Below, one piece after another: positions 1 through 64,000 of a stretch of DNA of 64,000 nucleotides. The translations under genes were made by a program, and so were the position numbers. Source of the DNA: Bdellovibrionota bacterium (GTDB lineage Bacteria > Bdellovibrionota > UBA1018 > CAIPTA01 > JAALKR01); contig CBDBMJ010000001.1 of NCBI GenBank assembly GCA_965207455.1, positions 1,280,001 to 1,344,000 of the forward strand. Direction: 5' to 3'. The notes under the pieces are model-generated. The model saw only the letters and a list, made by a program, of their open reading frames with translations, did not search any database and was not told where the DNA came from. Position 1 is the stretch's first letter. Each line of letters starts with the position of its first letter.

Positions 1-792
1 CTGAAATTTTTTATTTTTCATGGCGTTTAGTAATCGCTTAGCAACTTGCTTCGTATTTTCAATCGTAGCGTCGGGAAGAATAATCACAAATTCGTCCCCT
101 CCATGGTGCCCACAAATATCAATATGTCGAGTATTTTTGCTGATCAAGCGCCCCACCTCTCCAACCACTTGATTGGCTAGGCTATGATCAAACTGATCAA
201 TGACCTGCTTCATTTGATCAATGTCCATCATAATGCAAGACAAAGCACTGTTGTTTCTACGGGAACGCTGCACTTCCTCAGAAAGACGATTTTGTACATA
301 GGTCATTTTAAATAACCCCGTCAACTCATCCTGAATACTTAACTCTTCTAACTTAAGGTTGTGTCGCTTAATTTGATCGTAGAGCTTTCGTTGCCTCAAT
401 AGAGCATGAATACGGGCATTGGCAAGGGCAAGGTCTAACGGCGAGGTAAGCACCTCATCCACCCCATCCTCTAACATACTCGTAATATAGTTCGTATCGA
501 GATTGGCTGTAAGTATGGCAGTCATCACATGGTCCCACTTGGACGCCTGCAAGCCAAAGGAGGTGATCTCCTGGACCCGTTTAATCAGGTCGATGGGAGT
601 AATATTACTCATCTGATCGGAACTAATAATAAGATAGGGAGACCAGGCTTTTGCCTTATGGAGCAAATCTTCCGTAGTATATGCAGTTTGTATATTAAAA
701 TGCTGATCCTGGAGTTTTTTTAATAAAAGCGTGTGATCCTCTGTTTTCGGGTGAGCAAGAAGAATACGACAAGTGTCCGATTTATTCGTCAT
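1..792 (-). CDS. Response-regulator-like/GGDEF domain protein, C-terminus runs off the window; degenerate substrate-binding motifs
   Basis: Not in the ORF track. Hand translation of the minus strand from ATG at 792 gives ...QDELTGLF...MMDIDQMKQVIDQFDHSLANQVV...NTRHIDICGHHGGDEFVIILP, with a GGDEF motif and an RxxD I-site. Confidence 0.85.
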   Translation of the reverse strand, partial: MTNKSDTCRILLAHPKTEDHTLLLKKLQDQHFNIQTAYTTEDLLHKAKAWSPYLIISSDQMSNITPIDLIKRVQEITSFGLQASKWDHVMTAILTANLDTNYITSMLEDGVDEVLTSPLDLALANARIHALLRQRKLYDQIKRHNLKLEELSIQDELTGLFKMTYVQNRLSEEVQRSRRNNSALSCIMMDIDQMKQVIDQFDHSLANQVVGEVGRLISKNTRHIDICGHHGGDEFVIILPDATIENTKQVAKRLLNAMKNKKFQ

Positions 793-911
793 AAACCTAT
801 TCTACTATTTTTCTCTCCCTATGTATATCCAATGCACTCTTAGGAATCCAAGCATCTGTTGGCGTGTATATTCTTTTCATGTATAGTATGGAAAAAGGTA
901 GAACAATAACG

Positions 912-1388
912 ATGGAAGAAAAAAGTCTCCAAGAAAAATACGCTCCCAACAGCATCTGCTTTGGTTGCGGTCCCGCCAACCCCCAGGGCCTACAAATTCA
1001 AAGTATGCTCAGTGGTGATACCTTAGTGTGCACATGGCAACCCAGTGGGCATCACCAAGCCTTTACGGGAATGCTCAACGGTGGCATTATTGGTTCCCTA
1101 CTAGATTGCCATTCCAATTGGGCTGCCGCTTGGCACTTGATGAAAAAAAATAAATGGGAAAAACCCCGTTGTACAGTAACCGCAAAATATTCCGTTACAC
1201 TACTGCGACCCACTCCCAGCAACAGGGAAGTGTACCTCATAGCCAAAGTAGTGGAATCCAAGGAAGACAGGGCCGTTGTAGAAGCCAGTCTCCTATCCAA
1301 CGCTAAGGAATGTGCTAAGGAATACGCCAAGTGCTTAGGCACATTCGTTGCGGTGCAACCAGGACACCCAGCCTACCATCGTTGGTAA
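912..1388 (+). CDS. PaaI/hotdog-fold thioesterase
   Basis: CFGCGPANPQGL and LNGGIIGSLLDCH motifs; start moved to MEEKS. Confidence 0.85.
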   Translation: MEEKSLQEKYAPNSICFGCGPANPQGLQIQSMLSGDTLVCTWQPSGHHQAFTGMLNGGIIGSLLDCHSNWAAAWHLMKKNKWEKPRCTVTAKYSVTLLRPTPSNREVYLIAKVVESKEDRAVVEASLLSNAKECAKEYAKCLGTFVAVQPGHPAYHRW

Positions 1389-1391
1389 AAC

Positions 1392-2582
1392 TTATTTCCC
1401 TTTTTCTGCCTTAAAAAGAGAAAGGTATTTTTCATAGCCTTTTTGCTTTAACTCCTTAACAGGAATAAAACGCAAAGACGCTGAATTAATACAGTAGCGA
1501 AGTTTCGTGGGAAGTGGACCATCGGGAAAAACGTGACCCAAATGGGAGTCAGCGTTCTTGGATCGGATCTCCGTTCTTGTAACAAAGAAATTTCTATCTT
1601 TCTTTTCTATAATATTTCCACTCTCTAGGGGCTGAGTAAACGACGGCCAACCCGTTCCCGATTTATACTTATGGGTGGAACTAAACAAGGGTTCTCCAGA
1701 AACAATATCCACATAAATACCCGATTCCTTATTGTCCCAGTATTTATTTTTAAAAGGAGGCTCCGTGCCATCCTTTTGAGTCACCTTATACTCCAAGGGC
1801 GTGAGTTCGGATTTCAATTTTTCTTTTGACTTTTCTATCGGCCATGTTTTTTTCTTCTCCATATTCATCCTTTTTGGTGGTGTATAGCTTAGGTTATTCC
1901 CCCACACTTTCAACAGAAATTTATCCCTTCCCGACCCTCTTCTATAATAAGAATAGGGAATAGGGTTCTTTTTATAGTAGTCCTGATGGTATTCCTCTGC
2001 AATATAAAACGTAGTTGATCGTCGTATGGGAGTGGTTATTTTTTTTGAAAATATTCCCTTTTGTTGCAATTTTCTTTTGGATTTCTCCGCTGCCTTTCTT
2101 TGCGCTTCGTTGTGATAGAAAATAGCGGACTGGTATTGGGGACCACGATCCACAAACTGCCCACCAGAGTCTGTGGGATTAATGTTTCTCCAAAAAACTT
2201 CCAATAAATCTTCGTAACGTATTTTTTTTGGGTCAAATACAACCTCCACGCTTTCTATGTGACTGGTCCTTCCTGAGGCCACTTGCTTATAGGTTGGACT
2301 TTTCCGTTTTCCTCCCGTATAGCCAGAAACCGCACTTTTTACACCATCTAATTTCTCAAAGGGCGGCTCCATGCACCAAAAACAACCTCCCGCAAAAGTG
2401 GCTTTTGCCAAGCCAGCGGCTGCCTTCTTGCTCTCACTTGTAGCATGGGACTCCGTTATAGCGATAGGTGGGAAAAATCCAGCCTGCCATAGAGCAAATA
2501 CAGTCAAAGAAAAGAAAAGAAAAAAATAGAACTTCTTTTTTTTTAAAAACCCCATCGCACCCATCGCACCCGTCGCACCCAT
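1392..2582 (-). CDS. msrAB: Bifunctional peptide-methionine sulfoxide reductase MsrA/MsrB with N-terminal export/TM segment
   Basis: MsrA motifs AGGCFWC and AEEYHQDYY; MsrB motifs [14 protein letters not shown] and RYCINSASL. Confidence 0.95.
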
Positions 2583-2660
2583 GGCAATCCCCCCTATAGA
2601 GATAAAGTATAGCCTGATTTTAGTTGACTTTCCATCACATTATTATATCCTTAAACGTGA

Positions 2661-3110
2661 ATGGTTATTTTCGGATTATTTTTCAACGCTGCCATAGTAT
2701 TGACATTATTTTTTTATGTCACTGCCTATATGGTGGGTGCCACCATTAACTATTCCCTATTGATATGGGGTCTACTCTTTCGAGGCAATAGAAAGATACA
2801 CGTACCCTGCATGAATACAGCAATTTTTTTAGACGTCACGATAGTACTAGCACTGGAGTTAAGTCGAGATGCCGTTGCCACCGCAGCTTCCTTTTCCCTA
2901 TCTTTCTGGCAACAGTTTCATATTGCTGCTTCCCTAATTGCCGTACTCCTGTATCTCCCCACCGTTGTGTTGGGCTGGAAACGTTTTTACCAAAAGTCCC
3001 CCAGAGGAAAAATCTTTTATTGGCATAGAGGTCTAGGAATAACTGCCTTTTTCTTTCGCACCCTAGGTTTTCTCTCCATGTTTTCCATGATAGAGCATGT
3101 GATTAGTTAA
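2661..3110 (+). CDS. Small 4-TM membrane protein (DUF420-like, conserved His residues)
   Basis: Four hydrophobic helices; H..CM and WH..LG motifs. Confidence 0.55.
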   Translation: MVIFGLFFNAAIVLTLFFYVTAYMVGATINYSLLIWGLLFRGNRKIHVPCMNTAIFLDVTIVLALELSRDAVATAASFSLSFWQQFHIAASLIAVLLYLPTVVLGWKRFYQKSPRGKIFYWHRGLGITAFFFRTLGFLSMFSMIEHVIS

Positions 3111-3113
3111 ATA

Positions 3114-4187
3114 ATGAGATTCTTTTTGTTGTTACTCCTCCTCTGTAGCAACGCCCTTGCTTCTGCTAAAACCAAAGGCACTTGGTCCATGTCCATCGAT
3201 GGCCTGTGGGTAAGCGATAGCCTCTCCGAGGCAAGCATAGTGGGATTGGAGCTAAATGCCCAAATTACCCACAGGTTTTCTCCTTTTATATCGAGTTATA
3301 TAGACGTGGAAACCCTACTGGAGGTGGGTAATATTCAATCCACCTTCGATAAAGAATTTGAACCCCAAAAAACAATTATTTTAAACGATGCTCGCCTCTC
3401 TTGGAAACCCAATCCTTTTCTTCGCCTCCATATGGGAGCCATTAACCAACGCCATCATGGTTCCCCCATACTTATTCACAACACTGCCTTCCCTGCCCTA
3501 CAGGAAAAGATCCATTTTATGATCCAATCCATGAAGATCTCCTTGGACTTCCAACAGGCCATTCCCACCTCCCAGACCCTCTTGTCTCAAAAACTAGCCA
3601 AGGAATCTAATCCCACACTCTATACAGGAAAAATATTGGCCGAATACCGCAAAAAGAAATTCCATATGAAAGCACGCCTAAACTATTTTAATTTTCAAAA
3701 CCTCACAAGAGGAACCATTAGAGATAGCCGGTTGTATGGAAATACGGTTGACGGTACAGGAGAAGATCTGAGTTTCCGTTATAAATACTACGGCTGGGAG
3801 TTGGGCTTCAACCTCTCTCTTGCGCTACACACTCAATGGAGTATTTTTACGGGAACTAGTTTTGTGGACAATAGGGGTGCTGCCAACAATAACCGTTCCC
3901 AATATTTATTTGGAGGTGCTCAATATAAAAATAAAATTCTAGAATTCCAAGCCACAATAAAAAGTTTTCATATTGGTGCGGACGCTTCTCCCGCTGCCTA
4001 CACCAATAAATACCTGGGTCACAACAATCGCAAGGGCTATGGGCTAACCTTCTCTGGAAAGCTAGAAAAATTAAAAATCAGTTTACATTATACCAATGCC
4101 AAGATCATTAGCCCCAACCATCACCAAGCAGATAGAACCTATTTTTCTGTGGAAGTGGCCACCCTACCTGCAGTTCTCTTTCAGTGA
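3114..4187 (+). CDS. Putative outer-membrane beta-barrel/porin
   Basis: Signal peptide, alternating amphipathic beta-strand pattern, aromatic-rich. Confidence 0.6.
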   Translation: MRFFLLLLLLCSNALASAKTKGTWSMSIDGLWVSDSLSEASIVGLELNAQITHRFSPFISSYIDVETLLEVGNIQSTFDKEFEPQKTIILNDARLSWKPNPFLRLHMGAINQRHHGSPILIHNTAFPALQEKIHFMIQSMKISLDFQQAIPTSQTLLSQKLAKESNPTLYTGKILAEYRKKKFHMKARLNYFNFQNLTRGTIRDSRLYGNTVDGTGEDLSFRYKYYGWELGFNLSLALHTQWSIFTGTSFVDNRGAANNNRSQYLFGGAQYKNKILEFQATIKSFHIGADASPAAYTNKYLGHNNRKGYGLTFSGKLEKLKISLHYTNAKIISPNHHQADRTYFSVEVATLPAVLFQ

Positions 4188-5980
4188 CCGCCGGATCTCG
4201 TTCCCAATACGGTTTCGCTAGACATGGCTTTCCCGTCACGCGTCCAATGTACCGTAATTTTCTCATTGGGACGATAGAATCGCAAAGCAAACACAAACTC
4301 ATGTAAGTTGCGTATTTTTATTTCCCCAATACCCACCAGTATGTCGTTTTTCTGTAAACCTGCTTTTTCTGCAGGAGAGTCCCGCTTTACTCCCTGAAGA
4401 AGCACACCATCGTCCCCTCGAGTGTGAAAATCCGGAATGGACCCAAAATAAGCTCCATAGCCACGCCCACCACGCTGAGGAGCAGGGTCTATAAAATTCT
4501 CTTCTTCATTATAGGTGGGAGGACTCTGGGCCGCATCCACTTGTTTTATATATTGGTACGCAAATGCTTCTATCTTTTTCATACCTTCATAATTAATTTT
4601 CTCCGCTGTATCTGTACTGCGATGATAGTCATCATGGGGACCCGTTGTAAAAAATAGGGCAGGAATTTTGGCTCGTAAAAAAGAAGCATGATCGGAACTT
4701 CCCCAAATATTTTTATTACTGGATAGGGTTAGGGAATGGCGTATTTTTTTCCCCATCTCTGGAAATTCATGGGCTGACGTTTCACCAAAAACAATGAGTT
4801 TATTCTCTCTCATTCTACCCACCATATCGAAATTAAACATGGCAATTACTTTTCCACCTTCCACTACAGGTGGATTATTTACAAAGGCTTGGGAACCCAG
4901 TAAACCCACCTCTTCTGCGGAAAATAGGGCAATTAAATGGGGACGCTGGAGCTTATCATTGGCAATTTTCTTTGCCAAATTGATCACCATTTGCACACCT
5001 GAGGCGTTATCGTCTGCGCCAAAATGGATTTTCCCCTTCCCGTCTTTCTCCAAGGAAGATTCCTCTCCATATCCCAAGTGATCATAGTGGGCTCCTAATA
5101 CAATATATTCCGTTTGCAGCTTTGGATTTGTACCTGGAATAAGAGCCACCACATTTGCCACTGTCCCCACTTGGTGTATAAGGCGCACACCCATCGTGGC
5201 TTTTTTTCCTAAAGAAAAGCTTTGGGGTTTTTGTGTTGTATTGATTGTTTCCTGCAATGCCTCCAGTTTTTTTGTTTCCAGCAGTTTGTTTGCATGGTCC
5301 AGGGAAAGCCTACCTGAGACTATGTCGAAAACAGCACCGCTGCCCCCCCTAGAGTGAAATATAAAGGCAGGCTCCTCTTCCCCACCCAATTCTATGGGGT
5401 TTTGTACCAGCACAATACCCACAGCCCCATGTTGAGCCGCATTTTGTACCTTATATAAAGCGGTGGAATAAAAAAAATGTTCGGGGTTACGAAACAAGGA
5501 ATCTTTGTTACCAATGCCCGGATCCCCTGTCATTGCAATAACGATTTTATCCTTCACATCTACACCATAATCGTCATATTCTCCTAGAAAGGTAATACCG
5601 TAACCGACAAACACCAACTCCCTGGAACCAAGGTTCCGGGAGAGGGAATAGGACTGGGGCATAAACCCAGCGCTTTCGGCTGTTATGGAGGAAAAATAGT
5701 TCGTGGGTTTTGGGTTTTCCTCAGAGGGAGGAACCATCACACTACCCGCAAAGGCTTGAAATTCTTGGGTATAAGACTCATTTGGGGGCTGGAGTTTTAG
5801 CCTTTCCACCTCTTGAACCAAGCGGTTACGGGCCTTTTCCAGCCCTTGGGTTCCCATGCCCCGTCCCTCATACTCTGGAGAGCTTAGCTCATCAATCAGG
5901 GTGACCCCAGCAGGGGCAAAGGCTAGCGTGAGGGCTATTGTGAGAGCCAAGAAAAGCTTCCTAGTGAGTGAGAAAACCAT
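4181..5980 (-). CDS. Exported M28 family metallopeptidase with PA and C-terminal PDZ domains
   Basis: GAHYDHLG, GADDNASG, FSAEEVGLLGS, NFDMVG, SDH and DYH motifs; PDZ motif SPAEKAGLQKNDI. Confidence 0.92.
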   Translation of the reverse strand: MVFSLTRKLFLALTIALTLAFAPAGVTLIDELSSPEYEGRGMGTQGLEKARNRLVQEVERLKLQPPNESYTQEFQAFAGSVMVPPSEENPKPTNYFSSITAESAGFMPQSYSLSRNLGSRELVFVGYGITFLGEYDDYGVDVKDKIVIAMTGDPGIGNKDSLFRNPEHFFYSTALYKVQNAAQHGAVGIVLVQNPIELGGEEEPAFIFHSRGGSGAVFDIVSGRLSLDHANKLLETKKLEALQETINTTQKPQSFSLGKKATMGVRLIHQVGTVANVVALIPGTNPKLQTEYIVLGAHYDHLGYGEESSLEKDGKGKIHFGADDNASGVQMVINLAKKIANDKLQRPHLIALFSAEEVGLLGSQAFVNNPPVVEGGKVIAMFNFDMVGRMRENKLIVFGETSAHEFPEMGKKIRHSLTLSSNKNIWGSSDHASFLRAKIPALFFTTGPHDDYHRSTDTAEKINYEGMKKIEAFAYQYIKQVDAAQSPPTYNEEENFIDPAPQRGGRGYGAYFGSIPDFHTRGDDGVLLQGVKRDSPAEKAGLQKNDILVGIGEIKIRNLHEFVFALRFYRPNEKITVHWTRDGKAMSSETVLGTRSGGH

Positions 5981-6201
5981 GATTTCACCTTATGCAAGAG
6001 CATGAACTATAGTCAAGTCTATAGACAGGTGACAAAAATTTAGTCGATTTAGGTGAAGATATCATAGGCAAGTATAGGCATGGAGTTCCACATAAATGGT
6101 TGAAATTAAACAACAAATCAAAATGCTCCAGTACTTGGCACGCTCATTGCAATACAATCTATATGAAAGAAACAAAAGGAAAATTTTGGAGGAAAAGAAA
6201 A

Positions 6202-6909
6202 ATGAAACATAATAACATAACTATAATACTATTTGCCTCACTACTTATTTTAAGTGGGTGTGGTCAAACATCAACATCAGCAACCGACTCAAACTATAAT
6301 ACTAGAGGCGGAAGTACCGACAGAACCAGGGAGCCGATCAACGATATAGATGATAGGCGTGTACCAGATGAGCATTGTACTAATGATGATGAGAATTCTG
6401 AGGGTGAGTCCCCTTTAGTTTTCGACATTGAGCAAAAAGGGCCAGATGCCTTTACCACTGAAGTAGTTGAAGGAGCCGATAGCGTTCTAAAAATTCATTA
6501 TCAGGTGGGCGATATAGGCACAAACGCTATTAGTGCCACTGAAATGAAGGTGAAGATTACTGTAAACGGACAGTCTAAAACTCCTCGCTATACAACGGAC
6601 TCAAAATGTACTGATTCCTCAAAGAAATATTGTGTATATGGACGACCCGCTGATGGAAAGAGTGCAGTTATGGATTTCTCTAGCGCTATCAGCCCTGGAG
6701 CTAAACTTACAATTACGATAACTCCTCAGATGTCTGACTTTCATTGCCAACTGTATCTGAGATACGGTGACTATTTATCTGCAATATTTTACGACCGTAA
6801 AAAAGGTTATTGTAACTATACAAAAATACCTTCTGCCATGTTTTGGGAAGGAACGCTAACGGTTCAAGTTGACGATACGAACGAAAAAGAATTTATATGT
6901 AACGATTAA
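6202..6909 (+). CDS. Hypothetical lipoprotein
   Basis: GGAGG RBS before ATG 6202; lipobox LSGC; several Cys. Confidence 0.65.
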   Translation: MKHNNITIILFASLLILSGCGQTSTSATDSNYNTRGGSTDRTREPINDIDDRRVPDEHCTNDDENSEGESPLVFDIEQKGPDAFTTEVVEGADSVLKIHYQVGDIGTNAISATEMKVKITVNGQSKTPRYTTDSKCTDSSKKYCVYGRPADGKSAVMDFSSAISPGAKLTITITPQMSDFHCQLYLRYGDYLSAIFYDRKKGYCNYTKIPSAMFWEGTLTVQVDDTNEKEFICND

Positions 6910-6957
6910 GTTTTTTCTATAATTATTTTTTCCATCCTAATATTTATGTTTGTTTAG

Positions 6958-6989
6958 AGGCTCCTTTGAAAAAAGGAGCCTTTTTTTTT
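6958..6989 (+). terminator. Rho-independent terminator between convergent genes
   Basis: AGGCTCCTTT-gaaa-AAAGGAGCCT perfect 10-bp stem followed by a T tract. Confidence 0.85.
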
Positions 6990-7590
6990 AGAAGAGCCAA
7001 GAAAATCCAACGGATAGATTTCTATTAGAACTCAAATCAGAGGTTTTAAAGTTGGGAAGATAGACCACGTACTCCCCTTTCAAAGCCATGTGTTTCGTTA
7101 AGAATAAGCGAAGCCCTGCCCCTATCACTCCCGTGTTCTCAGTTTTTTTCTGTTCTCTGCCGTTAAGAGCAACAGAGTATGTGACTTTTTGTTTCCGTAT
7201 CAAGCGACCTGCACCAACCTTAACATATGGCTGAATAATAGATTTACTGGAAACGAGGTTTTGTATCCAACTTGCACTAATTGCTGCGTCCTCATAGACA
7301 ATAGTTTGACTCACTTCTGGCACCAGTAAACTACCTATTCTTATGGTGGTTCCCACAGTGCTCTCTGAGTGCATATAGGAAAGTTCAATAGCAGAAACTT
7401 TTGTAACACGATAGGCGATAGAAGCTGTATAACGAGACTGCTTTATTCTACCCGAATCTCCCACGTTAGTATCACCATAGGAAATTAAGGCAGAGGTTTC
7501 TATCACTCCTGCAAAAATTATTTGTGGAAATAACAATACTGTAATAGATAACAGTAAAGATAGCTTCAATTGTTTTTTTAATTTATTCAT
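6988..7590 (-). CDS. Outer-membrane beta-barrel protein (OmpA/OmpW-like barrel)
   Basis: Signal peptide, QPYVKVGAG, GAGLRLF, C-terminal VGFSWLF (BAM beta-signal). Confidence 0.75.
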   Translation of the reverse strand: MNKLKKQLKLSLLLSITVLLFPQIIFAGVIETSALISYGDTNVGDSGRIKQSRYTASIAYRVTKVSAIELSYMHSESTVGTTIRIGSLLVPEVSQTIVYEDAAISASWIQNLVSSKSIIQPYVKVGAGRLIRKQKVTYSVALNGREQKKTENTGVIGAGLRLFLTKHMALKGEYVVYLPNFKTSDLSSNRNLSVGFSWLF

Positions 7591-7634
7591 ATTTTCAAGA
7601 TAACAAGAAAAATATTTTTTCACAATACTGAATT

Positions 7635-8699
7635 TTAAAAATTTTCTAATAAATTTTCATACCTTGTATTTGGATAATTAAATAAGGTATCTTCACTGTT
7701 CTTTTTTTCCAAGGCCTTCAGCCTCTTCAATGAATTTGTTATCACTGCATCTTCTTTCTGCGATGTTAGCACCCTCTTCACTTTCTTCAATTTCCTTGCC
7801 TTTTTGCTCAAAACCTTTCTTCTCTTATATTTTCGAGTATTATTTTTCCTAGCCTCTGATTTTAAAATCACTTTTGCAATATTGGGATGTATGGCAAGAG
7901 TGGGCAAAGGAATGGCTGCTGCCTCCTCAGGCGTGAGCACGCTAATACGTTCTTGATGCAACACTTTATATTCATTTGGAATTTGACTCTTTCCTCTGAG
8001 TGCAGAAGAGGTATAGCGATTCTCATAAATAGCATGCTCTTTAGGAAAGAATTGCTCCAACTCTTTTTCTACTAACAAAGGATCTTTTTCTTTTTTTCTA
8101 CGCACCTTCGTGTATCGATTGGGAATAACCTTAACAAGGCTCTTTAAGAGGATTTCTTGATCTTGAGCCGACCATTGGTAACTACTTAACCAGTGGCTCA
8201 AACCAAACACGGTAAGCCCTTTTTGAATTTCTGGTTCCATGCCCTTTATGCCCAACACAGCCCCTTCATTTTCATGCAATACTTTCTTCGCTTCACTATA
8301 ATGACGATTACGAAAATTCACTTTTCCTGCTATCGCAAAAACAGAAGTGATGAGATTTTTCTTATCATAGGAGATAATTATCTTCCCTTTAAAATTCACA
8401 ATAGAATTAGCTGTCTCTATTGTCCGTTTTTTTAGAGAATATAAAAAAGCAGAGCCCGATAGTATATGAAGGTTACCAGAATCCATCATCATGGCAATAG
8501 AGTTGGAACTGATTTTCATTTCCATATTTTCTCTATCGCGAAGCAAGCGAAACCCATCCAGCTTTACCTGAAAAATTTTTCCTGTCTCCACTGTATCATT
8601 GGAATGCAAATCTATAATACCCATATCCACGCCTCTTGCCTTTCCAGAAAGGAGCAAAGAAAAAATCATGACCATGGTGCTGTAAATATATACTCTCAT
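7635..8699 (-). CDS. Exported hypothetical protein with FecR-like beta-rich N-terminal region
   Basis: Signal peptide; IETANS..V and VFAIAGKV strand pattern; basic low-complexity C-terminus. Confidence 0.45.
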   Translation of the reverse strand: MRVYIYSTMVMIFSLLLSGKARGVDMGIIDLHSNDTVETGKIFQVKLDGFRLLRDRENMEMKISSNSIAMMMDSGNLHILSGSAFLYSLKKRTIETANSIVNFKGKIIISYDKKNLITSVFAIAGKVNFRNRHYSEAKKVLHENEGAVLGIKGMEPEIQKGLTVFGLSHWLSSYQWSAQDQEILLKSLVKVIPNRYTKVRRKKEKDPLLVEKELEQFFPKEHAIYENRYTSSALRGKSQIPNEYKVLHQERISVLTPEEAAAIPLPTLAIHPNIAKVILKSEARKNNTRKYKRRKVLSKKARKLKKVKRVLTSQKEDAVITNSLKRLKALEKKNSEDTLFNYPNTRYENLLENF

Positions 8700-9361
8700 C
8701 GATGTATCCTATCCAATGTTTTCAACCATAGTTGTGTTCTTTTCAAAATATTATGGTTCGCATATGAGTCTCCCATCTCATTAACCTTTTGAAAGAATTT
8801 TTTTGCCAACTTATAATCATTTGCCTTATAGGCAATAACCCCACCCTGAAAAAAATTTTCCACTGTTTGAAATTCATTTTGATCATCACTGGTGAGAATT
8901 TTCTCCATAAGTACCAGTGCATCTCGAAATCGTTTCGATTTACTGTGGCGAATAGCCAGATTAAATAATTCTTCCGAACTAATGGAAGAAGAAGACAAGT
9001 ATTCTATTTCTTTAGGAAAATCACTTTTCACACAATTTTTCCCATTGGACCTAGTGGTATACAGATCCCTATTTTTTTTGGTCACCCATTTTGCTTGGAG
9101 CGTTTGGTAACGATACTCCAACTCCAGATGAGCCGTTTTGAGCTTCTTATACTCCTGAAGCAATACTGTGTGCCTATCCTTTACCTCTTGGATATTTTTC
9201 GATTTTTCATTGATCTGGTGCCAGAATTCTTCCACCTGAGCGCAGCTACTTAGGAGCAGCATTGCGCCAAGCCAAACCACCATATTAGCCCTATATTTCA
9301 AAGTAAATCCTCCATTCTTCTTATCGTTCTTTTGCCCAAAAAACTTAATCCTAGCCAACAA
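8696..9361 (-). CDS. Lipoprotein with coiled coil and TPR-like repeats
   Basis: LSSC lipobox, heptad segment, AYKANDYKLAKKFF TPR-like helix; start uncertain. Confidence 0.55.
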   Translation of the reverse strand: MLARIKFFGQKNDKKNGGFTLKYRANMVVWLGAMLLLSSCAQVEEFWHQINEKSKNIQEVKDRHTVLLQEYKKLKTAHLELEYRYQTLQAKWVTKKNRDLYTTRSNGKNCVKSDFPKEIEYLSSSSISSEELFNLAIRHSKSKRFRDALVLMEKILTSDDQNEFQTVENFFQGGVIAYKANDYKLAKKFFQKVNEMGDSYANHNILKRTQLWLKTLDRIHR

Positions 9362-9454
9362 AATCCCACACGATTAGCGTGTAAAAAACACAATTACGGG
9401 AAAAAATACGCTCCTTATGCGCCCATAGAACAAAACTTGTGGTAAATATTAAAA

Positions 9455-11176
9455 ATGCTTCCGTACTACCGAGCCATAGCTAGCCTTCTTAGCTCCCACT
9501 TCTCCTGTGGAGAAGAAAAAATCCTAAGCTTGCTGGAACGTCCCCCAAACTCCCAACACGGAGATATTGCCCTACCCTGTTTTTTCTTTGCGAAAGAACT
9601 GCGCACCTCTCCCCCAAAAATCGCAAAAGACCTGGAAGCTACCCTATCCCTTCCAGAGGGCTTTTCCAGTATGAGTGCCCAGGGTCCCTATCTAAATTTC
9701 TCTCTGTCTTCCAGTAGTGTGTGGGGGTTTGCAAAGGAAGTGCTCACTCAACAGGAAGGCTTTGGAAAAAGCAACTTTGGACAAGGAAAGAAAGTGGTGA
9801 TTGAGTTCTCCAGCCCCAATCTAGCCAAGCCCCTTCATATTGGTCACTTTCGTAACACTATTTTAGGGCAGTCCTTAAGCAATATCTACAAAGCCACCGG
9901 TCATGAAGTTATAAAAATTAATCACCTAGGAGATTGGGGTAGTCAGTTTGGAAAAATAGCCTATAGCTTTTTACACTGGGGAAAAGAAAGTGAGCTTGCT
10001 GCAAACCCCATTGCCTACCTCACAACACTCTATGTTCGTTTCCACGAAGAAAGTAAAAAAAATCCTGACCTGGACAAAAAAGCCCAAGCGATTTTTAAAA
10101 AAATTGAAGAACGGGATCCAGAAATAATGGCCCTTTGGCAACGTTTTGTGGACATAAGCCTCAAGGACTTAAAAAAAATCTATCGTCGACTGCATGTGGA
10201 CTTCGACCACTACTGGGGGGAAAGTTTTTATGTGGATAAAATCGACTCTTTGCTGGAAGAATTAAAGGCAAAAAAATTATTAGTAAAAAGCGAGGGCGCT
10301 CAAGTGGTCCTCCTAGAGGATTTAGATGCCCCACCCTGCTTGATTATTACTAGCGAAGGCACCACCCTGTATGCCACCCGGGATTTAGCCGCTGCCATTT
10401 ATAGAAAAGAAAAATTACAGTTTGATTCTGCTCTCTATGTGGTGGGTAGTGAACAAAACCTACACTTTAAGCAGATTTTTGCCGTACTGGATCGTATGAA
10501 CCATGCTTGGTCCAAGAACCTCCATCATGTGAGCTATGGACTCTACCGGTTCAAAGATGGAAAGCTTAGTACACGGGCAGGAAAAATTGTACTTCTCCAG
10601 GATGTCATCGATCAAGCTGTCCAGAAAGTGCGTGCTCTTATGCAAGAGAAAAATCCGGATCTGGAGAACCAAGAAGAAATTGCGGAAATGGTGGGTCTTG
10701 GAGCTCTTATCTATAACGACCTTTCCACAGACCGAAATAAGGATGTGGAATTCGACTGGAAGCGTATTTTAGATTTGGAGGGAGACACGGGGCCTTACCT
10801 ACAATACTCCTACGCACGAGCCTCTTCTATTTTAAGAGAAGCGAAAAAACAGGGCTATACCCTGGGGAAAACTCCGAGCAAGTCCTGCCCCCATACTCTT
10901 ATCTCTTGTCCCGAAGCCATGACTCTACTAAAAAGTTTTGGCGAGATGGAAAGAACTCTACTGGGAGCTGTTCGTCTACAAAAACCATCCATAGTAGCCC
11001 ACTACGCCCTAGACGTAGCCAAAAACTTTCATTCCTTTTATAATTCCGTCAAAGTATTGGATCCAAACATTAAAAGAACAGAGGTGGAGGATCGTATTTC
11101 CGTGGTGGAAGCTAGCTGCCTAGTAATGAAAAGTACTTTTCACTTACTCTGTATGGGTGCCCCTTCCAAAATGTAG
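9455..11176 (+). CDS. argS: Arginine--tRNA ligase
   Basis: EFSSPNLAKPLHIGH, NHLGDWGSQFG, KLSTRAG, GDTGPYLQY, C-terminal PSKM. Confidence 0.98.
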   Translation: MLPYYRAIASLLSSHFSCGEEKILSLLERPPNSQHGDIALPCFFFAKELRTSPPKIAKDLEATLSLPEGFSSMSAQGPYLNFSLSSSSVWGFAKEVLTQQEGFGKSNFGQGKKVVIEFSSPNLAKPLHIGHFRNTILGQSLSNIYKATGHEVIKINHLGDWGSQFGKIAYSFLHWGKESELAANPIAYLTTLYVRFHEESKKNPDLDKKAQAIFKKIEERDPEIMALWQRFVDISLKDLKKIYRRLHVDFDHYWGESFYVDKIDSLLEELKAKKLLVKSEGAQVVLLEDLDAPPCLIITSEGTTLYATRDLAAAIYRKEKLQFDSALYVVGSEQNLHFKQIFAVLDRMNHAWSKNLHHVSYGLYRFKDGKLSTRAGKIVLLQDVIDQAVQKVRALMQEKNPDLENQEEIAEMVGLGALIYNDLSTDRNKDVEFDWKRILDLEGDTGPYLQYSYARASSILREAKKQGYTLGKTPSKSCPHTLISCPEAMTLLKSFGEMERTLLGAVRLQKPSIVAHYALDVAKNFHSFYNSVKVLDPNIKRTEVEDRISVVEASCLVMKSTFHLLCMGAPSKM

Positions 11177-11884
11177 GCATGCCCTTACCGGTGAAAAGCT
11201 TATTCGATGCTCCTTACAAGGACCATACTGCTGCAATAGCTCTTTGTGACGAGGAGTGGGATATCCCTTATGGGTTGTAAAATCGTATAAAGGAAATTTT
11301 TTGTTTAATTTTTCCATATACCTATCTCTCGAAACTTTTGCCAATATGGAGGCTGCTGCAATGGATACGGATTTTTGATCTCCCTTAATATAACAAATTT
11401 CCTGGAGCCGTTGTTGCTGAAAAAAATCTCTTAATCTGGGGAATTGTTTTCCATAAGTTGGGTTATGTATAAAAAGGTCTGCTCTTCCAATGATGGGTAC
11501 TTTTCCGTCGGATAGAAATACAGTATTTTCTGGTGTGGCAGCATGTGTTTTTTGAAGGATTGCCTCCACTGCCCTCGCTGCTGCCAATGAAGTGGCTCGA
11601 GAAATATTCCAAGTATCGATTTCCTCTCTTTTTGCGGAACCCGTGGCAAACAACCAAGCCGAGGACTGAATCTCTTCATACATACACTCTCGCCTCTCAG
11701 GTGTGAGTTGTTTAGAATCCCGCACAGGGGGTGCGGAATGGATGCTAGGAGACCATGCTAAGGCTGCTGCATATACGGGACCAGCCAAGCACCCCCGCCC
11801 AGCTTCATCTATGCCAAACACATGGCGTATACCTTTATTCCAAAGAAAGGTTTCCTCATTAAGCGTGGGGTGAGAGTTTTTCAT
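11144..11884 (-). CDS. rnhB: Ribonuclease HII
   Basis: GIDEAGRGCLAGPV, DSKQL, KGD..SIAAASILAKVSRD, HKGYPT, HRISF. Confidence 0.96.
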   Translation of the reverse strand: MKNSHPTLNEETFLWNKGIRHVFGIDEAGRGCLAGPVYAAALAWSPSIHSAPPVRDSKQLTPERRECMYEEIQSSAWLFATGSAKREEIDTWNISRATSLAAARAVEAILQKTHAATPENTVFLSDGKVPIIGRADLFIHNPTYGKQFPRLRDFFQQQRLQEICYIKGDQKSVSIAAASILAKVSRDRYMEKLNKKFPLYDFTTHKGYPTPRHKELLQQYGPCKEHRISFSPVRACLHFGRGTHTE

Positions 11885-11888
11885 AGAA

Positions 11889-13613
11889 TTAGGAACTTTT
11901 AGATATTTCCCTATCCAGTACATCCACAGCCGCAGCGATAACAGGCTCTTCCAAGCTCCAATCCAGCCTTCCTCGACGGAATAAATCCTTTAAGCCAAGG
12001 GTGCCTCCCACTGCTAGAGAGCTTTTATAATCCTTTAGGGCTTCCTTGGGATCTTCTTTATACTTCCTTAAAAACTGGAGTGCTCCTATTTGAGCAATTC
12101 CATATTCAATATAGTAGAAAGGTACGGTGAAAATATGGGGTATTCGCTGCCAACTAGTGGACTGGTACTCCTCTTCCCCGGTTATATCCAATATAGATGG
12201 ACGATAGGCATCGCCAAGTTCCTTCCATTTTTTGTCTCTACAAACAGCGTCTCCTCCCTCTTCATGGGTATACAGCCAGTGTTGAAAAGCATCTATTTTC
12301 GCTACCTGTATAAGTAGATTTGGAATAGCAAGTAAAGTTTGACGAATCAGCTGTCCTACAGCTTTCGGATCAAATGCTTTTTTCAAAGAGGATAAGCTCA
12401 TGAGTTCCATACTCATACTTGCCACTTCAGAATATTCCATGGGTGCCCTTATTTGAAAAGGATCCTGCTCTCTAGCAAGAAAGCTATGAAACGAATGACC
12501 ACTTTCGTGAATCAGAGTAGTTACATCACGATGGGCACCAACGGCATTCATAAAAATAAACGGCAGGCGGCTTTCTAAAAGAAAAGCTTGGTATCCTCCA
12601 GGTGCCTTTCCCACGCGGTTTTCTAGATCAAATAATTTTCTATCATGTAAAACTTTGTAAAAAGAAGCCAACTCCTCGTCCACATCCTGGAACAAAGTAT
12701 ACGTTTTCTTTTTTAATTCTTCCACATTGGCAAAAGGAGAATGGAAGGCTTCCCGGGTAATGTCTACAGATAAATCCCAGGAACGAAGGGAAGATAGGTT
12801 TAGTTTTTCTTTACGTTCTTCATATAACTTTTCCAGAAGAGGCAGCACATATTCTTTCACCCCACTGTAAAGGTTGGTACAGTCGCTAGGAGTGTAATCG
12901 TAGCGGTGTTTCGATTGAAACATATAATCTCGATAATTATCAAAGCCTGCATTTTTTGCCACCTGCCTTCGCTCAATAAGCATCTCATCAAATATGGCAT
13001 CTAAGACCGGCTTAACTTCTAGCTGTTTTTGGGTGTTTAATTTATAGGCTTTTTCTCGCCGATTCCGATCCAGACTATTCTGTTCCAAAGCAAGTTTTTG
13101 GAGAGTAATTGTGCTGCCCTCCCAGTCCACAGTTAGGGAAGATCGCAATTCATTATTTTTCTGGGATAGGTTCTCAATCTTTGTAAAGAGAGGTATATTT
13201 TTAGAAGAGTATATAGATGTATTTGTCTCTAGTTTTTTTAATAGCAAGGGAGATTCTTTTCTACTGCGCTCCTTAAGAAATACATTGCTCAAAAGTTTTT
13301 CTGTTAGAGCTTGATCTTTCTCTGTATAAATAGGATTAATCTTTTCTATAAAAAATTTAAAACGATCTGCTATTTTTTTATCCTTCGTATCACAAGTGGA
13401 GTGAATATAACGAATCATATACTCTTCATCAATCATAGACTCTAACTCACGACACGCCCGGTGCCAATCGATAGCCATTTCATCCGTTGTAATTTCTTTT
13501 TGCAAGAGGGTATTATAGCAGGCAGAGAGGGATTCCGTGGAGTCCCACTGTATACCTTGGGGAAAAAACTCCCGCTCTTTATAGGGTTTTAAATGACTGA
13601 AATCTATACTCAC
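11889..13613 (-). CDS. M3 family oligoendopeptidase (PepF-like)
   Basis: GKAPGGY, HESGHSFH zinc motif, EVASMSME, PFYYIEY. Confidence 0.93.
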   Translation of the reverse strand: MSIDFSHLKPYKEREFFPQGIQWDSTESLSACYNTLLQKEITTDEMAIDWHRACRELESMIDEEYMIRYIHSTCDTKDKKIADRFKFFIEKINPIYTEKDQALTEKLLSNVFLKERSRKESPLLLKKLETNTSIYSSKNIPLFTKIENLSQKNNELRSSLTVDWEGSTITLQKLALEQNSLDRNRREKAYKLNTQKQLEVKPVLDAIFDEMLIERRQVAKNAGFDNYRDYMFQSKHRYDYTPSDCTNLYSGVKEYVLPLLEKLYEERKEKLNLSSLRSWDLSVDITREAFHSPFANVEELKKKTYTLFQDVDEELASFYKVLHDRKLFDLENRVGKAPGGYQAFLLESRLPFIFMNAVGAHRDVTTLIHESGHSFHSFLAREQDPFQIRAPMEYSEVASMSMELMSLSSLKKAFDPKAVGQLIRQTLLAIPNLLIQVAKIDAFQHWLYTHEEGGDAVCRDKKWKELGDAYRPSILDITGEEEYQSTSWQRIPHIFTVPFYYIEYGIAQIGALQFLRKYKEDPKEALKDYKSSLAVGGTLGLKDLFRRGRLDWSLEEPVIAAAVDVLDREISKSS

Positions 13614-13662
13614 AAATAATGACTAACATAGGGAAAATAAAAGGTCTAGGAACGGTGCAACT

Positions 13663-14964
13663 TTAGAATTTCCAAGTGACCACAATGAAGGTTGCTGTCT
13701 GTTCATAATTATCTTCTGGAGTATTCTCAAATTCTCTCTCCTTTTTGGTTCTTTGAACTGAAACAGATAGAACCTCTGATACAGGAACTTTTACTCCAAA
13801 TTTACTTTCCTGTTCAGTCTTGCTGGATCCATTTTTATTATCCATTTTATAAAAAAACTCGGGCTTATACTTCCAGTCTAGAGTCCATGAAAGACCTACA
13901 CCATATTGAGTAAAATACCCGGAGTGATTTTCACTTGACTCCTTTCTCTTAAAGGATTCATATCCAGGACCAATATAGGGAGTGATATTTATATTATTGT
14001 CAAAAAGATTGGTGAAAGCATGATTCAAAAGACTAGCAACTGAGTCTTCCTCATATTCATCTTCAGTAACAAATTTATAACGAATTTTTATATCTGAATT
14101 AAATATAACGTCAGAACTATTTACTCCAATTTCTCCAGATCTTCTTTTAAAATCAATCTCTGTATCGCCTTTTCGAGAGTTAGATGTATAATAAGTTACC
14201 TTCATAAAAAGCACATTCTTATCATTAATATTACAGTTTGCCTCTCCATTTATTTTATATATCTCCTGTTCAAAGTCACGTCGACTATCGGAATTAAAAT
14301 TCACAGAACCACTTACTTTACCATCAATATTAAATCTATAGCATCGTTCATTTGTTCGCCTATTAGTTTCAATTTCTTTTGTATTTACACTTGTATTTTC
14401 CATTTTAATCGTACGTACCTTGAAGCGACTTAAAAATAAAAGCGACCGACTCCCTGGATACTCCTTCAACAGCTCATCTCTTAACTCTAAAACTCCCTTG
14501 CTGCTTCCCTTGGGATTTAAAGAAGCCCGTGATGCTAACAAAAGTCGCATGATAGGATAGCAAGTCGAGGATACACTTTTATATAGTGCCGTCTCATTCT
14601 TACTATCCAAAAAGTCCATCCGGCTTTTATTTTGAGATAAATATTGAGCAAAGGCATTCAAACCATCCTCCCTCAATTGACCGCTAAAATAAAAGTTGTA
14701 TTCTGCATTGTAACTAGCAGCCAATCGGCTAAGTGCCTCTGCTTGACAATTTTCTGCGGCTTCCATAAAAAAGTTTTTCTTTTTCTTTGTCTGTTCAGCA
14801 TCTAAAAAATAATGAACACTATCTCCATCACTAATCTTTACTCCAAAAAGTGCCCGCACTAAAGAGGGCTCTTCTGCCATGGATATGCCAGAAACAAAAG
14901 TGGAATAAAGAATCACTAAAAATAAAGGCTTACTCCATATTGATCGTTGTTTTTTCATTTTCAT
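13663..14964 (-). CDS. Exported protein: ankyrin-like repeat region fused to a DUF481-like beta-barrel
   Basis: AAGGAG RBS; signal peptide; D.KNETALYKSV...IMRLLLASRASLN ankyrin-like repeat; beta-strand C-terminus ending VVTWKF. Confidence 0.55.
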   Translation of the reverse strand: MKMKKQRSIWSKPLFLVILYSTFVSGISMAEEPSLVRALFGVKISDGDSVHYFLDAEQTKKKKNFFMEAAENCQAEALSRLAASYNAEYNFYFSGQLREDGLNAFAQYLSQNKSRMDFLDSKNETALYKSVSSTCYPIMRLLLASRASLNPKGSSKGVLELRDELLKEYPGSRSLLFLSRFKVRTIKMENTSVNTKEIETNRRTNERCYRFNIDGKVSGSVNFNSDSRRDFEQEIYKINGEANCNINDKNVLFMKVTYYTSNSRKGDTEIDFKRRSGEIGVNSSDVIFNSDIKIRYKFVTEDEYEEDSVASLLNHAFTNLFDNNINITPYIGPGYESFKRKESSENHSGYFTQYGVGLSWTLDWKYKPEFFYKMDNKNGSSKTEQESKFGVKVPVSEVLSVSVQRTKKEREFENTPEDNYEQTATFIVVTWKF

Positions 14965-15376
14965 ATTTTCTCCTTCGGTGATAATTAATAATGCACAATA
15001 CCATAAATAGACAATAAGTGTCAACCCCCTTTACATTTTCTTGCCAAAAAAAAATCCATATAAAAAACAGATAGTTAGAGAAATTAAGGCAGGCATGCGC
15101 ATGGAAAGATAAGAAAAGCCTGCCAAGAGCATCCAACCTTTTTACTCCACAAACCTAGAAAAACAACCACCCCACTGCTCGCCTTTGGGCCAAAAAACCT
15201 TAAGCTTTACATTATGTATGGAGGGTTGCTCTTCCAGTATCAACATAACAGAAATAAAAATAGAGCAAAATTCGAGGGCGCCGTGTTGAAATCTGCAGAA
15301 TTAGAAAAAATAGTGGGTATATCCCTGTTTCAATGGTATTTAGAGAAAGGTCAGTAAATAAAAAGGTGATTTTTTT

Positions 15377-15583
15377 ATGCCAACAACCGATACTAATAAT
15401 GTGAGTACAAAAACAAAAAAAAAGTGCGAGCCTGAAAGAACGGATCTTTTCTTTAAATTTTTTGTGAAAGGACGCATCAACGAGCCTTTTACTGATCCTG
15501 AATACTTAATAGATCATGAGTATGCAAAAAAAATCCAGAAGTTAGTAAAAGCCAAGGGCAAAAAGAGAAAAGCAAAAAAGTAA
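15377..15583 (+). CDS. Small basic hypothetical protein
   Basis: AAGGTG RBS; stop 6 nt before the next gene. Confidence 0.5.
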   Translation: MPTTDTNNVSTKTKKKCEPERTDLFFKFFVKGRINEPFTDPEYLIDHEYAKKIQKLVKAKGKKRKAKK

Positions 15584-15589
15584 GGCTAA

Positions 15590-15953
15590 GTGATCCCTGT
15601 TTACTCCACAAGCCTAGAGAACTATATAATAGCTCCATATTTAGATAGTTGGCTCTGGGTCATTCCTGGTTTACTTTTTCTTTGGTATTTTAATCGTGCA
15701 AGACCTATCAATAATATTGGACTAGATGGTTGGAGATATTTTTTTCTTTATCTCTGTTGCACTCCTCTATGAGGCAAAAATTCATAAAACGAGATTCATC
15801 CGTCGATTTCTCAATATACTAATCTTGATAATCACATTTCCTTTACTTACTTACTTACATCTCCAATATATCTCGGAATATATACCTGAAATGTACTATA
15901 AGAATAATCTTAGAGAATTACTAGCAAGATTACTTTTTCAGCAAAAAAACTGA
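15590..15953 (+). pseudogene. Truncated, internally deleted copy of the 18485..19324 membrane-protein gene
   Basis: 15553-15909 is near-identical to 18448-18890 apart from an 86-bp deletion and scattered substitutions; the 3' half is missing. Confidence 0.9.
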
Positions 15954-16087
15954 GTTCTGTAGTTTACTCTCTCACAACCGTCCCTGGAATTTTTTTAACC
16001 CAAATTCACACAAAACATTAAACGGACAATTTCCCTGAAATAGGGGAGATATTATTGGAAGATCGGGAAACATTCTAAAAGGTTAAA

Positions 16088-16210
16088 TTATTTTTGATCA
16101 AAACGCATGATTATTTTTCATACACGGTATTGGAGTTCAAATGAAGAATTTTTTAACACTCTTTCTTGTATTTATTTTTTCTTTGACACGAATTCTCTCC
16201 GTTTCACAAA
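16088..16210. repeat. 123-bp repeat upstream of surface lipoprotein gene, copy 1 (copy 2 at 19406-19528)
   Basis: Direct sequence comparison; contains TTGACA at 16183-16188. Confidence 0.9.
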
Positions 16211-16289
16211 ACTCACAGTAAAGAAAACTTTGCATTCAACCGAAAGGAATAATGGAAGGTTAACGTAATAAAATTAAGGAGAGATTCCC

Positions 16290-18380
16290 ATGTATCACTT
16301 TCTATTTTTCTTTAGAGCAATGTTTTTTCGAGTAAAGTCCATAATAGTACTGTTGTCCTCTATTTTTATACTGAGTGGCTGTAGCAACGGCATTGGCATT
16401 GATATTTTAGGGAGTTCGGTAAAGATACCGATTTTATCGCTTGTAACGGCAAGCCCGTCAAATGATGGAAATCCTATTTTTAAAGTAGAAAATCTAGAGG
16501 AAGATGGAATTGTAAGTATTTACTCTGATCCAGATTGTACGCAAGAGATTGAAATAGATTCAGACTCAATTACTTCTATTGGAACTGACGAAATAAGTTT
16601 AAATCTTTTCAATGAAATTTCTGGAGATGATGATTATTCTTACTATGCAAAACAGATAAAAGATGATGAGAGTTCCCCTTGTTCTTCTGGTGTCATATAT
16701 ACACTAGATACCATGGCTTCCGAACCTACGTTAGATTTGGCTCAAGGAACCGTCAGTCCATCAAGTAATAAAACACCTAGTTTTATGGTGTCTAATGTAG
16801 AAAATGGAGCATTGGTTAGTCTACACACAGATAGTAGTTGCAGCAGTGATTCAGTAGCATCAGACACATCTGATGGTGACTCTATTGTATTAAGAATAGA
16901 GACTGATCTAAGTGTCGATGGAACCTATACCTATTATGCAAAACAGGTGGATAGAGCTGGTAATATTTCTGGCTGCTCCAGTGCAGGTGTGGATTATGAA
17001 TTGAATACAGATCCATTGCTACCAAGGATAGAGTTGGCGCAAGGAACCGTCAGTCCATCAAATAGTAACACAGCACCTAGTTTTACTGTCTCTAATTTAG
17101 AAGATGGAGCATTGGTTAGTCTACACACAGATAGTAGTTGCAGCAGTGATTCAGTAGCATCAGGCACCGCCAGTGGTGGCTCTATTGTACTGACAATTAC
17201 TCTAATTAACGATGGAATCTATACTTATTATGCAAAGCAAGTGAATACAGAGAACAATATTTCTCCTTGCTCCAATGATGCAAGTTATACATTAGATAGA
17301 CAAAGACCTGTTGTACCCACGTTATCACTAGCAACATCTACTCCTTTTAATGATTCTACTCCAACGTTTAGTCTGGGAAATTTAGAGATTGGATCTAGTG
17401 TTGGATTATATTCTGACGATAGCTGCAACACTTTGGTGGAGACCACGAGTGCAGTAACAGAAGTGAGTATGGAAATAGCATTATCTACACCGTTGGCTAA
17501 TTATGGCATCTATTCTTATTTTGCAAAACAGGAGGATGGGGCTGGCAATGCCTCGGACTGCTCCAATGCGGTGATCTATGAATTTGTCAATACTAGTTTT
17601 AACTCCATTTGGCGTGTTGGAGACTCGGAATATGGAGATGGAAGTCTAAGTGTGACCCTTCCTCTAAGAGAGGGATATGAATACGATTTTACTGTTGATT
17701 GGGGTGATGGTTCTCAACTTCAAGCAGTTACTGCGTATAGTGCTACTATTACTCATGACTATGCAAATGCAGGAGACTACACAATTAAAATAACAGATCC
17801 AAAGTTTCCAGCTTGGTATTTTAATAATAAAGGAGATAAGAATAAAATTATTGAGGTAAAAAACTTTGGAATAGTGGGTTGGGAAAATTTGGAGCGTGCT
17901 TTTCATGGTTGCTCAAAACTTACTAAATTTACTGCAGGCACCACAGATACCTCTGGCGTAACGAGTATGTATAATATGTTTCGCAAGGCTTCGAGTTTAA
18001 CTGAACTTGATTTATCTAGTTTTAATACATCTAGTGTAACGAGTATGAGCAATATGTTTCGCGAGGCTTCGAGTTTAACTGAACTTGATTTATCTAGTTT
18101 TAACACCTCTAGTGTAATCACTATGACTAGTATGTTTACTAATGTTTCGAGTTTAATATCCCTTGATTTATCTAATTTTGATGTTTCCAATGTAACGGCT
18201 ATGGATAGTATGTTTTATGACACTCCCGATTTACTATCCCTTGATTTAAGAAGTTGGAACCCCAACAATGCGGTGAGTAAATATAATATATTTGGAAGCA
18301 CGAACGATTATAACAATTATCTTGTTATAAAATGTAGTGCTACCCCTATTTTGGGTAAAGCCTGCGCCGTATCGCAATAA
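16290..18380 (+). CDS. Surface lipoprotein: four Cys-containing Ig-like repeats, PKD-like domain, BspA/DUF285-type leucine-rich repeats
   Basis: LSGC lipobox; ~98-aa repeats (PSFxVSN...SLHTDxxC...YTYYAKQxD...SxCS); FTVDWGDG; 26-aa repeats LTELDLSSFNTSSVTSMxNMF. Confidence 0.88.
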   Translation: MYHFLFFFRAMFFRVKSIIVLLSSIFILSGCSNGIGIDILGSSVKIPILSLVTASPSNDGNPIFKVENLEEDGIVSIYSDPDCTQEIEIDSDSITSIGTDEISLNLFNEISGDDDYSYYAKQIKDDESSPCSSGVIYTLDTMASEPTLDLAQGTVSPSSNKTPSFMVSNVENGALVSLHTDSSCSSDSVASDTSDGDSIVLRIETDLSVDGTYTYYAKQVDRAGNISGCSSAGVDYELNTDPLLPRIELAQGTVSPSNSNTAPSFTVSNLEDGALVSLHTDSSCSSDSVASGTASGGSIVLTITLINDGIYTYYAKQVNTENNISPCSNDASYTLDRQRPVVPTLSLATSTPFNDSTPTFSLGNLEIGSSVGLYSDDSCNTLVETTSAVTEVSMEIALSTPLANYGIYSYFAKQEDGAGNASDCSNAVIYEFVNTSFNSIWRVGDSEYGDGSLSVTLPLREGYEYDFTVDWGDGSQLQAVTAYSATITHDYANAGDYTIKITDPKFPAWYFNNKGDKNKIIEVKNFGIVGWENLERAFHGCSKLTKFTAGTTDTSGVTSMYNMFRKASSLTELDLSSFNTSSVTSMSNMFREASSLTELDLSSFNTSSVITMTSMFTNVSSLISLDLSNFDVSNVTAMDSMFYDTPDLLSLDLRSWNPNNAVSKYNIFGSTNDYNNYLVIKCSATPILGKACAVSQ

Positions 18381-18484
18381 GAGATCTCCTGACTTAATCT
18401 TTATGTAAAGAAAACTTTGTATTCAGCCGAAAGGAGTAATAACAAGTCAAGGGCAAAAAGACAAAAGCAAAAAAGTAAGGCTAA

Positions 18485-19324
18485 GTGATCCCTGTTTACT
18501 CCACAAGCCTAGAGAACTATATAATAGCTCCATATTTAGATAGTTGGCTCTGGGTCATTCCTGGTTTACTTTTTCTTTGGTATTTTAATCGTGCAAGACC
18601 TATCAATAATATTGGACTAGATGGTTGGAGATATTTTTTTGCTCTAGTATTTATTGGATCCATTACCTTTACTTTAGTCCAATACATCCCCTATAGAATT
18701 CTTCTAAATTCCTTACTTATTTTTTTCTTTATCTCTGTTGCACTCTTCTATGGGGCAAGATTTCACAGGATGAGACTCATCACTCAATTTCTTAATATAC
18801 TAATCTTGATAATCACATTTCCTTTACTTACTTACATACATCTCCAATATATCTCGGAATATATACCTGAAATGTACTATAAGAATAATCATCTATTCAA
18901 CATCTTTCTTGCATCTTTAACTTCGTTATTCCTTTCCCAAATCCTTAGTTATCCCCCTATTGCAAACTGGTTATTCCCACACATATCTGACCTACTACTA
19001 AAGAAATGTGTGGAAATGGACAATAGTAAAGATCAAGAAGATAAAATTGCAATAATTACATTGGAGAACAATAAAGCTTATATTGCTTGGCTTTCAGAAT
19101 TTTTTGAAAAAGAAAATTTAGATATTGAAAAGCAAATCATAACAATTATACCCATAATGAGTGGTTATCGAAAGGGAGAAGATCAGAAAATCAGGTGGAA
19201 TGTGAAGTATCCCATAGATAAAGATGAAGATCCTAATAAATCTATCTCTCTATTAATACCCAGATCTGAAATAGTGACATTTTCTAAGTTTAATGAAAAT
19301 TTTCATGCTTCTGAAAACTCCTAA
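18485..19324 (+). CDS. Multi-pass membrane protein with soluble C-terminal domain
   Basis: About five TM segments, then ITLENNKAYIAW...IIPIMSGYR. Confidence 0.75.
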   Translation: MIPVYSTSLENYIIAPYLDSWLWVIPGLLFLWYFNRARPINNIGLDGWRYFFALVFIGSITFTLVQYIPYRILLNSLLIFFFISVALFYGARFHRMRLITQFLNILILIITFPLLTYIHLQYISEYIPEMYYKNNHLFNIFLASLTSLFLSQILSYPPIANWLFPHISDLLLKKCVEMDNSKDQEDKIAIITLENNKAYIAWLSEFFEKENLDIEKQIITIIPIMSGYRKGEDQKIRWNVKYPIDKDEDPNKSISLLIPRSEIVTFSKFNENFHASENS

Positions 19325-19405
19325 GGCTAAATAGTTTTTATTTTTCTTTCTGCAACCTATACACAAACAAATATCGCAAATAGATCCGGGCCACATTTTG
19401 CTGCT

Positions 19406-19528
19406 TTATTTTTGATCAAAACGCCTGATTATTTTTCATACACAGTATCAGAACTCAAACTAAGAATTTTTCAACACTATTTCTTGTATTTATTTTTTCT
19501 TTGACACGAATTCTCTCCGTTTCACAAA
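19406..19528. repeat. 123-bp upstream repeat, copy 2
   Basis: Matches 16088-16210. Confidence 0.9.
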
Positions 19529-19624
19529 TTTTGCAACAAAAAGTTAAGACAATTCTAAATTGTTCCGAAACATTGTATAGCTAACAAATTATTGGATTTG
19601 AAAAATAACAAGGAGGTATTTTAA

Positions 19625-21932
19625 ATGAGTTCATCTAAAATAAGTTTTTTACAGCGAAATATACATATCATAATGGTGCTGTTTTTCGTGACTGCACTGA
19701 GTGGCTGCAGCAGCGCCAGTGATACCTCAGAAGATTCCCTAAAAACACCAAGCTTATTGCTTGTAACTTCAAGCCCATCAAATGTGAAAAAGCCTACTTT
19801 CAAAGTAGAGAATGTAGAGAAAGATGGAACTATAAGTATTTACTCTGATCGAGATTGTACGCAAGAGATTGAAATAGATTCAGACTCAATTACTTCTATT
19901 GGAACTGACTTAATAAGGTTCAATATTTTAAATGAAATTTCTCCAGATGATAATTATTTTTATTATGCGAAACAGACAAATAATAGTGGCAAATCCTCTT
20001 CCTGTTCCTCTAGTGTTTCATATATACTAGATACTGTAGCCTCTCAGCCCACGTTAGCTTTAACAGAAGAAACATCGAGTCCCTCAGTAAATACAATGCC
20101 TAGTTTTCTTGTGTCTAATGTAGAAGATAGAGCAGTGGTTAGTTTACACACAGATCGTGTGTGTTCGGAGGCAAACAAAGTGGATTCAGGCACAGCTAGT
20201 GGTAACTCTATTACATTAGAAGCAACTGCTCTAAGTAGCGATGGAGTATATACCTATTATGCAAAACAGGAGGATAGCGCCCGCAATATCTCTGACTGCT
20301 CTAGTGCAGTGGAATATGAACTGGACAGAAATGTCCCTACACCAATGATAGGATTAACCCAAGAAACCGTCAGTCCGTCACAGAATACAACACCTAGTTT
20401 TTTTGTGTCTAATGTAGAAGATGGATCAATGGTTAGTTTACACACAGATAGTGAATGTTTGGAGGCAAACAAAGTGGATTCAGGCACAGCTAGTGGTAAC
20501 TCTATTACATTAGAAGCAACTGCTCTAAGTAGCGATGGAGTATATACCTATTATGCAAAACAGGAAGATAGCATTGGTAATTCTAGCTGCTCCGATTCTA
20601 TAAGTTATTCATTAGACACAATGGCTGCCGCACCTACTTTATTACTAGTAACATCTAGCTCTGCTGATAATCCTTTTCCAATTTTTAGTCTGGACAATTT
20701 AGAGATTGAAGGCACTGTTAGATTATATTCTGATGAAAGCTGCTCTACAATAGTACAAGATGAAGTTGAAATAACAGAAGAAAGAATGCAAATAACTCTA
20801 TCTATAGCTTTAACTGATGCTGGCACCTATTCTTATTACTCGAAACAAACAGATAAATCAGGGAATATTTCAACTTGTTCCACTCCTATATCTTATGAAT
20901 TTATCAGTAACAGTTTTATAACTGTTTGGCATGTTGGGAGCATGAGACATGGAGATAGAGACAATACCGTCACCCTTCCTCTAAGATCGGGGTATGAATA
21001 CGATTTTACTGTTAATTGGGGTGATGGCACTCAACTTCAAACATTTACTACTTATCGTGACATTACTCATAACTATCAAAATGCAGGAGAATACACAGTT
21101 ACAATAACAGGTCCAAAGTTTCCAGTTTGGTATTTTAATAATGATAATGATGGTATTTTAATAAGATAAAGAAAAAATTATTGAAGTAAAAAACCTTGGA
21201 ATAGTAGGTTGGAAAAATTTAAAGCGTGCTTTTGAGGGTTGCGTAAACCTCACTAAATTTACTGCTGGCAATACAGACACCTCGAATGTAGTGGCTACAG
21301 ATTCTATGTTTGGCCATACTTCGAATTTAACTGATCTTGACTTATCTGGTTTTGATACCTCTAATGTAACGAATATGAATTATATGTTTTCTAGCGCCAT
21401 AGGTTTAACTGAACTTGATTTATCTGGTTTTGATACCTCTAATGTAAAAACAATGAGAGATATGTTCAGTAGCACTCTAGAATTAGTTGAACTTGATTTA
21501 TCTAATTTTAATACCCTTAATGTAAAAGAGATGAATTCTATGTTTAATACTACTCCGAAATTAGTTTCCCTTAATTTGTCTAATTGGAACACCTCTAATG
21601 TAACAAAGATGCAGTATATGTTTAATCAGGCCTCGGGCTTAACTTCCCTTGATCTGTCTCATTTTGATACCTCTAATGTAACGAGTATGAAGAGTATGTT
21701 TCAGGAGGCTTCAGGTTTAAATTCCCTTGATTTATCTAATTGGAATACCTCTAGTTTAGAGAATATAGAGAATATGTTTCGTGATGCTACAGGTTTAAGA
21801 TCCCTTAATTTGTCTAATTGGAATATTCCTAATGTGGAAGGGGATACTACCAGAATCTTTGAGAACACCAGTTCTCTTGTGCTCACTTGTTCTATGGAGA
21901 GTTTTTTTGGGAAAACTTGCACCAGTAATTAG
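19625..21932 (+). pseudogene. Second Ig-like/BspA-LRR surface lipoprotein paralogue, split by a frameshift at ~21143-21169
   Basis: AGGAGG RBS, LSGC lipobox, same domain order as 16290..18380. ORFs 19625..21169 and 21291..21932 are joined by sequence homologous to paralogue 1 in a shifted frame. Confidence 0.85.
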
Positions 21933-21970
21933 CATTTGGATATAAAGCTCTGTATACCTCAAAACAAAGA

Positions 21971-22330
21971 CTAGTGCCTCTTATCCCGGCTCTTTATTTT
22001 AGCGGATTTTCCAAAGAGTTTGCGGAGGTAGTAAATACGCCCTTGACGAACTTTTCCTCTCGAAACCACCTCTATCTTGGTGACTTTCTTCGAGCACAAG
22101 GGATAGATAATTTCCACACCCACGCCACCAGAAATTTTTCGTACTGTAAAGGTGCGGCTAGTGCCTTTACCACTTAGGCGTAGGGCTACTCCTTCCACCA
22201 TTTGTATACGTTCCTTGGTGCCTTCCTGAATTTTTGCGTGCACTCGGATGGTATCTCCAGCACGAAATTGAGGGAGGTCCGAGCGTTTAAACTGTTCTTC
22301 CACTGAGGCTACTAATTTTGAAACATGCAT
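21971..22330 (-). CDS. rplS: 50S ribosomal protein L19
   Basis: FRAGDTIRVH..I.EG.KERIQ, TFTVRKISGGVGVE, GKVRQ.RIYYLR. Confidence 0.97.
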   Translation of the reverse strand: MHVSKLVASVEEQFKRSDLPQFRAGDTIRVHAKIQEGTKERIQMVEGVALRLSGKGTSRTFTVRKISGGVGVEIIYPLCSKKVTKIEVVSRGKVRQGRIYYLRKLFGKSAKIKSRDKRH

Positions 22331-22349
22331 ATTGTCTTACTCCTTCTTA

Positions 22350-22973
22350 TTACTCTCTGTTTTCTCTCTCACCCACTTGCTCACCCGCTTGTTCACCCAG
22401 TAAGCGATCTAAGGTGATCGCAACAGCTGACCGTACAGATAAATGTAAATACTCAGTTTCCCTCTCTGGACGCAAAGGCGGTAGCACCGCATCTGCCTTT
22501 CTGAGAAGGTCACTTTCTATACCCCAGCCCGTACCAAAAACCAATACTATGGGTTGGGAACTTTGCTGAAGCCGTACCTGTAGTTCTCTATACCTCATAA
22601 TTTTTATTTTTTCCACTGTACGTGCCGAAGTCATGACTAAAAAGGGGGCACACCCCCATTTTTCTTCAATCTGGTCCATGGCCTCTTGGAGCCAGGAGTG
22701 AATTTGAACCCTGGAGAGGGCCTCTGCGCGGTCCTGGTTGTAGCTTTTGCCCGCACTGGACTGCCAGTGGTCAATAATTCGCTTGGCTATATTTTGTTGC
22801 TCCCTATCTGGGTTAAGGAGAAAATAGCCAGACACCCCATACGTGCGACAAGCCCTTGAAATATCATGGATATCCAGATTTGTAATGGCTGTATTAATCA
22901 CCTGCCCCGATTTATTCAAAATGGAGTGGTGGAGGAGGCCCACATAGATGGGTGGGGAAAGTGGATCATTCAT
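22350..22973 (-). CDS. SPOUT-family RNA methyltransferase (trmD-associated type)
   Basis: TNLDIHDISRACRTYG, FGTGWG, HLSVRSAVAITLDRL; overlaps the trmD stop. Confidence 0.88.
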   Translation of the reverse strand: MNDPLSPPIYVGLLHHSILNKSGQVINTAITNLDIHDISRACRTYGVSGYFLLNPDREQQNIAKRIIDHWQSSAGKSYNQDRAEALSRVQIHSWLQEAMDQIEEKWGCAPFLVMTSARTVEKIKIMRYRELQVRLQQSSQPIVLVFGTGWGIESDLLRKADAVLPPLRPERETEYLHLSVRSAVAITLDRLLGEQAGEQVGERENRE

Positions 22974-23661
22974 GGTTTTCTTGTCTCTGTATGAGGTCCG
23001 GTCGCTTGGCCAGGGATTGTTTTTGGGACTCTTCCTTGCGCCAGTGTTCAATGCGGGCGTGGTCTCCCGAAAGCAAGACTTCGGGTACGCTCCGGTTGCG
23101 AAAAGTGGAGGGTCGTGTGTAGTGGGGATATTCCAGCAGGCCATTGGAAAAGCTCTCTTGGGCTAGGGAGTCTTTATTGCCCAAAGCACCTGGGAGGAGT
23201 CGAACTATAGCGTCCACTACTACCATGGCAGCCAGCTCTCCCCCGCTGAGAATGAAATCTCCAAGGCTTAGTTCCTCATCCACACAGTCCTCAATAAAAC
23301 GTTCATCCACTCCCTCATAATGTCCGCACACGATGATATAACGGGGTTCTCTTAGGTTCTCCACATGGGCTTGGTCTAGGGGCCTGCCCTTAGGGCTCAT
23401 CAGTAGTGTTGTGGCCCGTTTTTCAGGGCGACGTGCTTGGGCGAACTCCCAAGCCCGGAAAAGCACATCATACTTTAAAACCATACCTGCACCTCCGCCG
23501 TAAGGAGCATCGTCGACTGTTCCCCTAGCGTCGTCGCTAAAATCACGAAGGGAGTGGAGGTGGAAGGAAACCAGTTCCTTGCCAACAGCACGACCAATAA
23601 TACTTTCACTAAGCGGCTGGGAAAACATAGTGGGGAATAGGGTAATAATATCAATTTCCAT
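22966..23661 (-). CDS. trmD: tRNA (guanine-N1)-methyltransferase
   Basis: ITLFP, VDDAPYGGGAGM, CGHYEGVDER, SLGDFILSGGE, LEYPHYTRP. Confidence 0.98.
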   Translation of the reverse strand: MEIDIITLFPTMFSQPLSESIIGRAVGKELVSFHLHSLRDFSDDARGTVDDAPYGGGAGMVLKYDVLFRAWEFAQARRPEKRATTLLMSPKGRPLDQAHVENLREPRYIIVCGHYEGVDERFIEDCVDEELSLGDFILSGGELAAMVVVDAIVRLLPGALGNKDSLAQESFSNGLLEYPHYTRPSTFRNRSVPEVLLSGDHARIEHWRKEESQKQSLAKRPDLIQRQENHE

Positions 23662-23671
23662 CTCAGGCAAC

Positions 23672-24847
23672 TTAGTATGTCTTGGCCTTAGAGTCAACAG
23701 AGCAAACAGCAATCAGCAGGGCTAGGGCCACAATAAGACCAGAGGTGTATAGTGGCCAAGAAATTCCCAGTCGAATAAAAAGATAGCCTGCTATGGGTGG
23801 ACCCAGTATGCGAGCAAGGGATCCGCCGCTTTGGTAAATTCCCATATAGGCACCACTGTGTCCGGGAGGAGCTGCCTTCGACATTATACTCATCAAAGAG
23901 GGGTTGGTCACACTTTGTCCCACAGACAGGAGCAGGAGGAAGAAAACAAAAAAGGATATATCTGTTACAAATCCACTGCCCACCATTCCCAATATAAGGA
24001 GAATAAAGCCAGCAGTAATTAATTTTTGTTCTCCAAATTTTCTGGAGAGTTTACCTATGGCTCCCCCTTGAATCAGTGCCATCACGGTGCCCATCATGGC
24101 AAGGAGAAGCCCCGCACTTTTTGCATCGTAAAGGTAGCGCTCACTCACAAAAAAAGCAAAGCTCATTTCTAGTTGGGAAAACGCCAGGGTATTGAGGAAA
24201 AATAAGACGATAGGTAGAGATGTTTTTTTCAAACCCAGTGCTTTTTTTATCAAGGCAAAGCTAAAATGGCTGCGATTCTTCCGTCGTTCTTGGGAGTATA
24301 GGACTGTTTCTTCCAATACAAAGAAGGCAAAAATAGTGTTGCAAAGGATGAGGACTCCAGCCAGTAGCAAAGGCACGGAGTAACCGTAAGGGGCGAGTAA
24401 ACCTCCTATGGCAGGCCCAAAAACAAAACCTAAGCCAAAGCCTGCACCAATAATTCCCATACCCTTGGCTCGATTTTCTTCCGTGGTGCTATCTGCAATA
24501 TAGGCTGCTGCCGTGGAAATATTAGCGGCAAAAAAGCCGGTTACCAGTCGACAGAAAAAGATACTCCAAAAGGAGGCTGCGTATGCCATAACCAAAGTAC
24601 TTGCTCCCATACCCAGCAGGGAAATAAGAAGTATGGGTTTTCTTCCATAGCGATCCGACAAGCTTCCCCAAACAGGTGCCATAAGAAATTGCATAATGGA
24701 ATAAATTGCCATTACCCAACTCCAGCCAAACGCATCAGAGCCAAAGCTTTTTGTATAGTAAGGAAGTATGGGGATGACAATGCCAAAGGCAAGGAGATCG
24801 AAGAATACGATGAGGAAAATGACGAGAAGGGATTTCTTATTATCCAT
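23672..24847 (-). CDS. MFS transporter, TetA/DHA1-like
   Basis: Motif A GSLSDRYGRKP, GFGLGFVFGPAIGG, about 12 TM segments. Confidence 0.92.
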   Translation of the reverse strand: MDNKKSLLVIFLIVFFDLLAFGIVIPILPYYTKSFGSDAFGWSWVMAIYSIMQFLMAPVWGSLSDRYGRKPILLISLLGMGASTLVMAYAASFWSIFFCRLVTGFFAANISTAAAYIADSTTEENRAKGMGIIGAGFGLGFVFGPAIGGLLAPYGYSVPLLLAGVLILCNTIFAFFVLEETVLYSQERRKNRSHFSFALIKKALGLKKTSLPIVLFFLNTLAFSQLEMSFAFFVSERYLYDAKSAGLLLAMMGTVMALIQGGAIGKLSRKFGEQKLITAGFILLILGMVGSGFVTDISFFVFFLLLLSVGQSVTNPSLMSIMSKAAPPGHSGAYMGIYQSGGSLARILGPPIAGYLFIRLGISWPLYTSGLIVALALLIAVCSVDSKAKTY

Positions 24848-24922
24848 CGAAAATAAGCATATCTTTTTTTCTTGCTTTTTGGAATTTTATTCCTTATGAC
24901 TAGAGTTATGATTAGAAGAAGT

Positions 24923-25831
24923 ATGAACAAATTCTTATTATTATTTCTTATTTTTTGTAATGCGCTGATCTCCTCTCCATTCGCACTTGCCCAGTCCTCA
25001 ACCTCTCAACAAGCTATCCTAAAAATTGATAACCAAGAGTGGCGCATTACCTGGGGCAACGAAGTCATTAGACCCCAAGAAAATATACACAACATAGTGA
25101 TAATCAAAGGGCAGTTACGTTTTTTTGGAAGAGCCGACCGTATGGTTATCGCAGGTGGTAACGTTATTTTAGAGGATGGCTCCCATGTAAACGAGTCACT
25201 CGTCATCTTGGGTGGAAATTTGAAGAAAAGAAATGGTGCTTTTGTGACTGAGAACATACGCTTTGGCTCCCCTGACGATCTACCCGACTGGGTAGACTCC
25301 AGCGCCGCAAGACACATTATTACAGCCTCCAACTTAGACTTTGGCTTCTTCTTTATCTCCTTGCTAACATTGTTCCTGTACATACTGGGCTTGCTGCTGA
25401 TTCGATTTTTTCCAAGCTTCGTAAACCATGTGGAAAATAAACTCCTTGCCTTTCCCCTGCGTTCCTATTGCTACTCTATTTATTCTGTCCTATTATTTGT
25501 ACCCATCTTACTTATATTAGTAATCTCCATTCTAGGCATTTTCTTCATCCCTCTACTCTTTCTTATCTATTCGCTTATCTATTTATTTTCTATTCTCGCC
25601 TTGGCAAATTTTACAGGAAAACGCTTACCACCCAAAAAATTCCCTAATCCCTATCTTAGATTTTCCTATGGTTTCGTTGCAGTCCTACTAGTTTCTTCCA
25701 TACCCTATATCGGTCCACTAGCGATCATAATCATTGCTTTCGGTATAATGGGTGCCACCATGGGAGTGCTCCTAAAGAGCAAGTTTGGTCAACACCAGTT
25801 AAGCAACACACCTCCCAAGCAACTTAGCTAG
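24923..25831 (+). CDS. Exported beta-helix (bactofilin-like) domain fused to C-terminal multi-TM region
   Basis: Signal peptide; repeated VxxGGxV motifs; about five TM helices. Confidence 0.6.
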   Translation: MNKFLLLFLIFCNALISSPFALAQSSTSQQAILKIDNQEWRITWGNEVIRPQENIHNIVIIKGQLRFFGRADRMVIAGGNVILEDGSHVNESLVILGGNLKKRNGAFVTENIRFGSPDDLPDWVDSSAARHIITASNLDFGFFFISLLTLFLYILGLLLIRFFPSFVNHVENKLLAFPLRSYCYSIYSVLLFVPILLILVISILGIFFIPLLFLIYSLIYLFSILALANFTGKRLPPKKFPNPYLRFSYGFVAVLLVSSIPYIGPLAIIIIAFGIMGATMGVLLKSKFGQHQLSNTPPKQLS

Positions 25832-26210
25832 TGAACTTTGATTTCGTAAGAATAGTCTCCACCATCTGTATCAGATCTTTTATTTTTAACGGTTTTTCCA
25901 TATAGCCGGCAGCACCGCTGGAAAGTATTTGCTCTTTAGAATAATTAGAAAACCCCGTCATTAAAACAACAGGTGGCTGCTTAGAGGATAACTTTTTAAT
26001 ATTACTCAACAGCTCCATACCATTACCATGGGGCATGGAAATATCACTCACCACCAGATCCACGGAATTTTTTTTCAGCGCTTGAAGCGCTTCATCTCCA
26101 CTGTTTGCTGTGCGCACGTAATAATTAGCGGACTCCAACTGTGCCTTTACCACTTCACAGATATCCCAGCTATCATCCACAACGAGTATCAGTTTTTTGC
26201 TATCATCCAT
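25824..26210 (-). CDS. Single-domain response regulator (CheY-like)
   Basis: ILVVDD, SDISMP, MTG, EKP. Confidence 0.93.
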   Translation of the reverse strand: MDDSKKLILVVDDSWDICEVVKAQLESANYYVRTANSGDEALQALKKNSVDLVVSDISMPHGNGMELLSNIKKLSSKQPPVVLMTGFSNYSKEQILSSGAAGYMEKPLKIKDLIQMVETILTKSKFTS

Positions 26211-26310
26211 GAACGCTCCTTAGATTCCATGCTTCCTATCCATTATACTATTTTTCCCCAATCACCATCAATCTTCTTGCAATATTTCTTATTTAAACTA
26301 TACATTACTT

Positions 26311-26763
26311 ATGATGAAGGCAACATTTGCAGCAGGGTGTTTCTGGGGAGTGGAAGAGGCTTTTCGTATATTACCCGGTGTGGAAAATACCTCAGTTGGT
26401 TATACGGGTGGTACTACAGAAAATCCCACATACAAAGAGGTTTGCACAGGCAATACTGGTCACGCTGAAGCTATTCAAATTGAATTTAATTCTCACGTTA
26501 TTTCTTATGAGCAATTACTCAACACGTTTTGGGAAATCCACAACCCCAGCACAAAAGATCGACAAGGAGCAGATGTGGGACGACAATACCGTTCTGCCAT
26601 CTTCACCCACAATGAGGAACAAAAGTCCTTAGCCCATTCCACTATGAAAAAACAATCCTCTCGCTACAGCCAACCCATTGTTACGGAAATCACTCCCATG
26701 GCTTGCTTTTACCCAGCAGAGGAGTACCACCAGCAGTATATAGAAAAAGGAAACCGCACCTAG
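26311..26763 (+). CDS. msrA: Peptide-methionine (S)-S-oxide reductase
   Basis: AGCFWGVE, TGHAE, QYRSAIF, AEEYHQQY. Confidence 0.96.
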   Translation: MMKATFAAGCFWGVEEAFRILPGVENTSVGYTGGTTENPTYKEVCTGNTGHAEAIQIEFNSHVISYEQLLNTFWEIHNPSTKDRQGADVGRQYRSAIFTHNEEQKSLAHSTMKKQSSRYSQPIVTEITPMACFYPAEEYHQQYIEKGNRT

Positions 26764-27065
26764 CTTTTATAAACAATTTCCACACTATTTAAATAAGTTT
26801 CCATTTTTTCCGTAAGAGTTTTAATTTTTTTGATATCTGATTTATTTGCAGCCATCTCCATATCAGCCCCTATAACAGATAATTCATGGAAGCCGTAACT
26901 CTGAGCACATCCAGCAATACTGTGACCAATGAGCATAATAGAATGGTAATTTTTCGACTTTATGGATTCTTTTATCACATCCATATCTTTCCAAATATTC
27001 TCTAAAAATTCAGGTGCCAGTTCTTGGAAGAATTCGTCTGGATAAATTTTAATGGCTTCTGGCAT
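26760..27065 (-). CDS. Hpt (histidine phosphotransfer) domain protein
   Basis: GHSIAGCAQSYGFHELS...MEMAA matches the Hpt pattern; GGAG RBS. Confidence 0.85.
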   Translation of the reverse strand: MPEAIKIYPDEFFQELAPEFLENIWKDMDVIKESIKSKNYHSIMLIGHSIAGCAQSYGFHELSVIGADMEMAANKSDIKKIKTLTEKMETYLNSVEIVYKS

Positions 27066-27664
27066 ATCAACTCCGTTATTAATAATTATTATAACAGAGC
27101 TTCCCAGAGTCTTTCGTGTGCGGAAAAAATATTTAAATCCTTGGGCTAGCCAGCCTTTTTACTTTCTAATTCAGGTACGCTTTCTTGAGAATCCGAATGT
27201 AAACGCAATTCTTAACTACCGCATCTAGCGAATAATCACCATTTTAAATCCTTCATGATCTACAGTTATATCAGCGCTAAAAGGTTCTTATTCTACAGCG
27301 CAGTTATGTGTATGAAAAGTTCATCACCATTATCTATTTCTTCTACTATATACTTCTTATCATTAAATTTACTCTTTATGAGCTCAAAACTCCTATTACA
27401 CGAATCTGAAATAAGCCGAAAACTATTTCCAGCTATACTCTTCGGAAGACTCAGATTAGCGTTTACATTATTAGTCAAGAACTAATTTGACCTTTTTTCT
27501 CAGAAAATTATAAAGATTTGTTTTTATTGAATTAATCCGATATTTTTCTTTTGCTTCTGCTCCAGCCCTAGCATCCTTTGTAGTGATAAAAAAGGTGTTG
27601 TTGTGTAAATAGATCCAAATTGAGTCCGAGGGGGACTCGTCCCAGTGCTCTCATTAGGAAAAGT

Positions 27665-27931
27665 TTATTCCTTGGCTGGTTCTGGTTTTTTGGCTTGTTT
27701 TTTGGCTTGTTTTTTTGTTGTTTCTTTAGGCTTTGCTGCTGCTGGTGCTGGTGCTGCTTCCGCTTTTGCCTCTTTGGGTTTTGGGGCAGGAGTTTTCACT
27801 AGGCCAGCCTTGAGTAATGCCCGAACCTTGTCGTCCCCGTTTAGCCACTTTCCCTTGAGGCCTTTAACCGCATACCTGCCTGTTTTCTTTTTATAAATTT
27901 TATGTTCTTTTGTGTCTTTTACTAGTTCCAT
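27665..27931 (-). CDS. Small basic hypothetical protein with Lys/Ala/Pro-rich tail
   Basis: GGAG RBS; GRYAV..KWLNGDDKV core. Confidence 0.7.
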   Translation of the reverse strand: MELVKDTKEHKIYKKKTGRYAVKGLKGKWLNGDDKVRALLKAGLVKTPAPKPKEAKAEAAPAPAAAKPKETTKKQAKKQAKKPEPAKE

Positions 27932-27994
27932 TGTATCTCCGTTATTTCCTGTTCTATACCACTGGGAATGTCCCTTTGTCTATGGGTTATCTGT

Positions 27995-29389
27995 CTATTC
28001 ATGATCTGGGGTAGGATTAGCAAAGCTGGTGTACTGGCTAAGCCAAGCTAGTTTCACTACACCCACCTGCCCAGAGCGGTGTTTTCCAATAATAATTTCT
28101 GCTACTCCTTTTTGTTCTGAACCTTCGGGGTCGTATTGCTCGTCACGATGAATAAACAATACTAAATCCGCGTCCTGCTCAATGGCACCAGACTCCCTTA
28201 AATCGGAAAGCCTGGGACGCTTATTGTCCCTAGAGTCCACACTACGATTGAGCTGTGAGGCTGCTATAACGGGCACCTGCAGTTCCTTGGCAAGCGCCTT
28301 GAGTCCCCGTGAAATTTCTGCCACCTCTTGCTCCCTATTCGATCTATTATGTCTAGCTAGGCCCGTACCCTGCATAAGCTGGAGGTAATCCACAATCACT
28401 AAACCCAGTCCATAACTACTCTGTATACGACGACACCGAGCCCGAATCTCCATAATATTTAAAGCGGGAGTGTCGTCTATAAACATGGGACACTCAGCAA
28501 GTTTCCCTGCTGCCTGCTGCAAACTCTTCCAATCCTTGTCCTGGAGTCGCCCTGTTTTTAAACGATAGGAGTCCACCCTAGACTCCATGGAAAGAAGGCG
28601 CATACCCAACTCCGACTTTTCCATCTCCATGGAAAAAATACCCACCGGCTTTTGATTCTCTATGGTGCAGTTAAGACCCAGGTTGAGCATAAAAGAGGTT
28701 TTTCCCATACCTGGCCTAGCAGCCACAATGATGAGTTGCCCTGGCTGCCAACCCGTGGTGAGTTTGTCCAAATCCGTAAATCCTGAAGACATCCCTGAGT
28801 GGTCCTTGGTCTTATTTTTTTCAATCTGGTCGAAATTACTGAGGAGAATCTCTTTCAAAGAGGAAAAAGCGTTGGTTTGCTTTTGGCTCGTAATGGAGAA
28901 AATTTCTTTTTCTATCGTATCTAAAAATCCTTCTTGCTCATCCACCCCCTCATTGGCTTGCTTTACAAGCTCCATGGAAGTTTGAATAAACTTTCGAAGC
29001 ACGGACTTTTCTTTGACAATTCGACCATAACTGGGAACATTGGCAGAAGAAAACTCCAACTCCACTAAACCCGACAGGTAAGAAGCCCCTCCACATTTCT
29101 CCAATTCATCACTACGGAGCGCTTCTGTAACTGTAATAATGTCGGCTGGATTCCCTTTTGCAATCAAGCTCGTAACCACTCGAAAAATATGCTGATGACC
29201 TAACTTGTAAAAATCCTCCCACTGGAGTTGCAAATCAGCCATCGTATGGTGAGCATGGTTGTCCAAAAGAAGTCCACCCAATACTCCTCGCTCTGCCTCT
29301 ATACTATGGGGAAGGGTCTTTAAAGCACCGCTAGGGGGAAAAGGCGCCCGGGCTTGCTTTGAAAATCCAACCTCTGCTTTTGTATCCAA
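27995..29389 (-). CDS. dnaB: Replicative DNA helicase
   Basis: PHSIEAE, AARPGMGKT, VDYLQLM, RPRLSDLRESGAIEQDAD. Confidence 0.98.
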   Translation of the reverse strand: MDTKAEVGFSKQARAPFPPSGALKTLPHSIEAERGVLGGLLLDNHAHHTMADLQLQWEDFYKLGHQHIFRVVTSLIAKGNPADIITVTEALRSDELEKCGGASYLSGLVELEFSSANVPSYGRIVKEKSVLRKFIQTSMELVKQANEGVDEQEGFLDTIEKEIFSITSQKQTNAFSSLKEILLSNFDQIEKNKTKDHSGMSSGFTDLDKLTTGWQPGQLIIVAARPGMGKTSFMLNLGLNCTIENQKPVGIFSMEMEKSELGMRLLSMESRVDSYRLKTGRLQDKDWKSLQQAAGKLAECPMFIDDTPALNIMEIRARCRRIQSSYGLGLVIVDYLQLMQGTGLARHNRSNREQEVAEISRGLKALAKELQVPVIAASQLNRSVDSRDNKRPRLSDLRESGAIEQDADLVLFIHRDEQYDPEGSEQKGVAEIIIGKHRSGQVGVVKLAWLSQYTSFANPTPDHE

Positions 29390-29404
29390 GGCCTCTATAC
29401 CTTT

Positions 29405-29851
29405 TTATACTTCTGTTACAACAGCTATATTCAATTGTGCCACCACTCCGTTCATCAAATGACAAGGAACTTTATGGGCACCTAGACTTTTAATCGGCTG
29501 AGTAAGCTCAATCTGCTTGCGCTGAACCTTCACTCCTTTTTCTAGGAGCTGCTTATGAATATCTTGATTGGTCACCGATCCAAAAAGCTTATTATTTTCT
29601 CCAGATTTACGTCGAATGGTAATGGTCAACGCTTCCATCTGATCCTTTAAAATTTCTTTTTCCTTCTGGACCAGCTTAAGTTTTCGCTGGAGAGCCCTCT
29701 TGTGGTGCTCCAACTGCTTCACCTGCTTGCTACTCGCTGGTATGGCCACACCTCTGGGAAATAAATAATTACGGGCGTGCCCAGGAGATACATTCACCAC
29801 ATCTCCAATCATTCCAAGTGTTTCTACTATTTCTTTTAATATTACCTTCAT
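29405..29851 (-). CDS. rplI: 50S ribosomal protein L9
   Basis: MKVILKE..LG..GDVVNV.PGHARNYL, KLFGSVT. Confidence 0.97.
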   Translation of the reverse strand: MKVILKEIVETLGMIGDVVNVSPGHARNYLFPRGVAIPASSKQVKQLEHHKRALQRKLKLVQKEKEILKDQMEALTITIRRKSGENNKLFGSVTNQDIHKQLLEKGVKVQRKQIELTQPIKSLGAHKVPCHLMNGVVAQLNIAVVTEV

Positions 29852-29854
29852 GTT

Positions 29855-30817
29855 TCATCCCTTCAATTCTTCTTCCTTTGGCGGCTTTGGTTGCTTGGGT
29901 TGGATGCGATTACGAAACTGAAACCACAAATCAAAAAACCCAAAGCAAACAATCATCGGGGCTAGGAAAAGTAAACCTATACCATAAATAAGCACCCTGA
30001 TGGGAGCAGCCAAACGAAATATATCCAAAAAATAGGCCAAAATACTCATACCATGGAATAAATAAAGAACAATAAATACCTTTACTAGGTTATTTCCAAG
30101 CACCATGTAGGGTTCTGGAGCGAAAATCATCAGCGCTAGGCAGATCAAGCAGGGCCAGACTAGCCACTCAGGGGTGGACCAGCGCCTAAGAAAATCCCGG
30201 GGTACTCCTATACGCTGTTGAAAATTTTGGGGATTCCAGGACAGGAGAATAATAATGGGAGCAGAGCACAGGATTAAGACCAACGTCAACAATATCCCTG
30301 GGCTTTCCCGTAAAACAAGGTTGGGTTCTTTGAGAAGTTTTTCAATATCTGCTCGAGAGGCGTCGGTAAGGGCAGCCTTATTTTCTTCCAGCGCTCCCTT
30401 GGCAATGCCCTGAATAACGATAGTGGCCTTGGCCTGGATCTTTTCTATGGATCCGCCTTGCTGCAACCACAGGGAAAATGCCCCTCCAAGGCTAAAAAGC
30501 ACCAATAGTATCGCCAAACCAACCGACTTCTCCACCGTATACTTTTTATCTAAACCCAACCCTATCGCTAAGGCAGGCAAAGGACCCAAGATAAGATAGG
30601 AGAGAGATAGACCGGGGCCAGCAATGATACTACAAACCAAAAAACCAATCGGTATAGAAGCATATGCCCACAGGCGACTGTTCCCAAATGCTCCCCGATA
30701 GAGATAAAAGATAGGCACGGGAGTGAAAATAGTAAGAATAGTGGAAGTAAAGAAAAAGGAAGCCAATAGGCAAAGGGCAAGGTTAAATGCCCAAAAACTG
30801 TGCTCCCGCTGGATCAT
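29855..30817 (-). CDS. DUF2232/YybS-like membrane protein
   Basis: Multi-TM; C-terminal GFFDLWFQFR; typical position before rplI. Confidence 0.85.
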   Translation of the reverse strand: MIQREHSFWAFNLALCLLASFFFTSTILTIFTPVPIFYLYRGAFGNSRLWAYASIPIGFLVCSIIAGPGLSLSYLILGPLPALAIGLGLDKKYTVEKSVGLAILLVLFSLGGAFSLWLQQGGSIEKIQAKATIVIQGIAKGALEENKAALTDASRADIEKLLKEPNLVLRESPGILLTLVLILCSAPIIILLSWNPQNFQQRIGVPRDFLRRWSTPEWLVWPCLICLALMIFAPEPYMVLGNNLVKVFIVLYLFHGMSILAYFLDIFRLAAPIRVLIYGIGLLFLAPMIVCFGFFDLWFQFRNRIQPKQPKPPKEEELKG

Positions 30818-31284
30818 TCCTTAGGCGAGTACTCCTCAGACTTTGACTCTGATTGTGGCTCTGGCTTTGACTCTGATTGTGGCTCTGGCTCTGACCTTGG
30901 ACTCTTGGCTGGTCTTACATCAGTTACCGACGCACTCAGCGATGGTTTCATTATGGGTGTTGGGCCTTTCAAACTTTTTATGTCCTCTGGACTAACTCCG
31001 TCGTTCACACGAACACTCATATAGAGCGTTATGTTTTCGTCGATACCCAAATTCCGCTCCAGCTCTGCCACTGCTCCCGTATCTCCCGTATAAGCGAAAT
31101 ACTGGTAGTGACTCCTTAGCTCATTTTTTATCCTAACGGCCAGCTTGCGCTTTCCCCAGATCTCGTAACAAAGAAGCTCTCCGTCGTGTTTTTTGAGGAT
31201 GTCCTCCACTTTGCTGCGAACAGCATTATGGACCTCCTCAGTACTAGATAGTTTCGTAATGACAGTTGTCTCGTAACCAGGCAT
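30814..31284 (-). CDS. rpsF: 30S ribosomal protein S6 with low-complexity C-terminal tail
   Basis: YETTVI, WGKRKLA..I, AELERNL; AAGGAG RBS. Confidence 0.93.
   Translation of the reverse strand: MPGYETTVITKLSSTEEVHNAVRSKVEDILKKHDGELLCYEIWGKRKLAVRIKNELRSHYQYFAYTGDTGAVAELERNLGIDENITLYMSVRVNDGVSPEDIKSLKGPTPIMKPSLSASVTDVRPAKSPRSEPEPQSESKPEPQSESKSEEYSPKE
30841..30888. repeat. Perfect 24-bp tandem repeat x2 in the rpsF tail
   Basis: ctttgactctgattgtggctctgg twice (PEPQSESK x2). Confidence 0.95.
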
Positions 31285-31404
31285 ACTTTTTTCTCCTTCA
31301 GGTGCTATTTCTACCACATAGCATTTATTTATCAAAGTCGGAATTCTTGAATCGGAGAGAAAAATCGTCTATCTTGGATAAATATATGGAACTAAAGCAA
31401 TTAT

Positions 31405-32835
31405 ATGAGGATTTTTGTGCCTGATACGGTCCATTACAACGCAGCCATCCTAGCCGCAGGCAAAGGCACCCGCATGAAAAATGACCTGCCCAAGTGCCTA
31501 GCCCCACTAGCAGGTCGACCCATGCTTTTCCATATTACCGATGTTTTACTCCAGACCCCCTCCTGTGAGCAGATTTGCTTTGTGCTGGGCTTTGGAACCC
31601 AAACCGTCGCCCAAGAAATAGAGTCATGGAAACTGCCCAACCTACGGGAACGCACCCTCCTTGCCATACAAAAGGATCAAAAGGGCACAGGGGATGCGGT
31701 TGGCTGCGCCTATGATGCCCTATCGTCGAAAAAAAAACCGTGGCCCATCGTAATTCTGAGCGCAGACACTCCTCTCGTCACAAAAGAAGTTCTCCAGAAC
31801 CTACTCCACCGACACAAAAAACAAAACGCCCACCTCACCGTGGGAACCATGACCGTTTCCAACCCCACTGGCTATGGCAGGATTTTTGAAGTGGACGGTT
31901 GTGTGAGTGCCATTGTGGAGGAACGGGAAGCTAGCCCCAAGGAAAAGGAAATATCCACCGTCAACGGCGGCATCTATGTGGTAGAACCTGACTTTCTACA
32001 GGAATTCCTTCCCAAACTCAAAGCCAGTAAACAAACGGGGGAAATTTATTTTACGGACACCATTGCTCTGGGTAGCAAGGCAGGTAAAAAAATTGTGGGC
32101 ATGGACATATCTGAAGAATACTTAATGGGGGTAAATACAATGGAACAACTAGAAGAAGCAAATCGAGAAATTCGTATGCGTATAGTAAGAGAGTGGCTGG
32201 AAAAAGGAGTAAATATTTTGGATATAAACCATACCTATATGGACGCCACCGTAGAGTGCTCCCCAGGAGCCACCATCGAACCCAATACGTATATCTACGG
32301 AAAGACGAAGCTAGGAAAGGATGTGCATATTGAATCGGGAGTGCGACTAGAAAATGTGAGTGTGGGAGCAGGAACCCATATACGCGCCAATAGCTATTTG
32401 CGGGATTGCACCGTGGGAGAAAATGTGGTGTTAGGACCCATGGCCCATATTCGACCTGGAACCACCGTCGGTAAAAATGCAAAGATAGGAAATTTTGTGG
32501 AGCTGAAAAAATCCCATATTGGAAACAATGTGAAAATCAGTCACCTTTCTTATGTGGGGGATACCCAAGTGGGCGACGGCTCCAACCTCAGTTGTGGTTT
32601 TATTACCTGTAATTTCGACGGAGTAAAGAAACACAAAACAACGATCGGAGAAAATGTATTTATTGGCAGTGACGTGCAAACCATTGCTCCCATAACTATT
32701 GAAGATAATGCCTATATCGCCGCTGGTAGCACCATTCATAAAGATGTTTCCCAAGGCGACTTTGCCATTGCCCGATCCCAACAAACGAACAAAGAAGGCA
32801 TGGCTAAGCGATTCTTGGCCAGAAAGAAATCCTAG
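31405..32835 (+). CDS. glmU: Bifunctional UDP-GlcNAc pyrophosphorylase/glucosamine-1-P acetyltransferase
   Basis: ILAAGKGTRMK, GYGRI, hexapeptide repeats, GNFVELK, HLSYVGD. Confidence 0.97.
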   Translation: MRIFVPDTVHYNAAILAAGKGTRMKNDLPKCLAPLAGRPMLFHITDVLLQTPSCEQICFVLGFGTQTVAQEIESWKLPNLRERTLLAIQKDQKGTGDAVGCAYDALSSKKKPWPIVILSADTPLVTKEVLQNLLHRHKKQNAHLTVGTMTVSNPTGYGRIFEVDGCVSAIVEEREASPKEKEISTVNGGIYVVEPDFLQEFLPKLKASKQTGEIYFTDTIALGSKAGKKIVGMDISEEYLMGVNTMEQLEEANREIRMRIVREWLEKGVNILDINHTYMDATVECSPGATIEPNTYIYGKTKLGKDVHIESGVRLENVSVGAGTHIRANSYLRDCTVGENVVLGPMAHIRPGTTVGKNAKIGNFVELKKSHIGNNVKISHLSYVGDTQVGDGSNLSCGFITCNFDGVKKHKTTIGENVFIGSDVQTIAPITIEDNAYIAAGSTIHKDVSQGDFAIARSQQTNKEGMAKRFLARKKS

Positions 32836-32839
32836 TTCT

Positions 32840-34688
32840 ATGTGTGGAATTGTAGGCTATGTGGGAAAAAAACAAGCGCTGGATATTTTGTATACAGGGC
32901 TGGAGCGATTGGCGTATAGAGGCTACGACTCTTCTGGCATTGCTCTTATGGATAATAGGACAAACCAAACTCACCTCGCAAAAACACCGGGAAAGTTAGA
33001 GGAGCTGAAAAAGCATTTAAGCACCCTGGAGGGATCTTGGAAAGACAACAGCACAACGGGAATTGCCCATACCCGCTGGGCCACCCATGGAGAATCCACT
33101 CAAGCCAATGCCCATCCCCACAGGTCTGGATCCATCACCATCGTACATAACGGTATTATTGAAAACGCCCGAACGCTAAAAAAATCTCCATGCCTCTCCG
33201 ATACAGACAGCGAGGTGTTTGCCCACATGGTAGCTGAAAAATGTGCAAAAGGAGTGCCTCTTTTAAAAGCCGTAACTTCTTGTTTTTTGCAGTTGGAGGG
33301 AAACTCCGCTTTTTTAGTAATGGACCACAATAATCCCAAAACCATTATTGCCATTCGCAAAGGATCCTCCCCCCTTGTTCTAGGAAAGGGCAACGGAGAA
33401 ACATTGGTAGCAAGCGACACTCCCCCCATCCTCAACCACACTCGCGAAGTATACTTCTTAGAAGAAAACGAAGTGGCTGTGCTCACCCCTGATGGATTCC
33501 AAGTTTTTAATCTACGGGATCAAAAAGAGAAGAAAGGTTTCCCTGGAGACTATCGACTGGGAAGTGGACTCCATGAACAAAAAAGGGTTTCCCCACTTTA
33601 TGCTAAAAGAAATCCACGAACAACCCGACGTTCTTCGACAAACCCTCCAGGGCTGGCTCCACCCCGACGGTAAACAATTGCAATTAAATATAAAAGACAT
33701 GTCCAAAGCAAAAAGCATTCTTCAAAAGGCCTCCACCATACACCTCATTGCCTGCGGCTCCGCCTGGCACAGCACCCTCTACGGCAAAATACTCTTGGAG
33801 CGATTTGCAAGAGTGCCCGTAAACTGCGAACTAGCCCATGAGTTCCGTTACCGCAACCCTGCCCTACAGGATTCCCACCTAGGCATTGTGGTAAGCCAAT
33901 CCGGAGAAACAGCGGACACCCTCGCCGCAGTAAAACTTATGCAAAGCCAGGGCATGGTGGTTTTTTGCATTACTAATGTTCGCGGCTCCTCTATCGACCG
34001 CGCCTGTGACGGCACTTTTCTTATGAAAGCCGGCCTGGAGATAGGCGTGGCCAGCACAAAAGCTCTATGTGCCATGCTTGCCACTTTTGTGACCCTATCC
34101 ATTGTTATGGGTCGCATTCGCAATACGGTCACACAGAGAGAGGAAATACTGTGGAGACAAGCTATTAACCAACTTCCTGCCCAAGTGGAAAAAGCCCTCA
34201 GCCAAACAGACTATAAAAAACTTTCAGAGAAATTTGGCTCCATAAAAGGCTATATTTTTATTGGCAGGGACGTCTACTTCCCCTTGGCCCTAGAGGGTGC
34301 TTTGAAAATTAAAGAAATCGCCTACGTACACGCCGAAGGATTTGCCGGCGGTGAACTCAAGCACGGTCCCCTCGCCCTCGTAGACGAAAACATGCTGGTG
34401 ATTGTACTCGCACCTCAACCCAAAGACCCCACCCACACAAAAATTCTCAGCAACGGTGAAGAAGCCCACGCGCGTGGTGGAAAAATATTCGGCATCGGCA
34501 GCGAAAAAGACGAAGCACTATCTACCCTAAGCGATTTTTTTATCGGTCTGCCTTATGGACCCCTCAAAGAACTCAACGCCATTATATCCCTAATCCCACT
34601 GCAACTACTTTCCTACTACCACGCCAAGGCCAATGGATATCCCATCGACCAACCTAGAAATTTAGCAAAAAGTGTGACAGTGGAATAA
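32840..34688 (+). CDS. glmS: Glutamine--fructose-6-phosphate aminotransferase with one apparent +1 frameshift at ~33521-33540 (likely sequencing error)
   Basis: MCGIVG, YRGYDSSG and HTRWATHG in one frame; MLKEIHEQP, SQSGETADT, ELKHGP and PRNLAKSVTVE in the next frame. Confidence 0.95.
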
Positions 34689-34691
34689 CTA

Positions 34692-35108
34692 TCAATACTT
34701 TTGCTTTTCTGGAATAACCCCACGAACACCACCTCTGGGATCCAACATATCACCGTTTCGTCGAGGAATTAAATGAATGTGACAGTGCTGTATTGTTTGT
34801 CCCGCATCCTTGCCACTATTAATACCAACATTAAATCCAGAAACCGTTTTATCTGAATTTTTAATCTCGTCTTTCGCACCAGCCATTAAAAAATGAACCG
34901 CGTTTATTTCAGGTTGGTAGAGTGCAAAGTAGTCAGAGACGTGTCGCTTGGGAATTATAAGCGTGTGGTGTTTGGTCACGGGAAAAGCATCTCGAACGGC
35001 ATAACAAAGCTCATTCTCTGTGATAATACGAGGCTTATCTATCTCACAAAAAAGACAATCTTTTTCCCGCTCCTTATAGCTTTCCACCACTCCTCTAAGG
35101 AATAGCAC
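34692..35108 (-). CDS. HIT-family nucleotide hydrolase (possibly 5'-truncated)
   Basis: CLFC, D.FPVTKHHTLIIPKRH, GFNVGIN.GKDAGQTIQHCHIHLIPRR.GD..DPRGGVRGVIP. Confidence 0.9.
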   Translation of the reverse strand: MLFLRGVVESYKEREKDCLFCEIDKPRIITENELCYAVRDAFPVTKHHTLIIPKRHVSDYFALYQPEINAVHFLMAGAKDEIKNSDKTVSGFNVGINSGKDAGQTIQHCHIHLIPRRNGDMLDPRGGVRGVIPEKQKY

Positions 35109-35277
35109 AATGCTTGGAGAGTGGAAATTAGGAAAAATAAAAATCGCGTCGCATTACCTCCCCCTCTCTGACCATAAGAGTTATGATTTATAGAAGTTCT
35201 TACAAACAGTATTAAATGTGACGCTGGAACAGATTTATTATACTATTGACTCAAGAAAGTTTTAGGGGAATATCTCG

Positions 35278-36393
35278 GTGATCTATTTTGACAATAATTC
35301 CACAACTAAGTTTTCGCCAAGTGTTGTTCGCTACTTGCAGGAGGATTGCAGTGCGGACTGGGGAAATGCATCGTCTGAGCATTTATTTGGTCAAAATTTA
35401 AAAAAAATCATTGAAGAAGATCGAAGCTATATTTCCAACTTTCTTGACGTATCAAAAAATACTCTTTTATTTACAAGCGGTGCTACAGAATCCATTAATA
35501 GCATTATCCATCCTATTTTTTTCAATGCGAATAAAATAGGCACAATCATTAGTTCCAAGATAGAGCATGAGGCAACACTTGCTGCCATAGACCGATTAGG
35601 GAAAGCTGGCATTACTGTTCTATGGGTTGAAAATGACAAAAATGGAATGATTATTGAAAGAGATTTAGAGCGACTGGTTCGGGAAAATCCCCATGCCCTT
35701 GTTTCCCTATTATATGCAAATAATGAAACAGGCGTGGTGCAAAATGCTAGGAAGATTGTGGAAATTTGTAAGGAATATGGATGCCTCATTCACTTAGACT
35801 CTGCCCAAATGCTGGGCAAGGGTGAACTCAATCTTTCTGATCTAAACCTAGATTTCGCAAGTTTTTCTGCCCATAAAATAGGGGGCTTAAAGGGTATGGG
35901 GCTATTGTATGTAAAAAATCCAGATAATTTTGTCCCCTTTATTCTAGGTGGTGGACAGGAGCAAGGTCTAAGGGGGGGAACATATAATCTAAATGGAATT
36001 AGAAGCTTTCGGCTGGCTCTAGAGGATGCCCAAAAATGGCGTGTAAAAAATATCAAGGAATTACGAGATAGTTTTGAGAGGCAAGTACTAGAGATTAGTG
36101 ATGGAATTATTATTAACTGTCAGGACTCGGATCGTATTTGTAATACAAGCAATGTCTTTTTTCCAAATATACCAAGTCAGGCAGTGGTTTTAGAGCTATC
36201 GAGAAATGATATTTGTGCCTCAACGGGGTCAGCTTGCAATTCAGGAACTGCTGATCCAAGCCATGTGATACAGGGGCTTGACTTGAGTAAGGAATATGCT
36301 GCATCGTGCCTTCGCTTCTCCCTTGCAGATTTTAATACCCATGATGAGATTAATCAGACTGTGAGAATTTTGAAAAAAATTATTTCCAAATAG
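35278..36393 (+). CDS. Cysteine desulfurase (SspA/DndA/IscS-like)
   Basis: IYFDNNSTT, FTSGATES, ANNETG, SAHK (PLP Lys), STGSACNSG (catalytic Cys). Confidence 0.93.
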   Translation: MIYFDNNSTTKFSPSVVRYLQEDCSADWGNASSEHLFGQNLKKIIEEDRSYISNFLDVSKNTLLFTSGATESINSIIHPIFFNANKIGTIISSKIEHEATLAAIDRLGKAGITVLWVENDKNGMIIERDLERLVRENPHALVSLLYANNETGVVQNARKIVEICKEYGCLIHLDSAQMLGKGELNLSDLNLDFASFSAHKIGGLKGMGLLYVKNPDNFVPFILGGGQEQGLRGGTYNLNGIRSFRLALEDAQKWRVKNIKELRDSFERQVLEISDGIIINCQDSDRICNTSNVFFPNIPSQAVVLELSRNDICASTGSACNSGTADPSHVIQGLDLSKEYAASCLRFSLADFNTHDEINQTVRILKKIISK

Positions 36394-36455
36394 CCCGGCA
36401 AGAGACAAAATAATGCTATACATTGAACCGTAATATAATATAAACTGTAGATTGG

Positions 36456-36491
36456 TTAAACTTTAACTATTTACTATTAACTAAAGTTTAA
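36456..36491. promoter_or_regulatory. Inverted repeat (candidate operator) just upstream of the DUF4007 gene
   Basis: TTAAACTTTA-N16-TAAAGTTTAA, perfect 10-bp arms. Confidence 0.4.
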
Positions 36492-36502
36492 TTGAAACAA
36501 GG

Positions 36503-37372
36503 GTGTGTGTGGTGAAATTTGGTGGTCATGAAACGTTTCATTTGCGAGACAGTTGGACGTTCAAGGGATTAAAAATGCTAGATGAGCAGGGCGACCTGTT
36601 TCATAACTCTGAAAAATCCATTGAGTTGTTGGGTGTGGGCACTAATATGGTTAAATCCATACGACACTGGTTGATCGCCACAGAGCTTGCTGAAATCAAA
36701 AACGGAGAATTAAACTTAAGTTCCATGGGTACTTTGCTTATGGCTCATGATCAATATTTCGACAGACTTGGCTCAGCATGGATTTTACATTATCTTCTAG
36801 CCTCTAATAAAGAAAGTGCCACCACCTGGTTTTGGTTTTTTAATAAATTTGGCATCAGTGAATTCACATCAGAATCTGCGGTTCATTATTTAGAGAACTA
36901 TTGCTCCTCTTTAAATAAAAGAGTAAATTCCAACACTTTAGTTAGAGACATCAATACATTGTTAAGAATGTATATAGAGCCTGAGTTTACAGGAAATCAA
37001 ACGCCTGAAGATAATAATATCTGCCCCTTATCCAAGCTTTCACTTATTCAGAAACAGAGGAATGGCACCTATAGAGTACATTCTCCTGACTTAGATGAAT
37101 TACCTGTTGAGATATTTGGATATTGTCTCATTCAATTTTGGATAAAAAAATTAAATAAAATCCCTGAATTTTCATTTGATGAGTTGATTAGCAAAGACAC
37201 CTCTCCTGTGAAGATTTTTTGTTTGAACAACGACAAAACAGTGGAGCTATTGAGCATTCTAGTTGAAAAATATCCCAAGCAATTCAGCTACCATAGAGCA
37301 GGGGGATTTTTTACCATCTCCATATATTCATCAAAAATTCAAAAATTATTAAATGCGTATTATGGAGAATAG
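36503..37372 (+). CDS. DUF4007 family protein (SspB-like)
   Basis: FGGHETFHLR.SW..KG, LGVGTNMVKSIRHW, W.LHY.LA...ATTWFWFFN, CPLSKL.LI. Confidence 0.9.
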   Translation: MCVVKFGGHETFHLRDSWTFKGLKMLDEQGDLFHNSEKSIELLGVGTNMVKSIRHWLIATELAEIKNGELNLSSMGTLLMAHDQYFDRLGSAWILHYLLASNKESATTWFWFFNKFGISEFTSESAVHYLENYCSSLNKRVNSNTLVRDINTLLRMYIEPEFTGNQTPEDNNICPLSKLSLIQKQRNGTYRVHSPDLDELPVEIFGYCLIQFWIKKLNKIPEFSFDELISKDTSPVKIFCLNNDKTVELLSILVEKYPKQFSYHRAGGFFTISIYSSKIQKLLNAYYGE

Positions 37373-37373
37373 T

Positions 37374-40300
37374 ATGACGAAGAAAAGAGTAAAACAAAAA
37401 TCCTTGTTTGACGATATCTTGATTAAGGTTGGAAAGAATTTCTCCAGATCCACTAGCTTAAAAATGGATTTTCAAGATAAAAGCTCCTTAAAGCATTTAA
37501 TTGTATCTGAAAAATTCCAAAAAAACTTCAACAGCATTTGTCCTTCATTTATAGATAACAATTCCAATCAAAGAGTTCATGTTATTTCAGGCACTCCTGG
37601 GGTTGGGAAATCTACTTTTGCCGTATTTCTAGCAAGATGTTTATCCAAAGGGAATAAAGGGAAACTGACCACAATTGTTGAACAGCAGGAAAAAATGCTC
37701 TCTGCTAAATTTACGAAAAACTATAAGCAAATAACTAAGGAAAACTACCTGCCCATATTTCTTAATGGAGATGAGGGAGAAATCGAAGATGCTTTTTACG
37801 AAGCACTAAAAGTTGCTTTTACAGAGCATGATCTTTCTCAGGATTTTGAAGGTTTAGCCCAAAAAAATTCAAATAATGCCTTTGGCGTTATTACTAATTG
37901 GAAAAAAAATTATCCATTAAAATTTGAAGAATTTAAGAAATTTGTTGATAGCAATTATGATGAAGGATATGAGAAATTCCAAAAATCATTGAAGAGAAAT
38001 CGAAGAAATGCTCAAAAATTCTTTTTTAAAGCATACAAGCAAATCACAGGAGGAGCAAGTATTGCCTCGTATCGACATGGACAGGTCATAGATTTATATA
38101 AAAATGCAGCTATCCTATTAAATAAGAAAAAGTTTTCAGGGATTTTTATCGCTTATGATGAATTTGGAAAGTACTTAGAGCGAGGGGTGAGACACCCCAA
38201 TGATTTTGACTTGCAGTTTTTGCAGGATATGGCAGAGTTATGCAATAAGGGACAAGAGTCACATATTCACTTGCTTCTAATAACACATTTGCCTATTTCC
38301 CAATATGCCACACAACTTCCAGCATCTATTCAGCAAGAATGGACGAAAATTGAGGGTAGATTCCAGCAGTCTTCGTTCAACAGTAGCTATGAATCAAGCT
38401 ATACAATTCTTGGTTCAGTATTTGAATCCAATATAAAAGCCGACAACCCCAGTGCATGGAAGAAAATTTCCGCACTTTCAAAAAAATGGGTAGATGTAAA
38501 TTCATCTACTCGTAATTTCCCTGACGTATTTAATACTAAGTATGTTGAGGAAATAATAAGCGAGAGTTTCCCTCTTCACCCTTCTGCATTTTGTTTACTG
38601 CCATTATTAAGTGAAAAAGTTGCGCAAAATGAAAGGACGATGTTTTCATTCCTAACAAGAGATGAGGATTCTTCTCTGCCTAGATTTCTAAAGAACAGTT
38701 TTCTTTCAACTGACCAACTAAACTATATTGGCCCTTTTGATTTATACAGTTATTTTAAGCAATTAATTGAAAATGACATGGCAATAGGTGGCGCCTATAA
38801 AATCGGACTCATAGTTAATGAAGTGTTGAACTCTCTAGATAGTTCTCAAAAATGCGAGAAAGATGTAATTTCACTACTGGGAATCGCAACAATTATCAAC
38901 AACAGATCTATTTTCAGAATTACATCAGAGTCCATACAAACCACTTTGTCTGGATTGTATAAAAGTGATGAAGTGGATAAATCCATTAAAACCCTAGAAA
39001 AATCCAAATCCATTATTTATGACCACACAAAATCTGAATATGTTCTTTTTGAAGGTTCTTCCATTGATATTGGAGAAGAGATTAACAAAGCAAGGCAAAC
39101 AAGACTAACAACTGCTGGCTACATTAATATTTTAAAGAAAAATTTCAATCTAAATTTCATAGTGCCCAAAAAATATAATTTTAAAAATGGAATTACTCGA
39201 TATTTCAGAGAAGAGGTCATTTCTATAGAAGAGCTGATGGCAAAAAAAATAGCCACAGACTATTCAAAAGAAGACGGGAAAGTCTATTACGTCATTCCAT
39301 TTACAAATAGCGACATGACGGCAATAAAAAATCATTTAGAAACATTGAATTTAAAATCCAGTGTTTTTGTACTTACAAACAAACCGCTGGAAATTGAGCG
39401 AGAATTATTAGAGCTACACGCAATAGAGGCTGTTTATTCTAAGAAAGAAATTCTATCCTCTGGACCAAAAGTAAAGAAAGAGCTCGATCATCATAGAGAT
39501 ACAGCTAAAGAAATAATAAAAAAATCTTTAAAGAAAGCCAGATCTAATGTGAATATGGATGTAACCGTCAATTATAAAGGCAAGGTTTTATCCAGTAGAG
39601 TTAATCAAATTCTAGATATTTCCAATTTTGTTTCAGATATATGCGAAGAAGAATACCATTCTTATCCTGTTTTTTACAATGAAATGATCAATAAAGCCAA
39701 GGCAAGTACTCCCATAATTCAAGGTAGAATTAGACTGATATCTGCTTTTGACAAGTGCCATTTAAACCGGTATGGAATTGAAGGAGGAGGCCCTGACTTT
39801 TCACTGTACAAGTCACTTTTAAAATCCAACTCCTTTTCTTTTGATACAAACAATGACGGTACTAAGACTATCAATGGCCTTAAGAAAAATAGTACTTTAA
39901 TTCCGCTCTTTGAAGATTTTCTTGCTTTTTTGAAAGAGTCGGAGCAGACCACTATATCCATGGAGACATTAATAGAGAGATGGAGAAAACCACCTTTTGG
40001 CATAAGAGTTCCTTTAATTCCACTTTATATGAATTTATTTTCTCGCATGACTTCCTCTCCAATAAGTTATTTCCATGACGATGTATTTGTAGGAAAGCTA
40101 GATATTGAATTATTTGAAAACTTGATTAAACAGCCCAAAAAATACTCTCTACGAATGCTCCATTTAGATAAAAAAAGAATGGACTTTTTGAAAAGAATTG
40201 GAAATGCTTTTGCCAAAAATATTCCTTATAAATTCAACACCGATAACCTTGATTTTCTGAAAACAGCAAAAATCATTTCAACCTATTATAGCTTAATTCC

Positions 40301-41129
40301 AAGTTTCACAAGAAGATGCCCAGCACTCACGCGACAGCAAAAAAAGCTTATTGCGCAACTTGAGGTTTTTAAGCAACCAGAGGAATTTATTTTATTTGAT
40401 TTGCCAAATGTCTATACAGGAAAGGCATCAGGTGAGCTTACCAGTTCTGAAATAAACAATTTTATTTCTTCCCTAGAATCTGATTTAAATGAAGTATTTA
40501 AAATATACGTTGACCTAGTAGGGCAGCTAGCAGGACTTCAAAAAGAACATTTACTGAAGCTGCAAGAAATAACAGGAAAGCAAGCTTTTCCAACAATAAA
40601 AAAGGGCGCACCATTGGCAAAATATTGGAAAAATGCTTTACTGATGCTATCTGACAAAACTCTATCCTTTCCTTATAGCGACAAAACCCTAATGTTTGTA
40701 AATCGAATCAACCAGTTGAATGATAAAGCAAACAATCAATCCATCGTGGAAACTTTAGCTGATTCTTTAACTGGGGCTAACCCAAAAAGTTGGAGTGAAA
40801 AGGGACTCTCTCTTTTTGAGCATAATATAAGGTCTGCTATTTCTGAAATAAAACAAATTCATTATTTAAATTTAAACAGTGGTGAGGGTGTTACAACTAT
40901 TTCTAGTTTTGATGAATCTGGAAAACCATCTTTCAAAGAGATATTAAAATCCAACTCCCAAACAAAGAAGCTTAGCTCCATCATTAATTCAATTCGGACA
41001 AATATAGAAAATTTAGAAGATATAGAGAAGAACACTGTTCTTTTAGAACTGCTAAATGAGATTAACAATAAAAAAAATCAGCCCACAAAGGTGACTAACA
41101 AGTCAACCATTGGTGCGGCATGGGGGTAA
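37374..41129 (+). CDS. Large P-loop ATPase (SspC/BrxC-like)
   Basis: Walker A GTPGVGKST, Walker B IAYDEFGKYLE, FLQDMAE, EWTKIEGRF, FPLHP, QNERTMFSFL, PPFGIR; about 1250 aa. Confidence 0.88.
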   Translation: MTKKRVKQKSLFDDILIKVGKNFSRSTSLKMDFQDKSSLKHLIVSEKFQKNFNSICPSFIDNNSNQRVHVISGTPGVGKSTFAVFLARCLSKGNKGKLTTIVEQQEKMLSAKFTKNYKQITKENYLPIFLNGDEGEIEDAFYEALKVAFTEHDLSQDFEGLAQKNSNNAFGVITNWKKNYPLKFEEFKKFVDSNYDEGYEKFQKSLKRNRRNAQKFFFKAYKQITGGASIASYRHGQVIDLYKNAAILLNKKKFSGIFIAYDEFGKYLERGVRHPNDFDLQFLQDMAELCNKGQESHIHLLLITHLPISQYATQLPASIQQEWTKIEGRFQQSSFNSSYESSYTILGSVFESNIKADNPSAWKKISALSKKWVDVNSSTRNFPDVFNTKYVEEIISESFPLHPSAFCLLPLLSEKVAQNERTMFSFLTRDEDSSLPRFLKNSFLSTDQLNYIGPFDLYSYFKQLIENDMAIGGAYKIGLIVNEVLNSLDSSQKCEKDVISLLGIATIINNRSIFRITSESIQTTLSGLYKSDEVDKSIKTLEKSKSIIYDHTKSEYVLFEGSSIDIGEEINKARQTRLTTAGYINILKKNFNLNFIVPKKYNFKNGITRYFREEVISIEELMAKKIATDYSKEDGKVYYVIPFTNSDMTAIKNHLETLNLKSSVFVLTNKPLEIERELLELHAIEAVYSKKEILSSGPKVKKELDHHRDTAKEIIKKSLKKARSNVNMDVTVNYKGKVLSSRVNQILDISNFVSDICEEEYHSYPVFYNEMINKAKASTPIIQGRIRLISAFDKCHLNRYGIEGGGPDFSLYKSLLKSNSFSFDTNNDGTKTINGLKKNSTLIPLFEDFLAFLKESEQTTISMETLIERWRKPPFGIRVPLIPLYMNLFSRMTSSPISYFHDDVFVGKLDIELFENLIKQPKKYSLRMLHLDKKRMDFLKRIGNAFAKNIPYKFNTDNLDFLKTAKIISTYYSLIPSFTRRCPALTRQQKKLIAQLEVFKQPEEFILFDLPNVYTGKASGELTSSEINNFISSLESDLNEVFKIYVDLVGQLAGLQKEHLLKLQEITGKQAFPTIKKGAPLAKYWKNALLMLSDKTLSFPYSDKTLMFVNRINQLNDKANNQSIVETLADSLTGANPKSWSEKGLSLFEHNIRSAISEIKQIHYLNLNSGEGVTTISSFDESGKPSFKEILKSNSQTKKLSSIINSIRTNIENLEDIEKNTVLLELLNEINNKKNQPTKVTNKSTIGAAWG

Positions 41130-41133
41130 AAAT

Positions 41134-41952
41134 ATGAATTATTTAGATATAGATTCTACTGCGCGACACATCTGTTCACTATCTGGTGGTAAAGACTCAA
41201 CAGCATTAGCTGTCTACTTAAAAGATAAAATACCCAATATTGAATATGTATTTTGTGATACCGGCTCGGAGCTAACTGAAACATACGATTTCCTAGACCG
41301 TGTGGAAGCATATTTAGGTGCTAAAATTGTTCGTTTAAATAGTGGAAAGGGTTTTGAGGAGTATTTAAATAAACACATGAACTATCTACCCTCTCCCATG
41401 TCTCGATGGTGTACCGCTGAAATGAAAATTAGACCTTATGAGCAATATATTGGTAAAGATAAATGCTATTCTTATGTGGGAATTCGAGCTGATGAAAATC
41501 GAGAGGGCTATATATCAAAGAATGATAATATTATCCCTAAATATCCCTTTAAAGAGGATGGAATTGATAGAGCAGGAGTCTATAAAATTTTAGAGGACTC
41601 TGGTCTTGGTTTGCCAAAATATTATGAATGGCGTTCCCGTTCCGGTTGTTATTTTTGTTTTTTCCAGCGGTCTATTGAGTGGGTTGGTCTACTGGAGCGT
41701 CACCCCAAACTATTTGAGAAAGCAGAAGCATTTGAAAAAATGGGATATCGAGGTGACAAAGTAGATTTCACTTGGGTCAAGGGACGAACACTGGACTGGA
41801 TAAGAAAAAATAAAGATGAGATTAAAAAAAGGCATAACGACAGGATGAAGAAAACACTTGAAAAAAAAGTACACACCAATATACATGATGTTTTTGAGAG
41901 TGCTGCTAGTGAGGAATCATCGGCAAGAGCCTGTAATATTTGTGACTTATAA
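41134..41952 (+). CDS. PAPS-reductase/PP-loop family protein (SspD-like)
   Basis: SLSGGKDS, FCDTG.EL.ETY, RWCT..MKI.P, GIRADE, RSRSGCYFCFFQR, C-terminal CNICDL. Confidence 0.92.
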   Translation: MNYLDIDSTARHICSLSGGKDSTALAVYLKDKIPNIEYVFCDTGSELTETYDFLDRVEAYLGAKIVRLNSGKGFEEYLNKHMNYLPSPMSRWCTAEMKIRPYEQYIGKDKCYSYVGIRADENREGYISKNDNIIPKYPFKEDGIDRAGVYKILEDSGLGLPKYYEWRSRSGCYFCFFQRSIEWVGLLERHPKLFEKAEAFEKMGYRGDKVDFTWVKGRTLDWIRKNKDEIKKRHNDRMKKTLEKKVHTNIHDVFESAASEESSARACNICDL

Positions 41953-41960
41953 GAGATATA

Positions 41961-43430
41961 ATGGAAAATAGAAGTTTAAATTATGAGATTCGATCCAAGA
42001 CTGCGATGGAAAGATATGAGTTTTCCAGACCTGTAAAATTTGCACTCAGAGATCTAGTTATTAAAAAAAATTGGAGTTTCTTTGATTATGGTTGTGGAAA
42101 AGGCTCCGACATCTCATTTCTTAAAGGATTAAATATTGAATCAAACGGATATGACCCTTATTTTTTCCCAAAAAATGAGAAAATAAAATCTGATATTGTA
42201 AATCTAGGGTATGTAATAAATGTAATAGAGGATCCAGAGGAAAGAAAATCAACCATCAAAGAAGCATACTCACTTGCAGATAAATGCCTGATTGTTTCAG
42301 CACAAACAAAAGCAGCTGCCATTCATGATGCACAAGAATTTGGTGATGGCTGTCTTACAAAAAGAGAAACCTTTCAGAAATATTTTTCACAAGAAGAACT
42401 CAAGGCATTACTATCCGACGTTTTAAATACTACACCATACCCTGCTGGACCAGGAATTTTTTATATTTTTAAAGATGAGAGTGCTCGGAGTGAGTATTTA
42501 ACAGTTCGTTACGATTCCACACGTTTCCTCAGAACAACAGAAACGCCATTTTTGAAACAAAAACGCTTCTACCCTCCCATGAATGAGATAAAAGAAGAAA
42601 AACTTAGTAAAAGCTCTTCTGTAAGTGATTTAGTAGACTGGGTGAGCACAAGAGGTCGTTTTCCCACAGAGTTTGAATTTACAGGATATGAGGAAATTTC
42701 CAAGCTAGGGGTTCAACGGAATTTTTTAGAAAACTGGGTATTAAACAATCTAAATCAGGACGCTTTTGAGAATGCGAAAAAAGTTCGTAGGCAAGATATA
42801 TTACTTATGCTTGCCCTCACCCGACTTGATCAGAACGGCAGACCTAAGCTAAAAGACCTTCCCCTACAAAGCAGCTTAGATATAAAGGCATTTTTTAAAA
42901 CCTATAACAATGCAGTTCTTAATGCGGACAAATTGCTTTTTAGTGTTGCTGATCCCAAAAGAGTTCAAGATGCCATACAGCAATCTGAGGTTGGCAAAAA
43001 ATTACCCGATAGTATTTACCTGCATACTTCAGCCCTTCCATACGCTCCAGATATTCTCCAAATATTTGTAGGCTGTGCCCGTGCTGTTGTGGGAGATGTG
43101 GAAGGTGATGTAATTATAAAAATTCCCAAAAAAGCCACCTCTGTTTCATTCTTACTATATCGTGATTTTGATAGCTCTCCCCATCCTGAATTAATGCTAT
43201 CTGTGAAGGTAAAACTAAGAGAAGCAAGGATTTATTCCAGAAACTACACAAAATCGGACAATCCTCCTATTTTGCATAGAAAAGAAACATTTGTTCACAC
43301 CAGCTACCCTTTATTCAATAAATTTAAAAAAGAAACCAAAAAAGAAGAATCCTTAGGGCTTTTGGGAAGAACAGATATTGGTTTCAAGAAAAATTGGGAA
43401 AAGCTCACAGAAAATATCACCTTGAGTTAA
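41961..43430 (+). CDS. DNA phosphorothioation-associated putative methyltransferase
   Basis: SRPV, FDYGCGKGSD (SAM motif I), YDPYF, VNLGYVINVIEDPEER, TFQKYFSQEEL, PHPEL, NPPILHRKETFV. Confidence 0.88.
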   Translation: MENRSLNYEIRSKTAMERYEFSRPVKFALRDLVIKKNWSFFDYGCGKGSDISFLKGLNIESNGYDPYFFPKNEKIKSDIVNLGYVINVIEDPEERKSTIKEAYSLADKCLIVSAQTKAAAIHDAQEFGDGCLTKRETFQKYFSQEELKALLSDVLNTTPYPAGPGIFYIFKDESARSEYLTVRYDSTRFLRTTETPFLKQKRFYPPMNEIKEEKLSKSSSVSDLVDWVSTRGRFPTEFEFTGYEEISKLGVQRNFLENWVLNNLNQDAFENAKKVRRQDILLMLALTRLDQNGRPKLKDLPLQSSLDIKAFFKTYNNAVLNADKLLFSVADPKRVQDAIQQSEVGKKLPDSIYLHTSALPYAPDILQIFVGCARAVVGDVEGDVIIKIPKKATSVSFLLYRDFDSSPHPELMLSVKVKLREARIYSRNYTKSDNPPILHRKETFVHTSYPLFNKFKKETKKEESLGLLGRTDIGFKKNWEKLTENITLS

Positions 43431-43432
43431 AG

Positions 43433-44408
43433 ATGGAAAATATAATTCATTATAATAATTTAGGCGATATTGTGGCAGAAGAGTTCAAAAAATCTCAAAA
43501 AGAAATACTTATTTTTTCTCCTTATATTACCACAAACGCCTTAAAGAAAATTCTTGATCCAGTATCATCAGGTGTTCATGTTTCTATTATTACAACATGG
43601 AAAGTGCAAGATATAGCTTATGGTGCCAGCGAGCTTGCCTCCTATGAGTTTGCAAAAAAAAGAGGGTTTCAGTTTTTTTTGAATCAACAAATACATTTAA
43701 AAACATACCTATCTGACCATAAAAAAGTAATTACAGGCTCTGCCAACTTAACCAATAATGGTATGGGATTCTCCTCCAACCCAAATAAAGAAACTCTTGT
43801 AGAAACAGACTGTTGTCCAGGCGATTACTTGCATTACTTGCTATCAATATTACGTGATTCCAAATTAGTTGATGATGAGATTTTTGCTTATTTTAAAGAA
43901 AAATCTCAAGAAATAAAAATAGATAAAATCAGTGATTCTGTTCAAGAAAATATAGATAAAGACGCATTTAAAGAAAAAAAAGATAGTTTCTTAGTTTCTG
44001 AATTGCCCATGTCTTCCAGCGTTGAAGTTATTTATGAAATTATAAAAGAGCAAAAAATCTGTTCAATGATCAGGACGAAATACTGCGCATTCCATGATTT
44101 AGCGAAATACAACATAAGTTATAATGAATTAACAAGCATGGATGATTTTAAGAAAAAAAATGCATCTAAATTTCTTTAAGCATCCATTTATAGTAAAATT
44201 TGTAGCCTCTTTAAACAAATCCAAGAGCTTCGGCCGAGTAAAGGAATGGATACAAAGAAATTGTACCAATGTGCCCGTTCCTAACAGAAGAGAATTGACA
44301 GCAAATGTGAGGACTCTTTTTGATTGGTTGATAGAATTAGACCCCGATTCTTTTGTAGTGGAGCGACCAAGGCATGCAGAAGTTTTATTTAGGAAAAATC
44401 CAAAATGA
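43433..44408 (+). CDS. Phospholipase-D-family (HKD) nuclease; apparent +1 frameshift at A8 44153-44160
   Basis: FSPYIT and HLKTYLSDHKKVITGSANLT (HxK-x4-D-x6-GSxN); reading continues in ORF 44142..44408. Confidence 0.8.
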
Positions 44409-45203
44409 TTGATTATAATCAACCGCTATTGAAATTATTAAAAAAATGCTTTTGATATAAAAACTCAGGGAAACCCCAAAGAACAAGCACTGTTTGATGA
44501 TATTATTCAAAGATGGACATCAGGGAGAGAAGAGCCAAATTTTTCTAAAATAATATATGAAATGGATTTAATCAAAAATGACGAAGATAGAGTAAGGGAA
44601 CTTGAAAAAAATGCAAAGGAAATAAATTCAAAGGTTAGCGGGGAAGCATTAGGAGTTCTTTTTAATGACATAAAAAAAATATTATTATCCGATAATGCTA
44701 TCAATAAAAATGAAAAAATTATATTAGATACTCTAGAATCCTGCTGGTCAAAAAAATGATTTTAATTGATCGCCAAGTAGAGCGGATTAGAACAAAAAAG
44801 CATTTTATTCCTCACACCACATTTGAAGCGATTGGGATACTTATTTGCAATAGTAATCCGAGTGGATGGAAATATAACAAAAGATGAAATATCCTCTTTG
44901 AGAAAAAATTTACGAACGTGGAATAATGAAAATGCCAGATTGATAATTCATGCAATTAACTTGATCGATCCATTTTCTTCAAGTGCAAATATTATAAATC
45001 TTTTTAAAAAAACTACTGAATTTTCCAGTATAGAGGAAAAATCAGTGATGAATTGCCTTGACTTTTTAAATGATTCATCTCCAAGCACAAAAAAGTTAAT
45101 ATACCAACAAATAGTATCTTTAATAAAGGCTGACGGGCATGTGCATAAAAATGAGAGATGGATATGGTATCACATGAAACAAAAATGGAATATAAATAAG
45201 TAG
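44405..45203 (+). CDS. Tandem TerB-like domain protein interrupted by indels (A7 at 44440-44446; disrupted patch ~44750-44790)
   Basis: ATG overlaps the PLD stop. TerB-type motifs LSDNAINKNE..ILDTL, IRVDGNITKDEI and IKADGHVHKNE; fragments 44562..44759 and 44823..45203 share a frame. Confidence 0.6.
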
Positions 45204-45214
45204 GAGATAAGTCA

Positions 45215-46904
45215 TTGTTTGATGAATTAAGACATTTATTAAGTAGAGTTGCAGTACATGACCTCAAAAATTATCTTGGAAAAGAAATTGTTGGGTTGGC
45301 AGATTATTTAAATGAAAGTGATTCTGCCAGTAAACTTGTTAATGCTGCAATATCTACAGATGGGAAAAAATTACTAGAAAGAAAGACAATCCGCTGGCTA
45401 TTGATATTTACGCATCTGAAAAAAGAAGAAATTGAGTCTCTGGGCGCAATCTTTGAATGTTCATTCTAAAGATACTGCACAATGCATAGACAATATATCC
45501 AGCCTACCTTTTTTAAGCAATAAAAATAATAGAATAATTTTAGAGGCTCTAAATTTAGATATAAGTTATCTTCCTGATAAAGCAATTTCTTCCGATGAAC
45601 TGGGGCAAGAAAAAATATTGGCTAAAAATAAATTTTTTGAACTGTTAGATTATCAATTTGATATAAAAATGCGAGTATTAAAAATCTTTAAAACAACTCA
45701 GCTTGCTCGATGCATGATTCATATGCCAACGGGTTCAGGGAAAACTAAAACCGCAATGAATATATTACATAATTATTGGTGGCAAGAGCATGACTGCAAT
45801 GGAATTATCGTTTGGATGGCCCACTCAGAAGAATTGCTAAAACAAGCAATTGATGCATTTAAAGATATGTGGGAGGTAATGGGGCGAAAGGACGTGGATT
45901 TAATCAGATTATGGGGTAATTTTAATCTCCCTCAAGAACTTCCTGTTCGAGGAATAATTTTTACTGGAATACAAAAAATGATTTCAATATCGAAAAAGAA
46001 CCAAATAGATGAATTAAATAAGCACCTCCGCATGGTAGTTATAGATGAGGCACACAAGGCACCAGCTAAAGAGACAAAAAAAGTAATATATGAAATGATG
46101 AAAATGCCCGAGAATAGCCAAAATAGAGTTTTACTTGGTCTAACCGCAACACCGGGGAGATCAACTGGATTTGATAAACAAGATGAAATTTTAATATCCA
46201 TGTTCGAGAATTCAAAAGTTGATTTAAATATTAAACATATGGATAAGTATTTAACAGATGGATATACTAGTAAAAATGTAATTGATCATCTCCAGCACAG
46301 AAAGATACTTTCTAAATTTGAAAGAGAACCAATCCAAATTGAAAGAAAATTACTTAACCTAAGTCCTGCTGATATTTTAAACTTGGAGAAATCAATAAAA
46401 GATAAATCGTCTGAAATCAAAGCTAGCACTTTAGATAAGATAGCTAAAAGTAAAGCTAGGAATCAATTAATTATTGAAAAATTAATTGATTTAAATTCCC
46501 AAGGATTAAAAACATTAGTATTTGCTTGTAACTTAAATCATGTTAGACTTCTTACAGCAGCACTTCAAATGAGAGGAGTTAATGCGGAACATGTTCTGGG
46601 AGATACTCCTTCCAATCATAGAGCAGACGTTATATCAAAGTTTAAAGATGACCATAGTGGTTTAAATATATTGATTAATTATGGTGTTTTGACAACTGGT
46701 TTTGATTCTCCAAATATTGATTGTATTTTTATAGCAAGACCTGTTACCTCAGTGATTTTATACAGCCAAATGATTGGAAGAGGCATCCGTGGAACTATGA
46801 TGGGTGGGAAATCTTCATGTATATTAATAGATGTTGTTGACAACATCAAACAGCATGGTGATGAGTCATGGGCTTTTAGTTTTTTTAATAAATATTGGAG
46901 TTAA
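45215..46904 (+). CDS. SF2 DEAD/DEAH (ResIII-type) helicase; apparent +1 frameshift near 45452
   Basis: AGGAG RBS; LDYQ, MPTGSGKT, DEAH, LTATPGR, TTGFDSP, QMIGRGIRG. Confidence 0.88.
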
Positions 46905-46915
46905 AGGAGAAAAAT

Positions 46916-48661
46916 ATGGAGAATAATGAAAAAGATATTATAAACTTAGAATACTATGCAGATGCCCTAAGAAACACTGGATATAAAAATACGGAAAATG
47001 CATTGGCTGAAATTGTGGACAATAGTTTAGAGGCTGGTGCAAAAGATATTTTAATTTTATGTAAAACAGGTATTAGGCATACCAGAAAATCTATAGTGGA
47101 AATTGCCATATTGGATAATGGATGTGGAATGCCTGATGATATTTTATCCAAATGCTTAGGTATCGGAGAAAGCACACGCAGAGAACGAAAAGGGATGGGA
47201 CGATTTGGTGTTGGACTACCTCAAGCTTCTTTTCATGTGGCACCTCGTGTAGAAGTCTACTCATGGCAAAATGGTGCCACTCCTAGATATGTATACCTTG
47301 ATGTAAATGAAATGAAATCAGGAAAACAAAAAAAACTTTCCCAGATAACGAAAGAAAACTTACCACAATCCTATCAAAAGTACTTAAAGGGTTTTACTTT
47401 TGAAAATGAAGGTAAAGAAATGAGTTTTTCAGAATCTGGCACATTAGTAATTTGGAAAGCTTGTGACAGATTAAACCCTAAAACAGCAACAGCACTTTAT
47501 CCCAGATTCAACCGTCTTTTAGGAAGAAAATTTCGACATTTCATCAATGATGACTGTACTATTGGTTTTTTCGCTGAAGGTGATGATAGAACTAAAAAAA
47601 TACTTAAACCCAACGATCCTCTTTGTCTCATGACTAATAATCAGGTTTTGGGCAATGAGAATGATCCTACAGAAATATATGATGAGGGAGAGCCAATATT
47701 TGAGCTTTGGGATAATGCAGGCATGATCTGTCCACATGAAGAAGAAATTGAATACAGGCAAGGCAATAAGATAAAAAAGAGTAAAATTGAAATCACATTT
47801 TCACTTGCTAAGCCTATTTATCAGAGAGCTGGTGGAGAGAATAAAATTGGACAACATTTGAAAAAAAATGTGGGAATTTCGATAGTCCGAGCTAATCGAG
47901 AAATTGATTTTGGGAAATTCGATTTATTCAGTGATATAAATGAGCCACAGCATAGGTGGTGGGGATGTGAAGTAAAATTTAAAACTGAATTAGATGAAAC
48001 ATTCGGCGTCTCCAACAACAAACAGCAAGTAGAACTTCGTGAATTAAATGGAGTAGAATATGAAGAAGACGACATAAAACCTATTTGGTTTAAGCTTGAA
48101 AAAATAGTTGCCAGAGAAATTAAACATATTTATAAAGAAATTAAAAAAAGAAAAGAAGGAAGTAGAAAAAAAACCTCCCAACCTTCGAAAGAAGAAGCCA
48201 TAGTAGGAGTTGTTGAAGCAAGAGATGAAATACCAACAAAATCAGAGGAAGTTAGAGAAAATACTCATCCTGAAGAATTGAAAAACTTAGTTCGAGAAGT
48301 AACAATAGAATCCACAGGAAACCCCCATCCAACCGATGATGAAATAAACGCCCAAATGACTTCTCCGGTCCATATTACTGAAAAAGACATGGGCGATTCT
48401 TCCCATTTTATTGATATATCCACTAAAATGGGAAATTGTTGGCTAACAATAAATACAGGTTCCATATTTTATCGAGAAATGTACAGCAAATTAGAGGAAA
48501 AAGATGAAAGTGTATTCAGTGCCTTTAAACTTATTTTAATGGCATATGCTAGGGCAGAAGATGAAGCTATCTCGGAAAAGCTTCGTGAATCATTTAGAGA
48601 AGTAAGACGATTATGGGGTGTAAAAATTGAAAAATATTTGAAAACTGATTATCAATCATAA
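46916..48661 (+). CDS. MORC-like GHKL ATPase (HATPase_c_3)
   Basis: GYKNTENALAEIVDNS, DNGCGM, GRFGVGL, SGTLVIW; AAGGAG RBS. Confidence 0.9.
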   Translation: MENNEKDIINLEYYADALRNTGYKNTENALAEIVDNSLEAGAKDILILCKTGIRHTRKSIVEIAILDNGCGMPDDILSKCLGIGESTRRERKGMGRFGVGLPQASFHVAPRVEVYSWQNGATPRYVYLDVNEMKSGKQKKLSQITKENLPQSYQKYLKGFTFENEGKEMSFSESGTLVIWKACDRLNPKTATALYPRFNRLLGRKFRHFINDDCTIGFFAEGDDRTKKILKPNDPLCLMTNNQVLGNENDPTEIYDEGEPIFELWDNAGMICPHEEEIEYRQGNKIKKSKIEITFSLAKPIYQRAGGENKIGQHLKKNVGISIVRANREIDFGKFDLFSDINEPQHRWWGCEVKFKTELDETFGVSNNKQQVELRELNGVEYEEDDIKPIWFKLEKIVAREIKHIYKEIKKRKEGSRKKTSQPSKEEAIVGVVEARDEIPTKSEEVRENTHPEELKNLVREVTIESTGNPHPTDDEINAQMTSPVHITEKDMGDSSHFIDISTKMGNCWLTINTGSIFYREMYSKLEEKDESVFSAFKLILMAYARAEDEAISEKLRESFREVRRLWGVKIEKYLKTDYQS

Positions 48662-49029
48662 TTTATGTAGATATGCTTTTCTCAGCACTTTAGACAATTT
48701 TTAAAGCCAGAACGTGACACGAAATCACGCAGACCGTCAAGCGGACAACTTCCCTGAAGCAGCAAAGCTTCCTTTTGTATGATTACCAAGCAATTCTGTC
48801 GCACTACAATTGGGAATTCAACAGACGCATTGCGCATTTTCAAACTCTTAAAAACAAAAGGAATTATGCGGCGAGTTGCTAATTTTTTCTTTTGCAGCGA
48901 TGGAGATTTTCGTTTTTGTGCCCACAAACTCTATAATTTCCTTGTCTTATCCAGCTCTACTATTGTAAGACGTTTATAATGCTTAGGCGGTCTAAGGGAT
49001 ATTAAAGCTAAGCCAACTTGCTGGATACA

Positions 49030-49197
49030 ATGATGACAACAGAAGAAGAATTAAAAGCCAACCTTAATAAAATTCTTGAGATTGAATCAAATTACTTTGA
49101 TATGGAAGAGCTCTCTAATCATCAAAAAGCCACTATTGTAAAAAAGATAGTCAACGTTATCAAGAACAACGGAAACAACGATAATGATACTAAATAA
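49030..49197 (+). CDS. 55-aa small protein overlapping the ATPase start (PbeB-like by position)
   Basis: Below the ORF-track cut-off. Hand translation MMTTEEELKANLNKILEIESNYFDMEELSNHQKATIVKKIVNVIKNNGNNDNDTK*; overlaps the next ATG by 14 nt. Confidence 0.55.
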   Translation: MMTTEEELKANLNKILEIESNYFDMEELSNHQKATIVKKIVNVIKNNGNNDNDTK

Positions 49198-51265
49198 TAT
49201 TACAGTAAAGAATTTCAGGCAGTTCATGGGAAGCCAGTCGATTGATTTCTCGAATACTCCAGAAAAAAACGTCACCATCATTCATGGAGAAAATGGTTCT
49301 GGGAAAACCACACTCCTCAATGCCATTACTTGGTGCTTATACAGTCACACTAGCCCTGATTTTGAGGAGTCAGATTATCTGCTGTCGAAAAAAGCAGTTC
49401 TTAAATCAAACATGAATGACATCATTGAGTGCTCTGTAGTTTTAAAGTTTACTGATTCCAATCTCGATTATGAGGCCATAAGAAAATATAAGTATAGGTC
49501 ACTGGGACCGAATAAGAAGCCAAGTAAACATGGAGTGGGTTCCTTTGAGTTATTTATAAAAAAAGATGGTGAAAGAAGGAAGGCAGACAATCCAAATGTT
49601 TTTATTAATAGAATAATCCCAAAAGAAATGCACAGCTATTTCTTTTTTAACGGCGAAAGAATAGACAGACTCGCACGACGCTCAAATAACTTTGAAATAA
49701 GAGAGGCGATAAAGGTTCTTCTAGGAGTAACAATACTAGAAAGAGCGCTTGTTCACCTGAAGGCTGCACATAACATAATAAACACACAGCTAAGCAACAA
49801 CAGTAGGCTAGACCACAATATCAGGAATATTCTACTTGAACTGACCAAGAATAATAAAGATTTAGAGCACAATGAGAAATGCAGGGAACATTGCAAAAAG
49901 AATGCTGGATCACTTAAAAAAGACAACGAAGCCATCAGAGATAAACTTAGAGATTTTAAAGAAACAAGAGAGTTAGAGGAGAAACGAGATGAATTGTTTG
50001 CTGAAGATACGGAGCTTTCTTCCTCGATAAAATCCATTGAGAAACGAATAATAAAATTCATCACTCGAAAATCTTGTTTTTCATTTATGGGTCCAGTATT
50101 TGAGCAAGTTAACAATATATTGAAAGATCTTAAAACCTCAAATATCCTGCCAAACGAAGTGAAAGAGGACTTTATCAGGCGTTTGTTAGCAGAAAATTTA
50201 TGTATATGCAAAAGAAAACTTGCAAATGATTCCAAGGCATCTGCTGCAGTCAAAAAATTGCTTGACTACAGTATAAGCAAAGACGTTGACCAAAATATTG
50301 CCATTATGAAAAATAACTTAACTGCGATTAATGAAAAAATGCAGGAAAACCCAAGGGAGTTGAAAAACCTCATTCAAGAAAGAGAACGGTTAAGCACAAA
50401 ATCAGAAAAAGTGGCAAGGCAACTGGATGAATTAAAGAAATCCCTAAAGGGAATTAAGGGCAAGGAGGAAGTGAGAAAACTAAGCATTAAATTCGAGGAA
50501 AATGAAGCTACGACTGAGCAAGAGTTAAAAAACTATGGTCAATATGAATCAAAAATTTTATTTTTGAAGCAAAAAATTACTGAACTCGAAAAATCCAAGA
50601 AGCTAATGTCTCAAAAAAACCAGGAAGCCGAACGGTTGCTGAAATCTAATAATTTCAGCGCAGAACTCATCAGGTATACCCAAAAAATTTATGATGACAG
50701 AATCGCAGAAATCAGAGAAAAATTATCCTTTAAAGTCAACAGACTATTCCGACGTATCTGCAAGAAAGATTATCACATAAGAATGAACGAAGATTTTGTT
50801 ATAGATGTATTTGATTCGAAAACAGAACATGCAAAACCAGTTGGAAAAAGTACCGGTGAAAATCAAATGACAAGTTTATCTTTCATCGGCAGCATACTTG
50901 AATTTGCCAAGGAGATTAAAACCGACAAAAACAAATACGGGAGCATAATAAATAAATATGGAGGGATTTATCCTCTAGTTATGGACTCACCTTTTGGTAG
51001 CTTAGACCAGACATCCAGTAAAAACGTGGCAGAAAGCCTTCCCTCTCTTTCTGAGCAAATCGTACTTATGGTTTCCTCTACCCAATGGAGAAATGAAGTG
51101 AAAAATGGAATGATCTCTAAAGTAGGAAAACAATATGTATTATGCAACCACACCCCTAAACCTGGAAAAGCTGCAAAAGTTTTTATAGAATACAACGGAA
51201 GAAAGCACCCCTTTGCCAAATCAACAGATGGTCCTGAATTCACAGAAGTTGAGGAATTAGTATGA
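49184..51265 (+). CDS. SMC/Rad50-like ABC ATPase with CxC motif (PbeC/DndD-like)
   Basis: NFRQF, GENGSGKTT, YFFFNGE, long coiled coil with CIC, signature STGE, Walker B/D-loop VMDSPFGSLD. Confidence 0.88.
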   Translation: MILNNITVKNFRQFMGSQSIDFSNTPEKNVTIIHGENGSGKTTLLNAITWCLYSHTSPDFEESDYLLSKKAVLKSNMNDIIECSVVLKFTDSNLDYEAIRKYKYRSLGPNKKPSKHGVGSFELFIKKDGERRKADNPNVFINRIIPKEMHSYFFFNGERIDRLARRSNNFEIREAIKVLLGVTILERALVHLKAAHNIINTQLSNNSRLDHNIRNILLELTKNNKDLEHNEKCREHCKKNAGSLKKDNEAIRDKLRDFKETRELEEKRDELFAEDTELSSSIKSIEKRIIKFITRKSCFSFMGPVFEQVNNILKDLKTSNILPNEVKEDFIRRLLAENLCICKRKLANDSKASAAVKKLLDYSISKDVDQNIAIMKNNLTAINEKMQENPRELKNLIQERERLSTKSEKVARQLDELKKSLKGIKGKEEVRKLSIKFEENEATTEQELKNYGQYESKILFLKQKITELEKSKKLMSQKNQEAERLLKSNNFSAELIRYTQKIYDDRIAEIREKLSFKVNRLFRRICKKDYHIRMNEDFVIDVFDSKTEHAKPVGKSTGENQMTSLSFIGSILEFAKEIKTDKNKYGSIINKYGGIYPLVMDSPFGSLDQTSSKNVAESLPSLSEQIVLMVSSTQWRNEVKNGMISKVGKQYVLCNHTPKPGKAAKVFIEYNGRKHPFAKSTDGPEFTEVEELV

Positions 51266-51747
51266 GTAAATATGGTTTTAAAAGCTTTGTATTTTGTGAC
51301 TCGCACTCTGAGTTAGTAGATAATTTATGTAAAGCAGGTTCAAGGTATTTTGATAATATTTATGAGCTATTTACATTAGCAGCATGTATTGGATATAGTA
51401 AGGGTCGCAAATCCAAAGTAGAAAAAGCTGGAAAAAAAATAGAATTCAATCAGCTCAGATCATTTGAAAACTTTGACGGAATTTTTCTTTCTATCTGTTT
51501 AGCCCACTCAAAAGAATCTTCCATCCTTAAAGATGATGACGAAACAATTACAAGTAGAATGACAATCTTTAGTGAATACGCAAATGGAGGGATGGAAATA
51601 CTGAAAAAAGAGGTTAATTCCAACCAAGGTGATTTCCAAGAAAATCTCATTCAGTATATACAAGATAATGGGGTTCACTTTAAAGAATTCAAAGAAAAAA
51701 CTACGGAAGGAACTAGCAAGTACAAGCATCTCCTAGAAGGACTGTAA
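51262..51747 (+). CDS. Small protein resembling dnd-associated protein 4 / PbeD
   Basis: F..IYELF.LAACIG and R.TIFSEYANGGMEIL motifs; ATGA overlap with the ATPase. Confidence 0.7.
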   Translation: MSKYGFKSFVFCDSHSELVDNLCKAGSRYFDNIYELFTLAACIGYSKGRKSKVEKAGKKIEFNQLRSFENFDGIFLSICLAHSKESSILKDDDETITSRMTIFSEYANGGMEILKKEVNSNQGDFQENLIQYIQDNGVHFKEFKEKTTEGTSKYKHLLEGL

Positions 51748-51782
51748 TTTTAGAGAAGTACTGACCTCTGAGGGAATAGAAT

Positions 51783-53531
51783 TTGTATTTATGGCTCGCA
51801 GCTAGTTTTTTAGGTCTCCTTGCGGGAGTGATTACTCCTGCGGCTTGGTTTCTTGTGGATAAGTTTCAGGTGGCATTGAGCCAACAGGATTGGTCGCCCT
51901 TGACGATGGCTTTTCTCCTTCCTGCCCTAGTGGCCCTTTTCCTCTTTTTCCTATTTCGTGCTGGTAGATTCTACCGATCTTCCGACTCCTTTACGGCTTT
52001 CTTCTCGGACTTTCACTATAGTGGTGGTAGGCGCAATCCCTTATTCTGTTTCATCCATGGCGTGGGATCGTTTTTCTTTCTCTTGGGTGGCGGCATTGTG
52101 GGGCTGGAGGCCCTGTGCTTTGAATGGGTTACTGCCTTGGGTAGTTATCTGGGAGAACGGGCAAAACTGACTCCCATGCGAGTCCAGTTGCTTTCATTGT
52201 GTGGCTTAGCAGCAGGCTTTTCCGCTACTTTAGGTCAACCCGCGGCTGCTATTTTATTTACGGTAGAATTATTGTTTGGTTGGGGTGGATGGACCATGGC
52301 GATTGCTCCCCTAGCCCTGTGTGCTTTTATTGCTTCCGTTGTAAGCCAAGCACTAACAGCCCCGACGGGTATTTTTCATTCCACCATGGGCACTGACGCT
52401 GGACTCTCCCTTCTATTCCAAGAAATGCCTCTAAGTATGGGCAGCTGGGAAATCCTTTCCAGCAGTGTATTGATTATTTTCTTTGCCACTGCCTTGGCTG
52501 TGCTCACCATCTGGTTGTTCTACAAAACCAATTTTCAAATACACACTCTATTCCAAACTAGACGATCAAGCGACATTTCCTACAAAGCTTTTGCTTTCCA
52601 ACTGCTCGTCTGGACTCTATTCACAGGCGCTGCTGCCTATAAATTCCCTGAAATCCTCGGCTCCTCCCTAATGAACGCCTCCACTTGGCAATCCTTCCCT
52701 TTGTATGGAATAGCCCTAATCCTCCTCGTACGACTCCTACTCAGTACGATGAGCTATACCGTATTGGGAAGCATGGGCATGCTCCTTCCCATACTCATTC
52801 TGGGAAGTTTTTTAGGTTTTGGTTTAGCGACCTTCCAATCCCATTTTTTTGCAGAAAATATGGGTGTTGTGCTACTCACCCTGGGTGCGTTCTTTGCTGC
52901 CACCTTTGGCACTCCCGTTGCAGCCACAGCCCTTGTCTATGGCTACGCTGAGATTTCCATGAGTGAAAATACGAACTTCTTTTTTATGTCCATAATTGTA
53001 AATTTCGCTGCCCATTTTTTATGCGGACTCATACATAAGGATCGTTTAATGACAATTGGTCTGTACCGCCACGGGATTCGTTTTAGAAATGGGATGTGTT
53101 TTAATACCTTATCGTCCATCACCGTAAAAAGTACCACTCTTTCCCATGTGGATCCCATACCTCACGATAGTTCCATGTCCAACGCCTACGCTACTCTTAT
53201 GAAATCTAGATTTTTAAAAATTCCTGTTATCGATAACGAAAAAAAATTCATAGGCATGATATCCCTCTCGGACTTCTTCGCCCTCCGAAACTGGAAAAAT
53301 ATTGATAAATCCTCACAAATATACGACCTTCTGGGCATCACAAACCTTATGCGCACAAACTTCCCCACCGTAACCACGAACATGAGCCTAGAGGAAGCAC
53401 TGGTAATCATGGGAGACGAAGAACTCGTCCCCGTAGTAAGTGAAAAAAACACACTGGAAGGGCTACTCCTAAAATCCGAGCTTATGGGTCTTTATAATAA
53501 GGAAGTGATGAAGAAAGCCTTTGGTCGGTAG
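51783..53531 (+). CDS. ClC-family chloride channel/antiporter-like protein with CBS domains (degenerate signatures)
   Basis: CGLAAGFSATLGQP.AAILFTVE, GAFFAATFGTP, C-terminal CBS pair; GxEGP appears as GLEAL. Confidence 0.8.
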   Translation: MYLWLAASFLGLLAGVITPAAWFLVDKFQVALSQQDWSPLTMAFLLPALVALFLFFLFRAGRFYRSSDSFTAFFSDFHYSGGRRNPLFCFIHGVGSFFFLLGGGIVGLEALCFEWVTALGSYLGERAKLTPMRVQLLSLCGLAAGFSATLGQPAAAILFTVELLFGWGGWTMAIAPLALCAFIASVVSQALTAPTGIFHSTMGTDAGLSLLFQEMPLSMGSWEILSSSVLIIFFATALAVLTIWLFYKTNFQIHTLFQTRRSSDISYKAFAFQLLVWTLFTGAAAYKFPEILGSSLMNASTWQSFPLYGIALILLVRLLLSTMSYTVLGSMGMLLPILILGSFLGFGLATFQSHFFAENMGVVLLTLGAFFAATFGTPVAATALVYGYAEISMSENTNFFFMSIIVNFAAHFLCGLIHKDRLMTIGLYRHGIRFRNGMCFNTLSSITVKSTTLSHVDPIPHDSSMSNAYATLMKSRFLKIPVIDNEKKFIGMISLSDFFALRNWKNIDKSSQIYDLLGITNLMRTNFPTVTTNMSLEEALVIMGDEELVPVVSEKNTLEGLLLKSELMGLYNKEVMKKAFGR

Positions 53532-53591
53532 AAGAAGTTTAGGTTTTTGTCTGCCTAGAAATGAAATATATTTCTATTCATAATTGGAGGT

Positions 53592-54996
53592 TTAATATAA
53601 ACGACATTTATTATGTATTTTTTATCCATACACCATGACCACATTGGTATTCACATGTATCGTCTGTGGGTACAGTATCTAGATGATTTACTCGTATACA
53701 ACGACCCTGTTTTGGTTCACTAAATGGAATCTGCCTCGGGCTTAAACGACATTGTCCTTTACCACCAGAACTGGCATCCGAATGTCTCGCATCAATCCTT
53801 AGTGGGGGGCATGTCAGGAAGTATCGTTAAATGGTTGAATCCTCATGGATACCGGAATTATTGCCGCTAAATCCACAATTATTAGAGTTCTGTGTCCACT
53901 CTCCATTTTCACAACTATACTTACAAGAACCAAAAGTATAGTAATAACCACCACGTGTGAGGCATTTCCCATTTATAGTTACTCCATGGGACGTCTGTGA
54001 AAGTCTACATTTAGCCAAGTAGATTCCTGCACTTTGTTGTTGAGAATAAGGTCTCGGTATTATAAGTGTACCACTGCCACTTCTTGGAAGTCGCCCATCA
54101 CTTTCTATACTATCTCTATCAATAGCCGTACAACCTTTAAAAAGCTCATTCTCCGCCCTACAAACTCCTCTTAGTGTATTTACTCCATTGACTTGCACAG
54201 TTTCTACAGATTGTAGAAAAAGAATCTGTGGGACAACTTAGGATATTTGAAAGAAGAGGGGAAAGATCCATGCAAATTTTTGATCCATTTTCATCAAAAC
54301 CTTGTAAATACTCACTATCAGCACATTTCATATCCCCTAGCGCCTCTCTTCGTAGGACTGTACTATCGGCTGCAAATAAAGCTGTGCAACTATGAATAGT
54401 AAAATCATCAGAACGTACAGCTGCTTTTAATTTAATCTCTCTTGTTTTAAAAGTAGTAAGACCTTGACTATTTTCCCTAGCTCTTTTAAAAAAAGAATCA
54501 TTTTTGTGCTACCATCGCCTACCCAATAGTTTGTAGGGGGGTCACCCGGTATAGCAGGAGGAATTGTAATTTTTCGATTAGGTCCAGGATCTCTTGTAAA
54601 TGTAGAAAACTCTATTTTTGCTATCTTTACATCACCGTAAGTCCTACCCACTTCATATACTTTATTTCCACTTGGATCTTTTATAGACCCGATAGGACTT
54701 GGTGGACTATTAGAATAAAGAGATAAAAATATAGGATGGCCATTTATATCTGTACTATTTATACCTAGAGTCTGAATACATGCGTCTTTGTTTCCCAATA
54801 CACCTCGAATATTGGAGTGTAATTTATTGATATCAAATCTATTCTCCACATCCTTTTGTCCCATCATCATGTTTTGCTGTAGCTTTGCTGCGGCTAGGGC
54901 GATCAGCCCAAGCAATCCTGCAGCCATAATTACAGATAGAAGGCTCATGCCTGACTGAGAGAAAAGAAGAGTTTTCTGTTGTGTCGATCCTGCCAT
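53592..54996 (-). CDS. Prepilin-type N-terminal protein with Cys-rich C-terminal repeats; interrupted by about four indels
   Basis: SQSG^MSLLSVIMAAGLLG class III signal-like peptide. Reading can be continued through indels at 54488-54494, 54217-54221, ~53825 and ~53620, giving two CRL...C...CxYxCxxGxW...C repeats. Confidence 0.65.
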
Positions 54997-55217
54997 GTAA
55001 GCTTAAACCTCGATTATTTGCCTTACTAAATATTAAAAAATCTTAATAATTAAATTATAGCATGCCCTATTGACTTTAGTCAACTATCCCGCCTTGTTCC
55101 ATATTAAAAAAAACATAATAATATCAGCTACTTTGACATCTAAATGGGTTATTTTTTGAACTGTCGGTTGACTTTTGGTCGGAATGACGTTATGCATATA
55201 TTCGAGGTTCCCCGTAT

Positions 55218-55946
55218 ATGCAAGAGCATTTTGAACGTTTAGAAAAAAGAATTGGCTATACCTTTAAGGATAGGGAGCTTTTAGAGAAAGCTCTTCGCCA
55301 CAAGTCCTATGCCCACGAATATCCCATAACAAACAAGTTTGTGTTTACCCATAATGAGCGTTTGGAGTTTTTGGGAGATGCGGTTCTCCAGTTGGTGACG
55401 GCTCACCTGCTTTGGGAAAAATTTCCCGAATTGCCTGAGGGTCATCTTTCCAAGATGCGTGCGCTTTTGGTGAATAAATGGAGCCTTAGTCAAGTGGCCT
55501 CTGCCCTGAAACTCGGTGACTATATTTTTTTAGGAAGGGGAGAGAAAAAAAGTGGTGGGAAGAAAAAGGATTCCATTCTGGCTTGTGCATACGAGGCTCT
55601 CTTGGGAGCCATATATGCGGATAGTGATCTTAGTGTGGTGAAAAAAATTATCGAGGAGCACTTGAAGGATTGGATACAAGATATTGAAAACAATGATTCT
55701 TTTAGGGATTATAAAAGTATTTTGCAGGAGAGGGTCCAGAAAAAATTTGCTTGCACGCCCCAATATAAAGTTTGTGAGGAGGATGGGCCTGACCATAAAA
55801 AAAGTTTTGAGATTTCCGTTTCTGTGCAAGGTAGGGTTTTAGCTCATGGGATGGGTGGAAGTAAGAAGGAGGCAGAGCAAGTGGCTGCTTCTGTTCTATT
55901 GGAAAAATTTCCCAATTCTCTAGAGACGGAGAGCACACATGCATAG
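55218..55946 (+). CDS. rnc: Ribonuclease III
   Basis: HNERLEFLGDAVL, EALLGAIY, dsRBD with SKKEAEQ. Confidence 0.98.
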   Translation: MQEHFERLEKRIGYTFKDRELLEKALRHKSYAHEYPITNKFVFTHNERLEFLGDAVLQLVTAHLLWEKFPELPEGHLSKMRALLVNKWSLSQVASALKLGDYIFLGRGEKKSGGKKKDSILACAYEALLGAIYADSDLSVVKKIIEEHLKDWIQDIENNDSFRDYKSILQERVQKKFACTPQYKVCEEDGPDHKKSFEISVSVQGRVLAHGMGGSKKEAEQVAASVLLEKFPNSLETESTHA

Positions 55947-56892
55947 GAAGCAAAAGCAAAAAACGGGTTTTATTACGATTCTAGGAAGGCCTAATGTGGG
56001 AAAGTCCACGCTCCTCAATGGAATTATAGGCGAGAATCTAGCTTCCGTTTCTCCCAAGCCCCAAACCACTCGACGACGATTTCGGGGAATTCATACTGAA
56101 GTTATTGAGGGTGTTTCCCATCAAATGGTTTTTTCCGACACACCTGGCTTGCACGTGGCACTGGCTAAGCGAAAGCTCAATGCGTATTGTGTGCAGGAGG
56201 CTCTAGCTGGTTTAAAGGATGGGGATATTATTTTGTATATGATCGATAGGAGTCGTCCTTTTTTAGGGGATGAGGATGGTAGTGATGAAAAGTTTCTTCT
56301 CCAGCAGCTTAGGAATGTGCTCACCCAAACCACTACTCCTCTCTTTGTTATACTCAATAAATTAGACCTGCCCCATTCGGAGTTTTCTCAAGCTTTTCTG
56401 GAAAAAACTCTTCACGATTTGCCTGTAAAGGCTATTTTGCCCATGATCGCCAAGCGAAAAAAGGGGATTGCTGCTCTATTGGAGGAGATTCGCAAGGTAT
56501 TACCAGAGGCTCCCCACCATTTTTCTGAAGACAGTCTCACCGACGAGAGCACCAGAAATATTGCACGGGAATATGTCCAAGAGCAATTATTTTATTTGTT
56601 GGGAGAGGAGCTTCCTTACGACTGTTCTGTGGAGATTACCAACTTTCGAGAGCCCAGGGACAAGGAGAAGAAAATCACCATAGAGGCCACTATTCATGTG
56701 GACAAGAATTCTCAAAAGCAGATTGTGATTGGTCTGGGTGGAGCGAAAATTAAAAGTATTGGTATTATGGCAAGGCGACGTTTGGAGGAGTTTCTCCAAT
56801 GTGGCGTAGTTTTAAAATTACTGGTAAAGGTAACAAAGAACTGGGTTCGAGACAGTAAACATTTGGAGAAATTGGGGTATGTCCAGCATTGA
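55939..56892 (+). CDS. era: GTPase Era
   Basis: GRPNVGKST, PQTTR, DTPG, NKLD, EELPY, KH domain. Confidence 0.97.
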   Translation: MHRKQKQKTGFITILGRPNVGKSTLLNGIIGENLASVSPKPQTTRRRFRGIHTEVIEGVSHQMVFSDTPGLHVALAKRKLNAYCVQEALAGLKDGDIILYMIDRSRPFLGDEDGSDEKFLLQQLRNVLTQTTTPLFVILNKLDLPHSEFSQAFLEKTLHDLPVKAILPMIAKRKKGIAALLEEIRKVLPEAPHHFSEDSLTDESTRNIAREYVQEQLFYLLGEELPYDCSVEITNFREPRDKEKKITIEATIHVDKNSQKQIVIGLGGAKIKSIGIMARRRLEEFLQCGVVLKLLVKVTKNWVRDSKHLEKLGYVQH

Positions 56893-58324
56893 GAAAAAAA
56901 AATCGACGATTGCTCTCGTGGGTAGACCCAATGTGGGCAAGAGTACCCTATTTAACGTTTTAACCAATACTCGCAGGGCTTTAGTGGGAGATCGATCGGG
57001 TGTTACCCGGGATCGTCGATTCGGTTGGAATAATCCCGAGGACTGTAACGGAAGGGTTTTTTCCATTATGGACACAGGTGGGTGGATACCTAAAAATTTA
57101 CGAGCGGGTGAAAAAGAAGAAGTTCTGATGGAGTCCATAGAATCCCAGATTATTTTGGGAATTGAGGAGGCAAGCCTAGTATTACTTGTGGTGGACGTTC
57201 GTCAGGGAAAAACAATGGCAGACGAGCAAATTTCCCAATTCCTCTTGAAGCATAATTGCCCCTTTATTGTCCTTGCCAACAAAAGCGACAGTTTCAAGCA
57301 ATCCAACCTAGAATTTGAGTTTCATGGAATGGGAGCCAAGGCCATATTTCCCGTAAGTGGTGAGCACCGACGGGGAATTGGGGATCTATGGACCGCTGTT
57401 GATGAATTTCTTTCTCCGCTTCCCACTCTACCCGTCTCTGTCCCCATCCCCAGTGAAAAGCCCATACGTGTGGGAATTGTGGGAAGGCCTAACGTGGGAA
57501 AATCCTCTCTTTTAAATACACTGTTGGGAGAGGAACGGGTGGTTACCAGTTCTATTCCTGGCACTACCACCGATCCCGTTGACGTTTCCTTTACCCGGGA
57601 GGAGCAAGAATTTTTACTTCTAGATACTGCGGGAATTCGTCGTCACTCCAAGCGAACCAATATAGTGGAGCAGTTAGCGGTGATGTATGCGGAACGCAAT
57701 GTGAAGAGTGTGGATTTAGTATTCCTTGTACTCGATGCCATGGACGGAATTACTAGCCAGGATGCACGAGTGGCTGCCATTGTACACAAGTCTGGTTGTG
57801 GCACTATTATTATTGCCAATAAATGGGATTTGGCTCCTAAGGAGGTCCGACGTGATTCTCAGGAACAAATTGGTTCTTTTGTAAAAATCATTCGCAAGGA
57901 GCTTCCATTTTTAAACTATGCCCCTGTTTTAGCTTTTTCCTGTAAGCGGAGTAAAGTATATGCGGGAAAAATGGGCGTGGGTGCTGAGAAATCTCTTCCT
58001 AAAGATATGATGAAGATTTGGAGTTTAGTAAAGGAGTTGGTGGAAGAGAGGAAACAAAAAGTATTTACCTCCGACCTAAACCGTCTCGTACAAAAATGTA
58101 TCCATTCTGGGCCCAATATTTCTCAAAACGTGGGCAAGATATATTTTGCTCACCAGTTAGGTGGCAACTCACCTACTTTTTGTGCCCATGTGAGAAATCC
58201 CACTCAGGTGCCTAAAACCTACCAGCGATACTTAGAGCGTGCCACTCGGGAGCGCTACGGCTTTCGAGGCTACCCTATCCGTTGGGTATTTCGAGGTAAA
58301 GAATCCCATAAGGCCAGAACATGA
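56879..58324 (+). CDS. der: Ribosome biogenesis GTPase Der (EngA)
   Basis: Two GRPNVGKS G-domains, GVTRD, DTAGIR, Y.RYLE..RE.YGF.GYPI. Confidence 0.97.
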   Translation: MSSIEKKKSTIALVGRPNVGKSTLFNVLTNTRRALVGDRSGVTRDRRFGWNNPEDCNGRVFSIMDTGGWIPKNLRAGEKEEVLMESIESQIILGIEEASLVLLVVDVRQGKTMADEQISQFLLKHNCPFIVLANKSDSFKQSNLEFEFHGMGAKAIFPVSGEHRRGIGDLWTAVDEFLSPLPTLPVSVPIPSEKPIRVGIVGRPNVGKSSLLNTLLGEERVVTSSIPGTTTDPVDVSFTREEQEFLLLDTAGIRRHSKRTNIVEQLAVMYAERNVKSVDLVFLVLDAMDGITSQDARVAAIVHKSGCGTIIIANKWDLAPKEVRRDSQEQIGSFVKIIRKELPFLNYAPVLAFSCKRSKVYAGKMGVGAEKSLPKDMMKIWSLVKELVEERKQKVFTSDLNRLVQKCIHSGPNISQNVGKIYFAHQLGGNSPTFCAHVRNPTQVPKTYQRYLERATRERYGFRGYPIRWVFRGKESHKART

Positions 58325-59253
58325 AAATAGAGGAGGCAATGGAGCTTTCCATACAGGAAGCTCAAAAATTTTTAGGTGCTACGAGCCCCAACCCCCCTGT
58401 GGGTGCTGTGGCACTGGACTCTCAGGGGCGTTGCTTGGCTGTATGTGCCCATGAAAAGGCAGGAGAGGCACATGCTGAAGTGGGAGTTCTCGATAAACTT
58501 CGTCGTTTGGGAAAGACAGCGGACACATTGGTAGTTACCCTTGAGCCCTGTAACCACAGGGGCAAAACAGGTCCTTGTACCGAAGCTATTATTCAAGCCA
58601 ATGTGCCACGTGTGGTGATTGGCACCACGGATCCAAACCCTGGCGTCTGCGGTGGAGGAATTTCGCGCCTACAGGCAAGTGGAATAGAGGTTATCCAAGG
58701 GGTAATGGAAAAACAATGTAAGTGGTTAATTCGTGCTTTTGCCCATTATTCTACGACGAGAAAACCCTGGGTTACCCTAAAATGTGCTTTTCAAGAGGAC
58801 GGGGAAATGCAACCTCCTGTGGGTCAAAAGACCTTTACTTCCCAAAAGTCCTTAGCCTTTGCCCATGGGATACGAAAGCGGGTGGACGCTATTCTCACTG
58901 GCAGCGGTACGGTATTGAGCGACGATCCTGATTTTACAGTTCGCCATGTTGCCGATCATGTGGGAAAGAGGCGGTTTTTAGCTTTATTGGACCGTCGGGG
59001 ACGGGTGGCGAGATCATGGAAGAGCAAAATAGAGAAAAATGGTTTCACCCTTGTGGAGTGTGATAGCGTGGAGCAGGCTCTTTTGGATTTAGGTAAAAGG
59101 GGCGTTCAAGAGGTTTTAGTGGAAGCCGGTCCCAGTCTGCGCAACTCTTTTTTAAAAAAAGAATTGTGGAATGAGTGCATTGAAATTCATAAAGGAACTC
59201 CCGATAGGATTACGGTTCAGGTAAAGGAGAATAATGTTTACGGGAATTATTGA
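58321..59253 (+). CDS. ribD: Riboflavin biosynthesis deaminase/reductase
   Basis: PNPPVGAV, HAE, TLEPCNH.GKTGPC, DAILTGSGTVLSDDP, VEAG. Confidence 0.95.
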   Translation: MKIEEAMELSIQEAQKFLGATSPNPPVGAVALDSQGRCLAVCAHEKAGEAHAEVGVLDKLRRLGKTADTLVVTLEPCNHRGKTGPCTEAIIQANVPRVVIGTTDPNPGVCGGGISRLQASGIEVIQGVMEKQCKWLIRAFAHYSTTRKPWVTLKCAFQEDGEMQPPVGQKTFTSQKSLAFAHGIRKRVDAILTGSGTVLSDDPDFTVRHVADHVGKRRFLALLDRRGRVARSWKSKIEKNGFTLVECDSVEQALLDLGKRGVQEVLVEAGPSLRNSFLKKELWNECIEIHKGTPDRITVQVKENNVYGNY

Positions 59254-59830
59254 AAAAACTTGTTGTGTTGTTGATTGGGACAGCAATGAAAAAAATCTTG
59301 TGATTGCCGTTGAGCTCTCCGACGTTCAATTAGGAGAAAGCATTGCCATAAATGGAACATGTTTAACCGTCACCCAATACACGAGCGAGAACGCCACATT
59401 TTATGTATGTCCAGAGACCATGAATTGCACAAACCTTGGAAATTTAAAAAAGGGAAGCACGGTGAATGTGGAAAGAGCTCTACGTGTGGGAGATCGTATG
59501 TCCGGTCATTGGGTGCAGGGTCATGTGGACGGACTTGCCCAAGTGGTAGACATTCAACCGGATGAGGCTGCCTATGGTCTCACCATTTTATTACCAGAGG
59601 ATTTAAGCATGTATTGTATTCCCAAGGGATCATTAGCCGTCAATGGGGTGAGCCTTACCATACAGTCCATCCACAAAACATCCGTAGTTTTTCAAATTGT
59701 CCCCCATACTTGGAAATGCACTAATTTTTCCCATCTTACACCGGGGGATATGGTAAATGTGGAAACAGATATTTTAACAAAATACATGGAGAAAAGATGT
59801 CAAACTTACAAAGAGCAATTGAGCGTATAA
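59234..59830 (+). CDS. ribE: Riboflavin synthase alpha chain
   Basis: [38 protein letters not shown] (called ribC in E. coli). Confidence 0.96.
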
Positions 59831-61017
59831 AAAACGGAAAAATAATTATCCTTGTGGATGATGAAAATCGAGAAAACGAGGGCGACTTAGTATTTTCCGC
59901 AGAACTAGCCACCCCTGAGAGTATTAATTTTTTAGCCAAGCATGCCCGTGGTTTAATTTGTCTAGCAATGGATAAACAGCGTGTGGATGAATTAAAACTT
60001 CCCATGATGACGGCCAATAACGAGTCCAATCACAACACAGCCTTCACCGTATCTGTGGACGCAAAACATGGCATTAGCACTGGTATTTCCGCAGCCGACC
60101 GTGCCCACACTACTCGTATTATTGCGGACCCTTCCAAGGGATCTCAGGATCTTGTGTCCCCTGGTCACACCTTTCCTCTACGAGCAGAGGAAGGTGGAGT
60201 GCTTGTGCGCACTGGACATACTGAGGGATCGGTGGACCTTATGCGTATGGCTGGTCTTCATCCCACTGCTGTAATCTGTGAAATCATGAACGACGACGGA
60301 ACCATGGCCCGTATGCCCGATTTACAAAAATTCTCCAAAACCCACGACATTCCCATCATTAGCATTAACGATATTATTTCTCGACGACTAGAAACGGAAT
60401 CTCTGGTACAGCAAGTGGCAAAAACCAAACTACCCTGGTCCTATGAAGACACAGAAGATACTTTCAGCATGTATGCTTTTCGTAATAAATTAGACGGTGC
60501 TGAACACTTGGCTCTAGTAAAAGGCTCCATAGAAAACCCAGCCTTAGTTCGAGTGCACTCTGAATGTGTAACGGGAGATGCGCTAGGTTCCTTACGTTGT
60601 GATTGTGGACAGCAGCTGCAAACAGCGCTTAAGCAAATTTCCAATAACGGCAGTGGTGTTCTGGTATATATTCGCAACCATGAAGGACGGGGCATTGGTC
60701 TGACCAATAAAATTCGTGCCTATGCCTTGCAGGATACGGGCATGGATACGGTAGAGGCTAACCACCACTTAGGTTTTAAAACAGATCTGCGCCACTTTGG
60801 TGTTGGTGCTCAGATACTCCTTGCCCTAGGTGTCCATAAAATTCGTTTATTGACGAACAACCCTAAAAAAGTAGTGAGTCTTGGTGGCTATGGCTTGGAA
60901 ATTGTAGAGCGTGTTCCCATTTGTATACAATCCAATCCCCATAACTTTAAATATCTCAGTACGAAACAAAAAAAAATGGGTCACGACTTGGGCTTGGAAC
61001 CAAAGGAAAAGCACTAA
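59797..61017 (+). CDS. ribBA: Bifunctional DHBP synthase/GTP cyclohydrolase II
   Basis: [48 protein letters not shown]. Confidence 0.98.
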
Positions 61018-61458
61018 GTGAAGATAGCCATTCTTTCCAGCCAGTACTATCCTGAGGTTTGTGGAGGACTGTTAGAGGGTGCGAAGGTGTTTCTTGCAGA
61101 AAAGGGTTTGCCTCTCGAAGAAAAAAATTGTTTTTTTGCTCCTGGAGCATTTGAAATTCCCTTGCTAGCCCAGGCATTGGCGAAGACAAAAAAATACGAT
61201 GGCATTGTTTGTTTGGGTTGTGTGGTAAAGGGAGAAACGGCGCACTTTGAATACATTAACCTGGGTGTGAGTGTGGGCATCACCCAAGCAGCTCTACAAA
61301 CAGGTGTGCCCATTACTTTTGGTATACTTACCACTTACACAAAGGATGAGGCACTAGCTCGCAGCAGGAGAGATGAAAATAATAAAGGTAGAGAAGCGAT
61401 GGCCGCCTGTTGGGAAGCTATCGCCACTTTAAAAAAAATTACCGCCGACGATCGTTAG
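61018..61458 (+). CDS. ribH: 6,7-dimethyl-8-ribityllumazine synthase
   Basis: PGAFEIP, LGCVVKGETAHFEYI, FGILTT, NKG.EA. Confidence 0.97.
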   Translation: MKIAILSSQYYPEVCGGLLEGAKVFLAEKGLPLEEKNCFFAPGAFEIPLLAQALAKTKKYDGIVCLGCVVKGETAHFEYINLGVSVGITQAALQTGVPITFGILTTYTKDEALARSRRDENNKGREAMAACWEAIATLKKITADDR

Positions 61459-63358
61459 AATTACCATATTCATAGTTAGAGGTATCTTGGTAGGAGTAAC
61501 TACTAAATCCTCCCGTAGAATAGTGTTCGTCTAGGCGCTGCTGACTCTCGTAGTAATTCCGTTCCGCATCTTCATAGGCTTGTTGAGAACTGTATAAACT
61601 ATTTCTTAGAGCGCTTTCTGTACTACGGAACCTCTCCTCTTGAGCTCTTCTTTCCCTTTCCCAACGATCACGCTCGTATCCGCCATTCTGCCTGTAGTTA
61701 GAAAAACCTGGGTTATAGCCACGAAAGCCTCCCGCACCTCTAGGGTTAAAATTGCGACCATAGTATGGTCCGTAGGTATTGCCTGGTCCGGGAAAACCGT
61801 GTCTCCATCCGCCGCCGCCGCCGCCGCCATGACCATAGGGATAACCCCCACCAGGACCATAAAAACCTCCACCACCGGGATAACCGAGGCCTCCACCGAA
61901 ACCTCCACGAAAGCCTCCACCACCGGGATAACCGAAGCCTCCACCGAGACCTCCGCCAAAGCCTCCACGGAAACCTCCACCTATGCCTGCACCAAAGCCA
62001 ATACCGGGATAACCCCCACCAGGACCATAAAAACCTCCACCACCGGGATAACCGAAACCTCCACGAAAGCCTCCACCAATGCCTGCATTGAAACCTCCAC
62101 CAGGATAGCCGAAACCTCCACCAAAACCAGGATAACCGAGACCTCCACCGAGACCTCCACGAAAGCCTCCACCAATGCCTGCATTGAAACCTCCACCAGG
62201 ATAGCCGAAACCTCCACCAAAACCAGGATAACCGAGACCTCCACCGAAACCTCCACGAAAGCCTATACCTGCACCGAAGCCAATACCGGGATAGCCACCG
62301 AAGCCTCCACCGAAACCAGGATAACCGAAACCTCCACCGAGACCTCCACGGAAGCCTCCACCTATACCTGCACCAAAGCCAATACCGGGATAACCGAAAC
62401 CTCCACCGCCGAAGCCGCCATAGCCGCCTCCACCGAAACCCGCACCCGCACCGAAACCTGCGCCTCCACCGAAACCGCCCTGGAGACCTCCGCCAAGGAG
62501 ACCAAAAGCGCCTGCTCCCATCGCAGCACCACCACCGTTCATAGCAGCCAATGCAAAAGCAGTTGTTCCCAATGTAGTTCCAAGAATACCTCCATAGCCT
62601 TGCGATGGCTGGCAGGGTACTCCTAACTGAGTACAGGTGTCTGTGTAGCGACGATAATCCTGCTTTTGACTGTTAACACCCCAAATTGAAGCTCCTATAC
62701 CTAATGCTCCAACGAGGAGGCTTGGCCAATGTTTACTAAACCAACCTTCTTTTTCACCACCACCATCGCCATAATCGTCGTCTCCTTTATTGGCACAGTC
62801 TGTGCAGATGAGATCTTCTTCTTTTACTGAGTCGCCTTTTGCTACTTCATCCCCACCTGTATCACCCTCAAGTAAGCTTTCTTCTGTTTCAATTTCGCCT
62901 CCATCGTCGCCTTCAGCCTTATCAGAATCTCCAGTTTCATCAAGCTCTGCAGCCTTAGCCTCATCAGCAGCCTTTTGAAGCTCCTCTTCTCGCTTAGCAA
63001 GTTCCCCAACTAGGTCGCCTAGATCATCTACTTTTCTTTTACAGTCCTTGAGTGTTTCTGATGCTGAAGTCGATGCGTCCCCACGGTCGATTGCACCCCC
63101 CAATGCTTCACACAAGTCATATAAATGATTCCCATTTCTCGTTAAGATACCTGCTTCCTTATCGGAAACCTTTAGATCCGTCATTCCCTGAATAAACTCT
63201 GAAGTGAGTCTTTTTTCTATTCTTGATATTTCAACTAATTTTTCTTCTACGTTTACTTCTTCTTGTACTTTTGCTTTTGTTGTTGTTTGCGCATAAGATC
63301 CGACAGGAAAGTTTATTAAGGATACTACAAGCATATAGATTAATAGTTTCTTCATCAT
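61439..63358 (-). CDS. Exported/membrane-anchored protein with a long Gly-Phe-Tyr-Pro-Arg low-complexity repeat domain
   Basis: AGGAG RBS, signal peptide, acidic helical domain, TM segment, roughly 250 aa of GGGFGYPG/GGGFRGG repeats. Confidence 0.8.
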   Translation of the reverse strand: MMKKLLIYMLVVSLINFPVGSYAQTTTKAKVQEEVNVEEKLVEISRIEKRLTSEFIQGMTDLKVSDKEAGILTRNGNHLYDLCEALGGAIDRGDASTSASETLKDCKRKVDDLGDLVGELAKREEELQKAADEAKAAELDETGDSDKAEGDDGGEIETEESLLEGDTGGDEVAKGDSVKEEDLICTDCANKGDDDYGDGGGEKEGWFSKHWPSLLVGALGIGASIWGVNSQKQDYRRYTDTCTQLGVPCQPSQGYGGILGTTLGTTAFALAAMNGGGAAMGAGAFGLLGGGLQGGFGGGAGFGAGAGFGGGGYGGFGGGGFGYPGIGFGAGIGGGFRGGLGGGFGYPGFGGGFGGYPGIGFGAGIGFRGGFGGGLGYPGFGGGFGYPGGGFNAGIGGGFRGGLGGGLGYPGFGGGFGYPGGGFNAGIGGGFRGGFGYPGGGGFYGPGGGYPGIGFGAGIGGGFRGGFGGGLGGGFGYPGGGGFRGGFGGGLGYPGGGGFYGPGGGYPYGHGGGGGGGWRHGFPGPGNTYGPYYGRNFNPRGAGGFRGYNPGFSNYRQNGGYERDRWERERRAQEERFRSTESALRNSLYSSQQAYEDAERNYYESQQRLDEHYSTGGFSSYSYQDTSNYEYGNSNDRRR

Positions 63359-63546
63359 TTTCTCCTAAACTATTGCTTTAATCGAGAGCACACATTTGTA
63401 TGACTGCTCGGCTAATTGCAAGGAAGTGTTACTAACACATATATCTTCTTTATTTTACACAAAAAACAAGAAGATGGATACCCTTTCCATGGGGAATATT
63501 TACTAGAACAGTATGGAAGTACACGTTTTTATGTGAGAAATTTTGA

Positions 63547-64000
63547 CTATCGCAGCTTGGCTCGTCGAAAGCCTCCAATGGTGGACACAATGGCCTTTGC
63601 TAGTTTTGCATCTTCAGAAAAAACTTCGTCGATATCTTCATCCTTAAAAAGGTATTGAATTACCCATTCGGCCACATATTTAATCGGGCGTTGGAAATAA
63701 AGACCATCCACTTCGTACTCTCCGTGCTTGGAAAGCCAGGATTGCCTTACCGTACGGTAGGCTTCTCCTCCACTGAGGTGGAGTTCATCGAGGGCTTCAT
63801 TTTTACTTCCAATGGATTCCAGTACTTCGCTTTCCATATCCTCTTGGGTGCTAACTTGGGGCAAAATTTCTGTGGCAAAGCGTTCCAAAAGTTCATTGCG
63901 ACGCTCCATATTGATCGAAATCATACGTTGGGACTCCAGTCGCCTCAAAATACTCTGACACAAAAGTTTTACGCTCTCAAAGTCCGTTTGGTTAGCTGTT
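63547..64000 (-). CDS. DUF507-like protein, N-terminus beyond the window edge
   Basis: Frame is open to the window end; C-terminal I.YLFKDEDIDEVFSEDAKL..AI pattern. Confidence 0.55.
   Translation of the reverse strand, partial: TANQTDFESVKLLCQSILRRLESQRMISINMERRNELLERFATEILPQVSTQEDMESEVLESIGSKNEALDELHLSGGEAYRTVRQSWLSKHGEYEVDGLYFQRPIKYVAEWVIQYLFKDEDIDEVFSEDAKLAKAIVSTIGGFRRAKLR

Follow-up and report, generated by a model that had tools for sequence, protein, structure and literature searches.

The window analysed here is a stretch of 64,000 nucleotides, which carries an island of twelve genes on the + strand at positions 35278-51747. The initial annotation had listed these genes, and their presence and coordinates were borne out by an ORF and annotation check. 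The features are:

35278..36393, + strand, SspA, cysteine desulfurase (sulfur donor); PADLOC SspA 7e-103, DndA 1.5e-99; Aminotran_5 1.2e-62
36503..37372, + strand, SspB, DUF4007 DNA-recognition/nicking subunit; PADLOC SspB 5.9e-68; DUF4007 4.2e-74
37353..41129, + strand, SspC, P-loop ATPase of 1258 aa; PADLOC SspC 1e-152, BrxC 6e-48; Walker A GTPGVGKS at residue 80
41110..41952, + strand, SspD, PAPS-reductase-like sulfurtransferase; PADLOC SspD 8.1e-106; PP-loop SGGKDS at residue 25, CxxC at 180 and 275
41961..43430, + strand, putative phosphorothioate (PT)-associated methyltransferase (TIGR04096); 453 bits, cut-off 150
43394..44408, + strand, PLD/HKD nuclease; PLDc_2 2.6e-14; probable consensus frameshift in an A8 run at 44152-44159
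44405..45203, + strand, tandem TerB-like protein (about 265 aa); three probable 1-base consensus errors at 44440, 44749 and 44834
45215..46904, + strand, SF2 helicase (ResIII 2.2e-24, Helicase_C 1.2e-13); probable 1-base error at 45442
46895..48661, + strand, MORC-like GHKL ATPase; HATPase_c_3 3.7e-20; overlaps the helicase gene by 10 nt
48662..49017, no strand, the single long intergenic gap of the island; 368 nt from the GHKL gene to the ATG of the small ORF
49018..49197, + strand, PbeB-like small protein (55-59 aa); overlaps the start of PbeC by 14 nt
49184..51265, + strand, PbeC, CxC-type ABC ATPase; PADLOC PbeC 1.4e-156, DndD 9.3e-52
51262..51747, + strand, PbeD, DndE-like partner of PbeC; TIGR04062 70.3 bits, just below the cut-off of 74.25; PADLOC PbeD 3.4e-5

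The GC content is 0.34-0.35 within the island and 0.43-0.46 in the flanks. The sspA gene is adjacent to sspBCD, which form one operon with overlaps of 20 nt, and from SspB to GHKL all genes overlap or are separated by at most 11 nt. The PLD, tandem TerB and helicase genes are present, but each is split over frames in the consensus of the window (at 43394-44408, about 44405-45203 and about 45215-46904). Logan contigs of run X1, which may be the sample that the window was assembled from, differ from the window by five 1-base indels at 44153, 44440, 44749, 44834 and 45442. At 44153, two X1 contigs agree on one base fewer. With these indels applied, the three genes are open over 359, 269 and 567 aa. 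As the contig indels restore reading frames which are colinear with the proteins of a 51-55% identical relative (genome G146), the apparent frameshifts are probably consensus errors. The same comparison reveals an error of this type at 33536 in the housekeeping gene glmS.

The first four genes had been proposed to be a phosphorothioate writer of the SspABCD type, and PADLOC confirms this with E-values of 6e-68 to 1e-152. The modification of known Ssp systems is the single-strand CpsC phosphorothioate. By analogy with the Vibrio and E. coli systems, SspA would take sulfur from cysteine and SspD would pass it on, while SspB and the SspC ATPase would choose and prepare the site. Together the four proteins would write a PT mark on the host DNA. 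The methyltransferase that follows has the motifs DYGCGKG at residue 42 and NPPILHRKE at residue 434. In its structural model (pLDDT 84), residues 8-174 form a class I SAM methyltransferase fold (Z 13.8). Half of its metagenomic relatives (9/18) lie beside Ssp genes and 3/18 beside CxC/DndE matches, and the protein would be an accessory of PT writers.

None of the canonical effectors was found. Among the 16 island proteins, PADLOC calls SspABCD, no SspE, SspFGH, PglZ or BrxL, and only a partial Pbe set, in agreement with what the initial annotation had noted and forecast. Searches of the genome to which the island belongs (94.7% complete) gave no match for SspE (PDLC02783) and DUF262 (PF03235), whose controls were positive in 5/14 and 7/14 genomes. 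PglZ (PF08665) has no match there either (controls positive in 2/14 genomes). The SspF model PDLC02793, the single SspFGH model run genome-wide, also has zero matches, and its control was positive in no genome.

Instead of these effectors we find a PLD nuclease, a tandem TerB protein and an SF2 helicase adjoining a GHKL ATPase, all within the same operon. The catalytic motifs of nuclease, helicase and GHKL are intact. The nuclease has HxK(4)D at residue 101 and GSAN at residue 115, and its C-terminal part, encoded in another frame, matches the PLDs of L019, L022 and G146. In the helicase GSGKT, DEAH, TATP and QMIGRGIR are present, and an N-terminal piece at 45200-45469 aligns with the N-termini of its homologues. 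The N-box and the G-boxes of the GHKL protein are invariant; in a profile search its best match is MORC2 (1.7e-8), followed by MORC4, MORC3, PMS1 and MutL. The assignment of the tandem TerB protein holds less firmly in the window, where it reaches only 20.7-21.3 bits at a cut-off of 24.4. Its relative in G146 scores 24.9 bits, and this 268-aa protein is colinear with 44451-45191 (32% identity, E 6e-35).

The search for conserved synteny proposed earlier shows that the helicase-GHKL-PLD set recurs next to Ssp genes. We found helicase and GHKL beside Ssp genes in 15 further inspected loci from several phyla: six plasmids (L021, L022, L027-L030), four metagenome contigs (L006, L010, L017, L019), four IMG/VR records (L047, L049, L052, L054) and genome G146. 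The hosts named for such loci are Alphaproteobacteria, Cyanobacteriota, Bacteroidota and Spirochaetota, and in many loci the cassette is co-oriented with the Ssp genes, often straight after sspD. GHKL matches at E <= 1e-50 occur in 13 plasmid records, and in 12 of these SspD is matched no more than 12.5 kb away; in the thirteenth SspB, SspC and SspA are adjacent. In G146 the order PLD-TerB-helicase-GHKL is conserved, with 55% and 51% identity (the latter for the helicase), and in G168:C141 the helicase comes after SspC-SspD and is the last gene before the contig ends. In L001 the cassette adjoins a different PAPS-reductase module. The cassette shares its locus with SspE in G146 and Hymenobacter L029, and with DndB-like proteins in L022 and L028. 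GHKL relatives also occur where Ssp genes and helicase are lacking, namely in four of nine long IMG/VR matches (L048, L050, L051, L053) and in many weaker plasmid matches. In a phylum sample of 401 genomes including G000, GHKL is found in 2, SspD in 5 and PbeC in 1. Given this sparse distribution the island is probably of horizontal origin.

The last three genes are of the Pbe type, and to this extent the initial annotation was right to compare the downstream genes with Dnd partners. PbeC has its Walker A motif at residue 35 and CIC mid-protein, at 340-342 of 693 residues. The 161-aa protein behind it is 28-34% identical to PbeD of L023-L025 (tblastn 1e-10 to 1e-12). It is probably the cognate of DndE in CxC systems, named PbeD in excerpts of PMC10853773, and the earlier statement that DndE is absent does not seem to hold. 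The small ORF has no family match in PADLOC, Pfam or NCBIfam, and no profile exists for PbeB. It occupies the position of the small ORFs in L023-L026, just upstream of PbeC, and shares with these proteins a loose pattern, read by eye, of two hydrophobic residues-x-I-E/Q-x-x-Y.

The island has no gene for PbeA, the fusion of an HKD nuclease with an SF2 helicase; no remnant of it lies upstream of pbeB in the gap at 48662..49017, and genome-wide TIGR04095 stays below its cut-off. We considered whether PLD, helicase and GHKL are PbeA or Dnd partners, and this part of the earlier proposal we reject. These proteins match helicase-GHKL-PLD cassettes flanking Ssp genes with E-values of 1e-37 to 1e-157. 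With true PbeA genes tblastn gives no match at E <= 1e-3, and the reverse search only E 0.005-0.45. On the PbeA profile the island helicase scores 80.5 bits (2.6e-23, positions 234-630), true PbeA 627-811 bits.

On two plasmids (L025, L026) SspABCD is directly followed by a full PbeABCD. The pairing of Ssp with Pbe is therefore natural too, and because it recurs, the combination seen here is not mere chance clustering. Beside these two loci there is no match to TerB, helicase, GHKL or PLD, and beside the cassette there is no CxC or DndE match in the 15 loci or L001. In run X1 the contigs branch at 48926/48927, inside the gap between GHKL and the small ORF (Logan contig records 3, 5), contigs break at 48927 and 51754, and one contig joins 35098 directly to 48927, skipping the Ssp block and the cassette; the shorter side of this joint spans 30 letters, where the tool asks for 31. 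The 368-nt gap and this weak contig evidence suggest that the Pbe genes form a unit of their own. We infer its independence from the gap, from the joint and the breaks, and from the finding that the neighbours do not mix elsewhere.

Several known systems resemble parts of the island. The four-gene PT writer is common to SspABCD-SspE of Vibrio cyclitrophicus FF75 and E. coli 3234/A; in contrast, the island and its genome lack SspE/DUF262 and have PLD, TerB, helicase and GHKL plus PbeBCD as effectors. G146, the closest relative of the locus, still has a DUF262/DUF1524 SspE-like gene. SspABCD-SspFGH of Vibrio anguillarum FF-93 likewise combines an Ssp writer with a restriction module of several genes, ATPase included, which damages DNA that lacks PT, but SspFGH comprises a Walker A protein and an FtsK-like C-terminus and not helicase, GHKL or PLD (PMC8092258). 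Among 2,678 sspBCD loci, 196 have sspFGH, 199 sspE and 36 both (PMC8092258). One writer can carry stacked effector modules. In DndCDEA-PbeABCD, for which the name CxC ABC ATPase-DndE system is also in use, the PbeB-like protein, the CxC ABC ATPase and the DndE-like protein are found in the same canonical order with overlaps, whereas the island lacks PbeA and its writer is Ssp rather than DndCDEA. In excerpts of PMC6459918 and PMC10853773, Pbe stands alone or accompanies Dnd or methylases; Ssp is not among its partners there. Finally, SspC and SspD are homologous to BrxC (6e-48) and BrxP (4.8e-11, both PADLOC) of BREX type 4 (BrxP-BrxC-PglZ-BrxL), and DUF4007 is common to both; here, however, PglZ is absent from the genome, and SspB and SspD are separate genes.

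The initial annotation proposed a single chimeric system of twelve genes. Such a system may exist here, but two separable effector modules, stacked on one writer, are the likelier reading. In an integrated chimera PbeBCD would work with the separate PLD and helicase standing in for PbeA, GHKL and TerB would be add-ons, and all would read the Ssp mark. The fusion of both domains in PbeA (excerpts of PMC10853773 and PMC6459918), the common orientation of all twelve genes, the match of the helicase to the PbeA profile, the lack of an above-cut-off PbeA elsewhere in the genome and the SspABCD-PbeABCD plasmids speak for it. We nevertheless regard it as unlikely, since helicase and PLD are members of the cassette family linked to Ssp and not of PbeA, CxC/DndE matches accompany the cassette in 0 of 15 loci and not in L001, G146 has SspE in place of the Pbe genes, the gap precedes pbeB, and the contigs hint at a form with pbeBCD but lacking the Ssp block. 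Conversely, the cassette could be an independent system that travels with Ssp, as it shares loci with SspE, already an Ssp effector, or with DndB-like proteins. It would then be a self-contained MORC-type restriction or abortive-infection system which does not read PT and only shares defence islands and mobile elements with Ssp. Excerpts of Iyer, Abhiman and Aravind 2008 (PMC2292703) predict operons of MORC/paraMORC, SFII helicase and nuclease to be restriction-modification systems with no PT link; a GHKL ATPase beside a type III-like SF2 helicase and an HKD nuclease is also what we see here. In that text 'Dnd' is absent and the single 'sulfur' is part of a genus name. GHKL relatives lacking Ssp fit this explanation. 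Those operons are, however, linked to DNA methylases, whereas the island has a PT writer and TerB. Modification genes are found only among the neighbours of the cassette, not within it, a PAPS-reductase module stands beside it again in L001, and its close and co-oriented linkage to Ssp on plasmids and elsewhere makes mere co-location, in our view, quite improbable.

We give very little credence to the explanation that the island is decaying, in which case PLD, TerB and helicase would carry genuine frameshifts, the effector half would be dead and a solitary PT writer would be left. It is true that five frame-breaking indels fall within 1.3 kb of the window consensus, that the correcting contig (43984-48956) has a depth of only 4.1, contig depths not being reliable, and that for the majority of published sspBCD loci no partner is known (PMC8092258). 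But at each of the five sites independent contigs differ from the window by a single base, two of them in agreement at 44153, the corrected frames are colinear with G146 over nearly the full length, the essential glmS carries the same type of error, and the catalytic motifs are intact.

We therefore consider it rather probable that the locus is a PT-based restriction-modification system consisting of the SspABCD writer, the cassette as main effector and separately acquired PbeBCD. Beyond the writer, the predicted proteins are the TIGR04096 methyltransferase, PLD-TerB-helicase-GHKL and PbeBCD lacking PbeA, and not one Dnd/Pbe set. This reading is grounded in the family assignments, the intact catalytic motifs and the recurrent synteny, and from the sequences we infer all activities and the PT dependence of the effectors. 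The translationally coupled PLD nuclease, tandem TerB, SF2 helicase and MORC-like GHKL would be the main effector. The helicase would translocate on DNA and the GHKL protein would dimerise as an ATP-driven clamp, which would license the HKD nuclease on DNA that does not carry PT marks. The PT marks of the host would block or disarm the complex, as proposed for DndFGH, and TerB would be a subtype-specific accessory. PbeB-PbeC-PbeD would be a CxC-ABC/DndE DNA-scanning module, acquired separately and lacking its own PbeA nuclease-helicase, and would add a second, probably weaker, layer.

Writer, helicase-GHKL-PLD cassette and Pbe genes were observed together only in this island. We found neither the pairing of Ssp with the cassette nor that of Ssp with Pbe described in the literature, and experimental work on either seems to be lacking. 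Here the PT-marking genes occur without their textbook nuclease; instead they are accompanied by a cassette which is found beside such genes in many bacteria.

The island consists of twelve plus-strand genes between a HIT-family gene and a ClC channel gene, which form its borders:

34692-35108, minus strand, HIT-family gene, left border of the island
51783-53531, ClC channel gene, right border of the island

Its GC content is 0.34-0.35 as against 0.43-0.46 in the housekeeping flanks, where glmU, glmS, rnc, era, der and ribD are found. The window lacks tRNA genes, and no integrase was noticed next to the island. Unrelated to the island, the window carries at 16290-21932 a low-GC (0.32-0.37) cluster of DUF285/Big_13/PKD surface-protein genes. 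Judged from their sequences, the first four island genes are unambiguously an SspABCD module: PADLOC matches SspA, SspB, SspC and SspD at 7e-103, 5.9e-68, 1e-152 and 8.1e-106, and SspD has its PP-loop (SGGKDS), SspC its Walker A motif. After SspD follow a TIGR04096 protein, a PLD/HKD nuclease, a TerB-like region, an SF2 helicase and a GHKL ATPase of the HATPase_c_3 type. Past the GHKL gene there is a gap of 368 nt and then an ORF of 55-59 aa, a PbeC-type ABC ATPase and a 161-aa protein.

Among the 16 proteins scanned with PADLOC, none matches SspE, SspF, SspG, SspH, PglZ or DndB. The organism's own genome (2.38 Mb, 94.7% complete) likewise has no match to the models of SspE (PDLC02783), DUF262 (PF03235) and PglZ (PF08665). 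The SspF model PDLC02793 has no match in this genome either, which is a weak test since the control for this model matched in no genome. The PbeA model TIGR04095 stays below its cut-off throughout the genome. The initial annotation had named as support an SspABCD call unaccompanied by SspE or SspFGH and with only a part of Pbe, and this is what PADLOC reports (PbeC at 1.4e-156, PbeD at 3.4e-5 for the 161-aa protein, no true PbeA).

None of the PLD, TerB and helicase genes lies in a single frame in the window consensus. These breaks are probably consensus errors and not real, because alignments with homologues, intact genes in a related genome and indels in contigs of a public run all point this way. 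The C-termini of PLD homologues match 44148-44399 in another frame, and the N-termini of helicase homologues match 45200-45469. In genome G146, from the same phylum, the three genes are unbroken (313, 268 and 567 aa), in identical order and colinear with the window. The public run X1, in which 0.94 of the sampled words are present and which is possibly the window's own source sample, yields Logan contigs that differ from the window by 1-base indels at 44153, 44440, 44749, 44834 and 45442. When these five indels are applied, open frames of 359, 269 and 567 aa result which match the G146 proteins nearly end to end. The X1 contig spanning 43984-48956 has a depth of only 4.1. For the TerB region, a reading as stop-codon readthrough or as two separate small genes was set aside, as the contig indels restore one frame. 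Errors of one base also occur in the consensus outside the island, because the essential glmS is mended by an X1 contig indel at 33536. In the window this gene (32699-34688) is split into overlapping ORFs for the GATase (32699-33673) and SIS (33492-34688) parts; the X1 contig is without one base at 33536, and deletion there gives a single frame of 663 aa. In the 3′ portion of the PLD gene (43984-44341) many sites of the window disagree with each of two contigs (depth 4.1 and 7.6), and the window consensus has the look of a composite of two variants that co-exist.

The helicase, GHKL and PLD genes form a cassette which recurs beside Ssp genes. We queried 72,556 plasmids with the GHKL protein (tblastn) and obtained 47 records. 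With a GHKL match of E <= 1e-50 there are 13 records, including two near-identical Trichormus plasmids, and 12 of these 13 have an SspD match within 12.5 kb. The thirteenth, pTS1 of Treponema saccharophilum, has DUF4007, SspC and desulfurase genes directly upstream. On the six plasmids opened (Treponema, Trichormus, Pannonibacter, Cyanobacterium HL-69, Hymenobacter and Planktothrix) the gene order is sspB-C-D, variable inserts, helicase, GHKL, sometimes an insert, and PLD. The cassette also lies beside Ssp on four metagenome contigs reached via the methyltransferase (L006, L010, L017 and L019), on four IMG/VR contigs (L047, L049, L052 and L054) and in G146. In a further genome (G168, contig C141) SspC and SspD are followed by the helicase and then by the contig end. 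In the opposite direction, GHKL matches at E <= 1e-50 are present on 12 of the best 60 of 110 SspD plasmid records. Both Ssp and helicase are absent from four of the nine long IMG/VR hits of the GHKL protein (L048, L050, L051 and L053), and SspD is absent from many of the weaker hits on plasmids. The link between cassette and Ssp is thus recurrent yet not absolute. In a Dehalococcoidia MAG (L001, 4439-12611) the order helicase-GHKL-PLD follows PDC-M33A, PDC-M33B and a fusion of DUF6339 with an SspD-like PAPS reductase, which we regard as a candidate for a different writer beside the same cassette.

Several of these loci carry further genes. A 796-aa ORF lies directly 3′ of the PLD gene in L019 (11853-14243) and L017 (9396-11786); in L019 it encodes a NERD and protein-kinase protein (PD-T4-6/PglW-like, E 2.9e-36). 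Two cyanobacterial plasmids (L022, 7851-10157; L028, 4410-6770) have a DndB-domain protein of 768-786 aa between sspD and the helicase, and on the HL-69 plasmid several toxin-antitoxin pairs are interleaved. The IMG/VR contigs L051 (8238-11458) and L053 (8239-11419) have two tandem GHKL genes with no Ssp or helicase, which is a different use of the same ATPase family.

The closest cassette is that of G146, with 55% identity in the GHKL protein and 51% in the helicase, and it shares the unusual order PLD-TerB-helicase-GHKL. Past the cassette G146 carries a 722-aa SspE-like gene (DUF262/DUF1524), sspB-C-D, the methyltransferase gene, which lies on the opposite strand, and finally sspA. Among the loci inspected, we saw a tandem-TerB gene in none but the window and G146. 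For the GHKL protein, phmmer against the PDB sequences gave nothing, and a scan of the genome contigs gave one locus only; the Atlas gave 'ATP-binding protein' clusters only. In a sample of 401 genomes of the phylum, this genome included, GHKL occurs in 2, SspD in 5 and PbeC in 1, and PbeC is found in none of the 40 nearest relatives. Therefore all parts of the island are rare, horizontally acquired cargo.

The 489-aa protein after SspD scores 453 bits (cut-off 150) on TIGR04096, 'DNA phosphorothioation-associated putative methyltransferase'. Relatives of it adjoin phosphorothioate (PT) writers: of 18 metagenome loci, 9 lie beside Ssp genes and 3 beside CxC/DndE matches, and the remaining 6 are too short or without match. 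The methyltransferase is also present in G146, in the genome G253, in Trichormus and at three IMG/VR loci. In its AlphaFold model (pLDDT 84.2), residues 8-174 form a class I SAM-methyltransferase domain, and the fold matches are confined to them. The closest folds are those of methyltransferases acting on small molecules, tRNA and thiols (Z 13.8; rmsd 2.5-2.9 over 137-145 residues). None of the best 50 fold matches listed is named as a DNA methyltransferase, by which such a match is not excluded, and phmmer against the PDB sequences gave nothing. An alignment of 41961-43430 with 13 relatives reveals a conserved module, GK..D..Y.H ... NPPILHRKE ... GFKKNWE. Most relatives have it at the N-terminus and a second, degenerate copy at the other end; the window, G146 and L010 have it at the C-terminus alone. 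This placement resembles a domain permutation within the family.

We then turn to the Pbe part. PbeC has a Walker A motif at residue 35 and the sequence CIC at 340-342 of 693, in the middle of the coiled coil; the CxC motif is the hallmark of the CxC ABC ATPases, which Rakesh et al. (PMC10853773) equate with PbeC. In the same source, PbeA is identified as a fusion of an HKD nuclease with an SF2 helicase, PbeB as a small protein that evolves fast, and PbeD as the cognate of DndE. The 161-aa protein is just under the cut-off of TIGR04062 (70.3 vs 74.25 bits). The canonical plasmid loci L023 and L024 have the order PbeA-small ORF-PbeC-PbeD, and in the window the small ORF, PbeC and PbeD show the canonical overlapping arrangement. 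With its counterparts the small protein shares a loose pattern, two hydrophobic residues followed by x-I-E/Q-x-x-Y. On the PADLOC PbeA models true PbeA proteins score 627-811 bits versus 80.5 for the window helicase. The window helicase and PLD have no tblastn match to four PbeA genes at E <= 1e-3; the reverse search of the window with PbeA gave only E 0.005-0.45, and nothing in the gap 48662-49017. By these searches PbeA is missing from the window. In an archaeal test system full protection needs all four pbe genes, and deletion of pbeA keeps a low-level resistance (PMC6459918).

Ssp and Pbe are a natural pair. On a Sphingomonadaceae plasmid (L026, CP099618.1) sspA-B-C-D is directly followed by PbeA (627 bits), a 74-aa ORF, PbeC and a 148-aa ORF, overlapping, and on a Rhizobium indigoferae plasmid (L025) SspABCD faces small ORF-PbeC-PbeD-PbeA (811 bits). 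Neither plasmid has a match to the helicase, GHKL, PLD or TerB. Conversely, CxC/DndE has no match in the 15 cassette loci or in L001. Ssp recurs with the cassette and with Pbe; all three together were met only in the window.

The spacing of the genes speaks for two putative transcription units, Ssp-cassette and Pbe: from sspB to GHKL the genes overlap or are spaced by <=11 nt, and the GHKL gene and the small ORF are 368 nt apart. A scan for promoters and terminators was uninformative on operon breaks, with counts about those of shuffles (65 vs 62.8; 12 vs 10.9). Breaks in the X1 contigs fall at 35098, 44013, 48927-48956 and 51754-51797. In one contig 35098 is followed directly by 48927, so that 13,828 nt are absent, a stretch that runs from a point upstream of sspA to one 265 nt beyond the GHKL gene. 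Another, 4030 nt long, departs from the window within the PLD gene at 44341, shares with it after that only the helicase P-loop region (45720-45761), and returns to it at 51754; the stretches between these window-matching parts are 549 and 3041 letters of other sequence. By lengths alone, it fits a variant without TerB and pbeBCD and with a diverged helicase/GHKL stretch. The short sides of these joints are 30 and 42 letters, and the contigs are of metagenome origin. The depth in X1 is about 20-26 in the flanks and pbeBCD, 10.7 in ssp and 4.1 plus 7.6 in the TerB-GHKL stretch; such depths cannot rank genes, and the pattern would fit a polymorphic block. The contigs weakly suggest co-existing forms of the locus, one of them without the 13.8-kb ssp-to-GHKL block and with pbeBCD. 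This is a hint that the Ssp-cassette and Pbe blocks are separable cassettes at one hotspot.

We suggest that the island most likely works as follows. SspABCD would put the PT mark on the host DNA. The helicase (motifs I, II (DEAH), III and VI intact), the GHKL ATPase (N-box and G-boxes intact, profile closest to MORC2/3/4) and the HKD nuclease (HxK(4)D...GSAN intact) would form a translocating, ATP-gated restriction complex. Comparable restriction complexes have been predicted for MORC/paraMORC operons (PMC2292703). In those, however, methylation is the self mark, whereas here we propose PT. PbeBCD (49018-51747) would contribute a further layer, an ABC ATPase with DndE that scans DNA, and would act by itself or make use of the split nuclease and helicase. 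Judged by its genes, the island would be a PT-based restriction-modification system with uncharacterised effector modules. We tentatively propose, with somewhat less than even confidence, that Ssp systems have, besides SspE and SspFGH, a third widespread restriction module that reads PT, namely helicase-MORC-like GHKL-PLD, and that the window shows this module mixed and matched with a CxC/DndE module devoid of PbeA, at one hotspot of the chromosome and in a single population.

The PT-linked effectors described in the sources consulted are DndFGH, SspE, SspFGH, PbeABCD (with Dnd), DndI and TdpAB (PMC12707154, PMC13251355, PMC12914056, PMC11662687). In full-text literature searches no account of a helicase-GHKL-PLD or a Pbe module paired with Ssp turned up. 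In a survey of 2,678 sspBCD loci, sspE lies beside 199, sspFGH beside 196 and both beside 36 more; about 84% have neither nearby (PMC8092258). The reason for these partnerless sspBCD loci is an open question of the PT field, and a conserved helicase-GHKL-PLD partner would explain a sizeable share of them. If true, the PT readers would come to include a MORC-type ATPase, which is of relevance to the response of MORC-like clamps to epigenetic marks. Should the Pbe half really work together with the split PLD and helicase, one PT mark would serve two readers of different mechanism, and the island would represent a new hybrid architecture. The natural Ssp-Pbe pairings, on two plasmids and in the window, would extend PbeABCD beyond Dnd writers. 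It has been reported that 320 of 553 pbeAC loci are without dndCD within 10 kb (PMC6459918), and the Ssp-Pbe pairings may help to explain such loci.
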